A DNA stretch of 64,000 bases, taken from positions 1-64,000 of the forward strand of contig JANRJA010000191.1 of the NCBI GenBank assembly GCA_033764315.1, in the 5' to 3' direction. This DNA is from Oculatellaceae cyanobacterium bins.114. Its GTDB lineage: Bacteria; Cyanobacteriota; Cyanobacteriia; Elainellales; Elainellaceae. Numbering within the stretch: the stretch's first letter is position 1; every line of letters begins with the position of its first letter. The notes below the pieces were generated by a model. That model had not been told where the DNA came from. It saw nothing but the letters and a program-made list of their open reading frames with translations, and did not search any database. The position numbers and the translations under genes were made by a program. Positions 1 through 64,000 of this stretch are shown here, in pieces.

Positions 1-66
1 AGCATACAGTTGGCAATACTCATCGACAAAGCGAATCGTTGGTCGAGCCTCTCTTGACGCAGGCAT
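1..66 (-). CDS. IS701-family transposase, N-terminal 22 codons (partial)
   Basis: Hand translation MPASREARPTIRFVDEYCQLYA; frame open to the window edge. Confidence 0.7.
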   Translation of the reverse strand, partial: MPASREARPTIRFVDEYCQLYA

Positions 67-137
67 AGGATTCCTGGCACCCTCTCAAATGGTCTATCCC
101 TATTCTAAATTCCTCTCATTAATGTGACCAAAGAGGG
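1..137 (-). mobile_element. IS701-family insertion sequence, left end (partial; continues left of the window)
   Basis: Minus-strand ATG at 66 reads MPASREARPTIRFVDEYCQLYA, which resembles the N-terminus of cyanobacterial IS701 transposases (xPTVxFVDEYC). Candidate terminal repeat GTGACCAAAGAGGG at 124-137, followed by TTAA. Confidence 0.7.
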
Positions 138-793
138 TTAATTTCAAAGGTAAAGCTCATTTTATAGAATGGGCATCAATTACACAGGTCAAACCATTCA
201 ATTTAATGGGCATCAAATATCTATTGGTGTTCTCGACCCACCTTTTAAAGCCACTTTGGGTTCATTTAGAGTTAAACAACTTCAAACAATTTAGACACTT
301 AGTGTTTGAGTACGCCGGGGAAAACCATCTCCTAACCAAAGGATTGCAAGGGGAGTTTCCTACTTACTCAGAATCAGAAAGAATTCTGGATCAAATCAAA
401 TTAGGATTTGAGGCTTCTCGATTCATTGCAGGGTTAGTTGCTATTAGAGTGATGCTGCGATTGTTACGGAGCTATGAGCCTACCACTGCCATTATTTCAC
501 TTCCATTTGTGGCTCTTCTTTTCGGTTTGTCCTATGGGATTTACAAAAAGAATTACCTTGCGGCGATCGCCTATCTTGGAATTTATTTGTTAAATGTCGT
601 AGTTCGCCTAATCTATCTCTTCATCTACTCAGAAGGTTATCCTTTTGGTTGGGGAAGCTTTGTTGTTGGTGTTGTGTTCTTCACTGTTTTTGTAGTTCCA
701 GTTGTTGTCTGTCTGATTGAAGGCGTAAAGGGTACGTTAGCTTACGATCGCCTGGTAAATTCTCGTGATTCCAGACAAATTAACGAAGGTTAA
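138..793 (+). pseudogene. Hypothetical membrane protein, probably 5'-truncated by the IS
   Basis: The frame of ORF 206..793 stays open upstream to the IS end (NFKGKAHFIEWASITQVKPFNL-MGIKYL...). About 4 hydrophobic helices in the C-terminal half. Confidence 0.5.
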
Positions 794-806
794 TTGAAGG
801 TTTCAT

Positions 807-835
807 CTCCCCGGTTGCTTGAAGTAGTCGGGGAG
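807..835. repeat. 29-bp REP-like palindrome
   Basis: CTCCCCGGTTGCTTGAAGTAGTCGGGGAG between convergent genes; near-identical copy at 1953-1981. Confidence 0.7.
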
Positions 836-1264
836 CTAGTTGCCAAACGGTTTTACCCATTTTTGAGCGATCGCCAAGTTAAGAACCTGTTGGGCGATCG
901 CAAACAACACAATATTTTGCATCACCACACTGCCCCAATCGATGAGTTGATCGAGGGCGATCGCATCTACGTGCAGATCAATCTGAGCTAATCCGCGAAT
1001 CACTCCAAATGCCAAAATGGCACCCGATTTTAAGTGAGAATTGTCATCTTGCCGAACAATGTAGCGGTAACTAACTCCAAACAAAAAGCCAGTGACGAGG
1101 GCGATCGCTCCCTCAAGTAAGGTCGATAGCTGAATCGTCAGCCCCCACGAGACTTTCTCTTGAAACAGGGGCACGATCAACGCCAGTACAAAAGCGGCCA
1201 GACCTGTGGCGATCGCGCCAACAGTGCCTGCTTTTAAGGATTCAATCCGTTCTAAATCTGACAT
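836..1264 (-). CDS. Conserved cyanobacterial hypothetical membrane protein
   Basis: MSDLERIESLKAG...YRYIVRQDDNSHLKSGAILAFG; several TM segments; ATG at 1264 directly after the vapC stop. Confidence 0.7.
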   Translation of the reverse strand: MSDLERIESLKAGTVGAIATGLAAFVLALIVPLFQEKVSWGLTIQLSTLLEGAIALVTGFLFGVSYRYIVRQDDNSHLKSGAILAFGVIRGLAQIDLHVDAIALDQLIDWGSVVMQNIVLFAIAQQVLNLAIAQKWVKPFGN

Positions 1265-1266
1265 TG

Positions 1267-1674
1267 TTAAGGTTGACTCCAATCTTCCCACTCTAAGCCT
1301 ACAATCCGATTAAAATGACGTTGATTGTGAGTGATGAGAGTAAGATTGTTGGCGATCGCAACACCCGCAATCAGAAGGTCAATGTCATCTATAGGAGTTC
1401 CGTCACGGCGCAATTGAGCATAGAGGTCTGCTGAAAGGGTGACTGATTCTGGAGTGAGGGGTAAAGTAGTATTTTGAGCAGCAAATTCTAGAAATAAGGA
1501 CAGTTGCCGTTGAGCATCACGGTGTTTCAACCCACTCAAAATTTCATAGTATGTAATGATGCTCAAGCTGATTTGTTGATATTCAACTAGATACGCCTCG
1601 AAGTGGGAAATGACGGTTGGATTACCTCAAAAGAAGAGAGATAGGATATCAGTATCAACCAGGGCTGGCTTCAC
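1267..1674 (-). pseudogene. vapC: VapC/PIN-domain toxin with a premature stop at codon 16
   Basis: GTG at 1674 gives MKPALVDTDILSLFF*GNPTVISHFEAY...SIITYYEIL...DDIDLLIAGVAIANNLTLITHNQRHF. The PIN acidic motifs are present; in-frame TGA at 1629-1627. Confidence 0.85.
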
Positions 1675-1918
1675 GACTTTGCCTCTGAGAAAATGCTTGC
1701 TGACGACGCGAGGAGATGTCGTCTAAGAACTCTGTAAATGTTTCGTTGGGTAAGTCATTCCAACAACCTGCAAACTCAAGAATCGACCGAGATTGAGTGT
1801 TGACAGGTTCTACACGAAGTCTGAAAGTATGGATCAGCGCAAGCAGTTCCCTTAACCTGTTATCTGGAACGTGCTGAATCTCCTGCCAAACTTCGGTTCT
1901 TAAATCTGAACTGCTCAT
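1655..1918 (-). CDS. Putative antitoxin (DUF2281-like) upstream of and overlapping vapC
   Basis: 87 aa; EIQHVPDNRLRELLALIHTFR and FAGCW motifs; 20-nt overlap with the PIN gene, typical of a TA operon. Confidence 0.7.
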   Translation of the reverse strand: MSSSDLRTEVWQEIQHVPDNRLRELLALIHTFRLRVEPVNTQSRSILEFAGCWNDLPNETFTEFLDDISSRRQQAFSQRQSREASPG

Positions 1919-1952
1919 TCGCTGACTTCCTCAACAGATTAGGTTTATTCAG

Positions 1953-1981
1953 CTCCCCGGTTGCTTAAAGCAACCGGGGAG
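1953..1981. repeat. 29-bp REP-like palindrome
   Basis: CTCCCCGGTTGCTTAAAGCAACCGGGGAG, a near-perfect hairpin. Confidence 0.75.
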
Positions 1982-1991
1982 TTAAGGTGAT

Positions 1992-4982
1992 TTAGCGAGC
2001 CTCTCCCACGATTTCGCGGAACCACTCATCTTTCCAAACTTCCTCGAAGCTGTCATCCGCCTTTGCCTCCTGGCGATATTTGGGGTTCAGCCCGATCGCC
2101 TGTTGCAAACTACCCAATGCCAGGTCAGATTTGCCTTGCAGTGCGTAAGACACGGCTTTGTTGTAATGGGCACTGGCGTAATCGGGCTTGAGCTCGAGGG
2201 CGCGATCAAAGCTGGCGATCGCTTCTCGATCCCGTCCCAGTTGCACTAGGGCTGCCCCTTTTTTGTCAATTGCTTTGTAAGAGTCGGGGTTAATCCGCAA
2301 TACCTGATCAAAGGCGGCCAAGGCATCCTCATACCGTTCTAGCGTTTCCAGTGCCATGCCTTTATTGAGCCATGCAGTGGCATCATTTGGATCAACTTGG
2401 GTTGCTCGGTCAAAGGCAGCGAGGGCTTCCTCATGGCGTTGCAGAGTTCCCAGGGCAACTCCCCGGTTCACCAGTGCCTCGTGATAGTCAGACTTAAGTT
2501 CCAGGGCTTTGTCAAAGGCAACGATCGCATCTTCAGTGCGCTTCAAACGGTTCAGGGTGATGCCGCGATTGAGCCAGACTTTGTGATCACTGGGTTGTCG
2601 CTCGACCGCCTGGTCAAAGGCAGTGAGGGCTTCTTTGTAACTCTTTAACTCCCGCAGAGAGATGCCGCGATGATAGGGAATTTCAGCGTGTTCAGGGTTC
2701 AGTGCCAGGGCGCGATCGAGGGCAATAATGGCTTGTTCGTGCTGCTGCAACTCTTGCAACGCCAGACCGCGACGATACCACACGTCGGCATTATTGGGCT
2801 GCACCTTGACCACCTCTTCGTATTGGGCGATCGCCTCTTTATAGCGTCCCTCCGCAAACAGCGCATCCCCCTGATTGATGTAGCTTTGCGCTGTCATAAA
2901 CAGCTTAGGATTGTTAGCGCGAATGATGTCCAGTTGCTCCATCAGCGATCGCAGTTTTTCCTGTTCCTCACTCATAAAGGATTCAGCGATGAACTGGGGT
3001 GAAATTTCTGCCAACTGCTTTAAGATCTGGTCTTTCTGCACTTGAGCATCGGTTTGAATGTGGATCAGTTGCTCAGACAAGTCAGTGGCAAGTTTGCCAA
3101 AGTTTTGAACAGCAACATCCTGTTGCTTTTGCACCCCCGATTCGAGTTCCGACAACTTCGCCGTGAACTTGGCTTCGAGTTGCTCGACTTTTTGCCGCAG
3201 CACATCTCGTTGCGATCGGGTGTCGTCCTTCAGTTCAGTGAGTTGAGCGATCACATCCGTTTCGAGCTTGCTCAATGCCTCTAATAACAGCTCTTTGCGC
3301 CCATCAGCGGTAGAGCGCAACTCTGACAATTGGTTGCCAAACTCTGCCTCTAACCGTTGCAAAGTTTGCAGGGTGACATCTTTTTGCCCTTGCACCTCAG
3401 TCTGAATCTCGGCAAACTGTCCTGTGAAATCGATCGCGACCTGTTGCAACTGCTGAATGGTGCTGTCTTTTTGCCCCTGCACATCCGCTTGAATTCCGGC
3501 AAATTGTCCTGTGAAGTCAGCCGCCGCTCGCTGCAATTGCTGAATGGTGCTGTCTTTTTGCCCCAACACTTCTGCCTGAATGCCCGAAAATTGGCTGGTG
3601 AAATCAGAGGAAACTTTTTCTAAATAGCCTAGAGTGCCCTCTTTTTGAGACTGCACCTCGGCTTGCAAGCCCGAAAACTGAGCCGTGAACTCAGTAGCAA
3701 CCCGCCGCAGGTCTTGCAGAATGCTGTTCTTTTGCTGCTGAATGTCGGCTTGCAGCCCAGAGAATTGCCCAATGAACTCAGTTGCCGATCGCTGCAATTG
3801 CTGAATGGTGCTATCTTTTTGGAATCGAGCATCCGACTGTAACGTATTCAGTTGGTTTGAGAAGTCAGCGATCGCCCTCTGAAAGTCTTGCAACGCCAAA
3901 TCCCGATGTCCATACAAGTCAGACTTGAGGCTCGACACCTCACCCACAAAGTCAGATTCTAGCTTCCGTAGGTAGTCTAAAATCAGATCTTTTTGTTGAA
4001 TGATGCGGGTTTCAGCCCCCTGACGCACCTCGTTCAGTTGCGGCGTGATATCGGCTTCGAGTTTGTTGAAGTGCTCAAATACCTGGTCGCGCCGTTCGGT
4101 TGTGCCAGACTGAAGTTGCCACAGTTGCGCCACAAACTCATCTTTGCGAGCCGTTGCTACCACTTGCAGATCCCGGAGCTGGGCTGCCAGTTCATCTTTT
4201 TGGGCAACAGCATGCGATCGCACCTCACCCAGATAGCGGTTGAACTCGTCTTGATGGGTCGCTGCCGTCTTTTGCACCTCGGCTAAGCCTGCTCCAAACG
4301 CCACCTCTGATTGCTCCAGGTTTGCCAGGGTCAGGTCAGCTTTCTCCTGACTTGCCCGGTGCAGTGCTTCCAGTTGATCGGCAAACTCAGACTGCGAGAT
4401 CCCCATTTTGTCTTTAGCTGCCGTGACTTGAGCCGTCAAATCTGCCAGAGTCTTTTCTTTGAGCTTGTTAAAGTCACCCAACAGTTTGGCGATCGCCTCC
4501 CGTTTTTCCTTCACCTCAGTTTGAAACTCGTCTGCCTCACCGCTCAACTCATCGGCAATATCTTCAGCATCCCGCAAAACTTCGTTGACGCTCTTGGTGG
4601 CTTGTTTGATCTGTGCTTCCAGATCTGACAGCTCATTCAGGTGAGCTTTGACCGCATCCGCGACTTCTCGCACCACAGCTCGTCGCAAAATTACCAGAGT
4701 GGCGATCGCTCCCCCAATTAACAGTGCCAAAGCGGCCAACAGAACATTGAATAGAATAATGGTGCGATTAAAGGCTTGTCGGGCATCGGCTTGTAACTGA
4801 TCGAGTTCAGCCTGGTCAGCAGAACCAGCCTGGGCGATCGTCCACTGAAGTTTTTCGGGTGACGATGACGGCTCAGCATGGGCAACCCCGACCGACAGCA
4901 AAACAGCAGCCAGTGCAATACCGCTCTGCAACAGGTGTGCTAACAATGCTGGGTTCTTACGCTTCATTGGGGTCATCCTCAT
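1992..4982 (-). CDS. Membrane-anchored long coiled-coil protein with C-terminal TPR array
   Basis: Signal-like N-terminus (VAHA/EP), a TM helix, about 600 aa of helical repeats, then about 8 TPRs (e.g. VWYRRGLALQELQQHEQAIIALDRALALNP). The start could be 4976 or 4967. Confidence 0.88.
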   Translation of the reverse strand: MRMTPMKRKNPALLAHLLQSGIALAAVLLSVGVAHAEPSSSPEKLQWTIAQAGSADQAELDQLQADARQAFNRTIILFNVLLAALALLIGGAIATLVILRRAVVREVADAVKAHLNELSDLEAQIKQATKSVNEVLRDAEDIADELSGEADEFQTEVKEKREAIAKLLGDFNKLKEKTLADLTAQVTAAKDKMGISQSEFADQLEALHRASQEKADLTLANLEQSEVAFGAGLAEVQKTAATHQDEFNRYLGEVRSHAVAQKDELAAQLRDLQVVATARKDEFVAQLWQLQSGTTERRDQVFEHFNKLEADITPQLNEVRQGAETRIIQQKDLILDYLRKLESDFVGEVSSLKSDLYGHRDLALQDFQRAIADFSNQLNTLQSDARFQKDSTIQQLQRSATEFIGQFSGLQADIQQQKNSILQDLRRVATEFTAQFSGLQAEVQSQKEGTLGYLEKVSSDFTSQFSGIQAEVLGQKDSTIQQLQRAAADFTGQFAGIQADVQGQKDSTIQQLQQVAIDFTGQFAEIQTEVQGQKDVTLQTLQRLEAEFGNQLSELRSTADGRKELLLEALSKLETDVIAQLTELKDDTRSQRDVLRQKVEQLEAKFTAKLSELESGVQKQQDVAVQNFGKLATDLSEQLIHIQTDAQVQKDQILKQLAEISPQFIAESFMSEEQEKLRSLMEQLDIIRANNPKLFMTAQSYINQGDALFAEGRYKEAIAQYEEVVKVQPNNADVWYRRGLALQELQQHEQAIIALDRALALNPEHAEIPYHRGISLRELKSYKEALTAFDQAVERQPSDHKVWLNRGITLNRLKRTEDAIVAFDKALELKSDYHEALVNRGVALGTLQRHEEALAAFDRATQVDPNDATAWLNKGMALETLERYEDALAAFDQVLRINPDSYKAIDKKGAALVQLGRDREAIASFDRALELKPDYASAHYNKAVSYALQGKSDLALGSLQQAIGLNPKYRQEAKADDSFEEVWKDEWFREIVGEAR
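3300..3821 (-). repeat. Intragenic 87-bp (29-aa) tandem repeat, about 6 units
   Basis: QKDSTIQQLQ-type units start at 3821, 3560, 3473 and 3386, all multiples of 87 apart. Confidence 0.85.
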
Positions 4983-5230
4983 TCAGGGTAGACGTGCGAT
5001 GGCTTGTCTTACTTAAGGTTAATCAAAGTTTGGTGTGGTTTGAAATCAATCCTTCATTAAAGTACTGCCATTTATTACTTATATCCCGTCTGAGTCGTCT
5101 AATTGACCTTTTTTCGGTTATCCCTACGAGGTTTAACCGAGTATATCCCTCTTCAATTTATGTTTAGTTTATGACACACGCTCGCTTTATTGAGAATCAT
5201 CGATTATGGCTCCACCCATCTCCCTCCTGC

Positions 5231-7063
5231 CTACTTTGACGGATCAGCTGGATTGATCTTATCCATGAGCGAGGCTTCTTCCTCAATATCCAGTGAATTG
5301 CCAAACCAGAGAGATTGTTGCGGCACCCCAATGGCAATGCCTGCTCGGTCAAATGCCAGTTTCAAGCGACGCCGATATTCTCGCGCCACTTCCCATTGTT
5401 TCAAAGGTTGGGTCTTGATCCACAACGAAATCGTGGTGCCCATATAATCGAGCTTGTCTACCCCTAAAACCAGTGGTTTTTCTAAAATCACCTCACGCCA
5501 ATAGGGGGCAGCACTCATCTCTTGTGCCACCTGATCAACCACGGCCAATGCCTTGTCAATGTCAGCGGTGTATGCCACATCGACTCGCAACGCCACCCGT
5601 GACCATTCTTTTGACATGTTTTGCACGATCGTGATGGCACTGTTGGGAATGGTAATCAATCGTCCCTCTTCATTGCGAAGCTGGGTGATCCGCAGGTTCA
5701 TGTTCTCTACCAGCCCGGACACATCCCCCACGGTAATCACATCTCCGACCCCATATTGATCCTCCAGCAAGATAAAAAACCCGTTGATGATGTCTTTGAT
5801 CAAACTCTGAGACGCAAAGGAAATGGCTAAGCCGATGATTCCGGCACCCGCTAACAGTGGCCCCACCTGCACCCCTATCACCGCCAAAATAGCGATCGCC
5901 CCACTGCCTACAAGCACAAATGCCACAACGCCTTTGAGCACCCGTGAAAAGGTAGAGAAGCGCAACGCCACCCGTTGAGAGGTTTCAGGGGCAAAACTGA
6001 CGCTGCTTTGAAACACGCTAAAAAAGCGATCGATCGACACCTCTACTAGCCGCACCACTAAATAGGTGACAAAGGCGATCGCCAGCATTTTGGCAGGGGC
6101 TTGCATGGCAACCAGCAGAGCCGCTTGCAACCAACGAGAGTAGGGAAATAATCCCAAAATCAGCAACACTCCACCACCCCAAATCAACACTTGCAATAAC
6201 TGCAACAAGCGGCGTTGAATATCATTCATGCCCTTGCGTTGTCGATTTTTGAGCTGCCGTTGCAACAGCGTTGTCATTGGCACTCCCGTCATGGAATCGC
6301 CGTTGACAACCTCGTCTGATGCTTGTGATATCTGTTGAGACTCGACCTTTGCCTGAGCTGATAACCGTTGTCGTTCACGCTGCAACAACCGTTGCCCGAC
6401 GGTGATCAGCAAACTAGAGAACAGCATCGTGACAAAAATACCGACGGCCCAAGGCACCTGCTGTCGCAAAAAAGCGGGTTGACGCTCCTGTTTAGCCCGC
6501 AGCAAAGCCTGTTCGATAATATCCGTCAGTTCGCCTGCCCAACTCTCAAGATCCGTCGCATGAATCTCAGCATCGAGCGAGGTGACAGTCATGATCTGCT
6601 CGGTAGGCGTTTTGTCTCCTGCTTTGTAATTGGCGTAGATGACAGGCTGGCGACTACTGGGATCGATCTCAAAATAGACCTCGAGGGAATTTGCCTCAAA
6701 CCCGCTAGCTACAATTTGTTGAAGTTTATCTTGAATAAAGTTGACCCGCAACGTCAGCGGATCTGCCGTCCCTGGAGATTGAGGAGTTGTCACCACTGGA
6801 GCGGCGATCGCAAACAGCCGATGCCCATCCAAACGCACTACATCACGAGCTACGGCATCTCCAGACGTTAAAAACCCGGTAAATGCGGGAAAGCTAAACT
6901 GAATTCCAGTACTCGGTGAAGCCTGAGTTGAGGGCGTATCGGACAGTTGTGCCCAACTCAAAGGAGCCGTCATAAGAACGGCCAGCAGCGCACCGCAAGC
7001 TAAAATTCTGCTTTGACTAAGCCATTTGGGACTGCGCTGACGCTTTGTTTGATCAATACCCAT
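5231..7063 (-). CDS. MscS-family small-conductance mechanosensitive channel
   Basis: LLAGAGIIGLAISFASQSLIKDIINGFFILLEDQYGVGDVI...GLVENMNLRITQLRNEEGRLITIPNS signature; large N-terminal periplasmic extension. Confidence 0.93.
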   Translation of the reverse strand: MGIDQTKRQRSPKWLSQSRILACGALLAVLMTAPLSWAQLSDTPSTQASPSTGIQFSFPAFTGFLTSGDAVARDVVRLDGHRLFAIAAPVVTTPQSPGTADPLTLRVNFIQDKLQQIVASGFEANSLEVYFEIDPSSRQPVIYANYKAGDKTPTEQIMTVTSLDAEIHATDLESWAGELTDIIEQALLRAKQERQPAFLRQQVPWAVGIFVTMLFSSLLITVGQRLLQRERQRLSAQAKVESQQISQASDEVVNGDSMTGVPMTTLLQRQLKNRQRKGMNDIQRRLLQLLQVLIWGGGVLLILGLFPYSRWLQAALLVAMQAPAKMLAIAFVTYLVVRLVEVSIDRFFSVFQSSVSFAPETSQRVALRFSTFSRVLKGVVAFVLVGSGAIAILAVIGVQVGPLLAGAGIIGLAISFASQSLIKDIINGFFILLEDQYGVGDVITVGDVSGLVENMNLRITQLRNEEGRLITIPNSAITIVQNMSKEWSRVALRVDVAYTADIDKALAVVDQVAQEMSAAPYWREVILEKPLVLGVDKLDYMGTTISLWIKTQPLKQWEVAREYRRRLKLAFDRAGIAIGVPQQSLWFGNSLDIEEEASLMDKINPADPSK

Positions 7064-7210
7064 GCAATACCAATACGCACCACACCCATTATGGAAAATA
7101 GTGGGTCATTAATATCCTTCCTTAGAAGCATCCTAGCTTGAACAGACGGGATCGTTCTTTAGAGGGGAAGGATTAAAAGCAGATTACGATATAAGAGTTT
7201 GGATGCTACT

Positions 7211-7309
7211 TATAGCCGTAGCCACATTCAATGAGGCGGAGGCGAGTCAGAAAGCTTTCCCAGCATCCGGGTTTGAGCCATTGCCTTAAGCTTTCTGACC
7301 AAAGCTATA
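7211..7309. mobile_element. Possible degenerate TATAGC...GCTATA MITE
   Basis: Starts TATAGCCGTAGCC and ends GCTATA in an intergenic region; same terminal hexamers as the elements at 31510 and 53984. Confidence 0.35.
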
Positions 7310-7356
7310 TTTTGGCAATCTAGCTGACCATTCCACTGCTCTGCCCAAACGACACG

Positions 7357-8952
7357 ATGGATCTAGCACCTGTTAAGCCCTCTTCAACTCCAGATGTGCC
7401 CTTGGTCAATCCATCAGACGGGGTTGTGCCTGCCGAAATTTCCCCATTGAAGGCTGGCTCAATCAATCCCAAAGTCTCAAAAGATGCAATTCGCACCAGT
7501 TTGAGAGCGTCTACATTGGACGGGGTCTTTGCAACAATCTTTTCCAACATTGCGGGGGGGGTTTTACTCAGCAATTTTTTAGTGGAGTTAGATGCCAGTC
7601 CGGTTGAGGTTGGCATGTTATCGTCGATTCCAATGGTGGCCAATCTGTTGCAACCCTTGGGGGCATATTTTGCCGATCGCACCACGAGTCGCCACTGGTA
7701 CTGCCTGTGGATTTATGGCCCCTCCCGGTTGCTCTGGCTAGTGCTGATCCTGGCGATCTGGCTAATCCCACACCAATTCACGGCTGAGCAGTTGGTCAAA
7801 CTGACCCTGGCGATCGTCTTAGCAAGCCATTTTCTAGGTGCGCTGGGCAGTGCCTCCTGGCTCAGTTGGTTAGCTGCATTAGTGCCCCGACGCTTACGCG
7901 GTCGTTATTTTGGCATCCGCAACAGTGCCGCTAGCTTGACTAATTTGATCTCTGTTCCCCTCTTTGGGCTGATTGTTTCTAACTGGCGAGGCAATTCGAT
8001 TCAGGGGTATGGAGCGGTTTTAGCTCTGGGATTGTTTGCCGGAATCGTCAGTTTGGGGTTCCAATATTTCATGGTAGATGTCGATCCTCAGGCTCAAAAC
8101 GCGGCTGCCCTCAAATTAGACGTCACCCAAGAAGCTGCGATTTCAGACCCCGTCACTGCTAACCCCGTCACCGCCAACCCCGTCACCGCTAACCCCGTCA
8201 CCGCTAACCTCGTCACCACTAGCCCCGTCACCACTGAGACTCACTCGATTTTGCCTCCAACAGAGACATTACTCGATCGCGACAATGTTTCTCCTGGGTG
8301 GTTTCAGGACTATAATTTTTTGCGATTTTTGCTGTATTTTGGCGGCTGGATGTTTGCGGTCAACCTCAGTGCTCCCTTCTTTAACCTCTATTTGCTCGAC
8401 AACCTTGCGCTTGATGTCAGCTTGGTGACGCTCTACAACAGCTTGACAGCTGGAGCAAATTTGTTGATGTTGATCATCTGGGGACGATTAGCAGACCGCG
8501 TTGGCAACCGTCCTATTCTGCTTTTGGTAGGCATTGCAGTCGCTCTGACGCCGCTGTTTTGGTTGGGTGCAAGCACAGATCATCTCTCTATCTGGCTCTG
8601 GCTGCCGTTATTACACATTCTTAGTGGTGGAACTTGGGCGGCGATTGATCTGTGCAGCAATAATATGCAGTTGGGGGTTGCCCCGATTTACAACCAGGCG
8701 ACTTATTTTGCGATCGCCGCTGCCATTGCTGGAGTAAGTGGCGCATTAGGCACCACTGTGGGTGGTTATTTAGCCCAATTTGCAGATTATGGGGGTTTAC
8801 CCGGTTTGTTTGCTTTGTCAAGTGTGTTGAGGTTGATTACACTCTTACCACTTGTGTTTGTTCATGAACAACGTGGGCAAACTCTGCGGCAGATGACCCG
8901 CCTATTGTTTTCAACGCAGTCGTCAGCAAAACCTGAGAAATCAAGTCAATAA
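7357..8952 (+). CDS. MFS transporter
   Basis: 12 hydrophobic segments in two halves; WGRLADRVGNRPIL motif A-like sequence. Confidence 0.9.
   Translation: MDLAPVKPSSTPDVPLVNPSDGVVPAEISPLKAGSINPKVSKDAIRTSLRASTLDGVFATIFSNIAGGVLLSNFLVELDASPVEVGMLSSIPMVANLLQPLGAYFADRTTSRHWYCLWIYGPSRLLWLVLILAIWLIPHQFTAEQLVKLTLAIVLASHFLGALGSASWLSWLAALVPRRLRGRYFGIRNSAASLTNLISVPLFGLIVSNWRGNSIQGYGAVLALGLFAGIVSLGFQYFMVDVDPQAQNAAALKLDVTQEAAISDPVTANPVTANPVTANPVTANLVTTSPVTTETHSILPPTETLLDRDNVSPGWFQDYNFLRFLLYFGGWMFAVNLSAPFFNLYLLDNLALDVSLVTLYNSLTAGANLLMLIIWGRLADRVGNRPILLLVGIAVALTPLFWLGASTDHLSIWLWLPLLHILSGGTWAAIDLCSNNMQLGVAPIYNQATYFAIAAAIAGVSGALGTTVGGYLAQFADYGGLPGLFALSSVLRLITLLPLVFVHEQRGQTLRQMTRLLFSTQSSAKPEKSSQ
8146..8235 (+). 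repeat. Intragenic 15-bp tandem repeat x6 (NPVTA)
   Basis: AACCCCGTCACCGCT-type units encoding DPVTA NPVTA NPVTA NPVTA NLVTT SPVTT in the central loop. Confidence 0.9.
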
Positions 8953-8991
8953 AGGAATTTAGGGCGATCGCATAAACGTTGATCTATAGTT

Positions 8992-9008
8992 GTGTGATGT
9001 AACACACT
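8992..9008. promoter_or_regulatory. CRP-family-like palindromic site upstream of the SPS-like gene
   Basis: GTGTG-ATGTAA-CACAC; also reads TGTGA-N6-ACACT against the CRP consensus TGTGA-N6-TCACA. Confidence 0.3.
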
Positions 9009-9177
9009 ATTTCTTTTTGTGTTGATAGGTTACGCTTACGACTATCGTCTCTTGCCAGAGCTGCACTAGCTATAGCGCATTCGCTATTCTGTCTTGGGGT
9101 AGTTATAACCCACCTATGGTGCACGATATTGTCAGCAGTGACGAGGCGAGATTGGTTAATTTTTTTGGGAATCCATC

Positions 9178-10476
9178 ATGCTTCCAACACATTTAAACCG
9201 TATAGCTCTTATTTCCGTTCACGGTGATCCTGCTGTTGAAACCGGACGCGAAGAGGCAGGCGGGCAAAACGTTTACGTGCGTCAAGTCGGTGAAGCTCTG
9301 GCACAGCGAGGCTGGCAAGTCGATATGTTTACCCGTCGCAGCAACGTTCAGCAACCCAGAATTGTTGAACATTGTGAAGGTTGCCGAACGATTCGTCTCA
9401 CAGCAGGCCCCGAAGATTTTATCGGACGGGATCATCTGTTTGACTACTTACCTGAGTTTGTCAATCAATTCCTCTTGTTTCAAAAACAAGAGGGTATTCA
9501 ATATCCTTTAATTCATACAAACTATTGGCTATCTTCTTGGGTGGGCATGCAGTTGAAAAAGCATCAACCGCTAGTTCAAGTGCATACTTATCACTCTTTA
9601 GGAGCTGTTAAATATCAGGCAGTTTCAGACATTCCGGCGATCGCCAGCAAACGTCTCGCCATTGAAAAGCAGTGTTTAGAAACCGTTGATCGGGTGGTGG
9701 CAACCAGTCCTCAAGAAGAGGAACACATGCGCCGCTTTGTTTCGACTCATGGCAAGATTGACATGATCCCCTGTGGCACTGACATTAAGCGATTTGGCAG
9801 TGTTTCACGAGCAGAAGCACGACAACAGTTAGGTCTTGCAACCGATGACAAGGTTGTGTTGTATGTTGGTCGTTTTGATAAGCGCAAAGGGATTGAAACT
9901 CTGGTCAGAGCGGTGGGTCAATCCACCCTGCTAGGACAAGCCAACTTAAAACTGATCATCGCTGGAGGCAGCACGCCCGGTAAAAGTGATGGCATTGAGC
10001 GCGATCGCATTGGCGGCATCGTCAACGAATTGGGGTTAAACGACATCACCACCTATCCCGGACGGCTTGATGTAGAGCTGCCCGTCTATTATGCGGCGGC
10101 AGATGTGTGTGTTGTGCCCAGCCACTACGAACCCTTTGGACTCGTCCCCATTGAGGCAATGGCATGCCGGACGCCTACGGTTGCCAGCAACGTAGGCGGG
10201 TTGCAGTTCACCATTGTCAACGAAGTCACCGGTTTGCTCGTTCCACCTAAAGACGATGCTGCCTTTGCTCAAGCCATCGATCGCATTCTCAGTGATCCAG
10301 CTTGGCGCGACCAACTGGGGCAGACCGCTCGCCATCGGGTTGAAATCGCCTTTAGTTGGGATAGCGTTGCAGGAGGGTTAGGCAACCTTTACAACAAGCT
10401 GATAGCAGAGCAATTGGAAAAGTTAGTTGAAGACGTCCCAGTTCCTGTTAAAGCGATGGCTGAGATCGCCGCGTAA
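9178..10476 (+). CDS. sps: GT4 glycosyltransferase, Nostoc-type single-domain sucrose-phosphate synthase homolog
   Basis: RIALISVHGDP...EEAGGQNVYV, HTNYWLSSWVG, HTYHSLGAVKY, GRFDKRKG and PSHYEPFGLVPIEAMA motifs match the Anabaena SPS family as I recall it. Confidence 0.8.
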   Translation: MLPTHLNRIALISVHGDPAVETGREEAGGQNVYVRQVGEALAQRGWQVDMFTRRSNVQQPRIVEHCEGCRTIRLTAGPEDFIGRDHLFDYLPEFVNQFLLFQKQEGIQYPLIHTNYWLSSWVGMQLKKHQPLVQVHTYHSLGAVKYQAVSDIPAIASKRLAIEKQCLETVDRVVATSPQEEEHMRRFVSTHGKIDMIPCGTDIKRFGSVSRAEARQQLGLATDDKVVLYVGRFDKRKGIETLVRAVGQSTLLGQANLKLIIAGGSTPGKSDGIERDRIGGIVNELGLNDITTYPGRLDVELPVYYAAADVCVVPSHYEPFGLVPIEAMACRTPTVASNVGGLQFTIVNEVTGLLVPPKDDAAFAQAIDRILSDPAWRDQLGQTARHRVEIAFSWDSVAGGLGNLYNKLIAEQLEKLVEDVPVPVKAMAEIAA

Positions 10477-10510
10477 TTGGCTGCACCTTTAACTCTAACG
10501 CTAAATCATT

Positions 10511-10552
10511 GGATGGGTATGGGCGATCGCTTATACCCATCCGATTTGTTTT
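10511..10552 (+). terminator. Hairpin centred on a HIP1 site, probable terminator
   Basis: GGATGGGTATGG-GCGATCGC-TTATACCCATCC followed by a T-rich tail. Confidence 0.6.
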
Positions 10553-10583
10553 CTCTGAGAAAAACCCTATGCGCGACTATTGC

Positions 10584-10649
10584 AGATCCCCGGTTTCTAG
10601 GATGTAACCAGGCACCTTTCAGGCACCTCTGACAAAAAACCGGGGATCT
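10584..10649. repeat. 66-bp inverted-repeat element, family A copy 1
   Basis: AGATCCCCGGTTT...AAACCGGGGATCT, followed by AAACC...AATTGCACATCGCG. Confidence 0.85.
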
Positions 10650-10734
10650 AAACCCTTAAATTGCACATCGCGCTAGAAACACTCTAGGATTGCCATAGGT
10701 CAGACCTACATATTTTCAAATCATTCCAGAGAGC

Positions 10735-11328
10735 ATGAGTGAAGGCATTCAACCTCCTGTTAACTCCATTCATCCTACAACCCGCACTGAATGGCGCACC
10801 TGGCTAGAGCAACATCACACTCAACGGGCTGGGGTTTGGCTGATCAGCTATAAAAAAGGAACAGGTAAACCGCGTTTTGACTACGATGAAGCCGTAGAAG
10901 AAGCCCTGTGCTTTGGCTGGATTGATAGCAAACCGAACAAGCTAGATGAAGAGCGATCGCTGTTGTGGTTTGCCCCTCGAAAACCGCGAACCGGATGGTC
11001 TAAATTAAACAAAGACCGAGTTGAACGGCTTCTAACACAAGGGTTGATTGCACCTGCTGGACTGGCAAAAATCGAAGCTGCCAAACAAGATGGTTCCTGG
11101 AATGCACTAGATGCGATCGAGGCACTAGAGATACCGCCCGATTTACAGGCAGCACTGATCACCTACGCCCCTGCCCAGCAAAACTTTGAAGCTTTTCCGC
11201 GTTCAGTTAAACGTGGCATTTTAGAGTGGATCGCCTCTGCTAAGAAACCTGAAACACGCGCCAAACGCATTACTGAAACGGCTGAATTAGCGGCTCAAAA
11301 TAAACGAGCTAACCAATGGCGATCGTAG
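10735..11328 (+). CDS. YdeI/OmpD-associated family protein
   Basis: EWRTWLEQHH, YDEAVEEALCFGWIDS, WIASAKKPETRAKRI motifs. Confidence 0.9.
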   Translation: MSEGIQPPVNSIHPTTRTEWRTWLEQHHTQRAGVWLISYKKGTGKPRFDYDEAVEEALCFGWIDSKPNKLDEERSLLWFAPRKPRTGWSKLNKDRVERLLTQGLIAPAGLAKIEAAKQDGSWNALDAIEALEIPPDLQAALITYAPAQQNFEAFPRSVKRGILEWIASAKKPETRAKRITETAELAAQNKRANQWRS

Positions 11329-11388
11329 AGTCACCTTGCAGAATACTCGTAGGATTGGCAAAACGGTCATTAGCTCTCAGTCTGTTCT

Positions 11389-12273
11389 TTAACTCTTAGT
11401 CTGTTCTTTAAATCGAGCCAACATATCATTGGCGATCGCTGTTCCTAACAAGATCAAGGCACACCCTCCCAGCATGGATGGAGTAATCGGCTCCTGCAAG
11501 ACTAAAGCTCCCCATAACATGGCAAACAAAGGCACCAGATAGGTCACTGTTAATGCCTTAGTAGAACCAATATTGCGAATCAACCGAAAATAGAGGATGT
11601 AAGCAAAGGCAGTAGAAACCAACGCCAGTGCTAAAACAGTGAGCCAAACCGGAGTAGCGGGAATCATTTTGGGAGTTGTAAAAGGCACGGCAGGCAACAA
11701 AAAGGCCGCCGCACCCAGTTGACTCATAGTGGCAGTGACCAGGGGCGGCACTCCGGTCAACTGTTGTCTGGCATAGGGAGCCGCGATCGCATAGCACAAT
11801 GCCGCTAACAGACTAGCCCCCGCTGCCCATAAAAACCCAGGAGTCAGAGCAATCGGTCTCCAACCAATCAAAATCACGACGCCAACAAACCCTAAGACAA
11901 AACCAAGCGATCGCCCCAGTGTTAACTTTTCTTGCAACCAGACCCAGGCAACCACTGTGCCAAACAAAGGAGCCGTTGCATTTAAGATCGAAGTAAACCC
12001 CGCTGGTAAAGATAGGGTCGCAAACGCTAACAAGACAAAGGGCAAGGCTGAGTTGATGCAGCCCACAATCAAAAGAGACAAGCTTTTACGGCGTACCTCA
12101 TGCCATAAATTTAACCGCAGGAGAATGGGGAGTAGAGCCAACCCTGCAAGCAACACTCGAATCTCGATCAGCCACACCGGACCTAAAGCCGGAGCCGCTA
12201 TTCGCATGAATAGGAAGGAACCACCCCACACAGCTGCTAACAGGAACAACTCAGCCATATCCAACGGTCGCAT
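11389..12273 (-). CDS. EamA/DMT family transporter
   Basis: 10 TM; LAAVWGGSFLFMRIA, NATAPLF, VTYLVPLFAMLWG. Confidence 0.92.
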   Translation of the reverse strand: MRPLDMAELFLLAAVWGGSFLFMRIAAPALGPVWLIEIRVLLAGLALLPILLRLNLWHEVRRKSLSLLIVGCINSALPFVLLAFATLSLPAGFTSILNATAPLFGTVVAWVWLQEKLTLGRSLGFVLGFVGVVILIGWRPIALTPGFLWAAGASLLAALCYAIAAPYARQQLTGVPPLVTATMSQLGAAAFLLPAVPFTTPKMIPATPVWLTVLALALVSTAFAYILYFRLIRNIGSTKALTVTYLVPLFAMLWGALVLQEPITPSMLGGCALILLGTAIANDMLARFKEQTKS

Positions 12274-12359
12274 ATCGAATTCCTCTTGAAGGACGTTAAC
12301 CCTGACTCTATCAAGCTCGCATTTTTGAGACCATCGGTTTCTTGCGGTTTACTTGGTTT

Positions 12360-12524
12360 AACGTAAATTCGGGATAAGGATTTTGGCGGTTGAAACCGCA
12401 ACTAAAGGAGCAAAACCGACCTGCGTCGGTTCACTCAACCCTTGATTTTCTGTAGTTTGCGAAGGCGAACTTCGCTCTGATAGCCGCGAATTTATTCGCT
12501 AGGCTCTTAAACCGAACTGACGTT
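12360..12524. mobile_element. MITE-like element, family C (AACGT.A.TTCGG...CCGAACTGACGTT ends)
   Basis: Imperfect terminal inverted repeats AACGTAAATTCGG / CCGAACTGACGTT with internal hairpins; the 3' 65 bp recur at 59532-59596. Confidence 0.7.
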
Positions 12525-12531
12525 GATTTAC

Positions 12532-13485
12532 TTACTCTGAAGCACGAGGAGATCGATGTTCTCGGCTCAGAGCTGCCACACTCAAGGTTACAATCACCAC
12601 ACCCAACATTTGCAGTCCACTCAGCGTCTCCTGAATCGCAACCCATGCCAATACAACCGTCAGGGCTGGGTTAGTTGCAGCAACCATCGCCGTAGAGGTC
12701 GCCCCAATCAACCGGATGCCTAAATTATTCAACAAGTGTCCCGCGAATGTAAAAAGGGCAGACAGCAGCCCTCCAATCCACATGGGAGTCCAAGCGAGTT
12801 GTGCATCCTGCCCGTGCCACAGAAACAAGCTCACCCCAGATAACACTAGTGTTGTGGCAAAACTAAGCCAGGTAAAGGGTACCGGATGCAGTTTCTCAAA
12901 ACTTTTTTGGGCAAAAACTGTGTATAGGGCATAGATGACACCAGCCGCCAAACCTGTGAGAATGCCAATCCATGTATTGCTTCCAGTTGTGGCACCGACA
13001 TGAGACAGAGTCAGAGAGCTACCGATGAAGACAAACCCCATCACGCTCCAGCGCAGCACAGTCGGGCGATCGCCAAACCAACGCCACGCAAATAGGGCTG
13101 TAAACACCGGATAGGTAAAAAACAGCGTCATCGAAATGCCTGCCGCGATCATGCCTAGAGAGATATAGAGCGACGCCAGGTAAAGAAACATCAAAAGACC
13201 ACACCCCAGCGATCGCAACAATAGCGATCGCTGTTCTATTTGACGCAACTGTCCCAGTTCTTTCCAGGTTGGAGGATACAACTTAGAGGCAATCATCCCC
13301 ATCAGTGGCACCACCAACACCATGCGCATAAACATCAACAAAAACGAATGTTGCAGCGTTGGCGTCACAAATCCACCTGTTTGAAAAACGCCAAAAATCG
13401 CGTACTCATTGAATAGCACCCTGACAATGACGTTTTGAAAACAAAAAAAGAAAGAAGACAACAAAACGATCAAAAAACCAAGCAC
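12532..13485 (-). CDS. EamA/DMT family transporter
   Basis: About 10 TM; LFFTYPVFTALFAWRWFGDRPT and NPALTVVLAWVAIQETL motifs. Confidence 0.9.
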   Translation of the reverse strand: MLGFLIVLLSSFFFCFQNVIVRVLFNEYAIFGVFQTGGFVTPTLQHSFLLMFMRMVLVVPLMGMIASKLYPPTWKELGQLRQIEQRSLLLRSLGCGLLMFLYLASLYISLGMIAAGISMTLFFTYPVFTALFAWRWFGDRPTVLRWSVMGFVFIGSSLTLSHVGATTGSNTWIGILTGLAAGVIYALYTVFAQKSFEKLHPVPFTWLSFATTLVLSGVSLFLWHGQDAQLAWTPMWIGGLLSALFTFAGHLLNNLGIRLIGATSTAMVAATNPALTVVLAWVAIQETLSGLQMLGVVIVTLSVAALSREHRSPRASE

Positions 13486-13627
13486 AATAGCCCATGACCT
13501 GTGAATCTAGCCTCCTCATCTTATCGATTGTTTGCAAATCAGTTTGCAGATCAGACTAGATAACCCCTACCAAGCAAGCTCAGGTAAAGCCCATTCTAAA
13601 TTTACGCGATGTGCAATTGAGAGGTTT

Positions 13628-13693
13628 AGATCCCCGGTTGCTCGTTCAGCATCCTCAAAGCAGCCTGATTTGCGTCACAGCAACCGGGGATCT
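13628..13693. repeat. 66-bp inverted-repeat element, family A copy 2 (opposite orientation)
   Basis: AGATCCCCGGTTG...CAACCGGGGATCT, preceded by CGCGATGTGCAATT. Confidence 0.85.
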
Positions 13694-13784
13694 GGGGAAA
13701 GTCGCACACGGGGTTAAATTTCTAAAAACATACCGGATTGTTTAAACGGGTGGTGTAGATCATAAGCAACCCCTTACCCCAGGG

Positions 13785-14396
13785 ATGCTGAATCCCCCTA
13801 CTGTCATACACACCAGGACTTTTTGTATGCTGCTGCCCATCTCTTCAATCTTTGACATCGCTACAACAGATATCAGCACTTCTACAGAGATGGAGGCTGA
13901 TACTCTCCGTTGTTCGGCGATGTTGGTGCAAGGAGACAACGGAGCAGACGTCGTCGAGTTACAACGATTGTTATTGCGCTGGTCTGTGTTCTCAAACTAT
14001 CGCCAATCTGTCGTTGAAGGGCTGAGTGGTTATTTTGATGAGGCGGTGAGAACTGCGGTAGAGACCTTTCAACGAACCATGTTTTTGCAACCTAACGGGG
14101 TTGTTGGCACACTCACCTGGCGATCGCTTTACACAGGTGCCCCCATTAACATGCCAACCTTGCAACTAGGTGATCAAAACATTGAAGTCTCACGGTTGCA
14201 AAAAATTTTGATGACAACGACTGACTTGCCCTCTGACCATATCATCAGCAGCACTTATGATCAGGTGACAGAGCAAGCCGTTCGCCACGTGCAATATCAA
14301 GCAGGCTTAAGCGTCAATGGCAGAGTCGATGCAGAGACCTGGCGGGCCTTGAGTCGGGCGATCGCTTATTCTCGCATAGCGGGCAACAAAGATTGA
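13785..14396 (+). CDS. Peptidoglycan-binding domain protein (two PG_binding_1 domains)
   Basis: LVQGDNGADVVELQRLL...AVETFQ...NGVVGTLTWRSL and LQLGDQNIEVSRLQ...NGRVDAETWRAL. The start may be 13827. Confidence 0.85.
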   Translation: MLNPPTVIHTRTFCMLLPISSIFDIATTDISTSTEMEADTLRCSAMLVQGDNGADVVELQRLLLRWSVFSNYRQSVVEGLSGYFDEAVRTAVETFQRTMFLQPNGVVGTLTWRSLYTGAPINMPTLQLGDQNIEVSRLQKILMTTTDLPSDHIISSTYDQVTEQAVRHVQYQAGLSVNGRVDAETWRALSRAIAYSRIAGNKD

Positions 14397-14461
14397 ATGA
14401 GAATTACTGCGTCTACTTAGACCTCATCTCTCTTCCAGCCTCTCTCCGTAAACATCACCAG

Positions 14462-14498
14462 TGAGTGTCGATTTCTAGTAAATCGGTGCTCATTTTTT
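14462..14498 (+). terminator. Rho-independent terminator
   Basis: TGAGTGTCGATTT-CTAGT-AAATCGGTGCTCA followed by T6. Confidence 0.65.
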
Positions 14499-15314
14499 AT
14501 GTAATCTCCTCAGTTTTTGTGCGACATTATCAAAGATTTTGAACTGTGATCGGAATGACTAAAGTTTCGATTCAGAGAAACTGCTGAGGACGTAAAGTTT
14601 TCATGTTGTTAAAACAGAATACAGGAGCATACAAGATCAACCTCAAACCTGAGTCATCATCTCGTGATTGATTAAACTCATTTCTGTGTGGGTTCTTCTG
14701 TGTGGGATTTATTGGATAAGCGATCGCCCGTTCTTTCAATCAATGGAGCCAATGTTTACCTAATTCATCATCGGGTTTCTACACAATAGGTTAGGATTGT
14801 TTCGTGTATTCTGCCAGGAGAAACGTCGATCTTGTATTCTGAAATACAATTGTTTAGCGTTGTAAATAAAGTCAAAACCCTTTCAGAGTCAGGCACTACA
14901 GCCGTTTCACTTAGCAAGAATTAGTTCCATCATGAGATAGCCAAAAAAAATTGATCGCCTTTCGGGAACTAAAATCGATTGTAAAGAGACAATAAAGTAG
15001 AAGCTCGATTTTATGAAGTTTCTGTTGATCAGGTGCTGAAGCCAACGCTGTTTCAATCAACTTAGTTGCAATGGCTAAACCCAAATTCAACACAGCATTT
15101 ACCACTTTTCCAAGTAGCAACTGACGTTGCAGATAACCCAGTCTTAACAGGTTCACTCCTTGAATAAATCAGGAGTAATGCAATCTGATATGACTACAAT
15201 TTGCTGTCAATTTCAGAAATTAATCGTGCTTCTTCTAAAGGTTTAGTCGCAGGGTGACATCATTTCGCACACTCCAATTTAGTGCGAGTTGTTCAGTCCA
15301 TATTGCACGGAGGA

Positions 15315-17171
15315 ATGCCAGTGCTTTCTACAGAATTTCAAACTAATTCAGCCAACATCCTGGTTCCAACACCAGACACGTTGACCCCCCAAAATTTACT
15401 CGATTCCAGACTCTCAGCTTCTGAATCTGGCACTGCCCTGATCAGAGGACAAGATGAAGATGTTAGTCGTTGGCTGAAAGGGAGGAATGGCAAACCGTGG
15501 GGAGTAAAAACAACCAATCAGATCTCAGGGAGCAACCGCTCTGACACCTTACGCGGAAGTAGTAGCAACGACCTCGTCAACGGCGGCAATGGCAGCGATC
15601 GCCTATTTGGCAATAGCGGCAATGACACGCTCAATGGTGGATCAGGCTATGACCACCTGATGGGAGGCAGTGGCAACGACATCCTAAACGGTGGCAGAGA
15701 CAAAGACACCATCACAGGTGGCAGTGGCAACGACATCTTTGTGCTGTCTCCTGGAAATGGCAGTAAAACTGTCAGAAAAACAGATGTGATCACTGACTTT
15801 ACGGATGGACAGGATCGGTTCAGGTTAGACAGCGGTTTAACCTTTGCTCGCCTGAGCATTGTTCAAGGAACTGGAGATTACAGACGAGATACTGTGATTC
15901 GCGATCGCGTCACCGGGGAATATCTCGCCCGTGTTCGAGGTGTCAACAGCAACCTGATTAATAGCCAAGACTTTACAGCGTTGCCTGGAAACACACCTAC
16001 ACCCAGTCCAGCCCCAATTCCGGCTCCCTCTCCGAGTCCCATTCCATCGGCATCTCCCACTCCAGTGCCATCGACCACTCCAACGCCCACAACTACCTTG
16101 GGCAACTTAGCCTTTAGCACAGCCAATTACACCGTTGGCGAAGCAGGCACCAGAGCAACCATTACGGTTAATCGCACAGGTAGCACTGTTGGAGAATCGA
16201 GAGTCAACTATTCCACTGTGGCGGGTGGTACGGCGACCGCTGGAGCAGACTACACAAATACGACTGGAACGCTGGTTTTTGCGAATGGTCAAACCAGTCG
16301 CACATTCACGATTCCAATCATCAATGACACAGCCGGAGAAGGGAATGAGACCATTCGCATTACCTTGACCAGTCCAGCCAATGCTCGCCTGGGCACTCAA
16401 AATGCTGCCACGTTGAATATCACTGACAACGATACGGCTCCAGCCCCCATTCCTGCCCCTGCTCCTACGCCGACTCCTACGGGTGGTGGCGGAGGGGGTA
16501 GTGCCCTTCCATCTTCTGTTGTCAGCCAAAACGTGAAGTTTGGTTCGGGAGACAGTCAGGCAACGATCGCCGCTAGAGGAGGTGCTCGCATCACGATCGG
16601 CACACAGACGATCTACATCGGCACTCAACAAGTCACCAGCATCAACCAAAACCCCATCATTCGCAGTTTTGACAGTGCTAACCCAGCCAACAACTGGACT
16701 CGCACTGACTACGAAGTCACCGGGGCAGACGGACGCGGTTATGGCTTGTTCTGGGATGGCACCAACCTATATGGAGTCTTTAGCGTAGACGGAACCCAAG
16801 GAACGTCAAGCCAAGACTTCCGGCGAGCTAGCTCTGGAGCAACTCAAAACTGGTTGAGAAGCTATGGAGCGGGTGGAGGTGCCAAGGCAGCTGTGCTTGC
16901 CCGCATTGACCCGCGCACAGGTGCCATGTCAACGGCGGCTTATTTGACCGCCAACAACAGTGGCCGAAGCAACTCTGTGGCAGTCACCGGACTGTCGGTA
17001 GGGGCTAACGGCAACTTGGTCGTCCAAGCCAAATCCTGGTTCTCGCCCCGTCGTCCAGACGGTTCAGCGATGACTCAGGTGACTCCGGGCGGTTCACCGT
17101 TTGACTACACGCTCGAAATGACCCGCGATCTGCGAACCGTGGTCAGCACGGCTGCAGTCGGTTGGCGTTAA
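15315..17171 (+). CDS. Secreted Ca-binding protein: RTX repeats, Pro/Thr linker, Calx-beta domain, unknown C-terminal domain
   Basis: GGxGxD repeats; DVITDFTDGQD; FSTANYTVGEAG...GTLVFANGQTSRTFTIPIINDTAGEGNE (Calx-beta); GGAGGA just upstream of ATG 15315. Confidence 0.85.
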   Translation: MPVLSTEFQTNSANILVPTPDTLTPQNLLDSRLSASESGTALIRGQDEDVSRWLKGRNGKPWGVKTTNQISGSNRSDTLRGSSSNDLVNGGNGSDRLFGNSGNDTLNGGSGYDHLMGGSGNDILNGGRDKDTITGGSGNDIFVLSPGNGSKTVRKTDVITDFTDGQDRFRLDSGLTFARLSIVQGTGDYRRDTVIRDRVTGEYLARVRGVNSNLINSQDFTALPGNTPTPSPAPIPAPSPSPIPSASPTPVPSTTPTPTTTLGNLAFSTANYTVGEAGTRATITVNRTGSTVGESRVNYSTVAGGTATAGADYTNTTGTLVFANGQTSRTFTIPIINDTAGEGNETIRITLTSPANARLGTQNAATLNITDNDTAPAPIPAPAPTPTPTGGGGGGSALPSSVVSQNVKFGSGDSQATIAARGGARITIGTQTIYIGTQQVTSINQNPIIRSFDSANPANNWTRTDYEVTGADGRGYGLFWDGTNLYGVFSVDGTQGTSSQDFRRASSGATQNWLRSYGAGGGAKAAVLARIDPRTGAMSTAAYLTANNSGRSNSVAVTGLSVGANGNLVVQAKSWFSPRRPDGSAMTQVTPGGSPFDYTLEMTRDLRTVVSTAAVGWR

Positions 17172-17185
17172 TCTAGCAATCATCA

Positions 17186-17227
17186 AGACGGGTTGTGCAG
17201 GGGGGTGTACCCTCCTGTGCCCCGTCT
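17186..17227 (+). terminator. GC-rich hairpin after the RTX gene (terminator or REP)
   Basis: AGACGGG-TT-GTGCAGGGGGG-TGTA-CCCTCCTGTGC-CCCGTCT. Confidence 0.5.
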
Positions 17228-17419
17228 GAAGGAACGGCTCGATACCACCTTATTGAGTTGCTATTAGGAGGAGGAAAGGCGATCGCTCAATCACCCAGTG
17301 AGATGACACCGCTGTATGAAGGCGATCGCCCCTAACCCGCCCTACGATTAGAGAGTAAACAACGAATTTGCTGGCCTGGTAGGGGGCTACCAGGCTTTTT
17401 TTATGCAATTTTAATGCAC

Positions 17420-17623
17420 TTAAGTTCGCAAAAAAGTGCAAGGTGCATAACCGTGTTGCACACACCAATTTTGGACTGTTGTCTCAATCGATCTGATCTC
17501 TAACTCCGTCAGGTCATTGCGCCATCTGCCCACCTTTGCTGAGTCAATGTGATTCATATGAAGCAGGGTGGCTTCATCGTGATAATCCACTATCTGACGA
17601 TGGTCGTTGGGGCTGAGCAACAT
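17420..17623 (-). pseudogene. C-terminal remnant of a sulfotransferase-domain protein
   Basis: TLLHMNHIDSAKVGRWRNDLTELEIRSIETTVQNWCVQHGY resembles the sulfotransferase C-terminus; no upstream PAPS-binding motif. Confidence 0.5.
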
Positions 17624-17970
17624 TTGCAGCAGTCTTTCCCTAAACGGGTTGACCCGAGGCAGAACGATACATGCCACAACAAAAAACCACATAACCCATG
17701 CTCCTCTCAATACTCCTACTCGTTATGTACAAACGGAGTAAGCTGATCTACCACATCCTTGTGATATAGCTATGTCGAGAGAAATTAAAGCAATGGGTTC
17801 CTTGAGTTTAGAGGCGTAAAGCCTTAGCACGGCTCAAGAATGAGCCAAGTATTAGCTAGAATATGGGCAACATCTTGAAATCTATTAAATGAGTTAATTT
17901 CACAAAACTTTATTTCAAGTTACACGGTATCTTATACTACGCAGAGGTGTAACGAAGGAGCGTGAGTGTG

Positions 17971-18930
17971 ATGTCGGAGGCAACATCGCCCCTGACGGCA
18001 GTGGAAGAGGCAACACCGGAGGTCAAACCAAGTCTGACCGTGCCGAGAGAGCTTTTGGGTCCACCCGGTGATTTTAATCCAACCCTGCTAATGTTTTTTA
18101 CAGCGGTTGTCATGGTGATCGTCTCAACGCTGGGATATTGGCGATGGCATTGGGTTGACTGGTGCTGTTTTGTCATCAATGTAGTCGCGCTCCATCTCGT
18201 CGGAACGGTGATTCATGATGCCTCTCATAATGTTGCTCATCGCGATCGCATTATGAATGCCATTTTGGGACATGGTAGTGCCATCATGTTGGGGTTTTCG
18301 TTTCCAGTTTTTACGCGGGTTCACATGCAGCACCACGCCAATGTGAATGACCCTGACAACGACCCCGATCATTTTGTCTCGACAGGAGGACCGTTGTTTT
18401 TGATTGCAGCTCGGTTTTTCTATCATGAGATCTATTTCTTTAAGCGACGGTTGTGGCGCAAATTTGAGCTATTGGAGTGGTTCATTGCGCGGTTGATTGT
18501 TGCGACCGTGGTCTATTTTGCCGTTCAGTACGATTTTATTGGCTACATTTTTAATTTCTGGTTTTCTCCGGCCTTAGTGGTGGGGATCGCTCTGGGATTG
18601 TTTTTTGACTACCTCCCTCATCGTCCTTTTCAAGAGCGCGATCGCTGGAAAAATGCCAGAGTTTATCCCAACCCGATCCTCAATGGGTTGATCATGGGGC
18701 AAAATTATCACCTGATTCACCACTTGTGGCCCTCTATCCCCTGGTATCACTATCAAACGGCCTATTATGCGACTCAGCCCTTATTAGACTCTAAAGGCTG
18801 TCATCAATCGCTGGGAATTTTGCAAGGTAAAAGCTTTTGGAGTTTTTTATACGACATCTTTTTAGGCATTCGGTTTAACCATAAATCTCCGGTGGATGAA
18901 CTGATCAATCGCAAAGATGCCGCTTCATAG
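17971..18930 (+). CDS. crtR: Beta-carotene hydroxylase
   Basis: TVPRELLGPPGDFNPT, HDASH, VHMQHHANVNDPDNDPDH and NYHLIHHLWPSIPWY; RBS GAAGGAG upstream. Alternative GTG start at 17962. Confidence 0.93.
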   Translation: MSEATSPLTAVEEATPEVKPSLTVPRELLGPPGDFNPTLLMFFTAVVMVIVSTLGYWRWHWVDWCCFVINVVALHLVGTVIHDASHNVAHRDRIMNAILGHGSAIMLGFSFPVFTRVHMQHHANVNDPDNDPDHFVSTGGPLFLIAARFFYHEIYFFKRRLWRKFELLEWFIARLIVATVVYFAVQYDFIGYIFNFWFSPALVVGIALGLFFDYLPHRPFQERDRWKNARVYPNPILNGLIMGQNYHLIHHLWPSIPWYHYQTAYYATQPLLDSKGCHQSLGILQGKSFWSFLYDIFLGIRFNHKSPVDELINRKDAAS

Positions 18931-19010
18931 GGCGACATGACCCCTGCTTGCGCCTTGCTCTGGTGAACCCATTCTTCGTACACTGAGGGGGCCGTTGCAG
19001 AAATGGTTAA

Positions 19011-20246
19011 ATGACAGCCCCCACCACCCTGACCCACAAAACTAGATGGCAAATTCCGGTTGTACTGGCTGTCACGGTTTTTATTAATTACCTCGATCGC
19101 AATAATCTGTCTCTGGCGATTCCTCGGTTGGCTCAAGACTTTGGTTGGAGCGATCGCGAAGTCGGTGCCAAGGGTGAATTACTCCTAGCCGCTTTCTATG
19201 TGTCCTATGGTCTCTCTAATATGCTGCTCAGTCCTTTGGCAGAGCGGTTTGGGGCAAAGCGTAGCGTCATCGCTGCCATTGTGGCCTTCTCACTAGTAAC
19301 CCTGTTAAGTGCACCGTTGGGCTATTCTTTTACAGCTTTGATTGTCTTACGATTGCTGTTGGGGTTGGGGGAAGGGGTGCATATTCCCATGTCGAGTGCA
19401 ATTACCAGTCGCTGGTTTTTAGCGGGTGAGCGATCGCGGGCAAATGCGATTTGGGGCAGTGGTATCTTATTGGCTACGGCGATCGCCCCGTTGCTGATTA
19501 TTCCTTTGATTCAGGCATTGGGTTGGCGTCCAACCTTCGCTGTGTTGGGAGTTGGCGGCATGATGATCTCGATTCCTCTAGTCTATTTTTTGGTGCCAGA
19601 TCAGTTACCGAGTCCAGCATGGCAATCGGCAGTAGTCAGCCCATCTGACTCTGATGAAACTCCATCTCTAGTCAACTACCACCGCGATCCTCGGTTCTGG
19701 CTTGCTGTGCTTGGAGGGTGCCTCAATGCCTTTTGTGCGTTTGGGGTATTAAATTGGCTGCCCACCTATTTCAATCGCGCCAAGGGCATCGACTTTGAAC
19801 AATTGGGTTGGCCTCTTGCACTAGTGTTTACGACCGGAATTGTCGGCATTGCACTGCTGGCCTATTTAGGAGATATCCTGCAACGCAGAACGCAACTGGC
19901 CGGGGTTGGTTTCTTGTTAGCGGGTGGAATGGTCTATCTTGCCTCTGCGACCACTCAAGTGAGCCTGCTGGTGTTCTTTTTTGCGATCGCTGTGTTTTGT
20001 CAAAGTGCCTATGGTGCCCAAGAATATGCCATTGTGCAGCGTCTCTTGCCCGCTGAGCAAGTCGGCTCAGGAACAGGACTTTATAACGGGTTATCGGTCT
20101 TGTTGGGAGGGGTTGGTGGCTCTTTGATTCCGGGATCAATTGTGGCAGCCACAGGCAGTTTTGATGCGGGCATCCTCAGCCTTGTGGTGGGGGCGTGGTT
20201 GGCAGCAGGAGTGATGTTTGGGCTAGCCCGCATGATTCGATATTGA
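19011..20246 (+). CDS. MFS transporter (ACS/anion:cation symporter-like)
   Basis: INYLDRNNLSLA, LRLLLGLGEG, RWFLAGERSRANA; 12 TM. Confidence 0.9.
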   Translation: MTAPTTLTHKTRWQIPVVLAVTVFINYLDRNNLSLAIPRLAQDFGWSDREVGAKGELLLAAFYVSYGLSNMLLSPLAERFGAKRSVIAAIVAFSLVTLLSAPLGYSFTALIVLRLLLGLGEGVHIPMSSAITSRWFLAGERSRANAIWGSGILLATAIAPLLIIPLIQALGWRPTFAVLGVGGMMISIPLVYFLVPDQLPSPAWQSAVVSPSDSDETPSLVNYHRDPRFWLAVLGGCLNAFCAFGVLNWLPTYFNRAKGIDFEQLGWPLALVFTTGIVGIALLAYLGDILQRRTQLAGVGFLLAGGMVYLASATTQVSLLVFFFAIAVFCQSAYGAQEYAIVQRLLPAEQVGSGTGLYNGLSVLLGGVGGSLIPGSIVAATGSFDAGILSLVVGAWLAAGVMFGLARMIRY

Positions 20247-20840
20247 GAGGATACGTGAGCCAATCGAGGTTCCTAACAAACGAATTGCCTTTGTCATCAC
20301 CACTTGAAACCCCAACGATTCATAAAGTTTTTGGGCTCTTTGGTTATTCACATCAACACTGATAAACAGAGAGCTAGATGCAGCATTTGCATCAGCGATG
20401 CACTGTGACAACAACTGCCGACCGATCCCCTGGTTGCGATAATCGGGTGCCACAGCAAGATTGCCTATGTAAAACGACCCTGTGGGATAGTGATGTTGCA
20501 AAACATATCTGAGGATGAGACGTTGCACCAGGGTTAACCAAAATCGTTGACTCACCGTGAGCACTTCGCGGTGGTCTGCATCGTCCTTGAGTCGCTCTGC
20601 TGGAACAAATATGACAATTCCTACAACATGGTGGTCGAGTGCGGCCACTCGAATATATTGATGACTAAAGCGATTGTGCGATCGCCGAACTAACGCTGTG
20701 ATGCAGCGAATAGCGTGTTTCCCAAACATTAGATCGAACAGAGATGGGGCTGACTGATAAATCAAGTCTGCAACATCGCTGACGTTGTGATCAGTCAAAG
20801 ACATCGGCAAATAATCAATTGCTGAGTTGGGTAGAGCCAT
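20223..20840 (-). CDS. GNAT N-acetyltransferase
   Basis: YIGNLAVAPDYRNQGIGRQLL and NQRAQKLYESLGF motifs. Confidence 0.9.
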   Translation of the reverse strand: MALPNSAIDYLPMSLTDHNVSDVADLIYQSAPSLFDLMFGKHAIRCITALVRRSHNRFSHQYIRVAALDHHVVGIVIFVPAERLKDDADHREVLTVSQRFWLTLVQRLILRYVLQHHYPTGSFYIGNLAVAPDYRNQGIGRQLLSQCIADANAASSSLFISVDVNNQRAQKLYESLGFQVVMTKAIRLLGTSIGSRILSISNHAG

Positions 20841-21023
20841 TTAGTGAGAAACAGATTTTAGCGTAACGGATTCATTAAATATCTAACGAAACTACACTCA
20901 TGGATCAAACATGACACACTAACACCAATCACGAAGACCAGACTTATAAAACAGTTGGCAATGAGAAGCCTATTAACAGCATCGCTGTCATCGTGTGATC
21001 GAACAGCGAATGACGGTTGAGGA

Positions 21024-21716
21024 ATGTTATTTTTTGCAGAAACTCTTCAATATCGCGTAATTTTTTTCCTGCTACTGTCCTTTGGGGCTGGGGTACTGAT
21101 CTCGGCTTTAGCCTTCGAGCTGATGGATGAAGCTTATCGAGAAGGGGGATTTGACTCAACTGCCATTGGTTTTATTGGTGGTGCCACCGTTTATACGGCT
21201 GCAAACTGGTGGTTAGCCTTTCAGGGTGCCCAGCATCGCAAGCGATCGGGCGAACAGCAAATTTCAGAGAGCGAGCAAAGCGGTAGTGGACTGGCAATTG
21301 CCATTGGTGCTTTGTTAGATGGTATTCCCGAATCGATCGTGATTGGAGTCAGTCTGATCAGTGGGGGAGCCGTGAGTTGGGTTACAGTTGCTGCCGTCTT
21401 TTTGTCTAATATCCCAGAGGGGTTATCTAGTGCAGCAGGGATGAAGCAAGCCAAGCGTTCTTTGAGATATATCTTTGGGGTGTGGGGAGCGATCGCCCTT
21501 TCATCAGGGGTTGCCGCTCTAGTTGGATACACCATCTTTAGTCACTTTTCTAATGAAGTGATTGCGGCGACAACAGCCGTTGCAGCCGGTGCAATTTTAG
21601 CAATGTTAACAGACACCATGATTCCAGAGGCGTTTGAGCGAGCACACAATTTTGCTGGGTTAATTACCGTCTTCGGTTTTCTGGTGGCTTTTTGCTTGAC
21701 CAAACTCAGCGGATGA
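21024..21716 (+). CDS. ZIP-family metal transporter (N-terminus atypical, possibly truncated)
   Basis: FGAGVLISALAFELMDEAY, LDGIPES, SNIPEGLSS, DTMIPEAF. Confidence 0.8.
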   Translation: MLFFAETLQYRVIFFLLLSFGAGVLISALAFELMDEAYREGGFDSTAIGFIGGATVYTAANWWLAFQGAQHRKRSGEQQISESEQSGSGLAIAIGALLDGIPESIVIGVSLISGGAVSWVTVAAVFLSNIPEGLSSAAGMKQAKRSLRYIFGVWGAIALSSGVAALVGYTIFSHFSNEVIAATTAVAAGAILAMLTDTMIPEAFERAHNFAGLITVFGFLVAFCLTKLSG

Positions 21717-21754
21717 GGGTTAGTACCTGATCAGATTAGTGTCTAAACCATTGT

Positions 21755-23236
21755 CTAACTCTTTGTCAACAACCAAGCGATCGCCCATCCCAGACTAAAG
21801 GCCATCCCCGTTAGCCCTATCTCTCGATATCCCATGTTTAGCTGCGATCGTTGCCAGATTGGCAGGGCTTGCTGACTCTGCTCTGCCTCCTTTAGTGCCT
21901 GTTTAAGCAATTGATTTTCTCGCTGTAAACTCGCTGCAAAAAATTGATAGTCTTGCGTGCTCAAATTCTTACCTTCCGCCCATACCTGTGCTTCTTGCAA
22001 TGCCTGTCCTTTTAACAACTGAGACTCATCCTCACCGTTGGAGGCTCCCCAAGCACTCAGCAAATCAGCATAGGGTCGCAATGTCATCAGTTGTCGCTCG
22101 ACCCACTCTGGGTTAAATACTGCCTCATAAATGCGGTTATAGACCTGCAAAAACCCCGATCGTTTTACCACCAACCCCGACAGCAACAACTCTCGCTGTT
22201 CAGGGGAGTCATCGACCGCAACTTTGCCCTTGCGCAAAATCTGTTGATAGAGGCTGAGCAAGCGACTAGCACGTTGTTCGTTCACTAAAAGGCGATCGCG
22301 AATTGTCCGTAAATGAGGGGGTTCATCTTGAGACACCCAGTTCTCAATTAAACAAGACTCAATGATCTCGGCCACCTGTTCGGCGATCGCCTTTGGCTCT
22401 GACAACAACTTTCGCATCAACGTCTGCATCTGAAAATCAAACTCAGAGGCGGTGACAGAAGACTCAAAGCTACAATTCTGATTTTGCTCAATGAATTGAC
22501 AAATCTTTTGCGTTAAAAAAGGCTGTCCTTCAGTCCATGCCAAGATCTCTTTGAGCACAGTAGCTGGATCATCCACTTTGCCCACCAATCCCCGTTCTAG
22601 GGGTTGCACCTCAGTCAAACAAAAGCCATTCAGCTGAATTGCATGACCAATATTAAAGGGCGTGCGGGTTTTGTCAGCAATCAAATCAGTCGGAGTGGCC
22701 ACCCCCAACAGCGCAAAGGTAAGGCGGTGCTGTTCATGGCAAGAGCGAATTAGAGCAAAAAAATCGTCGGTATCAAACGGCAAATTGAGCGTGCTATCAA
22801 TTTCGTCAAAAAAGATCACAATTGGTTTTGCTACCAAATCTGGCAATACATCGGTCAAAAATTCGCCCAGTCGCCCCACCGCAGAAAAGTCTTGCCGTTC
22901 TGCTAGCCATAGCCGCAAGTTGAACTGGTTAGAGATCTGAAAACTGCGAACCAACCGCATCATGATGTCGGCATACCACTGATCGACCGTGCTCTCTCGA
23001 TTGCCAATCCCTGATAAGTCCACCGTGGCACACCCGATGCCCTCCATCTCCAGTCGTTTTGACACCTGAACCCGCAAGCTCGATTTACCCATTTGGCGGC
23101 AATTCAACACATAGCAAAATTTCCCCGCTTTGAGAGATGCATAGAGTTCATTATCCGCTTGCCTTTCCACATAACTAGGGGCATCAACAGGCAACCGACC
23201 CCCGACTTGATATTGGTAGGTTGAGCTTGATGACAT
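21755..23236 (-). CDS. AAA_35 (AAA-like) P-loop NTPase with short C-terminal tail
   Basis: [28 protein letters not shown] (Walker A), FFDEID (Walker B), [19 protein letters not shown]-terminal hydrophobic tail. Confidence 0.88.
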
Positions 23237-23310
23237 AACTCCTATCCATCCGTGCTGTATGCTGTGAAAAGCTGACCCATATAAATCGTTAACGACTTAA
23301 GTTAAGACTC

Positions 23311-24708
23311 ATGCCAGAGAAGGATAGCGATCGCCCCATATCCTTTGAAGTTGCTCTCAAGGTGGCTGATGCAGCCGTGTTTGCCAAGACCTCCAGGCAT
23401 CTTAAAACCATTGAAGTAACTGTCTTACAAGGAGTGTGGCTGGGATATAAGTACGATCAGATCGCCGAAGAAAATGGGTATACACCCGAATATATTAAAC
23501 ACGATGTCGGCCCTACATTATGGCAGTTACTTTCCTCTAGCCTGGGGGAAAAAGTCAGTAAGACTAATCTAATCGCTGTTTTGGTTCGTAAGGCAACTAC
23601 AGAGGATGACAAACAGGCTGAGCCGCCGTCGAGCAGCATCCGATTGGCAGAGTTAGAGTCGCCCGTGGGATTGGTTCCCCTGGACTCAAAGTTTTACATC
23701 GATCGCCCTCCCATTGAAACCCATTGTTACGAAGAAATTACCCATCCTGGTGCTCTCATTCGCATCAAAGCACCTAGTCAAATGGGCAAAACCTCACTCA
23801 TGGTGCGCATTCTGGCTCACGCCAGACAACAGCCTTTTGCCTCAGACCCAACAAAAGCTGTCTCAACCGTTGTCCTCAGTTTACAGCAGGCAGATAGTGC
23901 CGTATTTGCAGACATTGATCGGTTTTTGCGGTGGTTTTGTGCCGCTATTACCCGCAAGCTACAAATTTCGCATCGAGTTGATGATTTTTGGAGTGCTACC
24001 TTTGGCAGCAAGAGCAACTGCACTGCCTACTTTGAAGACTGTGTACTGTCTGTCATCAACGGCCCGTTGATCATTGCACTCGATCAAGTGGATGAGATGT
24101 TTTCCCATCCTGAAATTGCAGATGACTTTTTTGCGCTGCTCCGGTCTTGGTATGAAGAATCGGCCTATGGAGACAGTGGCAATTTGCTGTGGCAACATCT
24201 CCGGTTGGTGATTGTGCACTCAACCGAGGTTTATCTGCCACTGGATATTAATAAATCTCCATTTAATGTGGGAGTGGCGATCGAACTCAAAGAATTTACC
24301 GCAGAACAAGTGTCTGATCTAGCCCAACGCCACGGTCTGACACTGTCTCAGCCTGATCTAACGGCGTTAATGCAACTCATCTCCGGGCATCCCTTTTTGC
24401 TACGACGAGCGTTTTATCACCTGGCCCAACAAGAGCTAACCCTGAGTCAGCTTTTAGAAACGGCTGCCACTCATGCTGGTATTTATCGAGATCATTTACA
24501 TCGACATCTGCGAAATCTGCAAGAACATCCGCCTTTAGCAACTGCATTTGAAAAAGTAATTCAAACCTCAGAGCCAGTTGAGTTAGAGCAAATCCTGGCA
24601 TTTAAGTTACACAGCATGGGGTTAGTTTCGTTACGGGGTAACCATGTCGTGCCCAGTTGCGAACTATATCGACATTATTTTAGAGTGCATTTAGCGATCG
24701 CCCCTTAA
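23311..24708 (+). CDS. AAA_35 NTPase with N-terminal HTH (vWA-MoxR-associated HTH type)
   Basis: N-terminal RHLKTIEVTVLQGVWLGYKYDQIAEENGYTPEYIKHDVGPTLWQLLSSSLGEKVSKTN; KAPSQMGKTSL; ALDQVD; SPFNVG; GHPFL. Confidence 0.88.
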   Translation: MPEKDSDRPISFEVALKVADAAVFAKTSRHLKTIEVTVLQGVWLGYKYDQIAEENGYTPEYIKHDVGPTLWQLLSSSLGEKVSKTNLIAVLVRKATTEDDKQAEPPSSSIRLAELESPVGLVPLDSKFYIDRPPIETHCYEEITHPGALIRIKAPSQMGKTSLMVRILAHARQQPFASDPTKAVSTVVLSLQQADSAVFADIDRFLRWFCAAITRKLQISHRVDDFWSATFGSKSNCTAYFEDCVLSVINGPLIIALDQVDEMFSHPEIADDFFALLRSWYEESAYGDSGNLLWQHLRLVIVHSTEVYLPLDINKSPFNVGVAIELKEFTAEQVSDLAQRHGLTLSQPDLTALMQLISGHPFLLRRAFYHLAQQELTLSQLLETAATHAGIYRDHLHRHLRNLQEHPPLATAFEKVIQTSEPVELEQILAFKLHSMGLVSLRGNHVVPSCELYRHYFRVHLAIAP

Positions 24709-24743
24709 GCAGTAATGATTTGAGCTGCAATGATGTGATCAGC

Positions 24744-24796
24744 AAAAAAAATGGTGTCTTGAAGCCTGTACTTCTCAGGGAGTTCAAAACACCATT
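24744..24796 (-). terminator. Terminator of the DUF4278 cluster
   Basis: AATGGTGTCTTGAA...TTCAAAACACCATT stem with an A-run on its left, i.e. a U-tract on the minus strand. Confidence 0.6.
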
Positions 24797-24946
24797 CCAT
24801 TGCCGTCGCCACAACGGTTCTTTTGCAGTCCTAAATCCTGGATTAGATGTAGTGATGTCCTATTCATTAGAACTGTCATTAAGAGTGAAATATTTGCATT
24901 GAAGTCTCTACTTAAACTCTCTACAAATACTTCAGTCTTACTCAAT

Positions 24947-25150
24947 TTAGTCAAATGCTGGAGTCAACGTTTTTCGATAAAAAACACCTCGGTAACACAG
25001 AGAAGTTACACCAGAAACGGTGGTTTTAGGTGCGACAAAAGCAACACTCATTTTGATGCCACGGTAGATGCACAAAGGCTGAAGGTTAGACACCTGAGTT
25101 GGCTCAGAGTCAGGATAGTTATACGTTTGACCACGATAGGTGAGTTGCAT
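24947..25150 (-). CDS. DUF4278 small protein
   Basis: MQLTYRGQTY...IYRG...LCYRGVFY; RBS AGGAG. Confidence 0.85.
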   Translation of the reverse strand: MQLTYRGQTYNYPDSEPTQVSNLQPLCIYRGIKMSVAFVAPKTTVSGVTSLCYRGVFYRKTLTPAFD

Positions 25151-25314
25151 GTTGAATGACTCCTGATGTCGATGTGAGGGTGAGTGAGATTAGAATACGT
25201 CCCGGTTTTTGTAGAAGTGAGGCATTTACACAATCGCTGTAGATTGTCTGCACGATATGTCTGCACAATCAATTGTTAAACACCACAGGTTGCACATGAA
25301 CTGTAAAGCGGCTT

Positions 25315-25500
25315 TTACGATGCCTGAAAACGCCAATTAATGGCACGAGGAGCAACATAGGGTTGCTCAACTCTGGGCTGATCATTGTTGTAGGTTACTC
25401 CTGGAGCTTGAAAACGCCAGTGAATGGCACGAGGAGCAACATAGGGCAATACAGGAGAGTCAGTAGATTCAATGATTTGAGCGCGATAAATGAGTTGCAT
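25315..25500 (-). CDS. DUF4278-like small protein with a duplicated PYVAPRAIxWRFQA motif
   Basis: MQLIYRA start; internal 84-bp-period repeat; RBS GAGG. Confidence 0.75.
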   Translation of the reverse strand: MQLIYRAQIIESTDSPVLPYVAPRAIHWRFQAPGVTYNNDQPRVEQPYVAPRAINWRFQAS

Positions 25501-25554
25501 GATTCAAAATCCTCTTGAAGTGACAATTGATTGAAATGATGAGGTGAATAATTT

Positions 25555-25758
25555 TTAGTTAAACAGTGGAGTCAGTGTTCTCAGGTAAGAGATACCGCGA
25601 TAGCTCAGAGATGCCACACTGGGAATAGTGGTCTTGGGCGCAGCAGGGGCAACACTAGTTTTGACACCACGATAGATCCGCAAAGGTTGAAGGGTAGAAA
25701 CTTGAACTGGTTCAGAGTAAGGATAGCTGTAGGTCTGACCACGATAGATAAGTTGCAT
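25555..25758 (-). CDS. DUF4278 small protein, paralog of 24947..25150
   Basis: MQLIYRGQTY...IYRGVK...LSYRGISY; same length and homologous leader. Confidence 0.85.
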   Translation of the reverse strand: MQLIYRGQTYSYPYSEPVQVSTLQPLRIYRGVKTSVAPAAPKTTIPSVASLSYRGISYLRTLTPLFN

Positions 25759-25832
25759 CTTGAATTACTCCTGATATAAGTGTGAGGACGTTAGTCTGAG
25801 TAGCGTAGCCGAGGAGAAAAAGAGAAAAGAAT

Positions 25833-26108
25833 TCATGGATTAGAGTGCATTGCCCCTTGCGCCGCAATTTGGGTGAGTTGGGCAACACTTTGTGAGAGTT
25901 TGACCGTTCCCCAGGTCACTGTGAACAGGCTAAAGATCAGTAACATCGCGATGACACTGCTACTGACCAAAGCTAATCCTTTTCCTGCGGTGCTAGAGGA
26001 TGAAGCAATTGCTTCTGTTGGCTCTAACGTTTCTTCTCGGATGATGGTTGTCCACTCAGAAGAGTTAGTAGGCCAGCAATTGAGAGAGGAGTCGGAGTAG
26101 CGTTCCAT
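25833..26108 (-). CDS. Hypothetical small protein with one TM helix
   Basis: 91-aa ORF, co-oriented with and upstream of the DUF4278 genes. Confidence 0.55.
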   Translation of the reverse strand: MERYSDSSLNCWPTNSSEWTTIIREETLEPTEAIASSSSTAGKGLALVSSSVIAMLLIFSLFTVTWGTVKLSQSVAQLTQIAAQGAMHSNP

Positions 26109-26174
26109 AGCGGGTTGGGGTGGTTGACTTCGATACTCTATTTATAAGAGTTGCCTCTCTTCTTTTCGATATGG

Positions 26175-26236
26175 AAAAGTTAAGGACTTTCACCCCAAAA
26201 AGTTAAGTCGAGAGTCGCAGAGCCTTCCTAACTTTT
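26175..26236. promoter_or_regulatory. Triple AAAAGTTA(A/G)G motif, candidate operator
   Basis: Direct copies at 26175-26184 and 26198-26207, inverted copy at 26227-26236; AAGTTAAG also at 23299-23306. Confidence 0.4.
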
Positions 26237-26488
26237 TTCAATGGACTCCTGCAATTAGCCCAAAAATACAGCGGTTGCGACTTGTATAAGCCACACATGC
26301 TCATCCACTCATCCACACTGCATATTTTGGGTTTACTCATCCAAAAATCGCTGTAACTTTCGGGGCAAGTGAGCAACGAAGCAATCAACCTTTCAGAACT
26401 TTTGTCAGTCAAGCAGGCCAAATCTCTAATCTATCCCCTGAACACATCACCCCTCAAGTGGTTAGCTTGACGAGTGCTATAGATGGCT

Positions 26489-27460
26489 TTAGAAAGTTGG
26501 TGCAAATCCGGTGAGGGGTTGTTGAGCAAAGTCCCAGAACACAGAAGATTCAGAGGGCGATCGCAGCACGAGTTGATGGGTGGGTTCCACGGTGCCAATC
26601 ACCTCGCACACCAAGTCTCGCTGACGAAAGTGGGCTTGCACTTCACTCACGCGATCGCCCCGAACACTCAACAAAAATCCGTAGCTAGGAAAGCTAACCA
26701 ACCAGCGATCGAGGGCTAACCCTGCCGGACAAGGCACTTGATCCACATTCAGCACTGCGCCACAGTTGGAGGTTTCTAACAACATCAGCAACGTCCCGAC
26801 AATACCACCCATACTGATGTCTTTTCCCGCATTACACAAACCAGATTCAGCCAAGTCTGGCAACAGAGCAAGGTCAGCCCGCAGTTGTGTGGGTTCGGCT
26901 CTCGTAGCAGCATCCCAGAAGGGATATTTGGGGTGAGGTTTACCGCGAAAGTCGATCGCCACCATCAAGGCATCACCGGGTTGGGCGTTGAAGCTGGTGA
27001 TCAATTGCTTGGCTCGTCCTAAAATTGCCACCGACAGGGCAGTATAAGGGCTATGGCAATTGGTATGTCCCCCGACGATGGGCACGTTATAGGTTTGTGC
27101 TGCCGCTATCATGCCCTGCCAGATCGGTTTTGTTGCCTCAGCAGAAGTGCTCCAAAGGGCATCAACAACCGCGATCGGGCGACCTCCCATCGCGTAAATG
27201 TCGCTGATGTTGACTAGCACTCCACACCATCCAGCAAACCAGGGTTCTGACTCCACCAACAACGGCAGCATACCCTCCGCTGCAAATAAGAGATAGCCAT
27301 CCCCATCAGGAATTGCAGCACAGTCATCCCCCAGTTGAATGGCATCTGTCCCAATCTTTAAACGATTTAAATTCAAACTATGTGATGCCGTTTGAATGTC
27401 TTGTTTGTGGAGGATGCCGAGAGATTGTCGCAACTGCTTAGTCAGAGCTGATAGCGTCAT
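26489..27460 (-). CDS. Sll0787-family AIR-synthase-like protein (Nit1C cluster, NitF-like)
   Basis: LGDDCAAIPDGDGYLLFAAEG, VNISDIYAMGGRP, VGGHTN, KDISMGG; position in the operon. Confidence 0.9.
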   Translation of the reverse strand: MTLSALTKQLRQSLGILHKQDIQTASHSLNLNRLKIGTDAIQLGDDCAAIPDGDGYLLFAAEGMLPLLVESEPWFAGWCGVLVNISDIYAMGGRPIAVVDALWSTSAEATKPIWQGMIAAAQTYNVPIVGGHTNCHSPYTALSVAILGRAKQLITSFNAQPGDALMVAIDFRGKPHPKYPFWDAATRAEPTQLRADLALLPDLAESGLCNAGKDISMGGIVGTLLMLLETSNCGAVLNVDQVPCPAGLALDRWLVSFPSYGFLLSVRGDRVSEVQAHFRQRDLVCEVIGTVEPTHQLVLRSPSESSVFWDFAQQPLTGFAPTF

Positions 27461-27525
27461 AGTTTTCGCTGTTCTAAATCTCGCTATTCTAAATAATCTC
27501 GCTATTCTAAATAAATAGGTGGTTT

Positions 27526-27592
27526 AGATCCCCAGTTTTTTGTTGGAGCCAGATTAAAGGGGTCTGCTTGCATCACCCAAAACCGGGGATCT
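27526..27592. repeat. 67-bp inverted-repeat element, family A copy 3
   Basis: AGATCCCCAGTTT...AAACCGGGGATCT. Confidence 0.8.
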
Positions 27593-27866
27593 GGAATCGT
27601 TACATATGGGGTAGTTGTTGCTTTGTCTGTTGAGCAAAAACCGGACTTGGGGGAATCATCCCCCAAACCCCCAACTGAGAGACAAAATTTGTCCCTCAGA
27701 CTCCCTCGATACGAGATGGTAAAGAGGCAGTATGGCGCGCTTCGCATCTATAGCCAGTTCGGGTGCTTGCTTCGCTCTATCTTGCCCCTTGCCCGCTGTC
27801 TCTCCCTTGACTTTCATCCTTCAGTACAAACACGATTAATCGCGTCTCTGCCTGCCCCTTGCTCCT

Positions 27867-28385
27867 TTAAGAGGCTTCTTTGGCAGAGAAAGGCAGTATG
27901 GGGCGTGGTTCAGCAGTAGGTGGATAATACTCTAAATCAGCTTCCATCAGGTGATGGGGGCGATCGCACACGCTGATTTCGTCAAGCGATCGCCAATGCC
28001 ACCGTTGAAAAAAGCGAACATTTTGTAGTTGCACCGTTGCCAAAAATTGATGACACCCCCAAGTGTTAGCCGTGGTGACAGCTTTATAAATTAACCCTTT
28101 ACCAATTTGTCCGACCCGGCGATAGTCAGGGTGAACCCCCAACCGTCCACCATACCAAAGCCCTGGTTCTGGTTCATAAATTCGCACGACCCCCACAACC
28201 ATAGTAGTAAAGGGTGTGTCATGGGCGATCGCCACAATGGGATAGGCATACTGGTCAATTTCGTCCATGTCGCTGTCGCCAAACAATCCCTGCTCTTGGC
28301 AAAAAATTGATCGGCGCAAAGCGAAGTAGGCATGGATATCACTGGGAGAAACGGCGAGCTTAAACGTGTAACGCTGCGAGATCAT
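27867..28385 (-). CDS. MSMEG_0567/Sll0786-family GNAT protein (NitE-like)
   Basis: YFALRRSIFCQEQGLF, WYGGRLGVHPDYRR, FLATVQLQNVRFF; ATG 28385 overlaps the radical SAM stop. Confidence 0.88.
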   Translation of the reverse strand: MISQRYTFKLAVSPSDIHAYFALRRSIFCQEQGLFGDSDMDEIDQYAYPIVAIAHDTPFTTMVVGVVRIYEPEPGLWYGGRLGVHPDYRRVGQIGKGLIYKAVTTANTWGCHQFLATVQLQNVRFFQRWHWRSLDEISVCDRPHHLMEADLEYYPPTAEPRPILPFSAKEAS

Positions 28386-29484
28386 GGCTAGTTTTTGAGG
28401 AATTGGACTCAAAAGTGGACAAAGCAGAACAAGCACCACACTTTGCACAACCCGCTTTGATATCAGCAGACGCCATGCCTGAGTGACGGAGGCGATCGCC
28501 GACGTGTTGATACAAAGCAAACATAAAATCACTGGTGGGAGCAGGATGTTGCGCCAGTGGAGTGTTAGTAATCGGCACAAAGGGCACCACAAAGGGATAA
28601 ACACCCAATTCAATCAGGCGATCGCACATCTCCGTCAACGTTTCGAGTGAGTCCCCTAACCCTGCCAACAAATAAGTGCTAACCTGCCCCCACCCAAATA
28701 CCTCAACAGCCGCCTCAAATGCCTGCAAATAGGTGTCTACAGACACCGTCGCTTTCCCTGGCATAATGCGGGCACGTACTGCTGGATCAACCGCTTCCAG
28801 GTGCATGCCTAAACTGTCAATCCCAGCCGCTTTCATTCGGGCAAACCAGGCAAAATCATCAGGGGGTTCACATTGCGCCTGTATCGGCAAATTCACCCGC
28901 GCTTTGATGGCTTTGGCACATTCTGTCAAATACGCCGCTCCGCGATCGCTCGTATTGGGGGTGCCTGTCGTCATAATCATATGTTTCACCCCATCCAACC
29001 GCACCGCAGCCTCTGCCACTTCTGCCAGTTGTGCTGGAGTCTTGCGGGCGATCGTCCGATCGGCATCCAGTGACTTCTCAATGGCACAAAACTGACAGGC
29101 CGTTGCCGCATCCCGGTACCGCATACAGGTTTGCAACACCGTTGTTGCCAACACATCGTGACTATGCAACAGGGCAATCTTCCAGTAGGGAATGCCATCA
29201 GCGGTCGTCAGGTTATAAAACTGCGGTTGCTGCGGAAACTGAATCGGTGCGATCGCCTCTCCTGCCCGTTCAAGCATCACCTGATCCGTCGTCGAAAGCA
29301 TCGCGGTATAAGGCGATTGAGCCGCTGTATCCGTAAAGACAGGCACCATCACCGTTGTTCCATCCACTGTCACCGCTTTATGATCCGATGGGCCTGCGCC
29401 ACCTCGCCGACCAGATGCGCCCACCTCTTCCACTAATCGGAGTCCGTGCGATTGTAATTCTGTGATGATGCGTTGTTTGTCCAT
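28360..29484 (-). CDS. MSMEG_0568-family radical SAM protein (NitD-like)
   Basis: GRRGGAGPSDH; CMRYRDAATACQFC (Cx9Cx2C); C-terminal CAKCGAC. Confidence 0.92.
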   Translation of the reverse strand: MDKQRIITELQSHGLRLVEEVGASGRRGGAGPSDHKAVTVDGTTVMVPVFTDTAAQSPYTAMLSTTDQVMLERAGEAIAPIQFPQQPQFYNLTTADGIPYWKIALLHSHDVLATTVLQTCMRYRDAATACQFCAIEKSLDADRTIARKTPAQLAEVAEAAVRLDGVKHMIMTTGTPNTSDRGAAYLTECAKAIKARVNLPIQAQCEPPDDFAWFARMKAAGIDSLGMHLEAVDPAVRARIMPGKATVSVDTYLQAFEAAVEVFGWGQVSTYLLAGLGDSLETLTEMCDRLIELGVYPFVVPFVPITNTPLAQHPAPTSDFMFALYQHVGDRLRHSGMASADIKAGCAKCGACSALSTFESNSSKTSHDLAALHV

Positions 29485-29514
29485 GTGAATTGTTAGGAAT
29501 GTGAGATATCGCTC

Positions 29515-29580
29515 GATCTCCGACTTCTATGATGAAAACTTGAATGGGTTTAGCTAAAACGAATTCAGAAGTCGGAGATC
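29515..29580. repeat. 66-bp inverted-repeat element, family A variant
   Basis: GATCTCCGACTTCT...AGAAGTCGGAGATC with perfect 14-bp arms. Confidence 0.75.
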
Positions 29581-29597
29581 TGGTCTAGGTGATCGAA

Positions 29598-30626
29598 CTA
29601 CAGATTGTGGGTCGGGGAGGGAGATGGCATCTGCCCTTCAGGGTTTAACTGATATTCAACTGATGCAACCATTCCGTTTTGTGGAGCGTCACCACCCGTG
29701 TTAATCAGGTGCGATCGCGCCTCCATATTCAGGTGCAGTTGCAGCAAATCGGGTCGTGCATAGTGCCCCACCGAATCCATCATGCGTTTGCGTTTGGTAA
29801 TCAGTGAAAAGTCGAGATCAGCGATCGCCATACCTTCACCGTCAGTAATTGCAGCACAGAGATGATTGCCTTCTGGGCCAATAATGGCAGTGTTACACCC
29901 ACCTGTTAGCACCCGTTGCAATTTCTCATCTGGGGTAATTTGCTGTACCTGTTCTGGAGACAGCCACGCAGTAGCATTGACCACAAAACACCCTGCTTCC
30001 AGGGCATGATGGCGAATGGTCACTTCAATCTGATCGGCAAAAATTTGCCCCACCATCGAACCCGGAAATTGAGAACAGTGGATCTGCTCGTGTTGCGCCA
30101 TGAGAGTAAATCGGGCCAGCGGGTTGTAATGTTCCCAACAAGCCAGTGCACCCAACTTGCCCACAGCGGTATCAAGCACCTTCAACCCCGATCCGTCTCC
30201 CTGTCCCCAGACCATCCGTTCGTGATAGGTTGGTGTAATCTTGCGGCGACGCATCAACAATGTGCCATCCGCGTCAAACACGAGTTGAGTATTGTAGAGC
30301 GACCCGTTATCTCGCTCATTCACCCCCAACACAACAACCACTCCATACGAGCGGGCCGCTCGACCCACCGCATCTGTGACTGGCCCTGGAACCGTCACCG
30401 CTTCTTCATATAGCCGCATGTGCTCTTTCCCCATCAGCACTGGAGGCTGCACAAACGAAAAATAGGGGTAATAAGGTACTACAGTTTCAGGAAAAACCAC
30501 CAACTGTGCCCCTGCCTGTGCAGCTTGGGCGATCGCCTGCAACACTTTTTCCACCGTGCCATCTCGGCTAAACAATACCGGACTCAACTGCACTGCTGCT
30601 GCCCGAACCGTACGTGCGTAATCCAT
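29598..30626 (-). CDS. nitC: Nit6803/Sll0784-family nitrilase (NitC-like)
   Basis: Catalytic triad VFPE / [11 protein letters not shown] / [18 protein letters not shown]. Confidence 0.93.
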
Positions 30627-30798
30627 AAGAGGAAAAAAGAAGAGAGAAAAAAGAAGAAAGAAAGAGAGAGAAAAGAAGAAAGAAAAAAGAAGGAACAGAA
30701 CTTAGAGAATACAGAAAACAAAGAAAGGCATGATGTGTTGAATCACTCACAGGAAGCTCAGTTTATTCTTCTTTTTTCCTTCTTCTCTCTTCATTCTT
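30627..30798. repeat. Low-complexity purine/pyrimidine inverted repeat tract
   Basis: A/G-rich 30627-30728 and T/C-rich 30762-30798; perfect 14-bp inverted pair at 30630-30643 / 30767-30780. Confidence 0.8.
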
Positions 30799-31281
30799 TT
30801 AGACCGTCCAGGTGTCCAAAATAAAAGCGTTATCTTTGCGATGCATTAAAATCACATCCAACACATCTAACGGGCTGATGGGGCGAATTCCAGGGATTAA
30901 GGATGGTTCACCATGACCATACAATGCTTGCAGTGCAAAGCGGCAGGCATACACTTTGCCACCTTCAGCCATAAACTTGCTGAGTTGATTGTTGAAGTTT
31001 TGGTGTCCTGGAAAAGCTTCATCGCCAATCTTAGGAAAGCCACGTTGTACACCCAAAGTGACACCGGGTCCATACAGCAACACAGATGTCTCAAACCCTT
31101 TACGCAGAAGGCGTAAAGCTTGCAATAAGTTAACCAGACCAATCGAGCCTTCAAAGGCAACGGTGTGGAAGGTTACGAGTGCTTTTTCCCCCGGATCAGC
31201 TTTGACATCGGGGAAGACTTTTTCTTCATAATCTACAAAAAAGTCACCAACTTGGTGAGCGGGGGTAGTTACTTCGGGCAT
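30799..31281 (-). CDS. MSMEG_0572/Sll0783-family nitrogen-starvation protein (DsrE-like, NitB-like)
   Basis: [49 protein letters not shown]. Confidence 0.93.
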
Positions 31282-31365
31282 GAATATCTTCCTTAGTAAT
31301 AAAAAATGAGAACTGACAACTCTAGAGCAAGGTTAACCCGGTGTCATTTCATGGAGTTATTGAGC

Positions 31366-31407
31366 AGGTTAAGAGGTGCTCTCAGCGGTTTTTGTATCTG
31401 TCATTAC
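31366..31407 (-). promoter_or_regulatory. Canonical NtcA-activated promoter of the Nit1C operon
   Basis: Minus strand GTA-ATGACAGA-TAC (31407-31394), 22 nt, then TAACCT (31371-31366), matching GTAN8TAC-N22-TAN3T. Confidence 0.85.
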
Positions 31408-31509
31408 GAAAGGCATAAGTCTGTCACTATGGCTAGTCAGTCAAGCCCTTATATTCCTAGGGGCATCCATTTCTTCAGATCACCTATCGATTTAAACAGG
31501 TTAATTCTC

Positions 31510-31580
31510 TATGGCAGTCCTAAATCATTTGTGAGATGGGCAGGTTGTGAGCCTCTCATAACCCATTTGGGATTGCTATA
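31510..31580. mobile_element. MITE family B copy 1
   Basis: TATGGCAGTCCTAAAT...ATTTGGGATTGCTATA terminal inverted repeats; close copy at 53984-54052. Confidence 0.8.
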
Positions 31581-31920
31581 GTTGACCGCTAAGAGCTACT
31601 GGTTTTCTCACGCTTACAACAACCCTGCACTTAATTTGGGAAGAAACAGAGATCTGTGTACACAGTAGCCTCAAACAGTAGGGAGCTAAACCGTTCAAAA
31701 TCCCTTTTTTAAGATTGCTCTAAGTCTATTGCTACTCGTTCTACCAGTAGTCCTACTTGACGACTAGGAACGTTCTTAAACGTTAGAAATTTTTAGCTAA
31801 AACTCATCTTCAAATATTCTAGCTTGGTTAAAATCATCCTAAACTTCTCATCTAGTAGTTAGACCCAGAAACGTAGATTGTATATAAAGTTATGTTGGCA
31901 AACACTACAAAGCGAACACG

Positions 31921-32472
31921 ATGAACAACAGATATTCATATATTGGTGGCAAGCAAGGCTCTTGGCGAGTAGTAGATATCCGGAGTATTTTTGGGGCAAA
32001 TTTAGATTGGGTTGAAAGAGTCGATGTGGTAAATGAAGCTGTCCCAGAACCGCCATTTGATAGTTCTTGGGTTCTCCAAAGTTTTACCAGCAATGTTCGC
32101 TATGCCATGCGTCATGAAGTCAACACGCTTAAAACAGTGCAACCTGGGTTAAATCGCTCAGAAGCAGTTTCAGGCGTGCTGATTCCGATTAAAAAATCTG
32201 CTCAGTGGTGGGATATGGCACAAGACGAGCGACGAGCCATTTTTGAGGAAGAATCTCACCACACCGCGGTTGGTTTAGAATATCTTCCAGAAGTGGCGCG
32301 TCGGCTAATGCACTGTCGCGATCTAGGAGAACCATTTGATTTTCTCACCTGGTTTGAATTTGCCCCAGAACACACTAAAGCTTTTGACGAATTGCTTGTG
32401 CGGATGCGAGCCAGCAAAGAATGGAACTATGTAGAGCGTGAGGTTGAGGTTCGTTTAGAGCGAGATGTATAG
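31921..32472 (+). CDS. cld: Chlorite dismutase, short-chain clade II
   Basis: MNNRYSYIGG, IPIKKSAQWW, SHHTAVGLEYLPEVARRLMHCRDLG, FDFLTWFEF, EREVEV closely match the Cyanothece PCC 7425 Cld as I recall it; proximal His and distal Arg are retained. Confidence 0.9.
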   Translation: MNNRYSYIGGKQGSWRVVDIRSIFGANLDWVERVDVVNEAVPEPPFDSSWVLQSFTSNVRYAMRHEVNTLKTVQPGLNRSEAVSGVLIPIKKSAQWWDMAQDERRAIFEEESHHTAVGLEYLPEVARRLMHCRDLGEPFDFLTWFEFAPEHTKAFDELLVRMRASKEWNYVEREVEVRLERDV

Positions 32473-32657
32473 ATGCTCATTGTCTGGGTGTGGTTGACTG
32501 GCAACACCATGATGGAAACCTCTCTTGGCATCTTTAAAGGAGTGGTAGATGCGATCGCCAATCAACTTATCCAACTAAAGATCCATAAGACTTGTACAAT
32601 TTTTTTATTTCTATATTTTTTTACTGGGTTCTTTCCCCAACACTGGAGCTTACCATC

Positions 32658-33299
32658 ATGGTTCAAGAACTGCCCCCATCCGCCTTGGCAAGAGTTCAGC
32701 AACTAAAACTTGACGCAGACCTTGCAAATGAGCATGCCCAAGTGATTCTCAAGTTGATGGAACAGGTTTTGGAAGTCACCCCAGATGAACCCTTTGACAA
32801 CATGGGTAGTGCTTTTGAATCTGGAGATTATGGTTATTTCAAATTAGCGTTTAGAAAAGATCAAGGAGACTCTGATGCAGAAAATGCTCTATGGATCGAG
32901 TACATTCGAGTCCGCCATGATCCAGCCTTTAGACCCCAACTAAAAACTGTTTTAGAACGGGTGGGTGCCCCACTCAAGGTTCAGGAAGCAGCCTCATCCA
33001 ATATCGAAAAAATTCAACAGTTGAAACTTGACTCAGAGTTTGCCAACGAGCATGCCCAAGTGATTCTCAAGTTAATGGAACAGGTTTTAGAAGTCACCCC
33101 AGATGAACCATTCGATAAAATAGGGGCTGCCTTTCAATCTGGAGATCATGGCTATTTCAAACTGGCGTTTAGAAAAGATCAAGGAGACTCTGACGCAGAA
33201 AATGCTCTGTGGGTCGAATACGTTCGAGTTCGCCATGATCCAGCCTTTAAACCCCAACTAAAGACTATTTTGGAGCATGTCGGTGGCTTAACCGCTTAA
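32658..33299 (+). CDS. Hypothetical protein made of two tandem 106-aa domains
   Basis: 318-bp internal duplication (GAGCATGCCCAAGTGATTCTCAAGTT at 32730 and 33048); GGAG upstream of ATG 32658. Confidence 0.85.
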   Translation: MVQELPPSALARVQQLKLDADLANEHAQVILKLMEQVLEVTPDEPFDNMGSAFESGDYGYFKLAFRKDQGDSDAENALWIEYIRVRHDPAFRPQLKTVLERVGAPLKVQEAASSNIEKIQQLKLDSEFANEHAQVILKLMEQVLEVTPDEPFDKIGAAFQSGDHGYFKLAFRKDQGDSDAENALWVEYVRVRHDPAFKPQLKTILEHVGGLTA

Positions 33300-33345
33300 A
33301 GTTCAGAGGCTTCTGAGAACAAGCCAGAGATCAGTAAACCCAGTA

Positions 33346-34119
33346 CTACCGGCGATAGGACGGATCATCTCGGTCGAGCAACCGGATCAATGCAGGCCAC
33401 TCTAGTTGCCCTAAATCCTCAATATCTTGCTGCACAGCTGCATGTTCACACACCTCATCGCTTAGAGTAATGAGCGGGGTTCCTGTGGATTGTGCAGTAA
33501 TTTGCACTTCGCAGGCACGATTGAGATAGAACATGAGGATAAACGCTTCTGGAACGGTGCGCCCAGCCGTTAACAGCCCATGATTTCTAAGAATCATCAC
33601 TTTCCTGTCTCCCAAATCGGAGACTAGCCGCTCTCGTTCATCTAGATCCAGGGCAACTCCTTCATAATCGTGATATGCCACTCGGTTATGGAACTGCAAT
33701 GCAAATTGGGAAATGGGCAATAAACCACACTCCAATGCCGATACGGCCATTCCATATTTTGTATGGGTATGTAGCACACAGTGCAGGTCTTCGCGGGCAG
33801 CATGAATGGCACTGTGAATCACAAAGCCAGCCGGATTAACCGCCCACTCACTCTCACCCACAATATTTCCGTAGAGATCAATCTTCACCAAACTTGAGGC
33901 TGTGATTTCGTGAAACATCATGCCATAGGGATTGATCAAGAAGTGATGGTCTGGCCCAGGAATGCGGACTGAAATATGGGTATAAATTAAATCTGACATT
34001 TGAAACTTATCGATTAAACGATAGGCGGCTGCCAGTTGAATGCGCAACTCTCGCTCACTCAGATTTAGATCCGCTTTGGGAGCATAGGATTGCAGGTCAA
34101 AATCAATTTTTTGCACCAT
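33346..34119 (-). CDS. Class II aldolase/adducin family protein
   Basis: LAAAYRL, THISVR, NPAGFVIHSAIH, CVLHTHT, LRNHG. Alternative GTG start at 34137. Confidence 0.9.
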   Translation of the reverse strand: MVQKIDFDLQSYAPKADLNLSERELRIQLAAAYRLIDKFQMSDLIYTHISVRIPGPDHHFLINPYGMMFHEITASSLVKIDLYGNIVGESEWAVNPAGFVIHSAIHAAREDLHCVLHTHTKYGMAVSALECGLLPISQFALQFHNRVAYHDYEGVALDLDERERLVSDLGDRKVMILRNHGLLTAGRTVPEAFILMFYLNRACEVQITAQSTGTPLITLSDEVCEHAAVQQDIEDLGQLEWPALIRLLDRDDPSYRR

Positions 34120-34188
34120 CGGTTTCAATGCCTTCACAACATTAAAGATTACGGTATGGCGTTGCTTAATTCAACAATGTTCCAACAA

Positions 34189-34206
34189 TTAACTGTCAAC
34201 AGTTAA
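34189..34206. promoter_or_regulatory. Palindromic operator TTAACTGTCAACAGTTAA (candidate GntR site 1)
   Basis: Near-perfect palindrome in the divergent aldolase/desaturase promoter; repeated at 37192. Confidence 0.65.
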
Positions 34207-34300
34207 CAGTTCTGTGTTTGGAAACACAGTTCTTGATCTGAAATCCCTGGTAAGACTACTAACGAGAATGGTCATACCATTTATTTATAGGGTGCCTATT

Positions 34301-35338
34301 ATGACAGCCGCATTAAACCAATCATTGAGTGATCTAAATATTTATAGTCGTCGAGACAAGCCGTCGTGGAATGCGATCGCCCTAATCTACATCATTGGCG
34401 GTTATGGCAGCGGTCTTGCCTTAATTCTGCTTCCTTCAGGGTGGTTGAATGGATTGGGAGTATTGTTGCTCTCTCATACGCTGTTTTTGTCGGCTGTAAT
34501 GACTCACGAGTTCATGCACAGCACCATCTTTGCTCAGCAAAAGTGGAACGAACTGGGCGGCAATGTGATGATCTGGATGAATGGGGGGTGTTATGCCCGG
34601 TTTCGAGATTTAACCCGTTGGCACATCGCCCACCATATTGAGCGGGCTGACTTTCCGCCTGTTAACTTGGCTGAGTTTTTGCAAACGTTTCCAGCGGTGA
34701 TTTGTAGGATCATTTATGGGCTGGAGTGGCTCTACTTTCCAGCGATCGCCTTTTTGATGCAGTGGCGTGCCTTAACCCGTCCTTTTTGGAGTGGCAAACG
34801 ACAGGACGAACGATGGCGCACTAGTATGGTTTTGCTGATTCGGGGAAGTTTGTTTGCGCTATTGGCATGGGTGTCTCTCAAGGCATTGTTGCTCTACTTC
34901 TTGTCGTATATCGGCATGCATTTTTTAATGCAAATCATGAATGCCTTTTTCCATACCTACGAGCCGTTTAGTGCAAATATGACGATCACTCAGCGTGATT
35001 GGATCTATGAGCAAGCCAATTCGTTTTCTTGTCTAGTCTCCCAAAATTATGGGTGGCTTAATCTGTTAGTGCTCAACTTTGGCTATCACAACGCCCACCA
35101 CGCGGTGATGCGGTGTCCGTGGCACAGTTTGCCAGAACTCGATCAAGACTTAATTCCTCATCAACCCAATGCCCCATCTCATCGATTTTCAGTGTGGCAA
35201 ATGTTAGGCAACTATCACACCTATCGACTGGCTCGACTACAAGGAGGTCATGGTCAGGTGATCGATGAGGCAGGAAACTACAATCTTGCCAATTTTCGGG
35301 GTGATGTCGGGGTGGGGTTTATGGTTTTACCCGTTTAG
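34301..35338 (+). CDS. Membrane fatty-acid-desaturase-superfamily di-iron enzyme
   Basis: His boxes HEFMH, HIAHH and HNAHH. Confidence 0.88.
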   Translation: MTAALNQSLSDLNIYSRRDKPSWNAIALIYIIGGYGSGLALILLPSGWLNGLGVLLLSHTLFLSAVMTHEFMHSTIFAQQKWNELGGNVMIWMNGGCYARFRDLTRWHIAHHIERADFPPVNLAEFLQTFPAVICRIIYGLEWLYFPAIAFLMQWRALTRPFWSGKRQDERWRTSMVLLIRGSLFALLAWVSLKALLLYFLSYIGMHFLMQIMNAFFHTYEPFSANMTITQRDWIYEQANSFSCLVSQNYGWLNLLVLNFGYHNAHHAVMRCPWHSLPELDQDLIPHQPNAPSHRFSVWQMLGNYHTYRLARLQGGHGQVIDEAGNYNLANFRGDVGVGFMVLPV

Positions 35339-35398
35339 AGGAGATTCCTCAATTCCCCTGCAACAAAGAGACTTCCCTTACTCATTGCTAATTTTTTT

Positions 35399-36022
35399 AT
35401 GCTAGATACAACGATTTCAACGGATACAACTGCGGTCACAATTCCAGCTCGCAGAGGCAAGGCAACCGCTCTCAAGCAGGGGCAAGTGATCCGAGTGGTC
35501 AATACTTACGGGCAACAGGTAGTCGATACCTGGGCATTTAACGCCGATGATCTGAGCGAGTTTATGTCAATGGAGCACACGCGTACCTTTTTAGGACGCA
35601 TTATTCCCAGAGTGGGCGATCGCTTTGTCACCAATCATCGGCGTCCAATTTTGACCGTGGTTGAAGACACCTCACCCGGCATTCATGACACACTACTAGC
35701 TGCATGCGATCGCTATCGCTATGAGCTGTTAGGATTTCCCAATCACGATAACTGCACCGACAATTTAGCCGCTGCACTGGCAGAGTTGGGGTTAACGTCT
35801 GCCCACACCCCCAGCCCGCTGAACTTATTTATGAACATTCCAGTATCACAAACTTACGAAATTTCCTTTTTGCCCCCCGTCAGCAAAGCCGGAGATGCGA
35901 TCGCACTCCGGGCAGAGATGGATTGCATTGTGGCATTTTCATCTTGTCCTCAAGATGTGGTGCCGATCAATGGCGTTGATTGTAAACCTACAGACGCTCA
36001 CTTTATTGTTTCCGATTCATAA
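35399..36022 (+). CDS. DUF1989 / urea-carboxylase-associated family protein
   Basis: GQQVVDTWAFN, HDTLLAAC, HDNC, NLFMNIP, SSCPQD. Confidence 0.9.
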   Translation: MLDTTISTDTTAVTIPARRGKATALKQGQVIRVVNTYGQQVVDTWAFNADDLSEFMSMEHTRTFLGRIIPRVGDRFVTNHRRPILTVVEDTSPGIHDTLLAACDRYRYELLGFPNHDNCTDNLAAALAELGLTSAHTPSPLNLFMNIPVSQTYEISFLPPVSKAGDAIALRAEMDCIVAFSSCPQDVVPINGVDCKPTDAHFIVSDS

Positions 36023-36062
36023 CCTTTGTACACACGCTGTGGAAACATCTTGAATGGGCACC

Positions 36063-36353
36063 CTAAATGGGCAAACAGCAAGGAATAATGATACATCCAC
36101 CCTCGGCTCGTTGTGCCTTCAACGTTTGTGCAGCGGCTTTGCAGGCTTTAAACCGCTGAGGAGCCAGTCGCAGGGCAGTGCTTAAATTGTGATCTGTCAA
36201 AATACGCTTTATATAATCTGAGCAAGATTCGTCTCCGTGCAACACTCCGTGAGGGCAAGAAAACCCTTTCCGAGGTGAAATATGAGTTCGGTAGACATTG
36301 AGAGAGGCGATCGCGGCTTGGGTAGCAAACGATTCAAATGTATTGGCAGTCAT
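36063..36353 (-). CDS. yidD: YidD-like membrane protein insertion efficiency factor
   Basis: YRTHISPRKGFSC...SCSDY...RFKAC motif. Confidence 0.75.
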   Translation of the reverse strand: MTANTFESFATQAAIASLNVYRTHISPRKGFSCPHGVLHGDESCSDYIKRILTDHNLSTALRLAPQRFKACKAAAQTLKAQRAEGGCIIIPCCLPI

Positions 36354-36444
36354 GAGTTAAAGCAGGGGTAGAAACCACACCTCAACTTGTATCTCAAACC
36401 ACACCTGAAGGACTCTATCAAGAGGTTTAATTAAAGGGAATGGC

Positions 36445-37167
36445 TCATTCATTGCTCATCATTTGTAGATGACGGGTAAATACCTTGCCATCGGCGTTGT
36501 GCTGCCGTGCCGTTTGTTCCGCTAAGGAACCATCCCCCGAACAGATCGACTCAACCAACTGCTCGTGCTCTGCCGTAATGACAGATAAGTCAGGAAACAG
36601 GGTATCGGTGTAGGCAATACAAAGGTGAATTTGTTGCTCAATTAATTTGTATTGAGCTTGTAATCGACTGTGATCCGATAACTGCACAATCGTCTTATGG
36701 AGTTGAAAATCTGCATCCGTAATCTTCTTTAAATCTCCACCCTGTACGGCTTGGGTCAAGGCAGCTAATGCATGTTTCAGCATCTCGATCTTTTCATCTG
36801 TCAATGTCTCCGCAACTAAGCGAGATGCAAGACTCTCTAACGCCGTTCGTAGTGTATGCAATTCCCAAATGTCATTCAAACTTAGGGTTGTAACTGTCCA
36901 CCCTTTATGCAGGACTTGTGTGATCAACCCTTCATAAGTCAGTTGTTGCAATGCCGATCGAATCGTGCCTCGGCTTAATTTAAATTGATCGGCTAAGTTG
37001 GTTTCTTTAAGGCGAAAGCCAGGTGGATAATGTCCTTTGAGAATTTGCTCGCGCAGCACATCAGCAACCTGACAATCTAAGCTTTGCGGAACGATGCTTT
37101 GCGGAACAATGCTTGGTGGAACGATACCTGGTGAAACGGTATTTAAGCTTGGTTTTTGATCTTTCAT
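36445..37167 (-). CDS. GntR-family (FadR/FCD) transcriptional regulator
   Basis: HTH LREQILKGHYPPGFRLKETNLADQFKLSRGTIRSAL; FCD motifs DFQLH and EHEQL; 3 x 15-bp repeat at 37081-37125. Confidence 0.92.
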   Translation of the reverse strand: MKDQKPSLNTVSPGIVPPSIVPQSIVPQSLDCQVADVLREQILKGHYPPGFRLKETNLADQFKLSRGTIRSALQQLTYEGLITQVLHKGWTVTTLSLNDIWELHTLRTALESLASRLVAETLTDEKIEMLKHALAALTQAVQGGDLKKITDADFQLHKTIVQLSDHSRLQAQYKLIEQQIHLCIAYTDTLFPDLSVITAEHEQLVESICSGDGSLAEQTARQHNADGKVFTRHLQMMSNE

Positions 37168-37191
37168 AAATTTACAATATTCAGTTAACCG

Positions 37192-37209
37192 TTAACTGTC
37201 AACAGTTTA
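37192..37209. promoter_or_regulatory. Palindromic operator TTAACTGTCAACAGTTTA (candidate GntR site 2)
   Basis: In the gntR / dehydrogenase divergent promoter; 17 of 18 positions identical to site 1. Confidence 0.65.
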
Positions 37210-37286
37210 CATTTTTGTGCTCATTAACACAGTTATTCAAATAACCCCCTTGTTAAATAAATGAAAAATTGGATGTAGGGTGACCT

Positions 37287-38231
37287 GTGAATAAGCCTGC
37301 GATTCACGTTGTTGTCGATGAGCCAGATATGTATGACTACAAAGCTCTTCTGGCTGAACTTGCACCGGAGGTAACACTGACCCTGTGTGAAGACCCAGCG
37401 GCTCCTCCTGCGGCGATCGCAGATGCCGAAATCTTGCTGACTTGGCGACCACATCCCCATGTGTTGCAAGGAATGCCCAAACTAAAGTGGATTCATTCCA
37501 CGGGTGCCGGAGTAGAAGCCATTTTGCAATCAGACTATTTTTCCCCCACGGTGACATTAACCCGCACCGGAAAAATGGCAGGTCGTTTGATGGCGGAATA
37601 TGTGCTCGGTTTCATTTTAGCAACCACCTTTCGCCTGCCATTTGTGGCAGCTAATCAGCAACACCATCGGTGGCAACCATTTAAGATTCATCCAGTACAA
37701 GGCAAATCTTGCACCATTTTGGGAATGGGAGAAATTGGGCAGGAAATCGCTGCCCTGTGTCAGGCGATCGCCCTCAATGTAACGGGTATCAATCGCACTG
37801 GAAGCTCAACTATAGAGAGCATTCCCACCTATTCTATAGAATTCCTCGATCAGGTATTACCTGTCACTGACATTTTAGTGGTGGTGGTTCCCCTGACTCC
37901 TGAAACTGAGGGAATGCTGGATGCCCGTCGATTAAACTTGCTGCCCGATCAAGCACTAATTATCAACGTCAGTCGTGGGCCTGTCATCGTAGAAGCCGAT
38001 TTAATTCAAGTCCTGAAAGAGCGATCGCTCACGGCGGTGTTGGATGTGTTTAATCAAGAACCACTTCCCCCTGATTCTCCTTTTTGGGACATGGACAACG
38101 TAATTGTTACACCGCATATTGCGGGTCCCTATGATCCAGAGTTTTGTACACAAGTATTTCTCGACAATTTGGAACGCTATCGGTTAGGACAAAAGATGAA
38201 TTACGTCGTTGATTATGCCAAAGGCTATTGA
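37287..38231 (+). CDS. D-2-hydroxyacid dehydrogenase (GhrA-like)
   Basis: GAGVE, GMGEIG, PLTPET, NVSRG, DVFNQEPLP, TPHIAG. Confidence 0.9.
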   Translation: MNKPAIHVVVDEPDMYDYKALLAELAPEVTLTLCEDPAAPPAAIADAEILLTWRPHPHVLQGMPKLKWIHSTGAGVEAILQSDYFSPTVTLTRTGKMAGRLMAEYVLGFILATTFRLPFVAANQQHHRWQPFKIHPVQGKSCTILGMGEIGQEIAALCQAIALNVTGINRTGSSTIESIPTYSIEFLDQVLPVTDILVVVVPLTPETEGMLDARRLNLLPDQALIINVSRGPVIVEADLIQVLKERSLTAVLDVFNQEPLPPDSPFWDMDNVIVTPHIAGPYDPEFCTQVFLDNLERYRLGQKMNYVVDYAKGY

Positions 38232-38273
38232 GTTTTGATTGGCTAAGACCCACTCTCTACAGGTAAATCTGCT

Positions 38274-39422
38274 ATGTTGACGCAAGAGAAAATACAACCC
38301 TCGGGTACAACTGTCGAAGCGTTTTTACAGAACTGGCGGCCTCAACGCATTGAAACAGCTTCTTCGTTTCCAGCACAGATGTATACGTCAGAATATGTGT
38401 ATCAACTGGAACAAGAACGAGTGTTTGGTAAACGCTGGCTTTATGTTGGAGATATTAGTCAACTTCCAGAGCCAGGTTCCTATTTCACCCTTGAGATTGC
38501 TCAACAACCCCTCTTGATCGTTAAAAATTTAGATGGACAACTGCGGGGATTTTTTAATGTCTGCCCCCACCGGGCAGGTCCTATTGCCCTTGATGCAGGT
38601 CAGTGTCATCGGTTTACGTGCCTCTATCACGCCTGGACATTTGACCTAAACGGTGAGTTAAAAGCCATGCCCCACATGGCCGATGCAGAAGCCCTCAACC
38701 CCGGCGAGTTTGGGCTTAAACCCATTCAAGTAGATACATGGGGTCCGTTTATTTTTATCAATCTTGACCCCCATGCAGAACCGCTAACTGAACAGTTGAG
38801 TCACTTAATTGAGCACTTTGATCGCTTTAATTTTTCTAAGCTTGCAAAGGTTAAAAGAATTGATTACGAAGCTAATGCAAACTGGAAATTGTACGTTGAG
38901 AATAGCTCTGAGAGTTATCACGTTGCAATGGTTCACCCCTCTCTGGATTTGTTTAAAGCACTCGATCGCTTTGAAGCAGATGTTCAACAACACTACTACA
39001 CCGAGTATTTTCCCTTCTTAGAAAACAGTGATGAGTTGCAAAAAGGATTTGCTCCGGGCCTATATATTGACGGGCTAAATGAGTGGGAAATGCAAGGAAC
39101 TTCAGTGACTGTGTTGTATCCCAATTTGATCCTGGTTACGTCTCCTAACTTTGTGCTGGCACGGATGGTAAATCCTCAAGGATTATCTAAAACCCATGTG
39201 CGGTTTGAGTGGTTTGTACCAAACACAGACGTAGCAAAATCTGATGCTAATGTCGCAGCAGTTGTCCAAATTTATGATCAGGTCGTTCGTGAGGATTTAG
39301 TCATGCTCGATCACGTTCAACAACGGGTGCGATCGCTCAGTTATACCCCCGGTCGGCTTTCTCCAGAGCTAGAAGTAGGCGTACATCGCTTTCAACATGC
39401 TTTGATGGAGTACATTCGCTAA
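38274..39422 (+). CDS. Rieske non-heme iron oxygenase alpha subunit (choline/carnitine/stachydrine monooxygenase-like)
   Basis: CPH...CLYH Rieske motif; NWKLYVENSSESYHVAMVH iron site with bridging Glu; REDLVM. Confidence 0.88.
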   Translation: MLTQEKIQPSGTTVEAFLQNWRPQRIETASSFPAQMYTSEYVYQLEQERVFGKRWLYVGDISQLPEPGSYFTLEIAQQPLLIVKNLDGQLRGFFNVCPHRAGPIALDAGQCHRFTCLYHAWTFDLNGELKAMPHMADAEALNPGEFGLKPIQVDTWGPFIFINLDPHAEPLTEQLSHLIEHFDRFNFSKLAKVKRIDYEANANWKLYVENSSESYHVAMVHPSLDLFKALDRFEADVQQHYYTEYFPFLENSDELQKGFAPGLYIDGLNEWEMQGTSVTVLYPNLILVTSPNFVLARMVNPQGLSKTHVRFEWFVPNTDVAKSDANVAAVVQIYDQVVREDLVMLDHVQQRVRSLSYTPGRLSPELEVGVHRFQHALMEYIR

Positions 39423-39638
39423 GCGAGCAAGACGGTTTGTATCAATAAACACCGAACTAAGATAGTATTCCTGATTTAAGTATCTTCATTACTCACATTC
39501 AAATTTGCTTCTCTGTCTAAGTTTCAGGATACTAAGTGTTGAATAACTTGGATCGGCGATCGCCAACACCCTGTATCCAATAACACGCTACTTGAATAAG
39601 TACCCATATTCATCTGTATCTCAAGGAGTCTTACCCTA

Positions 39639-40511
39639 ATGATTAGTCGTCTGCGAGGAATGCGCTGGCTTCCTAAAACCCTCAGTCTTGTTTTTCTGAT
39701 GCTGTTGACGTGCTTTGTTGCCGTCGCTTGTAGTTCTTCTTCCACTTCAGATAGCGGATTTCCAGCGGAACTCACCTTTGCCACTGAAGATGATTACCCA
39801 CCCTTTGACTTCCAACAAGATGGCAAGCACGTAGGGTACAACCAGGACATGCTTGATCTCGTTGCTGCTAATGCACCCTTCACCATCAAACAGGAAATTA
39901 TTCCCTGGCAGGGCGTTTTAGCAGGTATTGCTTCTGGCAAATATGCCGCCAGTAATGCAGTGGCATCCGTGTTAGAAGAGCGTCTGGATGCGGTCAATTT
40001 CACTATGCCCACCACCGAATTAACCAACTATTTCTTGAAGCGTAAAGGCGATGACTCGATTAAAGCGATCGCCGACTTTGCAGGTAAGAACATCGGTGTA
40101 CAGCAAGGTGGAGCAACAGCCGTCATGGTGGATGAAATCATTCGCCCTGAGTTGGCAAAAACTGGGCAAGACGTGGGCAATGTCGCAGAATATGGAGCGT
40201 TTGCAGAAGCCTATCAAGATCTAGAAAACAAACGGATTGATATTGTGATCAACAACGTTGTAGCGTTGTCACAACTCGTTAAAGAGAAAGGCGATATTTA
40301 CGAAATTGGGACTCAGATTGGTCCAACCATTTACGCTGGATGGACTGTTAGTAAGAACAATCCGCAATTGCTGGAGTTTCTTAATACAGAACTCGGTAAG
40401 CTCAAAGCCAGCGGCAAGATGAAGGAACTACAAGAGAAATGGTTAGGTATTGCATTTGACCTCCCCGATGAACCTCAACTGCCTGGAGGCGTACCCATTC
40501 CCGCATCATAA
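39639..40511 (+). CDS. Polar amino acid ABC transporter substrate-binding lipoprotein
   Basis: Lipobox VAVAC; EDDYPPFDF; SBP_bac_3-type motifs. Confidence 0.9.
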   Translation: MISRLRGMRWLPKTLSLVFLMLLTCFVAVACSSSSTSDSGFPAELTFATEDDYPPFDFQQDGKHVGYNQDMLDLVAANAPFTIKQEIIPWQGVLAGIASGKYAASNAVASVLEERLDAVNFTMPTTELTNYFLKRKGDDSIKAIADFAGKNIGVQQGGATAVMVDEIIRPELAKTGQDVGNVAEYGAFAEAYQDLENKRIDIVINNVVALSQLVKEKGDIYEIGTQIGPTIYAGWTVSKNNPQLLEFLNTELGKLKASGKMKELQEKWLGIAFDLPDEPQLPGGVPIPAS

Positions 40512-40587
40512 CTTGTCCTATTGCCTCCCCTTCTCCTCAATCAGGAGGAGGGGTTGGGTCATCAGGAGATTTTTTTCCTAATCAGGT

Positions 40588-41241
40588 TTGGAGATTAACG
40601 TGACAGAACTGCTTCTGTTTCTGCAAAGTGCCCTTATTACCCTGTTGGTTTCTGTAGCAGGATGTTTAATTGGAATTCCACTAGGGTTGGCGATCGCCGT
40701 TGGCCGGGTGAGAAAAATTCTCGTCCTAACACCGTTTTTGGCAGTCTATGTCAGTTTTATTCGCAGTTTGCCACTAGTGCTGTTTGTTATGTTGTTTTAT
40801 TTTGGTTTACCGATTCTCGGTGTTAACCTCAACCCCTATGTCGCTGGTGTTTTGGCTCTGGCATTGAACAATGCTGCTTTCTCTAGCGAGATTTGGCGAG
40901 GGGCGATCGTTGACTTTTCGGTAGAGCAGGTAGATGCGGCTAGAGCCTTTGGCATGACCCAACAGCAGACTTTTTGGCGCGTTATGTTGCCACAAGTCTG
41001 GCGAGCCAGCATTCCCCCTATCACAAGCGAAGTCACCTTACTGCTTAAAGCCAGTCCTGCTGTTGGCATTATCGGCATTAATGAGCTGACTCGCCGTGCC
41101 AGTGCTTTAGCTGCCAGCAATTATGAACCCTTGAGAATGTTGCTCACAGCCACTCTCTTATACATGATTGTGATTCTGGCAATCACTCAAGTCGGTCGTC
41201 GTGTCGAACACCACTTCCATAGCCAATACGAACTTGTATAG
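40588..41241 (+). CDS. Amino acid ABC transporter permease
   Basis: FIRSLP, EIWRGAI, QVDAARAFGM (HisM/GlnP type). Confidence 0.9.
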   Translation: MEINVTELLLFLQSALITLLVSVAGCLIGIPLGLAIAVGRVRKILVLTPFLAVYVSFIRSLPLVLFVMLFYFGLPILGVNLNPYVAGVLALALNNAAFSSEIWRGAIVDFSVEQVDAARAFGMTQQQTFWRVMLPQVWRASIPPITSEVTLLLKASPAVGIIGINELTRRASALAASNYEPLRMLLTATLLYMIVILAITQVGRRVEHHFHSQYELV

Positions 41242-41243
41242 CC

Positions 41244-41906
41244 ATGAATTTCCGGTTTGAAGTCATTTGGGAACAACTCCCTGCCTTTGGAGAAGGACTC
41301 TGGAACACAATCTGGATTTGTGTATTGGGAATGATCCTATCCATGATCACAGGAATTCTATTCCTGCTACCACTACTATCGCGCCGTGCCATTTTGCGAG
41401 TTCCTGCAAAGATCTTTGTAGAGGCAGGACGGGCTATCCCAATTCTGATGCTGATCTACCTGGTGTTTTATGGGCTGCCTGTGTTTGGGATTACCCTCAC
41501 TAGTTGGACAACGGCAATTTTGTCTCTAGTGCTATACAACACGGCTTACATTGCAGAAATCTTGCATTCTGCCTGGGTCAATCTTCCCAATGGACAAATT
41601 GAAGCAGGTCGCGCCTTTGGATATAACGGATTCAAGTTATTACGTCGAATTGTATTACCGCAAATTTTAATCTCTGCATCTCCTGTATTAGGTAATCAAT
41701 TTATTCAAGTCATTAAAGACTCTGCATTCCTTGCTGTGATTACAGTTCCAGAGTTAACTCAAGCAGCTAGACGAGTTCAGGCAGATTATTTTGTACCCTT
41801 TGAGTCTTTTATTTTCGCGGCATTGTTGTATTGGGTGTTATGTCTAGTGGTTGAAGCTGGTGTTAAGCAAGTTGAACAGATGAGGGCTGTATATGCTAGA
41901 GCTTGA
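41244..41906 (+). CDS. Amino acid ABC transporter permease
   Basis: GQIEAGRAFG, IKDSAFL. Confidence 0.9.
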   Translation: MNFRFEVIWEQLPAFGEGLWNTIWICVLGMILSMITGILFLLPLLSRRAILRVPAKIFVEAGRAIPILMLIYLVFYGLPVFGITLTSWTTAILSLVLYNTAYIAEILHSAWVNLPNGQIEAGRAFGYNGFKLLRRIVLPQILISASPVLGNQFIQVIKDSAFLAVITVPELTQAARRVQADYFVPFESFIFAALLYWVLCLVVEAGVKQVEQMRAVYARA

Positions 41907-42684
41907 GCGAAATACAGAGACAGTACCGGCTGTCCGACTAATGCAGTTGTCTAAGAAATATGGCAAGCATGAAGTGCTAAAAGAGATTGATCTAACCGTT
42001 GTTTCAGGAGAAACAGTCTGTCTTTTGGGACCAAGTGGATCAGGTAAATCAACTCTGTTACGCTGCATCAACTTTCTAGAAACAACTGATTTCGGTGAAA
42101 TTCATCTACACGGCACCTATGTCGCTTGTGGACGCATGGCAGGGCGATCGGCGTTGCCAGAGGCAGAACTGGCAAAGTTACGCACCCGTGTCAGCATGGT
42201 GTTTCAACACTTCAATCTATGGCCTCATATGACGGTCTTAGGAAACATTATCGAAGCTCCAATTCATGTACAAAAACGTCCTCGAGCTGAGGTGATTACA
42301 GAGGCAGAAGCTCTGCTCGATAAAGTTGGCTTGCTCAATAAACGAGATGTTTATCCCTCTCGCTTATCCGGTGGACAAAAGCAACGGGTGGGCATCGCCC
42401 GTGCCTTGGCAATGAAGTCAGAGGTGATTTTATTAGATGAACCCACCAGTTCCCTTGATCCAGAATTAGTGGGAGAAGTGTTATCGGTCATTCAACAACT
42501 GGCTCAAGAAGGGATGACCATGATTATTGCCACCCACGAAATGGACTTTGCTCATGAGGTTGCTAATCGGATCGTCTTCTTAGATGGTGGACGTATTATC
42601 GAAGAAGCCGATCCAAAAACCTTCTTTAAACATCCTTCGACAGAACGTGCAAAACAATTTTTAGAGCGATACGTAAGACATTGA
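41893..42684 (+). CDS. Amino acid ABC transporter ATP-binding protein
   Basis: GPSGSGKST, LSGGQKQR, LLDEPTSSLDPE. Confidence 0.93.
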   Translation: MLELERNTETVPAVRLMQLSKKYGKHEVLKEIDLTVVSGETVCLLGPSGSGKSTLLRCINFLETTDFGEIHLHGTYVACGRMAGRSALPEAELAKLRTRVSMVFQHFNLWPHMTVLGNIIEAPIHVQKRPRAEVITEAEALLDKVGLLNKRDVYPSRLSGGQKQRVGIARALAMKSEVILLDEPTSSLDPELVGEVLSVIQQLAQEGMTMIIATHEMDFAHEVANRIVFLDGGRIIEEADPKTFFKHPSTERAKQFLERYVRH

Positions 42685-42891
42685 GTATCACCTTAGTTTC
42701 AAAATTTAAATCTAGTCCTTCTTAAGAGGGTATTGCTGAATACAGGTATGATTCACGGACGTTGATCTTGACAGCAGAGGCGTTTCACAAAACATCCTGA
42801 CGAAATTCATACATTCGATCAATAACCTCTAAAAGAGCGACAGATCTAGTTTAGAAATTTGCTTAGTTTTACAGTGTTAGGAGTTAGGGTT

Positions 42892-43524
42892 ATGAGTGAA
42901 ACACTGAGCGTGCCTCAGATTGAAGGAACTGTTCTTTTAGATGAAATTGTGCAACCAGGAGAACCTTGGGGAAAAGTTATTAGTAAAGGGCAGATCCTCA
43001 GAATCATTGATTTAGAAGGGTGTCAGGCTGTCGATTTTCTCTGTTACAATGCTGCCAATTCAGCTGAACGGTATAACGCAGCTGACACCATGAAGATTCA
43101 GGGAAATATTTGTCTGCACAAAGGCACAAAGTTATATTCTGGTTTGGGGAACGTGTTGTTCACCGTTTTAGAAGACACCTGCGGTAACCATGACACGATC
43201 GCCGGATGTTGTAGTGCCGAGAGTAACTTTGTGCGTTATGGCAAATTAAATACTCCCAACTGTCGCGATAACTTTCTCAAAATTTTGGGAGAGTTTGGTT
43301 TGGGAATGAAAGATATTGTCTCAAATGTCAACTTTTTTATGAATGTGCCAGTTCTATCAGACGGCAGTATGGCCGTGTCTGATGGAGTGTCAAGCCCCGG
43401 TGATTATGTTGATCTGCTAGCAGAAATGGATGTGTTAGCGGTTATCTCCAACTGCCCTCAGATTTACAACCCCGCGAATGGATTTAACCCAACTCCTATT
43501 CGTGTCATCATTTGGCAACCTTAA
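42892..43524 (+). CDS. DUF1989 protein (urea-amidolyase-associated / CgdB-like)
   Basis: GCQAVDFLCYN, HDTIAGCCS, NCRDNF, NFFMNVP, SNCPQIYNPANGFNPTPI; RBS AGGAG before ATG 42892. Confidence 0.9.
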   Translation: MSETLSVPQIEGTVLLDEIVQPGEPWGKVISKGQILRIIDLEGCQAVDFLCYNAANSAERYNAADTMKIQGNICLHKGTKLYSGLGNVLFTVLEDTCGNHDTIAGCCSAESNFVRYGKLNTPNCRDNFLKILGEFGLGMKDIVSNVNFFMNVPVLSDGSMAVSDGVSSPGDYVDLLAEMDVLAVISNCPQIYNPANGFNPTPIRVIIWQP

Positions 43525-43538
43525 CACCTACCTGTTAC

Positions 43539-43596
43539 AGACGCGATGAATCGCGTCTCTTCTACACCCTACACAGACGTGATGAATCGCGTCTCT
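43539..43596. repeat. Two copies of the palindrome AGACG(C/T)GATGAATCGCGTCT, 36 bp apart
   Basis: Copies at 43539-43560 and 43575-43596; related sequence near 27831-27849. Confidence 0.75.
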
Positions 43597-43612
43597 GCCA
43601 CCCCTCTTAATT

Positions 43613-44170
43613 ATGAAAACTGTTAACTTCACTCGCATGGATCAAGGGACTGCTGCCGATTGGCAATTGTTAGATCAAGCCGACCATGCTCTGATGCCAA
43701 TGATTGTTGAAAATGTGTTGGGTTTGTTGAAAAACTTACAAGGATTTGAAACCGCCTTTCAAATCGATCGCTTTCAACATTCACTGCAAACGGCAACTCG
43801 TGCTTATCGGGATGGGGCAGATGAAGAAGCGGTTGTAGTGGCATTATTACATGACATAGGCGACACCCTCGCCATTGACAATCACTCTGAATTGGCCGCT
43901 GCTATTCTGCGCCCTTACGTATCTGAAAACCATTATTGGCTGGTCAAACATCACGGTTTATTCCAGGGTTATTATTACTTCCAGTTTTATGGGCGCGATC
44001 GCAACGAGCGAGATCGATTTCGAGCTCATCCAGCCTACCAAATGACTGTTGATTTCTGTGAGAACTGGGATCAGCGATCGTTTGATCCAGACTACGATAC
44101 ACTGCCTCTTGAGTTCTTTGAACCGATGGTGCGTCGTATTTTTGCCCATCCATCTCAGCGAGCGGTTTAG
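43613..44170 (+). CDS. HD-domain protein, PhnZ/TmpB-like
   Basis: HSLQTA, LLHDIGD, NHS, KHHG and WDQ metal-ligand pattern. Confidence 0.82.
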   Translation: MKTVNFTRMDQGTAADWQLLDQADHALMPMIVENVLGLLKNLQGFETAFQIDRFQHSLQTATRAYRDGADEEAVVVALLHDIGDTLAIDNHSELAAAILRPYVSENHYWLVKHHGLFQGYYYFQFYGRDRNERDRFRAHPAYQMTVDFCENWDQRSFDPDYDTLPLEFFEPMVRRIFAHPSQRAV

Positions 44171-44175
44171 AATAT

Positions 44176-44586
44176 CTAGTTGCCACAATAGACAATTAAA
44201 TCAATCTCAAGAGCGCATTGATCCGCTAACCCTGTGACCCCCACTGTCGTACGGCAAGGCAGGCGATCGCGCGTCAAATAAGACGTATAAACAGCATTAA
44301 CCGCCTCGTAATCTCGAAAGTCTATCAAAAAAATCCGCGCCATCACGACTCGATCAAATCCTGTACCTGCCTCAGTCAAAATCGTCTTCAAATTTTCCAT
44401 CACACTTTTTGTCTGCTCTGCAATGGACAAACGATTGTTTCCACTCCATGAAATATCTTCAGCAGGATAGAGACAATCACTAGCCACTTGCCCACTCACA
44501 AATAAAAAGTCACCTGCTCGAACTGCATGAGAGAACGGTAAATTAACAGAATCTAGATCATGGCGTAGCGAAATATGTTGAAACAT
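44176..44586 (-). CDS. RidA/YjgF family protein
   Basis: PFSHAVRAGDFLFVSGQ, PCRTTVGV, EIDLI. Confidence 0.9.
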   Translation of the reverse strand: MFQHISLRHDLDSVNLPFSHAVRAGDFLFVSGQVASDCLYPAEDISWSGNNRLSIAEQTKSVMENLKTILTEAGTGFDRVVMARIFLIDFRDYEAVNAVYTSYLTRDRLPCRTTVGVTGLADQCALEIDLIVYCGN

Positions 44587-44596
44587 AGAGAGATAC

Positions 44597-44665
44597 TATA
44601 GTAGTCCTAAATAGTAGTCTTAAAGCAGTTGTGAGATGGGTGGGGTGTGAGAGTAGTCCTAATTA
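44597..44665. mobile_element. Degenerate MITE family B copy
   Basis: TATAGTAGTCCTAAAT...TTGTGAGATGGG...TGTGAGAG matches the internal sequence of family B. Confidence 0.5.
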
Positions 44666-44710
44666 TTTTCAACAGTCTTATGAATTCAGGTTTATTATCT
44701 TGGTACAAGT

Positions 44711-45424
44711 GTGGATGAACTAATAATTAGTTCTATTGTGATGCTGGCAGCGATCGCTCAAAGTTTTACAGGATTTGGCTTTTCTTTAGTAGCAATAGCC
44801 TTATTACCCAGTGTCATCAGCATCAAACTTGCAGTCCCATTTGTAGCATTATTTTCAGCTATCAGCAATGGTACGTTGTGGTTCTATCATCGACATCATT
44901 TTGATCACATTGTTGTTCTTCAATTATCTATCGCGGCTATTATGGCAATGCCACTTGGCATTGTCGTATTACACTATATTTCTGACAAAACAGCCCTTCA
45001 GAGCTTAGGAATTTTACTGATTAGTTATGTTATTTACAACTACTTCCACTTCAAATTACCCAATCTAAAATCTCCTCAATGGGTCTATATTTTTGGTGGT
45101 TTATCAGGTTTTTTAACGGGAGCCTATAACACAGGAGGACCACCCGCTGTCATTTATGGAACTTGCAAACACTGGACTCCAGAAGAGTTTAAGGGGAACT
45201 TGCCCTGCTTTTTCTTGATCAGCTCTACGGTTGCGATCGCGGGTCATGCATTTCAAGGCAATTTAAGCGTCACTATTTGGACGCTGGCTCTCGTTTCAAT
45301 CCCTGGATTTTTGCTTGGCTTGGCGATCGGAACTCTGATATCCAATCACCTAAAACCATCTCTATTTAAACATGTTGTTTTAGGGCTATTACTACTCATG
45401 GGTCTCCGTTTAATCAGCCGATAG
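44711..45424 (+). CDS. TauE/SafE family exporter
   Basis: QSFTGFGFSLVA, GAYNTGGPP; about 8 TM. Confidence 0.88.
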   Translation: MDELIISSIVMLAAIAQSFTGFGFSLVAIALLPSVISIKLAVPFVALFSAISNGTLWFYHRHHFDHIVVLQLSIAAIMAMPLGIVVLHYISDKTALQSLGILLISYVIYNYFHFKLPNLKSPQWVYIFGGLSGFLTGAYNTGGPPAVIYGTCKHWTPEEFKGNLPCFFLISSTVAIAGHAFQGNLSVTIWTLALVSIPGFLLGLAIGTLISNHLKPSLFKHVVLGLLLLMGLRLISR

Positions 45425-45504
45425 AGTTTTCTCAAACCCTAACAAAACCATCTCGATCGAGGCAAGATGTACCCATGAGTAGTGACCCATCACCAGTACC
45501 AAAC

Positions 45505-46302
45505 TCAAACCACTTTTGTCACATCTGGAAATTCTGTTCTGACTGCTTTTGCAATTAGCGTCGTGAAGTCATTTAACATCAGTTCACCCTTTTCTGAATT
45601 TGCTTTTTTGGCAGACGACAACACTCCACTAGAAGGAACCCAGTGGGTGTGGGTCGGGAAGTGGTCATAGCAAGGAAAATCAGCCGGAGGTTCGTCAGGA
45701 ATGAGCTGAGGTTTTACTTTATCAGGATGCATCGCCATCATGCAGGAGGTTTCCATAATGGCGGCGTGTTCCAGTGCCCAACTGGTAAAGTCTTTACCAA
45801 AGACAGTATCTACCGTTTCTGGATCAATGAAATCCCAATAATCTAAGCGCATGATGCGCGTATTGGCGTCGCCCCGTTCTCGCATGAATAGTTCAATGCC
45901 TTCTGTCAAAAACCAGGTATTTTCAAAATGCCCATTAAGCACCACAATATGCCGCGCTCCGTGACGGTTGAATTCGCGCAACAGATCACACATCATTAGG
46001 CTGAGGGTATGCCCATCCAGGCTGGTGGTTCCTGGAAAGTGATTGCCCCCACCCGATCGCGGCATAGACTTGTAGCCATAACTAATCGGATGCGCCACCA
46101 TCGCGCCCAACTTACGGGCAGCCAACGCGCTCACCCCTTGTGACATATACATATCTGTGCCTAGAGGCAAATGGGGACCATGTTGTTCAATAGAGCCAAC
46201 CGGGATAAAGATGACATTGCCCTGCTGAACGCGATCGCGATACTCCATCCACGACAAACATTCCATCAACACATCGGCATGATTATCAACAAAGTGATCC
46301 AT
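45505..46302 (-). CDS. crnA: Creatininase (creatinine amidohydrolase)
   Basis: EQHGPH, YGYKSMPRSGGGNHFPGTTSLDG, NGHFEN, YWDF, EHA..ETS, LSSAK...EKGEL closely track Pseudomonas putida creatininase as I recall it. Confidence 0.88.
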   Translation of the reverse strand: MDHFVDNHADVLMECLSWMEYRDRVQQGNVIFIPVGSIEQHGPHLPLGTDMYMSQGVSALAARKLGAMVAHPISYGYKSMPRSGGGNHFPGTTSLDGHTLSLMMCDLLREFNRHGARHIVVLNGHFENTWFLTEGIELFMRERGDANTRIMRLDYWDFIDPETVDTVFGKDFTSWALEHAAIMETSCMMAMHPDKVKPQLIPDEPPADFPCYDHFPTHTHWVPSSGVLSSAKKANSEKGELMLNDFTTLIAKAVRTEFPDVTKVV

Positions 46303-46313
46303 GATGTACCTAA

Positions 46314-47135
46314 TTACCTTTTTTGATTGAGCAGCAGTGGAATCAGTAAAAACTCCACGCCAATTAACAACAACGCAGAAATCGCAAACACAATAGTTCC
46401 GATCGCATTTAAAGATGGACTCAGGTTTGCACCGAGAAATGTGTAAATTGCAACGGGTAAAGTTTGTTCAAAACCAGAGACAAACCAGGCAATCACAAAC
46501 TCATCAAACGAAAAAGTGAACGCCAGCAGCCACGCTCCAGCAATACCTGGAATTGCCCAGGGTAAGACAATGCGATATAACGCCTGCCATTCTGTTGCCC
46601 CTAGATTCCAAGCTGCTGCTTCCAGATCACGGGGCATCTGCGCCAATCGTAAAGTAATCAGGGCGATCGCCGTTGGAATCAGAATCACCACATGGGTAAT
46701 CAAAACGCTGTATAACTGTCCTTGCAGATTGACGCGAGATAACAAACCGAGAAAAGCAACTCCCAGAATTAAAGGCGGTACCAGAATCGGAATCAGAAAT
46801 AATAGCGAAAGCAAACTCTTGCCAGGAAAGGTAAAGCGATTCAGCACATAGGCCGCAAAAAAGCCCATCACGGTGGCGATCGTTGCTGCTAGAGGAGACA
46901 CGATCAAGCTATTTTTTAGCGACAGCAGCAAGCGTCCATCGCTAAATAACTCTTGATACCAACTCCAGGTCCAACCTGTCCAGGGAATGGTGGCGAAGCG
47001 AGAATTTTCAAAGGAAAAGGCAATCAGAGTGAAGATGGGCAGCAATAGAAATACAAACACCAACCCCAGATAAATCCAGCTTGCGATCGCCAATCCATAG
47101 TCAGCGGGTTGTTTTGCCTGAGTCGTCATGGTCAC
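46314..47135 (-). CDS. PotC-like ABC permease
   Basis: LEAAAWNLGA, FTFSFDEF, TLPVAIY. Confidence 0.9.
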   Translation of the reverse strand: MTMTTQAKQPADYGLAIASWIYLGLVFVFLLLPIFTLIAFSFENSRFATIPWTGWTWSWYQELFSDGRLLLSLKNSLIVSPLAATIATVMGFFAAYVLNRFTFPGKSLLSLLFLIPILVPPLILGVAFLGLLSRVNLQGQLYSVLITHVVILIPTAIALITLRLAQMPRDLEAAAWNLGATEWQALYRIVLPWAIPGIAGAWLLAFTFSFDEFVIAWFVSGFEQTLPVAIYTFLGANLSPSLNAIGTIVFAISALLLIGVEFLLIPLLLNQKR

Positions 47136-48052
47136 TGCTCCGATTCTGACAGTTTAAATCCGGCAATCAAAATTATCATCATAATCAAAATCAAAATCGT
47201 TGCCAGTGCAGACGTGCGGGGCAGGTTGGTGGATGCCGCATATTCATTCAGAATCATGCTGGAAAAGAGGGGGAATTTTCCCAGGATAGATTGCCCCGTC
47301 CCTCCTCCCAAAATAATGCCTGATAACACATCTCCTAAACTGATAATCAAACCAAAGATGGCACTGTAGATGATCCCCAATCGACTGAGCGGCAGAATCA
47401 CTCGACAAAAAGTTTGCCATCGGGTTGCCCCCAAATTACGAGCAGCTTCGATCAAACTGCGATCGCTATTTCGCAACACCAAATACAGGATCAAGATCAT
47501 AATTGGCGCGAGATAGTGCAGCAGTCCTAAGCGAGTGCCCCATTGTGTAAAAATAATCTGCAAGGGCGTATCGATCCAGTGCAGTTTTAAGAGCAATGTG
47601 TTCAGCAATCCATTCGTGTTAATGATCGTTTGCCATGCGTAGAGTCGTAGAATATAACTCGTCCAAAAAGGGGCGATCGCTAACACCAAAAAAAATCGTT
47701 GATAGCGTTCTGGAACAACAAACGCCAACACCATCGCGAATGGATAACAGACTAAAATTCCCAGTGCTGTTGTTGTCACTGCGACCCAAAAGGATTGCAG
47801 AATGGCAAAGGCATAGCGCGATCGCGTCAAGAACTGACTAAAGATATCACTATAGTTTTCAAGGGAGAAGCCGGGGACAGCGCGATAATTTTCCGTTGTC
47901 CAAAAGCCAATCCAGATCAGGAACAACAACGGCAACAAAAAAAATACCGCATCGTAAATCACTGCCGGAGCCAGACCAATATATTTCAACAGGCTGGCTT
48001 GACTAGGCAGCTTCAGGGGTGGCGATCGCGTTTCAGAAATTGGGTTGGTCAT
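47132..48052 (-). CDS. PotB-like ABC permease
   Basis: PFWTSYILR, LIEAARNLGA; 4-bp overlaps with both neighbours. Confidence 0.9.
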   Translation of the reverse strand: MTNPISETRSPPLKLPSQASLLKYIGLAPAVIYDAVFFLLPLLFLIWIGFWTTENYRAVPGFSLENYSDIFSQFLTRSRYAFAILQSFWVAVTTTALGILVCYPFAMVLAFVVPERYQRFFLVLAIAPFWTSYILRLYAWQTIINTNGLLNTLLLKLHWIDTPLQIIFTQWGTRLGLLHYLAPIMILILYLVLRNSDRSLIEAARNLGATRWQTFCRVILPLSRLGIIYSAIFGLIISLGDVLSGIILGGGTGQSILGKFPLFSSMILNEYAASTNLPRTSALATILILIMMIILIAGFKLSESEQ

Positions 48053-49242
48053 GACAGTTGCCCACTCATCCGTTCACCCAACAATCCGCTATCCTCCGTC
48101 CTCCAGGACAAATTCACCTGACTGTTAATCGGAATTTGCAAACTGTGATCAAAGGATTCCTGTCGAATCACTTTAATTTCATACCCCGTCTCGGTTTCCA
48201 GGACATAGATCACCTGAGAACCCATAAACTCCCGTCCTCGCAAGGTGGCTTTAAGGCTGTTTTCTGTAGTTGATGGAGACTGAGTCAGGGCAATTCGATC
48301 GGCAGGGATAATCACTGTGACGCGATCGCCCACTTGATGAGATAACTCCTGTATAGGGGTTTCAAAAATTCCTTGCGGGCAACGAACCGTCACCGTCTGG
48401 GAACTGACTCGCATCACATCCCCATCTAACAAATTGTTGTTGCCCACAAATTCTGCAACAAAATGAGTTGCCGGACGGGTATAAATGTCGGCGGGAGACC
48501 CCACCTGCTCAATCTTGCCCCGATTCATCACCACCACCCGATCCGCCATCGAAAACGCTTCATTTTGGTTATGGGTGACGTAAATGAACGAGATGCCCAA
48601 TGCCTGCTGCAAACGTTTTAATTCCCCTTGCATCCTCACCCGTAGATGCGGATCGAGGGCACTCATCGGCTCATCCAGCAGCAGAATTTTGGGTTCCGTG
48701 ATCAGAGCGCGGGCGATCGCCACCCGCTGTTTTTGCCCACCGCTGATTTGGCTGATCCGCCGATCAAGCAACCCATCCAGATGCAAAAGGGAGGCGATCG
48801 CCTGAATCCGTTGCTGCACCTCAGCTTTGCGGTGAGGCACCAGCGTTAAGCCAAAGGCAATATTCTGGCGCACGTTCAGGTGGGGAAATAGGGCAAAACT
48901 TTGCCACACCATTGGCGTATTGCGTTGATGCACCGGCAAATGGGTAATATCCTTACCCCGCAAACGAATTTCCCCAGTCGTAGTGCCTTCCAACCCTGCC
49001 ATGACCCGTAGCAGCGTGGTTTTGCCACAGCCACTGGGGCCCATAATGGCGACAAATTCTCCGGCGGTGACACTGAGATTAATCTCATGCAACACCGACA
49101 GCGCACCATATTGCTTAGAAATATGGCGCAATTCTAGATCATGTGCAGGCAGGGCTGAAGCAGGAGATGGCAGGGGCTGCTCTATAGCCGCGATCGCCTG
49201 ACCAGCCCCCGCCTGTTGTGGGTGAGAGTCAAAGAGCGGCAT
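48049..49242 (-). CDS. PotA-like ABC ATP-binding protein
   Basis: [23 protein letters not shown]-terminal TOBE-like region. Confidence 0.92.
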
Positions 49243-50453
49243 CAGCTTGTCTTAAATTCGTTATAAAGGTCTTGCCAAACTTTTTCGGGTTGATTGACAG
49301 GCAATTGACGGGCACGACTGCGCTCAATCTGAACTTCAACCACGAGTTTGTCAGGAGTGTCGGGATCAGGCACATAGCCCAATAGTTGCTTCTCTGCATC
49401 GCTCATGAAATCTACCGCTTTCAAGTTGGGCGCAATGCCTTTATAGGCTTTTGCATTGGCTAGACGGGCTTGCGTTTCGGGCAGAGACATATACTTGACC
49501 CATTCCAACGCCAATGCTTTGTTCTGGCTAGCCGAACAGACGGTAGCCCCCTCACTCCAACGAATTGAGCCTTCTTTAGGCACCACTGCGGCAAAGTTGT
49601 CATGTCCATCGGCGATCGCATTTTGAATCAACCAGTCACCCACTGGCCCCGCAATGATACTTTCGTTGATAAAGGCGTTCGTGATGTCTTGAATATTGGG
49701 AGTAATTAACGCTACGTTAGGCTTTACCTTAATCAGCCAATCCTTCACCTGCTGCAACTGGTCGTCGGTCAGTTCGTAGGGATTGGGATTATCCGGGAAC
49801 AGAGCAAGGCTGGCGTTACCCATGTTGGGCAGATACCAGTCAAAAAATGCCACCTTGCCTTTCAAGTCTTCCCGCGTCAAAAACTCCCAACTGGTGACTT
49901 CTTCTGGCTTAATATACTTGGTGTTGAAAGCAATGCCATAGTTGCCGTAGCGCGTGCCCACCGCCATGACGTTGCCGTCTTGAATGAAGCCGGGAAAGTC
50001 TTGATAAGCGGGAATGAAGTTTTTAATTTCGGGGAAGTCGTCGGCGTTGAGAGCCTCAACTGCCCCCAGTTCCACCAGTTTCTTCACGTATTCGCCATCA
50101 GAAATAATGCCGTCAAATGTACCGGGGGGCGATTGGTTGAAGAATTGCAGCATTTGTTCGCCGCCCACGTAGGTCTTGAACTCGACCTTGGCTCCTGTCT
50201 GCTCCTGAAACTTGCCGATCACCTCTGGTTCGTCATAGCCCGACCAGGAGAGAATCCGTAATGTCCCGCCACTCGCCGTAGGGCTAGCAGGAGCCTCTGC
50301 CGCAGGACTGCTCTCGGCGGGCGTCGGTTGAGAGGTGCATCCAATCAAGCGGGTGGTCGCTGCTGCCAGAGATGCGGTTGAGGCAAACTGAATAAATTTG
50401 CGTCGGCTAAGAGAACTGATAAATTTTGTCCGTCGTTGATTCATAAGACTCAC
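49242..50453 (-). CDS. PotD-like ABC substrate-binding protein with twin-arginine lipoprotein signal
   Basis: SRRKFIQ...LIGC; LSWSGY; PKEGSIRW. Confidence 0.88.
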   Translation of the reverse strand: MSLMNQRRTKFISSLSRRKFIQFASTASLAAATTRLIGCTSQPTPAESSPAAEAPASPTASGGTLRILSWSGYDEPEVIGKFQEQTGAKVEFKTYVGGEQMLQFFNQSPPGTFDGIISDGEYVKKLVELGAVEALNADDFPEIKNFIPAYQDFPGFIQDGNVMAVGTRYGNYGIAFNTKYIKPEEVTSWEFLTREDLKGKVAFFDWYLPNMGNASLALFPDNPNPYELTDDQLQQVKDWLIKVKPNVALITPNIQDITNAFINESIIAGPVGDWLIQNAIADGHDNFAAVVPKEGSIRWSEGATVCSASQNKALALEWVKYMSLPETQARLANAKAYKGIAPNLKAVDFMSDAEKQLLGYVPDPDTPDKLVVEVQIERSRARQLPVNQPEKVWQDLYNEFKTS

Positions 50454-50470
50454 TCAATCACTCAATAAAC

Positions 50471-50539
50471 AGTAGGTGGGCAATGCCCACAATAGATTCA
50501 ATCCTTAACTTGTGAATTGGGTGGGCAATACCCACCTAC
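50471..50539. repeat. REP-like inverted pair GTAGGTGGGCAATGCCCAC
   Basis: GTAGGTGGG at 50471 and CCCACCTAC ending at 50539, each arm with an internal hairpin. Confidence 0.7.
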
Positions 50540-50563
50540 AAGACTCTACGAAATTTTATCGGG

Positions 50564-52090
50564 CTATAGGGAACCGCTAAAGCGATTGATTGCCAAAGGC
50601 TGAGCCATTGCGGTTTGATACATTTTTTCCATTGCTGGACGTAATTTTTCGGCGTATTGAGTAATCTCGGCAAAACGCGATCGATACTCTGGCAAATACT
50701 CCTTGAGTTCAGCTAATACTTCGTGTTCGTTGATAGTTAGAATCTGTGCATCTTTTACCACCTGTTGACCGTTAATAAACACACTGCGAATCGACTGCCC
50801 ATGTTCTGCATAAACGAGATGGATTGGCAATCGATTACGAGGCGTGAAGCTAAGCGAGTTCAAATCGTAGAGAACAAAATCAGCTTTCATGCCAGGGGCG
50901 ATCGCCCCAATTTCTTGTTCTAACATTGCAGATTTAGCACCGCCATAAGTTGCCCATTTCAGCACATCCGCCGCTCTGGGATAGTGCTCATAGCGATGAT
51001 CTGTGACGGAATGCAACATACCTGCTGTCTTAATCACATCAAACATGTTGAAAGAGTCATTAGAACTCATCCCATCAGACCCCAGTGCAATATTTACCCC
51101 TGCTGCCTTCAGTTCCCGAATAGGGGCAATGCCACTACACAGCCTGAAATTGCTAACTACGTTATGAATCACAGTTGCGCCTGCTTCGGCAATCAGGTCA
51201 ATGTCTCCAGGCGTTAACCAAACCCCGTGGGCGATCGCCGTGCGGTGGGTGAGAATGCCATGCCGTTTAGCGTAGCTCACCACGGTTTCACCATACAACT
51301 CTGGTCCAGTTACTGCCTGAGTTTTGGTTTCCACTAAGTGGGTGTGAATGGGTATGTTGTATTCCTCAGATAATGCGCTAATGCGGTGCATTAGCTCAGG
51401 GGTGACCCGTTGTGAGGCAGAAGGAGCCAACACCAAGGTGACTAATCCCTCTCGTCCGTGCCATTTGCTGTGCAATCGGCGGAACAAATCGACCCAATCA
51501 TCATCAGACATCCCTTGCGCTGACTCAAATTCTTGCTTCACGTCATTGGGCAAGATCTCATCTAGATAGGGAATGGTGTGATGCAGCGGTTTATTAATGC
51601 AATGGAGCGATAAGCTCACTCGCAACCCCAGATCGACGTAGGCTTGAGCCACCGCATCAAAAATTTCTGGTGTGGTGTAAGGCAATTCCAGTAAGTCATC
51701 CTGGATCGTAGTGGCTCCAGACTTGACCATCTCCATTGCCCCAATCAGGGTTCTCAGATAACACAAACGGGGACTCAGATGCTTTGTCACTCTTGGAGAG
51801 TAACTGTATAACATCCACAGTTCCAAAGGCAGTGCCTCATAGCTGCCCTTGTCCAAAATTTCCATTGAGTGGGCATGGGCATTGACAAATCCTGGAATGA
51901 GTAATTGATCGGTTGCATCAATCACTAACATCCCAGATTCAACTAAGTCGATTTCAGGGGCAACCTGAGTGATGCGATCGCCCTCAACCAACACATCCGC
52001 ACAACAGGGTTCCAGATCAAGAGAGCGATCGGAATTGAGAGTAAAGGGCAAAATCGTTGCGTTCTTAATCAGAAGACTGACGTGAGACAT
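50564..52090 (-). CDS. Amidohydrolase (MTA/SAH-deaminase / AtzA-TrzA-like)
   Basis: PGFVNAHAH, HTHLVET, AHGVW, GSDG, PGMKAD. Confidence 0.9.
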   Translation of the reverse strand: MSHVSLLIKNATILPFTLNSDRSLDLEPCCADVLVEGDRITQVAPEIDLVESGMLVIDATDQLLIPGFVNAHAHSMEILDKGSYEALPLELWMLYSYSPRVTKHLSPRLCYLRTLIGAMEMVKSGATTIQDDLLELPYTTPEIFDAVAQAYVDLGLRVSLSLHCINKPLHHTIPYLDEILPNDVKQEFESAQGMSDDDWVDLFRRLHSKWHGREGLVTLVLAPSASQRVTPELMHRISALSEEYNIPIHTHLVETKTQAVTGPELYGETVVSYAKRHGILTHRTAIAHGVWLTPGDIDLIAEAGATVIHNVVSNFRLCSGIAPIRELKAAGVNIALGSDGMSSNDSFNMFDVIKTAGMLHSVTDHRYEHYPRAADVLKWATYGGAKSAMLEQEIGAIAPGMKADFVLYDLNSLSFTPRNRLPIHLVYAEHGQSIRSVFINGQQVVKDAQILTINEHEVLAELKEYLPEYRSRFAEITQYAEKLRPAMEKMYQTAMAQPLAINRFSGSL

Positions 52091-52128
52091 AGATGTTGTC
52101 TCAATTGATGATTCAAAAGGTTGGATTA

Positions 52129-52170
52129 AGCATAAATTCAGTCATTCTTAGAAAATGTCATACAAGATAC
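52129..52170 (-). promoter_or_regulatory. NtcA-type promoter for the amidohydrolase-ABC-creatininase operon
   Basis: Minus strand GTA-TCTTGTAT-GAC (52170-52157), 22 nt, then TATGCT (52134-52129); one mismatch to GTAN8TAC. Confidence 0.6.
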
Positions 52171-52957
52171 ATATCGATTTTTTCTCTGCTATATCCACAA
52201 ACACATCTTAAATCAATTGCTTAATTGACAAGTCAGATTCGATTTAATTTACGGTTTGCTTCATTTTTTGCTACATTATTGTTTTAATCACAATCCAAGC
52301 AATTCACTGTAACCGATTCATTAAGTGCTTTGCTAGTACATATCTTTTACATACTTAACGAACATCAAATCAAGTTTAGATGAACGTATATTGATACTCG
52401 ACTTTCAATAACTTCAGTACGACCAGAGCTGCATCACTGCTTAGGCCAGGAATAGGGAACGATCGTTCAAAAAAAATAAGAAGTTCATCATGAGTACCAA
52501 AGCAAACATCAACCACAATTAATATCTCGTTCTAAAGCATGTTGAAGAATTAGCTTGAATCACACCCATAATTTTACTGAAAGATGAGTTGAAATAGACT
52601 TGAATCTGCGAATATCGTAATCTCAAAGAAAGGAATTGCGATTGTATTAAAGATTACTTTTTCTTCCAATTAAATTCTGGTAATCCTATTTGAGACAAGA
52701 ATAGAACTTAAAAAGTAATATACAGCAACAGTCAAAACAGTTGATTCAAGAAGGGGGGCTTTGCTCAAGCCAAAGGGTGTAAAACCCTTGCACCCCTCCT
52801 AATCAATGCTTCAGTTGCCATAGCTTGTTGCTTTTCTACGGAGTGGTTGAGAGAGTGTGACGTGAGTGTTTTTTGCACTCCAATTTGCCGTTCTTGCCCT
52901 TTCTAGTAACACCTCTATTCTTGAATAGACCTTCTTAATAAGACAGAGATATTTATT

Positions 52958-53929
52958 GTGCAAGATCCAGTTCTTCTAAATGACTGGCACATTGTTGCTA
53001 GAGCCGAGGATGTTCCTCCAATGCACCTTTTGCAGGTTTATCTTCTAGGTCATCGATTGGTGTTATGGCGATGTGAGGATCAAATCAAGGTATGGCAAGA
53101 TCAGTGCCCCCATCGGGGTATTCCCCTTTCATCAGGGTGGGTTCAAGATCAAAACACATTGGTCTGTCCTTATCACGGCATGGTATTTGATGGAGAAGGG
53201 CATTGTCTTCATGTTCCCGCTAGTCCGGCGATCGCTACTTTCCCCAAAACTTCTCAGGTTCGTTCCTTTTTAGCCAAAGAACAATATGGGTATATCTGGG
53301 TGACTTTGGGAAAACCAGTACACGATATTCCCTACTTTGCAGAATGGGATCAACCGGGTTTCTTTCACTTCTTATGCGGTGCTTATACCATCAACACGAG
53401 TGCCCCGCGAGTTATTGAAAACTTTACTGATGTCGCTCACCTTCCCTTTGTGCATGAAGGGTTGTTGGGCGATCGCGCTCATCCTGAAATTTCTGAATAT
53501 CAATTAACGACAGATCACAATGGACTGACAGCACACAATATTGAGTTTTATCAACCTGATCCAGAAGGAACAGGCGAAGCAAAGTCAGTGTCCTATATCT
53601 ACAAAATTTTGCGTCCGTTAATTGCTTATTTCTGCAAAGGATCGGATGAATTTCAGTTCTCCATTTTTCTAGCTGTCACACCCGTTGAAGAACTAAAAAG
53701 TATTGCCTGGTTGGGTGTTTCTAGAAACTATGCTCCCGATGCTAAAGCAGAAGATTTACGAGCGTTTCAAGATCATTTAATGTCGCAAGATATTCCCATG
53801 TTAGAGTCTCAGCATCCACAACGATTGCCACTTGATCTGCAAGCAGAATTTCACTTTCCTGCTGACCAGTTGGCGATCGCTTATCGTAAATGGTTAAAAC
53901 AACTGGGATTAGTATTTGGGACTTGCTAG
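52958..53929 (+). CDS. Rieske oxygenase, VanA/NdmA/SxtT-GxtA-like
   Basis: CPHRG...CPYHG; ENFTDVAHLPFVHEGLLGD; C-terminal AYRKWLKQLGLVFGTC. Confidence 0.88.
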   Translation: MQDPVLLNDWHIVARAEDVPPMHLLQVYLLGHRLVLWRCEDQIKVWQDQCPHRGIPLSSGWVQDQNTLVCPYHGMVFDGEGHCLHVPASPAIATFPKTSQVRSFLAKEQYGYIWVTLGKPVHDIPYFAEWDQPGFFHFLCGAYTINTSAPRVIENFTDVAHLPFVHEGLLGDRAHPEISEYQLTTDHNGLTAHNIEFYQPDPEGTGEAKSVSYIYKILRPLIAYFCKGSDEFQFSIFLAVTPVEELKSIAWLGVSRNYAPDAKAEDLRAFQDHLMSQDIPMLESQHPQRLPLDLQAEFHFPADQLAIAYRKWLKQLGLVFGTC

Positions 53930-53983
53930 TTTACATCCAGCATTGGGCCTATCTAATCAAACCAGTAGTGGCATGTAACCCGC

Positions 53984-54052
53984 TATAGCAATCCTAAATC
54001 ATTTGTGAGATTAGGAGGTTGTGAGAGTCGCAACCCATTTGGGATTGCTATA
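53984..54052. mobile_element. MITE family B copy 2
   Basis: TATAGCAATCCTAAAT...ATTTGGGATTGCTATA. Confidence 0.82.
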
Positions 54053-54074
54053 TAAACGCGATCAAACAAAACCA

Positions 54075-55502
54075 TCACGCCAACCAACCCTGGGCGATCG
54101 CTTGATAGAGTGCCTGATAGCGAGTACGAGCTTTGAGCTTGGTCAACACGTTGTTAATGTGAAATTTCACTGTACTCTCACTAATCAAAATCGTATTCGC
54201 AATATCGCGATCGCGCAGTCCCTGAGCCAACAAGGATAAAATCTCTTGTTCTCGATCTGACAAGATGGGCACCTCCGGCATGGTTGGTTCAATTCCCCAA
54301 CGTTTGCCTTGCAACACACTGGCTAACGCCTCACGCAATTGAGCCGGAGTCAGATTTAAGTTGAGACTGGCATGAACTCCCTTGGGTAACGCCTGATGAA
54401 GCGTATTAACCCACAACACCAATTGAGCCGTAGATAGCAACTCAATATTTTCTGTCAAGAGAGGAATTTTTGTATCTGGGGTGCTATAAACCGTCAAGCC
54501 TGCTAAATAGGCAAGATGAGTAAACGCCAGTTGCAAAACAGGCGATCGGCATTGCACCCGAATGCCCATACCAACCGGGCAACTACCATATGGCAATTTC
54601 AGCAGAACTTGAATTACTTTTTGATGGGTTCCTTGTTGGGTTTGCAACACTCCCCCCAGACAAGAGGCTGCAAAGATAAGTTCGCCAAAGGCAGAGTGAA
54701 GCCAATCATGCGTTGGCATAGATTCTTCTGGTGCAGAAATAATGGCTTCCATTGCCACTGCATCAGCACTATAAGTGAGCCGACAGTAAATGCAATTTAA
54801 CTGCTGCAACACCTCTGCCGCCCGCAAAAAGACATGGCTGACCGAGATGGGCAAGGCTTGCTCTGTGCCAACTAATGTGAGTCGCACAGCCCGCAACACT
54901 GTTGCAATTTGATCTGACAAAGAAGGATTGGGATTGGATAAAACTGGAGTCGCCTGCCAAGATTGCTTTTCTTGTTGATAACGCAAGGCAATATCAAGTG
55001 CGACTGAAACCGTGGTACAGAGACTCCGTAACACCTCTAAAAATTCTGGAGCCATCGAATTTTGGCTAAACAAAGCCAACACCCCAACCACCCGATCGTC
55101 AATCTCTAAGGGATATCCGGCAAAGCCCCGAATATGGTTAGCGATCGCCCACTCTCGGTCTTTGACCCACGACTCTTCAGGCAAGTTGTTGCTGAGAAAC
55201 GACACCCGATTTTGGGCAATCTTGCCAACTTTAAATGCCCCCATTGGCACTTTACCAAAAAAGCCATCCGTGTGGGTATACATCCCCGATGAGGCAACCA
55301 GACGCAATGCAGTGCGATCAGGTTCGACCAGCCAGATGCGGGCAAAAGCACAGTCAAATTGAGCCACTAGCCCTTCGGTGACATGACGAGCGATCGCCTC
55401 TGGGTCTAAACAGCCACCCAAACGCTGAGCAATTTCATTTCCCCGTTGCAGATCAAATAGAAGTCGCGTTGAATCCAGTAGTTCAAGAATCGGTTCAGCC
55501 AC
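54075..55502 (-). CDS. GAF + C-terminal LuxR-HTH regulator
   Basis: N-terminal GAF (ARIWLVEPD...LRLVASSG...FAGYPL...VGVLALF); LSDREQEILSLLAQGLRDRDIA...ISESTVKFHINNVLTKL. Confidence 0.88.
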   Translation of the reverse strand: MAEPILELLDSTRLLFDLQRGNEIAQRLGGCLDPEAIARHVTEGLVAQFDCAFARIWLVEPDRTALRLVASSGMYTHTDGFFGKVPMGAFKVGKIAQNRVSFLSNNLPEESWVKDREWAIANHIRGFAGYPLEIDDRVVGVLALFSQNSMAPEFLEVLRSLCTTVSVALDIALRYQQEKQSWQATPVLSNPNPSLSDQIATVLRAVRLTLVGTEQALPISVSHVFLRAAEVLQQLNCIYCRLTYSADAVAMEAIISAPEESMPTHDWLHSAFGELIFAASCLGGVLQTQQGTHQKVIQVLLKLPYGSCPVGMGIRVQCRSPVLQLAFTHLAYLAGLTVYSTPDTKIPLLTENIELLSTAQLVLWVNTLHQALPKGVHASLNLNLTPAQLREALASVLQGKRWGIEPTMPEVPILSDREQEILSLLAQGLRDRDIANTILISESTVKFHINNVLTKLKARTRYQALYQAIAQGWLA

Positions 55503-55713
55503 GCCAGAATTACCAGAGCCTTTCGTTATTCAGACGCAGATACCCAATTTGCTCTGTATCTAGGACTACATTTCCGTTGAGTTATCAGGAGATAAAAGCT
55601 TATACCATCCCTAGAAATGGGGACGACCCATCAATCTCTTGGTCAAAGCATCTGTCAGAGCATTTCGCAAAACGCCCTTGCCGCTCAAAGGTCTAATAAC
55701 CCTCGACTATTCC

Positions 55714-55780
55714 AGATCCCCAGTTTCAAGGGATGGAACTAAGCACCTTTCAGGCAGCTTCAATAAGAAACCGGGGATCT
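55714..55780. repeat. 67-bp inverted-repeat element, family A copy 4
   Basis: AGATCCCCAGTTTC...GAAACCGGGGATCT; shares internal GCACCTTTCAGGCA with copy 1. Confidence 0.85.
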
Positions 55781-55790
55781 AAACCCCTAT

Positions 55791-55861
55791 CAGGTCGGGT
55801 TAAGGTCAAGAAACCTAACGGAGCAACTGGCGTTGGGTTTCACCTCGTTCAACCCAACCTG
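55791..55861. repeat. REP-like inverted repeat
   Basis: CAGGTCGGGTT...AACCCAACCTG arms with internal hairpins. Confidence 0.55.
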
Positions 55862-55991
55862 TTAACTGTGCATTTTCAAAAAGAATCAGTCTAAAGCTAG
55901 AAACTGTCAAAAAATAAAGCCAACACAAACAGTTTTAAACTGCGTTGTATCGGCTTATCTAAAAGTTGTAATTAATTTTTGGAAAACAAAA

Positions 55992-56393
55992 TCAGGTAGA
56001 CGGTTTTACTTGTTTTGCCATATCCATAAACCGATTTAAGCTTGGCCCCGGACGACGACGACTGTTGCCCGATGTAGTCGTCAAAAAGTTGGGGGCAAAA
56101 GTCGGAGGAGCCGCAGGAGCCGAAGCTGCTGGAGCTTTACCATTTGAAGACTCAGTCTTAACAGGTTCAGCCACAACGGGTTGTGGAGTTGCTACTGCTT
56201 TCACAGGTTCTGCTTTGACAGGCTCTGGCTTAGCCGCAGGAGCAGATGCTTTTATCTCTGGCTTAGGACTTGAATCTTCTAATTCAAGAAAATATTCAGA
56301 CTTTTTACCAATTCCAACTAACCCCAACACACCTTTTATGAATCCACCTAAAAATGCAAAAATGCCACCGATTAATTTTTGGATAACGCCCAT
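55992..56393 (-). CDS. Conserved cyanobacterial Pro/Ala-rich hypothetical protein
   Basis: Amphipathic N-terminus, YFLEL motif and C-terminal RRRPGPSLNRFMDMA. Confidence 0.75.
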   Translation of the reverse strand: MGVIQKLIGGIFAFLGGFIKGVLGLVGIGKKSEYFLELEDSSPKPEIKASAPAAKPEPVKAEPVKAVATPQPVVAEPVKTESSNGKAPAASAPAAPPTFAPNFLTTTSGNSRRRPGPSLNRFMDMAKQVKPST

Positions 56394-56771
56394 TGTTGCG
56401 ATCGCTCCTAACTGTTCTCAAATATCAGTTTAAACGCCTTTAACCCTATGGTAGAGACGAAATTTAGCCCCAAATCAACATCCTCGATTGACGCACCAAT
56501 TATGAGATTTCCTAAGAGCACTCACAAGATTAGTTCAAGTTATTTTACAAAAGTTTATGAGAAGAACTAAATAAGTACAATTACTCATTTTCGGAGTTAG
56601 TCAGCCCCATAACAACTTTAATAAAAAGGTAAAGAACCCGCCTCAAATAAGTTGAAGTGCCTTTGATCAAATCAACCAAAGAATTGGCACAAACCGTTGC
56701 TCTGTTTTACATGAGTTGACGCTTACTTTAATACTACTTCGTTGTTGAAAGTCTGGAGCAAGATGACATCG

Positions 56772-57587
56772 CTACCGAGGTTGCATGAGTGCTTGAAATT
56801 CAGGATTTTGACGAATTCCATCAAAGCAGATGTCGGTCTGTGCCATCACGCGATAAAGATTAGGACTCAACACCAGTGCCCGATGCAGGTTTTTAAGGGC
56901 TAGCTCAGATTCACCTTGCACTGCAAACGAGCAGGCTTTGCCATACCAAGCATTGGCATTATCGGGTTGATATTTCAAAGATTTCTCAAAACTCATGATT
57001 GCCTCTGAATGGCGATCGAGCTTTGATAACACCATGCCCCGATAGCTCCAGGCATAGTGGCAACTGGGTTTAATAGCTAAAGCTGTATCGAGGCTGGTGA
57101 GGGCATCGTTATAGCGACGGCTCGATGACAGTGCCACTCCTCGGCTATACCACACTCGGTAGTTATTGGGCTTTAGCTCTACAGCCTGATCAAAGCTGGC
57201 GATCGCCTCTGCATAGCGATATAGACAGCTATAGGCATGTCCCAGGTTATACCAGGCTTTTGAGTCGGTTGAGTCAAGTTTTAAAGCTCTGTTAAAACTG
57301 GCAACCGCTTCTTCATAGCGACCTAACTTGGCCTGAGCAATCCCTTTTCCATGCCATGCCAGGGCGTACTTGGTGTTAATTCTAATGGCTCGATCAAAAC
57401 TGGCGATCGCTTCCTCATGAAACCCCAACTCATAGAGAGAAAAACCTCTCTGGGCCCAAGCTTCGTAGTGTTCAGGCTGGTCTTTAAGAAACTTGTCAAA
57501 GCGTGAGATCGCTCCTTCAAAGCGTCCCACTCCATACAAGGCATTTCCCTGGCTAAACCAGGTCTGACTGTCATAATTTTGACTCAT
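56772..57587 (-). CDS. TPR protein
   Basis: About 7 TPRs; AWYGKACSFA...FDGIR cap. Confidence 0.9.
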   Translation of the reverse strand: MSQNYDSQTWFSQGNALYGVGRFEGAISRFDKFLKDQPEHYEAWAQRGFSLYELGFHEEAIASFDRAIRINTKYALAWHGKGIAQAKLGRYEEAVASFNRALKLDSTDSKAWYNLGHAYSCLYRYAEAIASFDQAVELKPNNYRVWYSRGVALSSSRRYNDALTSLDTALAIKPSCHYAWSYRGMVLSKLDRHSEAIMSFEKSLKYQPDNANAWYGKACSFAVQGESELALKNLHRALVLSPNLYRVMAQTDICFDGIRQNPEFQALMQPR

Positions 57588-57953
57588 GGCACCTGTGAGT
57601 CTAAAGGTAGATCCTGAAATAAATAATGAGACAACAGGCTTAATGAAAGCGATGCGATGGTTAGGCCCCAGTGATAGACCCTATCAACGATCGACTGTCA
57701 TTACGCCACACTCCCTCAAGAGATAGTCATAAAAAATAATCTATGTAGGAGTGCTTAGAGATACATTGTAGTCTTCTCTCGACCCGTAGTGCCACCCTTG
57801 TCAAACCCATAAATCTATGATAGCAGAAAAAGAATAAACCTCTCATCTGCATTTAATCAATCTGTATTCAAATATTCTGCCCAACCCTATAGTTTGAAAA
57901 GATATCACAGTGGAAAATAGATCAGAACTGTCTCTTGTTTTAATTATTACTCA

Positions 57954-59363
57954 ATGATTAATGATCAATCTACCCATCGCATTGAGCGCGACTCTATGGG
58001 AGAACGCCAGATTCCTTCAACGGTTTACTATGGCATTCAAACTTTGCGCGCGATCGAAAATTTTCCCATTAGCGGGCTAAAGCCGTTACCGATGTATGTT
58101 GATGCGGGGATTTTGATTAAAAAGGCAACCGCGATCGCCAATGGTGAATTGGGTTGCATTCCTCCAGAGATTAGTCAGGCAATCGTGCAGGCGGCCGATG
58201 AGATATTGCGGGGCAACCTGCGCGATCAGTTTGTGGTAGATGTCTATCAAGCTGGAGCAGGCACCTCTCACCACATGAACTTGAATGAAGTGTTGGCAAA
58301 CCGTGCTCTAGAGATCTTGGGAGATGAAAAAGGCAACTATCAGCGCGTCAGCCCCAATGACCATGTCAACTATGGGCAATCGACCAATGATGTGATTCCT
58401 ACGGCAATCCGGATTGGCGGCTTGTTGGCGTTAGAGCACAGCTTGTATCCTGCTTTGTCAGAGGCGATCGCGGCACTTGACACCAAAGCGGAGGAATACC
58501 AGGATGTCGTCCGGTCGGGTAGAACGCATCTGCAAGATGCAGTTCCCGTGCGGATGGGTGAAACCTTTCGGGCTTGGGCGCAGATTTTGACCGACCACCT
58601 GAGCCGCCTGGAAACCGCTGCTGAAGATCTGACCGTGTTGGGGTTGGGGGGCAGTGCCGCAGGCACCGGGTTAAACACCCACCCTAACTATCGCTATCGG
58701 GTGGCGGAGTTGTTGTCTGAGTTAATTGACCAACCCCTCAAACCTGCACCACACCTGATGGCCGCAATGCAAAGCATGGCTCCCTTTGTCAATGTCTCAG
58801 GGGGACTCCGCAATCTTGCGCAAGATTTGGTGAAGATGTCTCATGACTTGCGGTTAATGGATTCAGGGCCAATGACCGGGTTAAAGGAAATTCAATTGCC
58901 CCCCGTGCAACCCGGTTCCTCGATCATGCCTGGAAAGTACAATCCCGTGATTGCTGAGATGACCTCGATGGTGTGTTTTCAGGTGATGGGCTATGACACG
59001 GCGATCGCCCTGGCGGCTCAAGCAGGACAGTTAGAACTGAATGTGATGATGCCGCTGATTGCCTATAACCTGATTCAAAGCATCACCATTTTGGGGAACA
59101 CCGTCGGTACGTTAGCAGAGAAGTGTTTAAAGGGGATCACCGTCAGGCGCGATCGCTGCCTGGAATACGCCGAAAAGAGCCTCTCTCTGGTAACGGCACT
59201 GAATACTCACATCGGTTACTTAAATGCCGCTACAGTCGCCAAGGAATCGCTGGAAACCGGAAAATCGTTGCGGCAGATTGTCTTAGAAAAAGGGTTAATG
59301 ACCGAAGCTGAGTTGTCGCAGGTGCTTGACCTGGAAAGCATGAGTGCAATGCCTGAGAATTAA
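57954..59363 (+). CDS. aspA: Aspartate ammonia-lyase (fumarase/aspartase family)
   Basis: YYGIQTLRA, QAGAGTSHHMNLNE, GQSTND, GRTHLQDA, GSSIMPGKYNP. Confidence 0.85.
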   Translation: MINDQSTHRIERDSMGERQIPSTVYYGIQTLRAIENFPISGLKPLPMYVDAGILIKKATAIANGELGCIPPEISQAIVQAADEILRGNLRDQFVVDVYQAGAGTSHHMNLNEVLANRALEILGDEKGNYQRVSPNDHVNYGQSTNDVIPTAIRIGGLLALEHSLYPALSEAIAALDTKAEEYQDVVRSGRTHLQDAVPVRMGETFRAWAQILTDHLSRLETAAEDLTVLGLGGSAAGTGLNTHPNYRYRVAELLSELIDQPLKPAPHLMAAMQSMAPFVNVSGGLRNLAQDLVKMSHDLRLMDSGPMTGLKEIQLPPVQPGSSIMPGKYNPVIAEMTSMVCFQVMGYDTAIALAAQAGQLELNVMMPLIAYNLIQSITILGNTVGTLAEKCLKGITVRRDRCLEYAEKSLSLVTALNTHIGYLNAATVAKESLETGKSLRQIVLEKGLMTEAELSQVLDLESMSAMPEN

Positions 59364-59397
59364 GATCAATTTGATTTGAAAGCAGTGAAAATGCTAC

Positions 59398-59444
59398 CCC
59401 TCCCAACCTCCCCTTGGCAAGGGGAGGTGCCGTAGGCGGTGGGG
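59398..59444. repeat. Cyanobacterial CCTCCCCTT-GGC-AAGGGGAGG hairpin repeat
   Basis: Perfect 9-bp stem after aspA. Confidence 0.6.
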
Positions 59445-59531
59445 TCAAGTGCAAGGTTCACGGTTTAGACTGGTATGGGACAGAGGACAGGAGGCAAAGC
59501 CACCGAATCTACGTTTCCAGGCGGAACTTGA

Positions 59532-59596
59532 GAAGGCGAGCTTTGCTCTGGTAGCCGCGAATTGATTCGCTGGGCTGCTTAAACCGAACTGACGTT
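59532..59596. mobile_element. Partial MITE family C (3' part)
   Basis: GAAGGCGAGCTTTGCTCTGGTAGCCGCGAATTGATTCGCTGGGCTGCTTAAACCGAACTGACGTT matches 12461-12524. Confidence 0.7.
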
Positions 59597-59599
59597 AAC

Positions 59600-62500
59600 T
59601 TAAGGGGCGATCGCTACATTCGCTGGGCTAGCGAAGTCAGCGACCATCGACGGCTCAAGAAAATAGTGAGCAACAGCAAGAAGTTCAGGAGGGTTAGAGG
59701 ACTCAGACTGGCTATCTTTAGAGGTCGCCAGCAGACCAAGAGTAAACATGTAACGCCCTGATTGAGACCCTTCATTTTGCCAGGAAAGAATTTGTGCCTG
59801 TATTTTCGGTAATTCGGCAATCAACTTAAGGGTGTTCAACGATGGCGTTAGGGGTTGCTCATGAGCAACGACGGTTTGAATCTTACCTGCTTTCTCTGGG
59901 GTGACATGTTGAACAATGAACTGTAGGGTGTAGGCTTTGTCCGATAGAACGGTTTGCAGGAAAAGCTGCCAATCAGGCAACTGACGAACCTGATCCAGCA
60001 CGTTTTCGAGATGGGCCGCCAGGATACGAGAAACGGGGATATTGTCGGACGTTTTGAGGGTAGCAATATTCTGGTTGGGCTTGAGATATTCAAAAATGTC
60101 GGTTAGTGCCAGAGAGAGGTGTTCAATCTTGAGCAGAGGCAGGTTGAGGTTATCGGTCGTGCTTAATGCATCGGCGGTTTGGGGTTGGGCAGCAAAGATG
60201 CTAAGGCTGAAAATATAACGCCCCTTGGCTTTGAGGGGTTTTTTGTCGCTGTGCCAGTTGAGAATTTCATTGGTGATGTTGTCTTGAAGTGAGTCAGTAC
60301 GCTGAGACATGGTTTGCTGCGAATTGGACTCGCCCGACGCAGCGGGGATGGCAAAGCGGGGGCTGAGGAAAACGGGCAGGGAGGAAAGCAGATCATCCTC
60401 CAGACCTGGATCGCCTAAGACCAGAGCAAAGGCATACTGGCAGGAAATACGGATGTCGTAGGGGCGATCGCTCTGCTCAGGTAAGAGGGTGTTGAATAGC
60501 AACTCAATGTGGCGGCGCAAAGGACGAATCAGGGGCAGGTTTGAGGCAGGTTCAGATGGGGTTCGGAGGGTGGCGATGTTCCAGCGATGGGGATTGGTCA
60601 ACAGTGGAGAGAGGCGATCGCCAAACCGAACTTCTGGAGTTTGGAAGACAAAGGCAGGATTTGTCATCATCCCAGGCACCAACCCTTTATTGCGGGTGAG
60701 CCAGATCGACCCCCAGGCATTTTGCTGATTGATAATGTCTAAGCTAGGCAAGATCAGCTTGCGATCGGGAATATCTGATTCACCAAACTTTTGCACCAGG
60801 CTTGTGTCAGCCAGAGGCGTGAACTCGTAGAGTTGGGAGGTGATGGGCGTACTGGAGGTACGACGGGCTTGTTCGCCTTCTGGGGAAATGGTCTCCTGGT
60901 ACTCCGGCAGTTGAATTTGCGGGAAGCGGTTAGTGGCGATCGGAGTTACACCCTGTTGGTCAACCTGCACCAGTTGAGATTGGCTATCCGCTTCGGACAG
61001 CGGTTGAGCGGTCAGGGTCGGCAGAGCACGGATCGTCACCTGTCGCTCAGACGTGTCAGGATTTTGCATCTCCACAATCTTTTCTTCGATGCTGTAATCG
61101 GCTGAGCGAGATTCATGCAACCGTACAATTTCCAACCAAGCAGACCATTGAGTTGCTACCTGGTTTACCAATTTCACCAAGGCTTCCACCGCTTTTCTGA
61201 CTTTGTTAGCAGTGTCCTGATTCGTCAATTCTTCAGTTGTCAGTTGTTGCAAGTCAGGGAGTAATTGCGGGTACACCACACTAAAGCGCACCAAAGCGTC
61301 AAATAGCGTTTCTTGCTGCGAATCCTCCACAGTGCCACGGATTACCTGAGCCTCTGCCTCGGCTTCTGACACGTTGTAAAGGATGCGAGTTTCGATGGCA
61401 TCTTGAGCGATATCAGGATGCTCATAAACCAGTTCATATTGCCATTCCCGCACTTGCTCTAACCGAGCCACACTATCCGGATCGGCATTAGCCTGCTGCA
61501 AAATGAGGGAGGGTGACAGAGGAAAAGTCCGCAGCGGAACCGGAATCCGAACCCGACCTAAGTAATTGGGAATGCTGGTGTTGGCATGGGTGAGAATGAC
61601 TCCCTGATGAGCGTTTAGAGTTTGCTCACCCAGTTGGGTTTTAAGATCGGTTAGGAACTCAGACTGGACGACCCACTGTTGACCCACCAGGGGTTGCAGG
61701 GCTTCCAGAATAGAATCGGACAAACCTGCCGTTCGTAGGGCTTCTATAACCCCAGTTGTCATCTGGTAGTCATCCTGCCCATCGTTCTCTTCGAGGGGCA
61801 ACACAAACCGCAGCCAGGATGATACTTGATGGGCTTCGTCGATGTTGTACTCCAGTTCGTTTGCCTGATACATCAGCGGCAGTTCAAAACCTTCTTCAAA
61901 CCGTTCTGGAGTTTTGGTGTTAAAGAAGAAGGTGAGGTGAGCCGGATAGTCAGCACGGGGATCGAGCGGAATCTTGGCAGGAGACAAGGTAAAGTCGGGG
62001 GTGGAGGGGGAAGCAGAGGAGTTAGCAGGGGTAATGACAATCGGTTTCCCAGCTAGACGGGGCACTACAGATTGGGGTACCTGCCGCCGCCAGGGTTGCT
62101 GATTAGCAACTGCCACCTCCACGTTGTATTGAATGATGGTTTCAATGTCATAGGCTTCTGCTAGATTGACCCGCAGTTCTCGCAAGAGAGTATCTGCCGC
62201 TGCCTGCAACCGCTTAAATTTGGTGGTGTCCGCTGCACCTGAAGGTGTGAGAGAGAGGATGTTTGTGACCTGTTGACTGATGGCGATCGCCAATGTCTCT
62301 TTCTGATCCAGAATGGCTTTAACCGAATCATTCAGATTCAGGCGAGACAGGGCAGGAATAACACTTTCGGGACGCAAAAAGGCTTCCACAGCCGCCAAAA
62401 AATCGCGTGCCAGACGATTCAAATCCACTGTGTCAAATCGTTGTTCTGTGGTGGACTCCTTCGACTCATTCAACCCACTGCCTGAATCATAGGCGGGAAT

Positions 62501-64000
62501 TTTCACGTTGCCAGCCATCAGCGTATTCGCCAGCGGAGCCGCTGTAAAGAAGAAGGGTACGGCCTCTTTGATGTCGTAACGCAAACCCATTTCTCCCACA
62601 TGCACTGCCCAGAGACTTTGAGTGCTCTGATCAACCGACTCTGTAGCCGTGGCACTAGAGGGGCGATCGCCACTGGTCGCCAATCGCAAACCCGGAAAAG
62701 CAGATTGGAAGCGGGTCGCAAAGGCTTCTAAAGAAGTCGTGCGATCGTGTTCTGAGGCACTAGTCGCCGCCATTCGGGGCTTAAACAAAGCAGTTGAAGT
62801 TTGCACCGTGAGCATCGATTGCACCGTTGGGTGAATCAACTCAGCTTGGCGGCGAATGTCTACCTGAACCGTAACTGGGGTAATTAATTCCTTGGCATAG
62901 CGCAGCTTGTTGTTGCTATCGGTGAGGGGCAAGGTCAGAGTGTAGTGAGCCTGCTGAGGAGGAGGGATCAGGCGTTGGTTGGGATTGAGTAGCCCTTCAA
63001 TGAAGGCGATCGCCTCTGCTACTTGAACGAAGGTAAACCGTTGTCCCAAGTGTGAGTCGATCCAATCCAGCGATTGCCGCAGCAGACGCACTTCGACCTG
63101 CATCCGCTGATTCAGGGTCAGGGCTAGATTACGGTTACTCCCCGACCTCTGGTTCAGAAGAAAGGTGTGCAGTTGGGTGGCTGCCTCCGGATCAAACTGA
63201 TTCTGAATAGCCTCCACCGTCCGTAGGCGAGCCAGCAGCGAATTTTCAAGGGAAGCTAGATTGGTCTCAGCTGCATTAATCTCGACCTCCTGGCTCTTAA
63301 GCCAGCGACGACCTGCATCCACCATCAGAGAGAGCACCCTAAACACCTGTTCCATCCGCACCTTGAGACTGTATAAGGTTTCGTGGGGGCGGGTTTTGGG
63401 ATTCGTGAGGAAGCCTTGAACCGCCTCAAGGAGAGGCTTAAGGCTTGTGCGGGTCGATGCATCCCAAATAGAACCAAAGTGGAGTTTATCGGTAGTCGCT
63501 TCGGAGATGAGCAGGGATGCCAGAGAGAACAGCGGGCTAGAGTCAGAAAGCAGGTTGACATCAGCGTTCAACAGACCATCAACCTGTTGATTGGCGATCG
63601 CCACATCCACAGCGGTCAATGGCACCCCTATCTCAAAACTGAGAGCAGCAGTGGCTCCAACTAGAGAGCCATTGGAATTAGTGATGGCGTTGCTCTGAGT
63701 AAAACGTACCCGCTGGGGAATCTCCAGGGTTTGCGCGGAAGTGAGTTTTTTAGTTTGATTTTGCAGGGCGATCGCCACCACTGTCAGTTGATCGGCTTCT
63801 AGAGTGATGTAGGGAGAGATGGAAGGATTTTCGCTCAAAGCCTTGATCTTTTGCTGCACTCCCTCTAGGCTGTCCTTCGCTCGCCAGGGATAGTCTACTC
63901 CAATTGCAAGCCGCACATTCGCCAAAAGCAGCCCCTCTTCGGTTGCCAGTTGGGCGATCGTGCGTCCTGTTTTGGCGGGCAAAGTGATTAATCCTAATGT
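59600..64000 (-). CDS. Giant hypothetical protein, C-terminal >1460 aa (partial; 5' end outside the window)
   Basis: Frame open to the window edge; no recognisable catalytic motif; duplicated ~170-aa C-terminal domain. Confidence 0.85.
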   Translation of the reverse strand, partial: TLGLITLPAKTGRTIAQLATEEGLLLANVRLAIGVDYPWRAKDSLEGVQQKIKALSENPSISPYITLEADQLTVVAIALQNQTKKLTSAQTLEIPQRVRFTQSNAITNSNGSLVGATAALSFEIGVPLTAVDVAIANQQVDGLLNADVNLLSDSSPLFSLASLLISEATTDKLHFGSIWDASTRTSLKPLLEAVQGFLTNPKTRPHETLYSLKVRMEQVFRVLSLMVDAGRRWLKSQEVEINAAETNLASLENSLLARLRTVEAIQNQFDPEAATQLHTFLLNQRSGSNRNLALTLNQRMQVEVRLLRQSLDWIDSHLGQRFTFVQVAEAIAFIEGLLNPNQRLIPPPQQAHYTLTLPLTDSNNKLRYAKELITPVTVQVDIRRQAELIHPTVQSMLTVQTSTALFKPRMAATSASEHDRTTSLEAFATRFQSAFPGLRLATSGDRPSSATATESVDQSTQSLWAVHVGEMGLRYDIKEAVPFFFTAAPLANTLMAGNVKIPAYDSGSGLNESKESTTEQRFDTVDLNRLARDFLAAVEAFLRPESVIPALSRLNLNDSVKAILDQKETLAIAISQQVTNILSLTPSGAADTTKFKRLQAAADTLLRELRVNLAEAYDIETIIQYNVEVAVANQQPWRRQVPQSVVPRLAGKPIVITPANSSASPSTPDFTLSPAKIPLDPRADYPAHLTFFFNTKTPERFEEGFELPLMYQANELEYNIDEAHQVSSWLRFVLPLEENDGQDDYQMTTGVIEALRTAGLSDSILEALQPLVGQQWVVQSEFLTDLKTQLGEQTLNAHQGVILTHANTSIPNYLGRVRIPVPLRTFPLSPSLILQQANADPDSVARLEQVREWQYELVYEHPDIAQDAIETRILYNVSEAEAEAQVIRGTVEDSQQETLFDALVRFSVVYPQLLPDLQQLTTEELTNQDTANKVRKAVEALVKLVNQVATQWSAWLEIVRLHESRSADYSIEEKIVEMQNPDTSERQVTIRALPTLTAQPLSEADSQSQLVQVDQQGVTPIATNRFPQIQLPEYQETISPEGEQARRTSSTPITSQLYEFTPLADTSLVQKFGESDIPDRKLILPSLDIINQQNAWGSIWLTRNKGLVPGMMTNPAFVFQTPEVRFGDRLSPLLTNPHRWNIATLRTPSEPASNLPLIRPLRRHIELLFNTLLPEQSDRPYDIRISCQYAFALVLGDPGLEDDLLSSLPVFLSPRFAIPAASGESNSQQTMSQRTDSLQDNITNEILNWHSDKKPLKAKGRYIFSLSIFAAQPQTADALSTTDNLNLPLLKIEHLSLALTDIFEYLKPNQNIATLKTSDNIPVSRILAAHLENVLDQVRQLPDWQLFLQTVLSDKAYTLQFIVQHVTPEKAGKIQTVVAHEQPLTPSLNTLKLIAELPKIQAQILSWQNEGSQSGRYMFTLGLLATSKDSQSESSNPPELLAVAHYFLEPSMVADFASPANVAIAP

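Follow-up and report, generated by a model that had tools for sequence, protein, structure and literature searches.

The roughly 20 kb of catabolic genes at positions 33346–53929 of the window (the whole 64,000-nucleotide stretch of DNA analysed here, from a filamentous cyanobacterium) fall into two units, each of which is found in some relatives without the other, rather than forming one conserved pathway. Unit A (33346–44170) is a GntR regulon, and unit B (45505–53929) combines a creatininase with a PotABCD-like importer, an amidohydrolase of the COG0402 type and a Rieske oxygenase whose relatives include SxtT/GxtA and NdmA. ORF calls together with Pfam and NCBIfam searches recovered every gene listed in an earlier, sequence-only reading of this region as an intact open reading frame in its expected place. 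The proposal of an uncharacterised, catabolic nitrogen-scavenging region is supported; the accompanying proposal of a single pathway is not supported by the observations below. Overall, we lean towards a nitrogen-scavenging island of two units whose inheritance and regulation are separate.

Among 60 relatives, a creatininase orthologue (52–57% identity) was found in 14 and an orthologue of the unit A protein DUF1989b (73–86%) in four, with both together in only two (G007 and G013). Twelve of the 14 creatininase-bearing relatives lack the DUF1989b orthologue, and G002 and G023 carry unit A orthologues without a creatininase orthologue. The two units lie on different contigs in G007, and at none of the loci examined, other than the window itself, were they seen side by side. 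Their regulators also differ, unit A having a GntR operator and unit B an AsnC remnant and an NtcA-type promoter. The TauE/SafE-family membrane protein encoded between the units (44711–45424, plus strand; Pfam) is probably a bystander; in the loci of relatives, a match of 35% in L054 is its only counterpart next to unit A or unit B.

A palindromic putative GntR operator, TTAACTGTCAACAGTT, is located in the divergent aldolase/desaturase promoter of unit A (34189–34204), with a second copy between the GntR gene and the dehydrogenase operon (37192–37207). The 16-mer occurs in two exact copies in the window, and a search of the whole assembly for its 14-mer core returned exact matches at these two positions only. 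The operator recurs between the corresponding genes of G002 and G023, and does so with two mismatches in G007. Since it stands at both divergent promoters, is otherwise absent in exact form and is kept in these three relatives, we regard unit A as one regulon, with AACTGTCAACAGTT as the putative target sequence of the regulator. The GntR/FCD protein itself (36445–37167, minus strand; Pfam, NCBIfam) has orthologues in G002 (72%) and G023 (83%), and its highest-scoring NCBIfam model is PhnR of Burkholderia, which is phosphonate-associated, at 120.6 bits against a cut-off of 271.5.

Unit A begins with a class II aldolase/adducin-family protein of the NF005451 subfamily (33346–34137, minus strand; 387.6 bits; Pfam and NCBIfam); its orthologues in G002, G007 and G023 (77–85% identity) also have the other unit A genes for neighbours. 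Next to it, a membrane fatty-acid-desaturase-like di-iron protein (34214–35338, plus strand; Pfam), whose true start is likely the ATG at 34301, shows three histidine boxes in its translation; in G012, G014, G059 and L057, paralogues at 44–52% identity are next to genes for AsnC and creatininase. The Tdm-domain-like DUF1989a (35399–36022, plus strand) scores 133.5 bits to the region of the TMAO demethylase model and, among the loci examined, has an orthologue in G023 only (92%). A D-isomer 2-hydroxyacid dehydrogenase (37287–38231, plus strand; orthologue in G007, 68%) is termed 'GhrA-like' only, because its 129.6 bits fall below the GhrA cut-off of 403. Rieske 1 (38274–39422, plus strand; orthologue in G002, 65%) is an oxygenase alpha subunit of the CntA/Stc2/GbcA type according to Pfam, NCBIfam and solved structures, the nearest being CntA (1e-38) and Stc2. 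It is followed by a polar-amino-acid-type ABC importer comprising an SBP3 protein, two permeases and an ATPase (39639–42684, plus strand), with orthologues in G002, G007 and G023. DUF1989b (42859–43524, plus strand) is a lone CgdB/UAAP2-like protein scoring 281.6 bits against the UAAP2 cut-off of 284.7; in G013 it is followed by RidA and 2-hydroxyacid dehydrogenase genes, and the recurrence of these two beside DUF1989b would fit glyoxylate or an imine as an intermediate. The RidA-family protein of the window (44176–44586, minus strand; Pfam, NCBIfam) possibly belongs to unit A. As weak links between the halves, three unit A families are found beside creatininase genes in other cyanobacteria: the transporter type (53–69% identical), which at L046 and L050 neighbours both a creatininase and the Rieske of unit B, and the desaturase-like and CntA-like Rieske families.

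The last plus-strand gene of unit A (43613–44170) encodes an HD-domain protein with the PhnZ/TmpB fold. Its sequence match to PhnZ is weak (7.7e-5), and it scores below the model cut-offs for both PhnZ (34.6 versus 214.6) and TmpB (32.2 versus 300). The predicted structure (pLDDT 93.6) has PhnZ or TmpB as all of its ten best PDB matches (TM 0.65–0.69 by query), and six conserved metal-ligand-type residues (H56, H80, D81, H91, H114 and D153) are invariant across 31 homologues. An orthologue is present in G002 (82%), and on a Pseudomonas plasmid a TauD/TfdA dioxygenase gene precedes a 50% identical HD homologue, near choline-type genes.

In unit B, the creatininase (45505–46302, minus strand) is the good family member it had been taken for, scoring 327.8 bits to TIGR04448 (cut-off 235) and matching 1j2t at 2e-72; its alignment with the Pseudomonas enzyme spans the full length, and the EQHG...D, GH(F/Y)EN and EH...ETS motifs are kept. 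It is 49–56% identical to 15 cyanobacterial orthologues, which are 65–100% identical to each other. The adjoining PotC/PotB/PotA/PotD-like ABC importer (46314–50453, minus strand) has orthologues, 73–81% identical and in identical gene order, in G005, G010 and G020. The amidohydrolase (50564–52090, minus strand) belongs to the COG0402-type TRZ/ATZ / 8-oxoguanine-deaminase / cytosine-deaminase group and is single in the window, versus two paralogues in relatives (72–75% and 63% identity). Rieske 2 (52958–53929, plus strand) is a VanA-type oxygenase related to SxtT/GxtA, with NdmA/B as its next-nearest solved relatives, and keeps the Rieske-cluster and iron-ligand residues; none of the seven SxtT residues contacting a saxitoxin analogue is kept, so that the pocket offers no positive clue. 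In the Rieske tree, it falls inside an 18-row clade (SH-aLRT 100) as a deep branch. Because the creatininase is divergent and the Rieske deep-branching, the unit B substrate may differ from that of the relatives. The AT-rich 868-bp gap at 52091–52957 holds a remnant of an AsnC/Lrp regulator (52385–52567, minus strand), with 46% identity over residues 111–171 and two stop codons.

Elsewhere in cyanobacteria, the conserved core consists of a guanidino-acid ureohydrolase, the creatininase and an AsnC regulator facing a unit B-type Rieske. Among solved structures, the ureohydrolase comes closest to 3-guanidinopropionase (4e-81) and guanidinobutyrase; it has orthologues in 10 of the 60 relatives (87–100% identical among themselves), in eight of which it lies less than 300 bp from the creatininase. 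A creatininase is present at 8 of 17 loci with a Rieske at least 56% identical, versus 1 of 63 where the Rieske is more distant. No ureohydrolase is present in the window, the best match in the assembly being 34–35% identical, and no enzyme for the step after creatine was found; with this loss and the stop-ridden AsnC remnant, the window's copy of unit B is divergent and partly eroded. The roles in unit B are not closely coupled, since the fetched flanks of L047 and L049 show no creatininase next to the importer, amidohydrolase and Rieske, G005 and G036 pair a creatininase with the ureohydrolase but lack the clade Rieske, and in G010 this Rieske is reduced to a 109-residue fragment. The ureohydrolase match in G036 is likewise shortened, to 196 of 325 residues. 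At L057, which carries the nearest relative of Rieske 2, a nucleoside-type Bmp/PnrA importer lies alongside, pointing to N-heterocycles rather than creatinine. L046 has an extra CodB-type cytosine permease (449.6 bits, cut-off 326), a family that includes the creatinine transporter of Corynebacterium, and also a CDA-type deaminase.

An NtcA-type promoter (GTAN8TAC, 24 nt, TACGAT) at 52614–52657 on the minus strand points at the amidohydrolase operon and is well placed upstream of it. Across the window, GTAN8TAC occurs 12 times versus 5.6 expected, a count reached in 1 of 100 shuffles; full GTAN8TAC-N21-24-TAN3T sites number four versus 2.3 expected, not above shuffles, and the site at 42730 is not conserved in relatives. 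The NtcA-type promoter proposed earlier is thus confirmed in part. In the relatives, GTAN8TAC is found upstream of the creatininase at six of nine loci (background 0.089 sites per kb), five of them with TAN3T 23 nt downstream. By adding a guanidino-acid ureohydrolase and this conserved promoter to the creatininase/Rieske pair, the relatives strengthen the creatinine, creatine or guanidino reading.

The classical downstream enzymes, already noted as absent from the window, are missing more widely: the assembly (90.7% complete) contains no Creatinase_N match, and neither urea carboxylase nor allophanate hydrolase was found over cut-off. A SoxB-like gene lies outside the region on contig C16 (482 bits, cut-off 529), and the genome has urease, a GdmH-like guanidine hydrolase cluster and an N-methylglutamate-pathway-like cluster.

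From the gene identities, conserved gene sets, operator, promoter motif and HD fold demonstrated here, we infer all substrates and reactions of the two units. Unit B would be transcribed from the NtcA-type promoter. The compound taken up by its PotABCD-like transporter would be a small, ring-shaped guanidine or amidine, with creatinine or something closely similar as the most likely one, and the creatininase would open the ring to give a guanidino acid (creatine). Ammonia is probably freed from an amidine or exocyclic nitrogen by the COG0402-type amidohydrolase, and the Rieske with host ferredoxin may act like NdmA/B, taking off an N-methyl group as formaldehyde, or may hydroxylate a carbon adjoining the guanidino nitrogen. 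In relatives, the GpuA/GbuA-like ureohydrolase adjoining the creatininase would yield urea, and urease ammonia; the window's unit B, without ureohydrolase and AsnC, would have diverged, been rewired or partly eroded. Unit A, for which the substrate can only be guessed from the protein families present, would be repressed by GntR and import an amino-acid-like, N-methylated or guanidino compound through its polar-amino-acid transporter. Hydroxylation or demethylation by the CntA-type Rieske may precede cleavage by the PhnZ/TmpB-type HD di-iron oxygenase, with the CgdB-like DUF1989 contributing hydrolytic deimination or demethylation, and 2-oxo or imine products could pass to RidA, the 2-hydroxyacid dehydrogenase and the aldolase-family enzyme.

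Alternatively, the entire region could form one pathway, in which creatinine is converted to creatine and oxygenated to methylguanidine and glyoxylate, with DUF1989 proteins then performing demethylation and deimination and the dehydrogenase removing glyoxylate. The adjacency of the units in the window, the missing ureohydrolase (which calls for another route), the transporter at L046 and L050, the presence, in G012, G014 and G059, of desaturase-like and CntA-like Rieske genes next to a creatininase gene or paralogue, the recurring RidA and dehydrogenase genes, and clusters elsewhere that could take guanidine or methylamine all fit this scheme; the independent distribution, separate contigs and different regulators described above make it unlikely. 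Phosphonate or sulfonate utilisation by unit A, in which the HD oxygenase would break the C-P bond of a previously hydroxylated substrate on the model of PhnY*/PhnZ and TmpA/TmpB, would suit a fold whose good matches are PhnZ and TmpB only, the PhnR-like GntR and the adjoining TauE gene. We give it little credence, as the HD protein scores far under both cut-offs, the transporter is not of the PhnD or PhnS type, Pfam and NCBIfam searches revealed no other phn genes in the region and DUF1989, RidA and the aldolase are not known to act in phosphonate use.

A possible, if doubtful, target of unit B is a ring compound other than creatinine, either a cyclic amidine or an N-heterocycle (candidates being methylated purines, pterins and hydantoin-type compounds), to be handled by a deaminase, an NdmA/B-like N-demethylase and a creatininase-family ring amidase. 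The amidohydrolase, nearest to 8-oxoguanine deaminase and TRZ/ATZ enzymes, points this way, as do the NdmA/B relationship, the importer at L057, the permease and deaminase at L046 and the outlying creatininase; this enzyme, however, is well over its equivalog cut-off, aligns over its full length with its motifs kept, and its tightly linked partner in relatives, related to guanidino-acid hydrolases, fits an open-chain guanidino acid product. Decay of the window's unit B to a remnant no longer supporting a complete pathway would explain the 61-residue AsnC stretch, the lost ureohydrolase, the single amidohydrolase and the AT-rich gap, and comparable erosion is seen in G010 and G036. Yet all eight remaining genes are full-length open frames, the Rieske and creatininase residues are kept and the NtcA-type promoter is in place, rendering such decay improbable. 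We favour the two-unit nitrogen-scavenging island, for which non-classical scavenging of creatinine or creatine is plausible but unproven. Set against known systems, neither unit matches a worked-out pathway, and both would serve to take up and degrade nitrogen-rich small molecules.

The genes that the sequence-only reading had named at 33346–53929 are all present there as intact frames (ORF list, Pfam and NCBIfam), and their distribution in relatives divides them into two sets, unit A (33346–44170) and unit B (45505–53929). We searched 60 related genomes (G numbers; G000 is the assembly that contains the window, as contig C96), fetched the surroundings of the matches, and ran the window proteins on the fetched loci (L numbers) by tblastn. 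Orthologue-grade matches to the unit B creatininase (52–57% identity, E ≤ 3e-84) were found in 14 of these 60 relatives, the single same-genus genome among them having none, and orthologues of the unit A protein DUF1989b (42859–43524, + strand; 73–86% identity) were found in four, G002, G007, G013 and G023. Only G007 and G013 have both, on separate contigs in G007 and on contigs too short to judge in G013. The genes of unit A recur in G002 (HD, aldolase and GntR genes facing Rieske 1, the SBP3 transporter and DUF1989b), in G007 (aldolase facing dehydrogenase, transporter and DUF1989b) and on two short contigs of G023 (aldolase, desaturase-like, DUF1989a and GntR genes on one, transporter and DUF1989b on the other). 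Those of unit B recur as creatininase with Rieske 2 in G007, G013, G016, G020 and G031, and as creatininase with a PotDABC-like importer and two amidohydrolase paralogues in G005, G010 and G020. Apart from the window, none of the fetched loci has the two sets side by side. The region had been interpreted as a single ~20-kb pathway for creatinine or other guanidino compounds; since the sets recur separately and, among the loci compared, adjoin in the window alone, the single-pathway reading is the weak part of that interpretation, which as a whole is partly supported. For annotation, these 20 kb are better read as two regulons than as one operon-like pathway.

The left half of the region carries an exact 16-mer, TTAACTGTCAACAGTT, a palindrome around AACTGT/ACAGTT, in both of its divergent intergenic regions, one between the aldolase and desaturase-like genes and the other between the GntR and dehydrogenase genes. 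The sequence of the putative GntR operator of unit A is AACTGTCAACAGTT. Allowing up to three mismatches, the window contains seven operator matches against 0.56 expected, most of them overlapping the two exact sites, and the 14-mer core occurs exactly at these two sites only in the whole assembly. The core is also found at the corresponding intergenic regions of relatives, exactly in G002 and G023 and with two mismatches in G007. An operator of this palindromic form is expected for the GntR family and, together with the two exact sites and their conservation, leads us to read 33346–44170 as a single, predicted GntR-controlled regulon. A further operator-like site with two mismatches (50760–50775) falls within the coding sequence of the amidohydrolase and was therefore put down to probable chance. 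Between DUF1989a and the GntR gene, the window also has a YidD-family ORF (36063–36353, − strand; 75.7 bits against a cut-off of 40); in G023 the corresponding gap is only ~157 bp and contains no YidD-family ORF.

The enzymes of unit A are related to, and separable from, several characterised systems. The closest relatives of its transporter's binding protein are of the glutamine and arginine types. The nearest solved or modelled relatives of Rieske 1 (38274–39422, + strand) are CntA (1e-38), Stc2 (1.7e-34) and the GbcA model, on which it scores 173.9 bits, far under the cut-off of 670; no dedicated reductase gene of the CntB/GbcB type was seen in the region by Pfam and NCBIfam. The two DUF1989 proteins, DUF1989a (35399–36022, + strand) and DUF1989b, are encoded 6.8 kb apart, are ~33% identical, and both resemble UAAP2 or Tdm more than UAAP1. 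On the UAAP2 (CgdB) model, DUF1989b reaches 281.6 bits, just under the equivalog cut-off; it is ~50–58% identical to UAAP2 proteins, 43–58% identical to the tandem UAAP pairs of 11 relatives, and ~50% identical to plasmid genes that are ordinary paired UAAP2 genes. DUF1989a matches the DUF1989 region of Tdm (133.5 bits). Neither is encoded with a UAAP1 partner, and neither is fused to an aminomethyltransferase domain, unlike the Tdm-like protein on contig C84 of the same assembly. The guanidine carboxylase pathway differs too, in that its carboxylase and allophanate hydrolase, already noted as lacking from the window, had no match over the cut-offs of TIGR02712 and TIGR02713 in the assembly (6.64 Mb, 251 contigs, 90.7% complete). 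The C84 protein (L127, 10430–12286) is a 618-aa DUF1989–aminomethyltransferase fusion, shorter than Tdm and encoded beside a MOSC protein; Tdm-like open frames of ~580–670 aa were matched in many relatives.

The dehydrogenase of unit A had been described as GhrA-like. It is a D-2-hydroxyacid dehydrogenase that stays under the GhrA cut-off (129.6 bits against 403), so that this label is to be taken loosely, its top NCBIfam model being the haloarchaeal D-2-hydroxyacid dehydrogenase at 176.2 bits against a cut-off of 400. In G013, as in the window, genes for RidA and a 2-hydroxyacid dehydrogenase come after that for DUF1989b, a neighbourhood that hints at imine and 2-oxo-acid intermediates in unit A.

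The label PhnZ-like, which had been given to the HD protein (43613–44170, + strand), is upheld by its fold and not by its sequence (PhnZ match 7.7e-5). An AlphaFold model (31 homologues as input, pLDDT 93.6) had only PhnZ or TmpB chains as its ten best PDB matches (probability 1.00, TM 0.65–0.69 by query), followed by MIOX at a TM of ~0.5, while identity to PhnZ and TmpB is 22–24% and the scores lie below the cut-offs of both the PhnZ model TIGR03276 (34.6 against 214.6) and the TmpB model NF049941 (32.2 against 300). ESM Atlas look-ups confirmed the HD and FA_desaturase families and gave nothing beyond. Six residues, H56, H80, D81, H91, H114 and D153, are invariant in the 31 homologues and are predicted metal ligands, in an H, HD, H, H, D pattern that is presumably that of di-iron HD oxygenases, as against four ligands in HD hydrolases. 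The family is very large (no fewer than 7,982 proteins match at E ≤ 1e-10), and none of the protein names returned assigns a substrate. On a Pseudomonas plasmid, a homologue with 50% identity is encoded directly after a TauD/TfdA dioxygenase and upstream of a choline-type binding protein, a choline dehydrogenase and an aldehyde dehydrogenase, and another homologue lies upstream of a sterol-desaturase-family protein. In PhnY*/PhnZ and TmpA/TmpB, a hydroxylase precedes the HD oxygenase, and the HD protein of unit A is likewise encoded with an oxygenase that might supply a hydroxylated substrate, a role that Rieske 1 would play; the partner in those systems is a 2-oxoglutarate dioxygenase, whereas here it is a Rieske enzyme, and unit A has no phosphonate transporter. 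The substrate of unit A would be amino-acid-like and, probably, N-methylated or guanidino.

In unit B, the creatininase scores 327.8 bits against the TIGR04448 equivalog cut-off of 235 and matches the solved structure 1j2t at 2e-72; the end-to-end alignment keeps EQHG...D, NGH(F for Y)EN, YWDF, W..EH...ETS and KS.GGNHFPGT, which we take to be the motifs for metal binding and catalysis in the Pseudomonas enzyme. The amidohydrolase is of the COG0402 type and belongs with 8-oxoguanine, guanine and cytosine deaminases and triazine hydrolases; it scores far under all named NCBIfam cut-offs (best 250 against 609), and it might act as a deaminase of creatinine or of a guanidino intermediate. The importer's binding protein is distantly related to PotD/PotF.

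Rieske 2 (52958–53929, + strand) has the Pfam Rieske and VanA_C domains of VanA-type alpha-only oxygenases, and its best matches among solved structures are GxtA (262 bits) and SxtT (254 bits), followed by NdmA/B (NdmA 122 bits). Full-length matches show that it has in common with these enzymes the alpha-only architecture, the CPHR/CPYH Rieske motifs and the His/His/Asp iron ligands, and C50, H52, C70, H73, H161, H166 and D278 do not vary among six orthologues; a nitrogen-rich ring, the substrate type of SxtT/GxtA and NdmA/NdmB, is predicted for Rieske 2 as well. The SxtT/GxtA setting is biosynthetic, whereas that of Rieske 2 is catabolic. The residues listed in an extract of the SxtT study as contacting a saxitoxin analogue are Arg204, Gln226, Ser230, Asp239, Met255, Tyr273 and Thr276 (PMC7293229), and none of these seven is kept in Rieske 2, which by hand mapping from the alignment has, in order, Asp201, Ala223, Lys227, Ile236, Leu252, Phe270 and Leu274. 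Because all seven positions hold other residues, we ruled out a saxitoxin-related function. The database holds more than 1,300 proteins related to Rieske 2 at E ≤ 1e-30, with no Sxt name among the 120 matches listed.

Using the six-orthologue alignment of Rieske 2, we fetched 80 loci from species-representative genomes, several of which are the same stretches as loci from the 60 relatives, so that the counts of the two series must not be summed. Among the 17 loci with a Rieske protein at least 56% identical, eight carry a creatininase, three a PotDABC-like importer and amidohydrolase, and two a transporter 53–69% identical to that of unit A; the remaining 63 loci yielded one creatininase, beside a Rieske fragment. 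Pfam and NCBIfam searches of seven loci, together with tblastn, revealed a recurring layout in which one strand encodes an agmatinase-family ureohydrolase, the creatininase and an AsnC/Lrp regulator, and these genes face that of the Rieske oxygenase. Across genomes, the ureohydrolase is 87–100% identical; it has 3-guanidinopropionase (4e-81) and guanidinobutyrase as its nearest solved relatives, and has orthologues in ten of the 60 relatives, lying less than 300 bp from the creatininase in eight of the ten and occurring without a creatininase in G015 and G027. In a quick maximum-likelihood tree of 56 Rieske sequences, the window falls into an 18-member clade (SH-aLRT 100) that includes all creatininase-, ureohydrolase-, AsnC-, amidohydrolase- and PotD-linked genes, with Rieske 2 and its closest relative, from locus L057, as deep branches; this tree left out SxtT/GxtA, the pattern scan having fetched no sxt genes, and L087, a locus of a Heteroscytonema strain that was removed at the length and coverage filters.

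Around this core the composition varies. One core locus also carries a CodB-type cytosine permease (over the cut-off) and a CDA-type deaminase. In L047 and L049, an AsnC gene faces importer, amidohydrolase and Rieske genes, with no creatininase within the fetched flanks, and in L057 it faces a desaturase-like gene, a Bmp-type importer and the Rieske gene, with a distant amidohydrolase, a deacetylase and a 2-oxoglutarate oxygenase alongside. A Rieske of the clade is missing from G005 and G036, which do have creatininase and ureohydrolase, and is reduced to a 109-residue fragment in G010; in G012 and G059, creatininase occurs together with members of the desaturase-like family, isochorismatase-family genes and an NMT1-type binding protein. 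The picture is one of a modular toolkit rather than one fixed pathway. Separately, a creatininase-family paralogue, 28–29% identical to the window's, lies between two CntA/GbcA-like Rieske genes in G012 (L027, 16262–19663) and G014 (L013, 11619–14882); the G012 locus adjoins a glutamine-synthetase-domain gene, and contig C49 of the window's assembly has a similar Rieske gene beside such a gene.

An NtcA-activated promoter has GTAN8TAC ~22 nt upstream of a TAN3T box. In the nine core loci, GTAN8TAC lies upstream of the creatininase in six, with TAN3T 23 nt downstream in five, against a background of 0.089 GTAN8TAC per kb in the fetched loci; as these loci are orthologous, the counts measure conservation and are not nine independent trials. 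The same architecture is present in the window at 52614–52657 (− strand), with TACGAT at 24 nt, pointing at the amidohydrolase, importer and creatininase genes, the last of which is separated from the final importer gene by a gap of only 11 bp. The NtcA-type promoter proposed earlier is partly borne out, as a predicted site; over the whole window, full sites are not enriched (four against 2.3 in shuffles). The ureohydrolase/creatininase/AsnC/Rieske core is, apparently, under NtcA control. GTAN8TAC at 42730 was rejected as a promoter of DUF1989b: there is no TAN3T at the right spacing on the + strand, the sole full match there points the opposite way, and the motif is not conserved in G002, G007 and G023.

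Another full NtcA-type motif (31366–31407, − strand) lies upstream of the Sll0783-family gene, the last gene of a Nit1C-type cluster at 26489–31407 that encodes AIR-synthase-like, GNAT and radical SAM proteins, a Nit6803-family nitrilase (574.5 bits against a cut-off of 502.6) and the Sll0783-family nitrogen-starvation protein. Rfam at gathering thresholds found no riboswitch or other known RNA in the whole window. A look-up of sequencing runs matching the window listed one DNA run, sharing 0.05 of the words, and no RNA run. A long hairpin-like element between the nitrilase and Sll0783-family genes (30654–30803) had only weak plant-miRNA-like Rfam matches at E ≤ 1, the best (E 0.00085) being far under the gathering score. 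Between the Nit1C-type cluster and unit A, 31921–33299 encodes a 183-aa protein of the chlorite-dismutase family (37.3 bits) and contains an ORF of 235 aa that matches no family. Immediately right of unit B lies a gene for a GAF–LuxR regulator (54075–55502, − strand), and a 1460-aa ORF without a Pfam match is found within 59600–63982 (− strand).

Judged from its sequence, unit B of the window is a variant that has diverged and is in part eroded. No ureohydrolase orthologue was found in the assembly, the best match being 34–35% identical. The AsnC gene is represented by a remnant (52385–52567), a 61-residue match with two stop codons inside an 868-bp AT-rich gap, and there is one amidohydrolase against two in relatives. 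The creatininase is 49–56% identical to 15 cyanobacterial orthologues, which are 65–100% (median 76%) identical to each other, while the importer and amidohydrolase are 72–81% identical to their counterparts in G005, G010 and G020. On contig C35 of the assembly (L125, 2689–13219), there is an intact AsnC gene facing one for a desaturase-like protein; its product shares 62% identity with the regulator that relatives have in unit B. Nearby are genes for an NMT1-type ABC importer, a second desaturase-like protein and a polysaccharide-deacetylase-family protein.

For the relatives, two schemes can be drawn. Creatinine would be opened to creatine, the Rieske oxygenase would remove the N-methyl group, and the ureohydrolase would split the resulting guanidinoacetate into glycine and urea; alternatively, the ureohydrolase would act on creatine directly, as an arginase-fold analogue of creatinase, and the Rieske enzyme would then demethylate sarcosine. 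Under the latter scheme, the Rieske gene could be lost while the ureohydrolase–creatininase pair is kept, because two of the three nitrogens would already have been recovered as urea. An extract of the metformin hydrolase study provides an arginase-family precedent, in which a secondary amine is released from a disubstituted guanidine (PMC11271267).

A third possibility is the oxygenase route of the sequence-only reading, which had proposed a split of creatine into methylguanidine and glyoxylate, with demethylation and deimination to follow. Hydroxylation beside the guanidino nitrogen would yield methylguanidine or guanidine and glyoxylate; such products could be taken on by other clusters of the genome, on contigs C251 and C16, and by urease, which is present in the assembly. 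A functional link from unit B to unit A after creatine is conceivable but unsupported. We consider it improbable that the adjacency of the units is functional and provides a complete route from creatinine to ammonia without a ureohydrolase. On such a route, unit B would open and demethylate creatinine, unit A would import or receive creatine or guanidinoacetate, the lone CgdB-like DUF1989 protein would deiminate the guanidino acid directly, with no ATP-dependent carboxylation, and the PhnZ-type HD di-iron oxygenase would cut a C–C bond of a hydroxylated, non-phosphonate intermediate. Were this so, it would mean a new DUF1989 reaction, the first carboxylate-type substrate for the PhnZ/TmpB branch, and a Rieske clade of creatine, creatinine or sarcosine N-demethylases.

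Two further clusters were seen in the assembly. On C251 (L126, 15796–19382), genes for HypA-like and HypB/CobW-like proteins and an NMT1-type binding protein come after one for a 399-aa arginase-family protein; we take this to be the layout of the Synechocystis cluster of GdmH, a Ni-dependent guanidine hydrolase. On C16 (L124, 2012–11698), PurU-like, SoxB-like, SoxA-like (1016 aa) and GATase/GXGXG/glutamate-synthase-domain genes stand in a row that presumably resembles the N-methylglutamate pathway for methylamine use, which is, to our knowledge, unusual for a cyanobacterium.

The enzyme superfamilies, and the general theme of scavenging guanidino and N-methyl nitrogen, are already known. The uncharacterised combinations are the ureohydrolase/creatininase/AsnC/Rieske core with its NtcA link, the CgdB-like protein that stands alone and the pairing of a Rieske with a PhnZ-fold enzyme; within an incomplete coverage of the literature, no paper was found that joins creatininase with a Rieske oxygenase, and the titles and abstracts listed yielded no study of creatinine use by cyanobacteria. 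Candidate new substrates arise for a Rieske clade that has saxitoxin hydroxylases and caffeine demethylases as its only relatives of solved structure, for lone DUF1989 proteins, and for a very large PhnZ-like HD family without assigned function.

Creatinine and creatine are abundant animal waste, and their bacterial breakdown is thought to go via creatinase or creatinine deaminase. The conserved core of creatininase, arginase-fold hydrolase relative and Rieske oxygenase suggests, from gene content, a third creatinine/creatine route and a hitherto unconsidered nitrogen source for mat- and crust-forming cyanobacteria, a reading directly testable in culturable strains that carry the core. With the classical Pseudomonas putida pathway (creatininase, creatinase, sarcosine oxidase), unit B has the creatininase in common, and urea is likely the nitrogen carrier in the relatives too, the window's genome also having urease. 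In the relatives, the place of creatinase is held by the arginase-fold guanidino-acid hydrolase relative, and that of the flavin sarcosine oxidase, which removes the methyl group, by the Rieske oxygenase. The window has neither the relatives' ureohydrolase nor creatinase, the earlier claim of whose absence was confirmed (no PF01321, Creatinase_N, match in the 90.7% complete assembly; control matched in 13 of 14 genomes).

The creatinine deaminase route comprises cytosine/creatinine deaminase, N-methylhydantoinase and N-carbamoylsarcosine amidase, and an ATP-dependent N-methylhydantoinase was not seen in the annotated loci. An extract of PMC7848895 takes COG0402 as the candidate for creatinine deaminase and assigns N-carbamoylsarcosine amidase to PF00857; unit B has a COG0402-type amidohydrolase, and PF00857 (isochorismatase) genes adjoin the creatininase in G012 and G059. 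Finally, MgdH/MgdL are described in the extract of PMC12508155 as demethylating methylguanidine in guanidine carboxylase operons, for nitrogen assimilation. As presented there, they are a 2-oxoglutarate dioxygenase and a lyase, associated with guanidine riboswitches, whereas the window has Rieske oxygenases and no riboswitch was found in it; the likeness to the scheme proposed here would lie in the oxygenase-initiated demethylation of a guanidino compound (PMC12508155).
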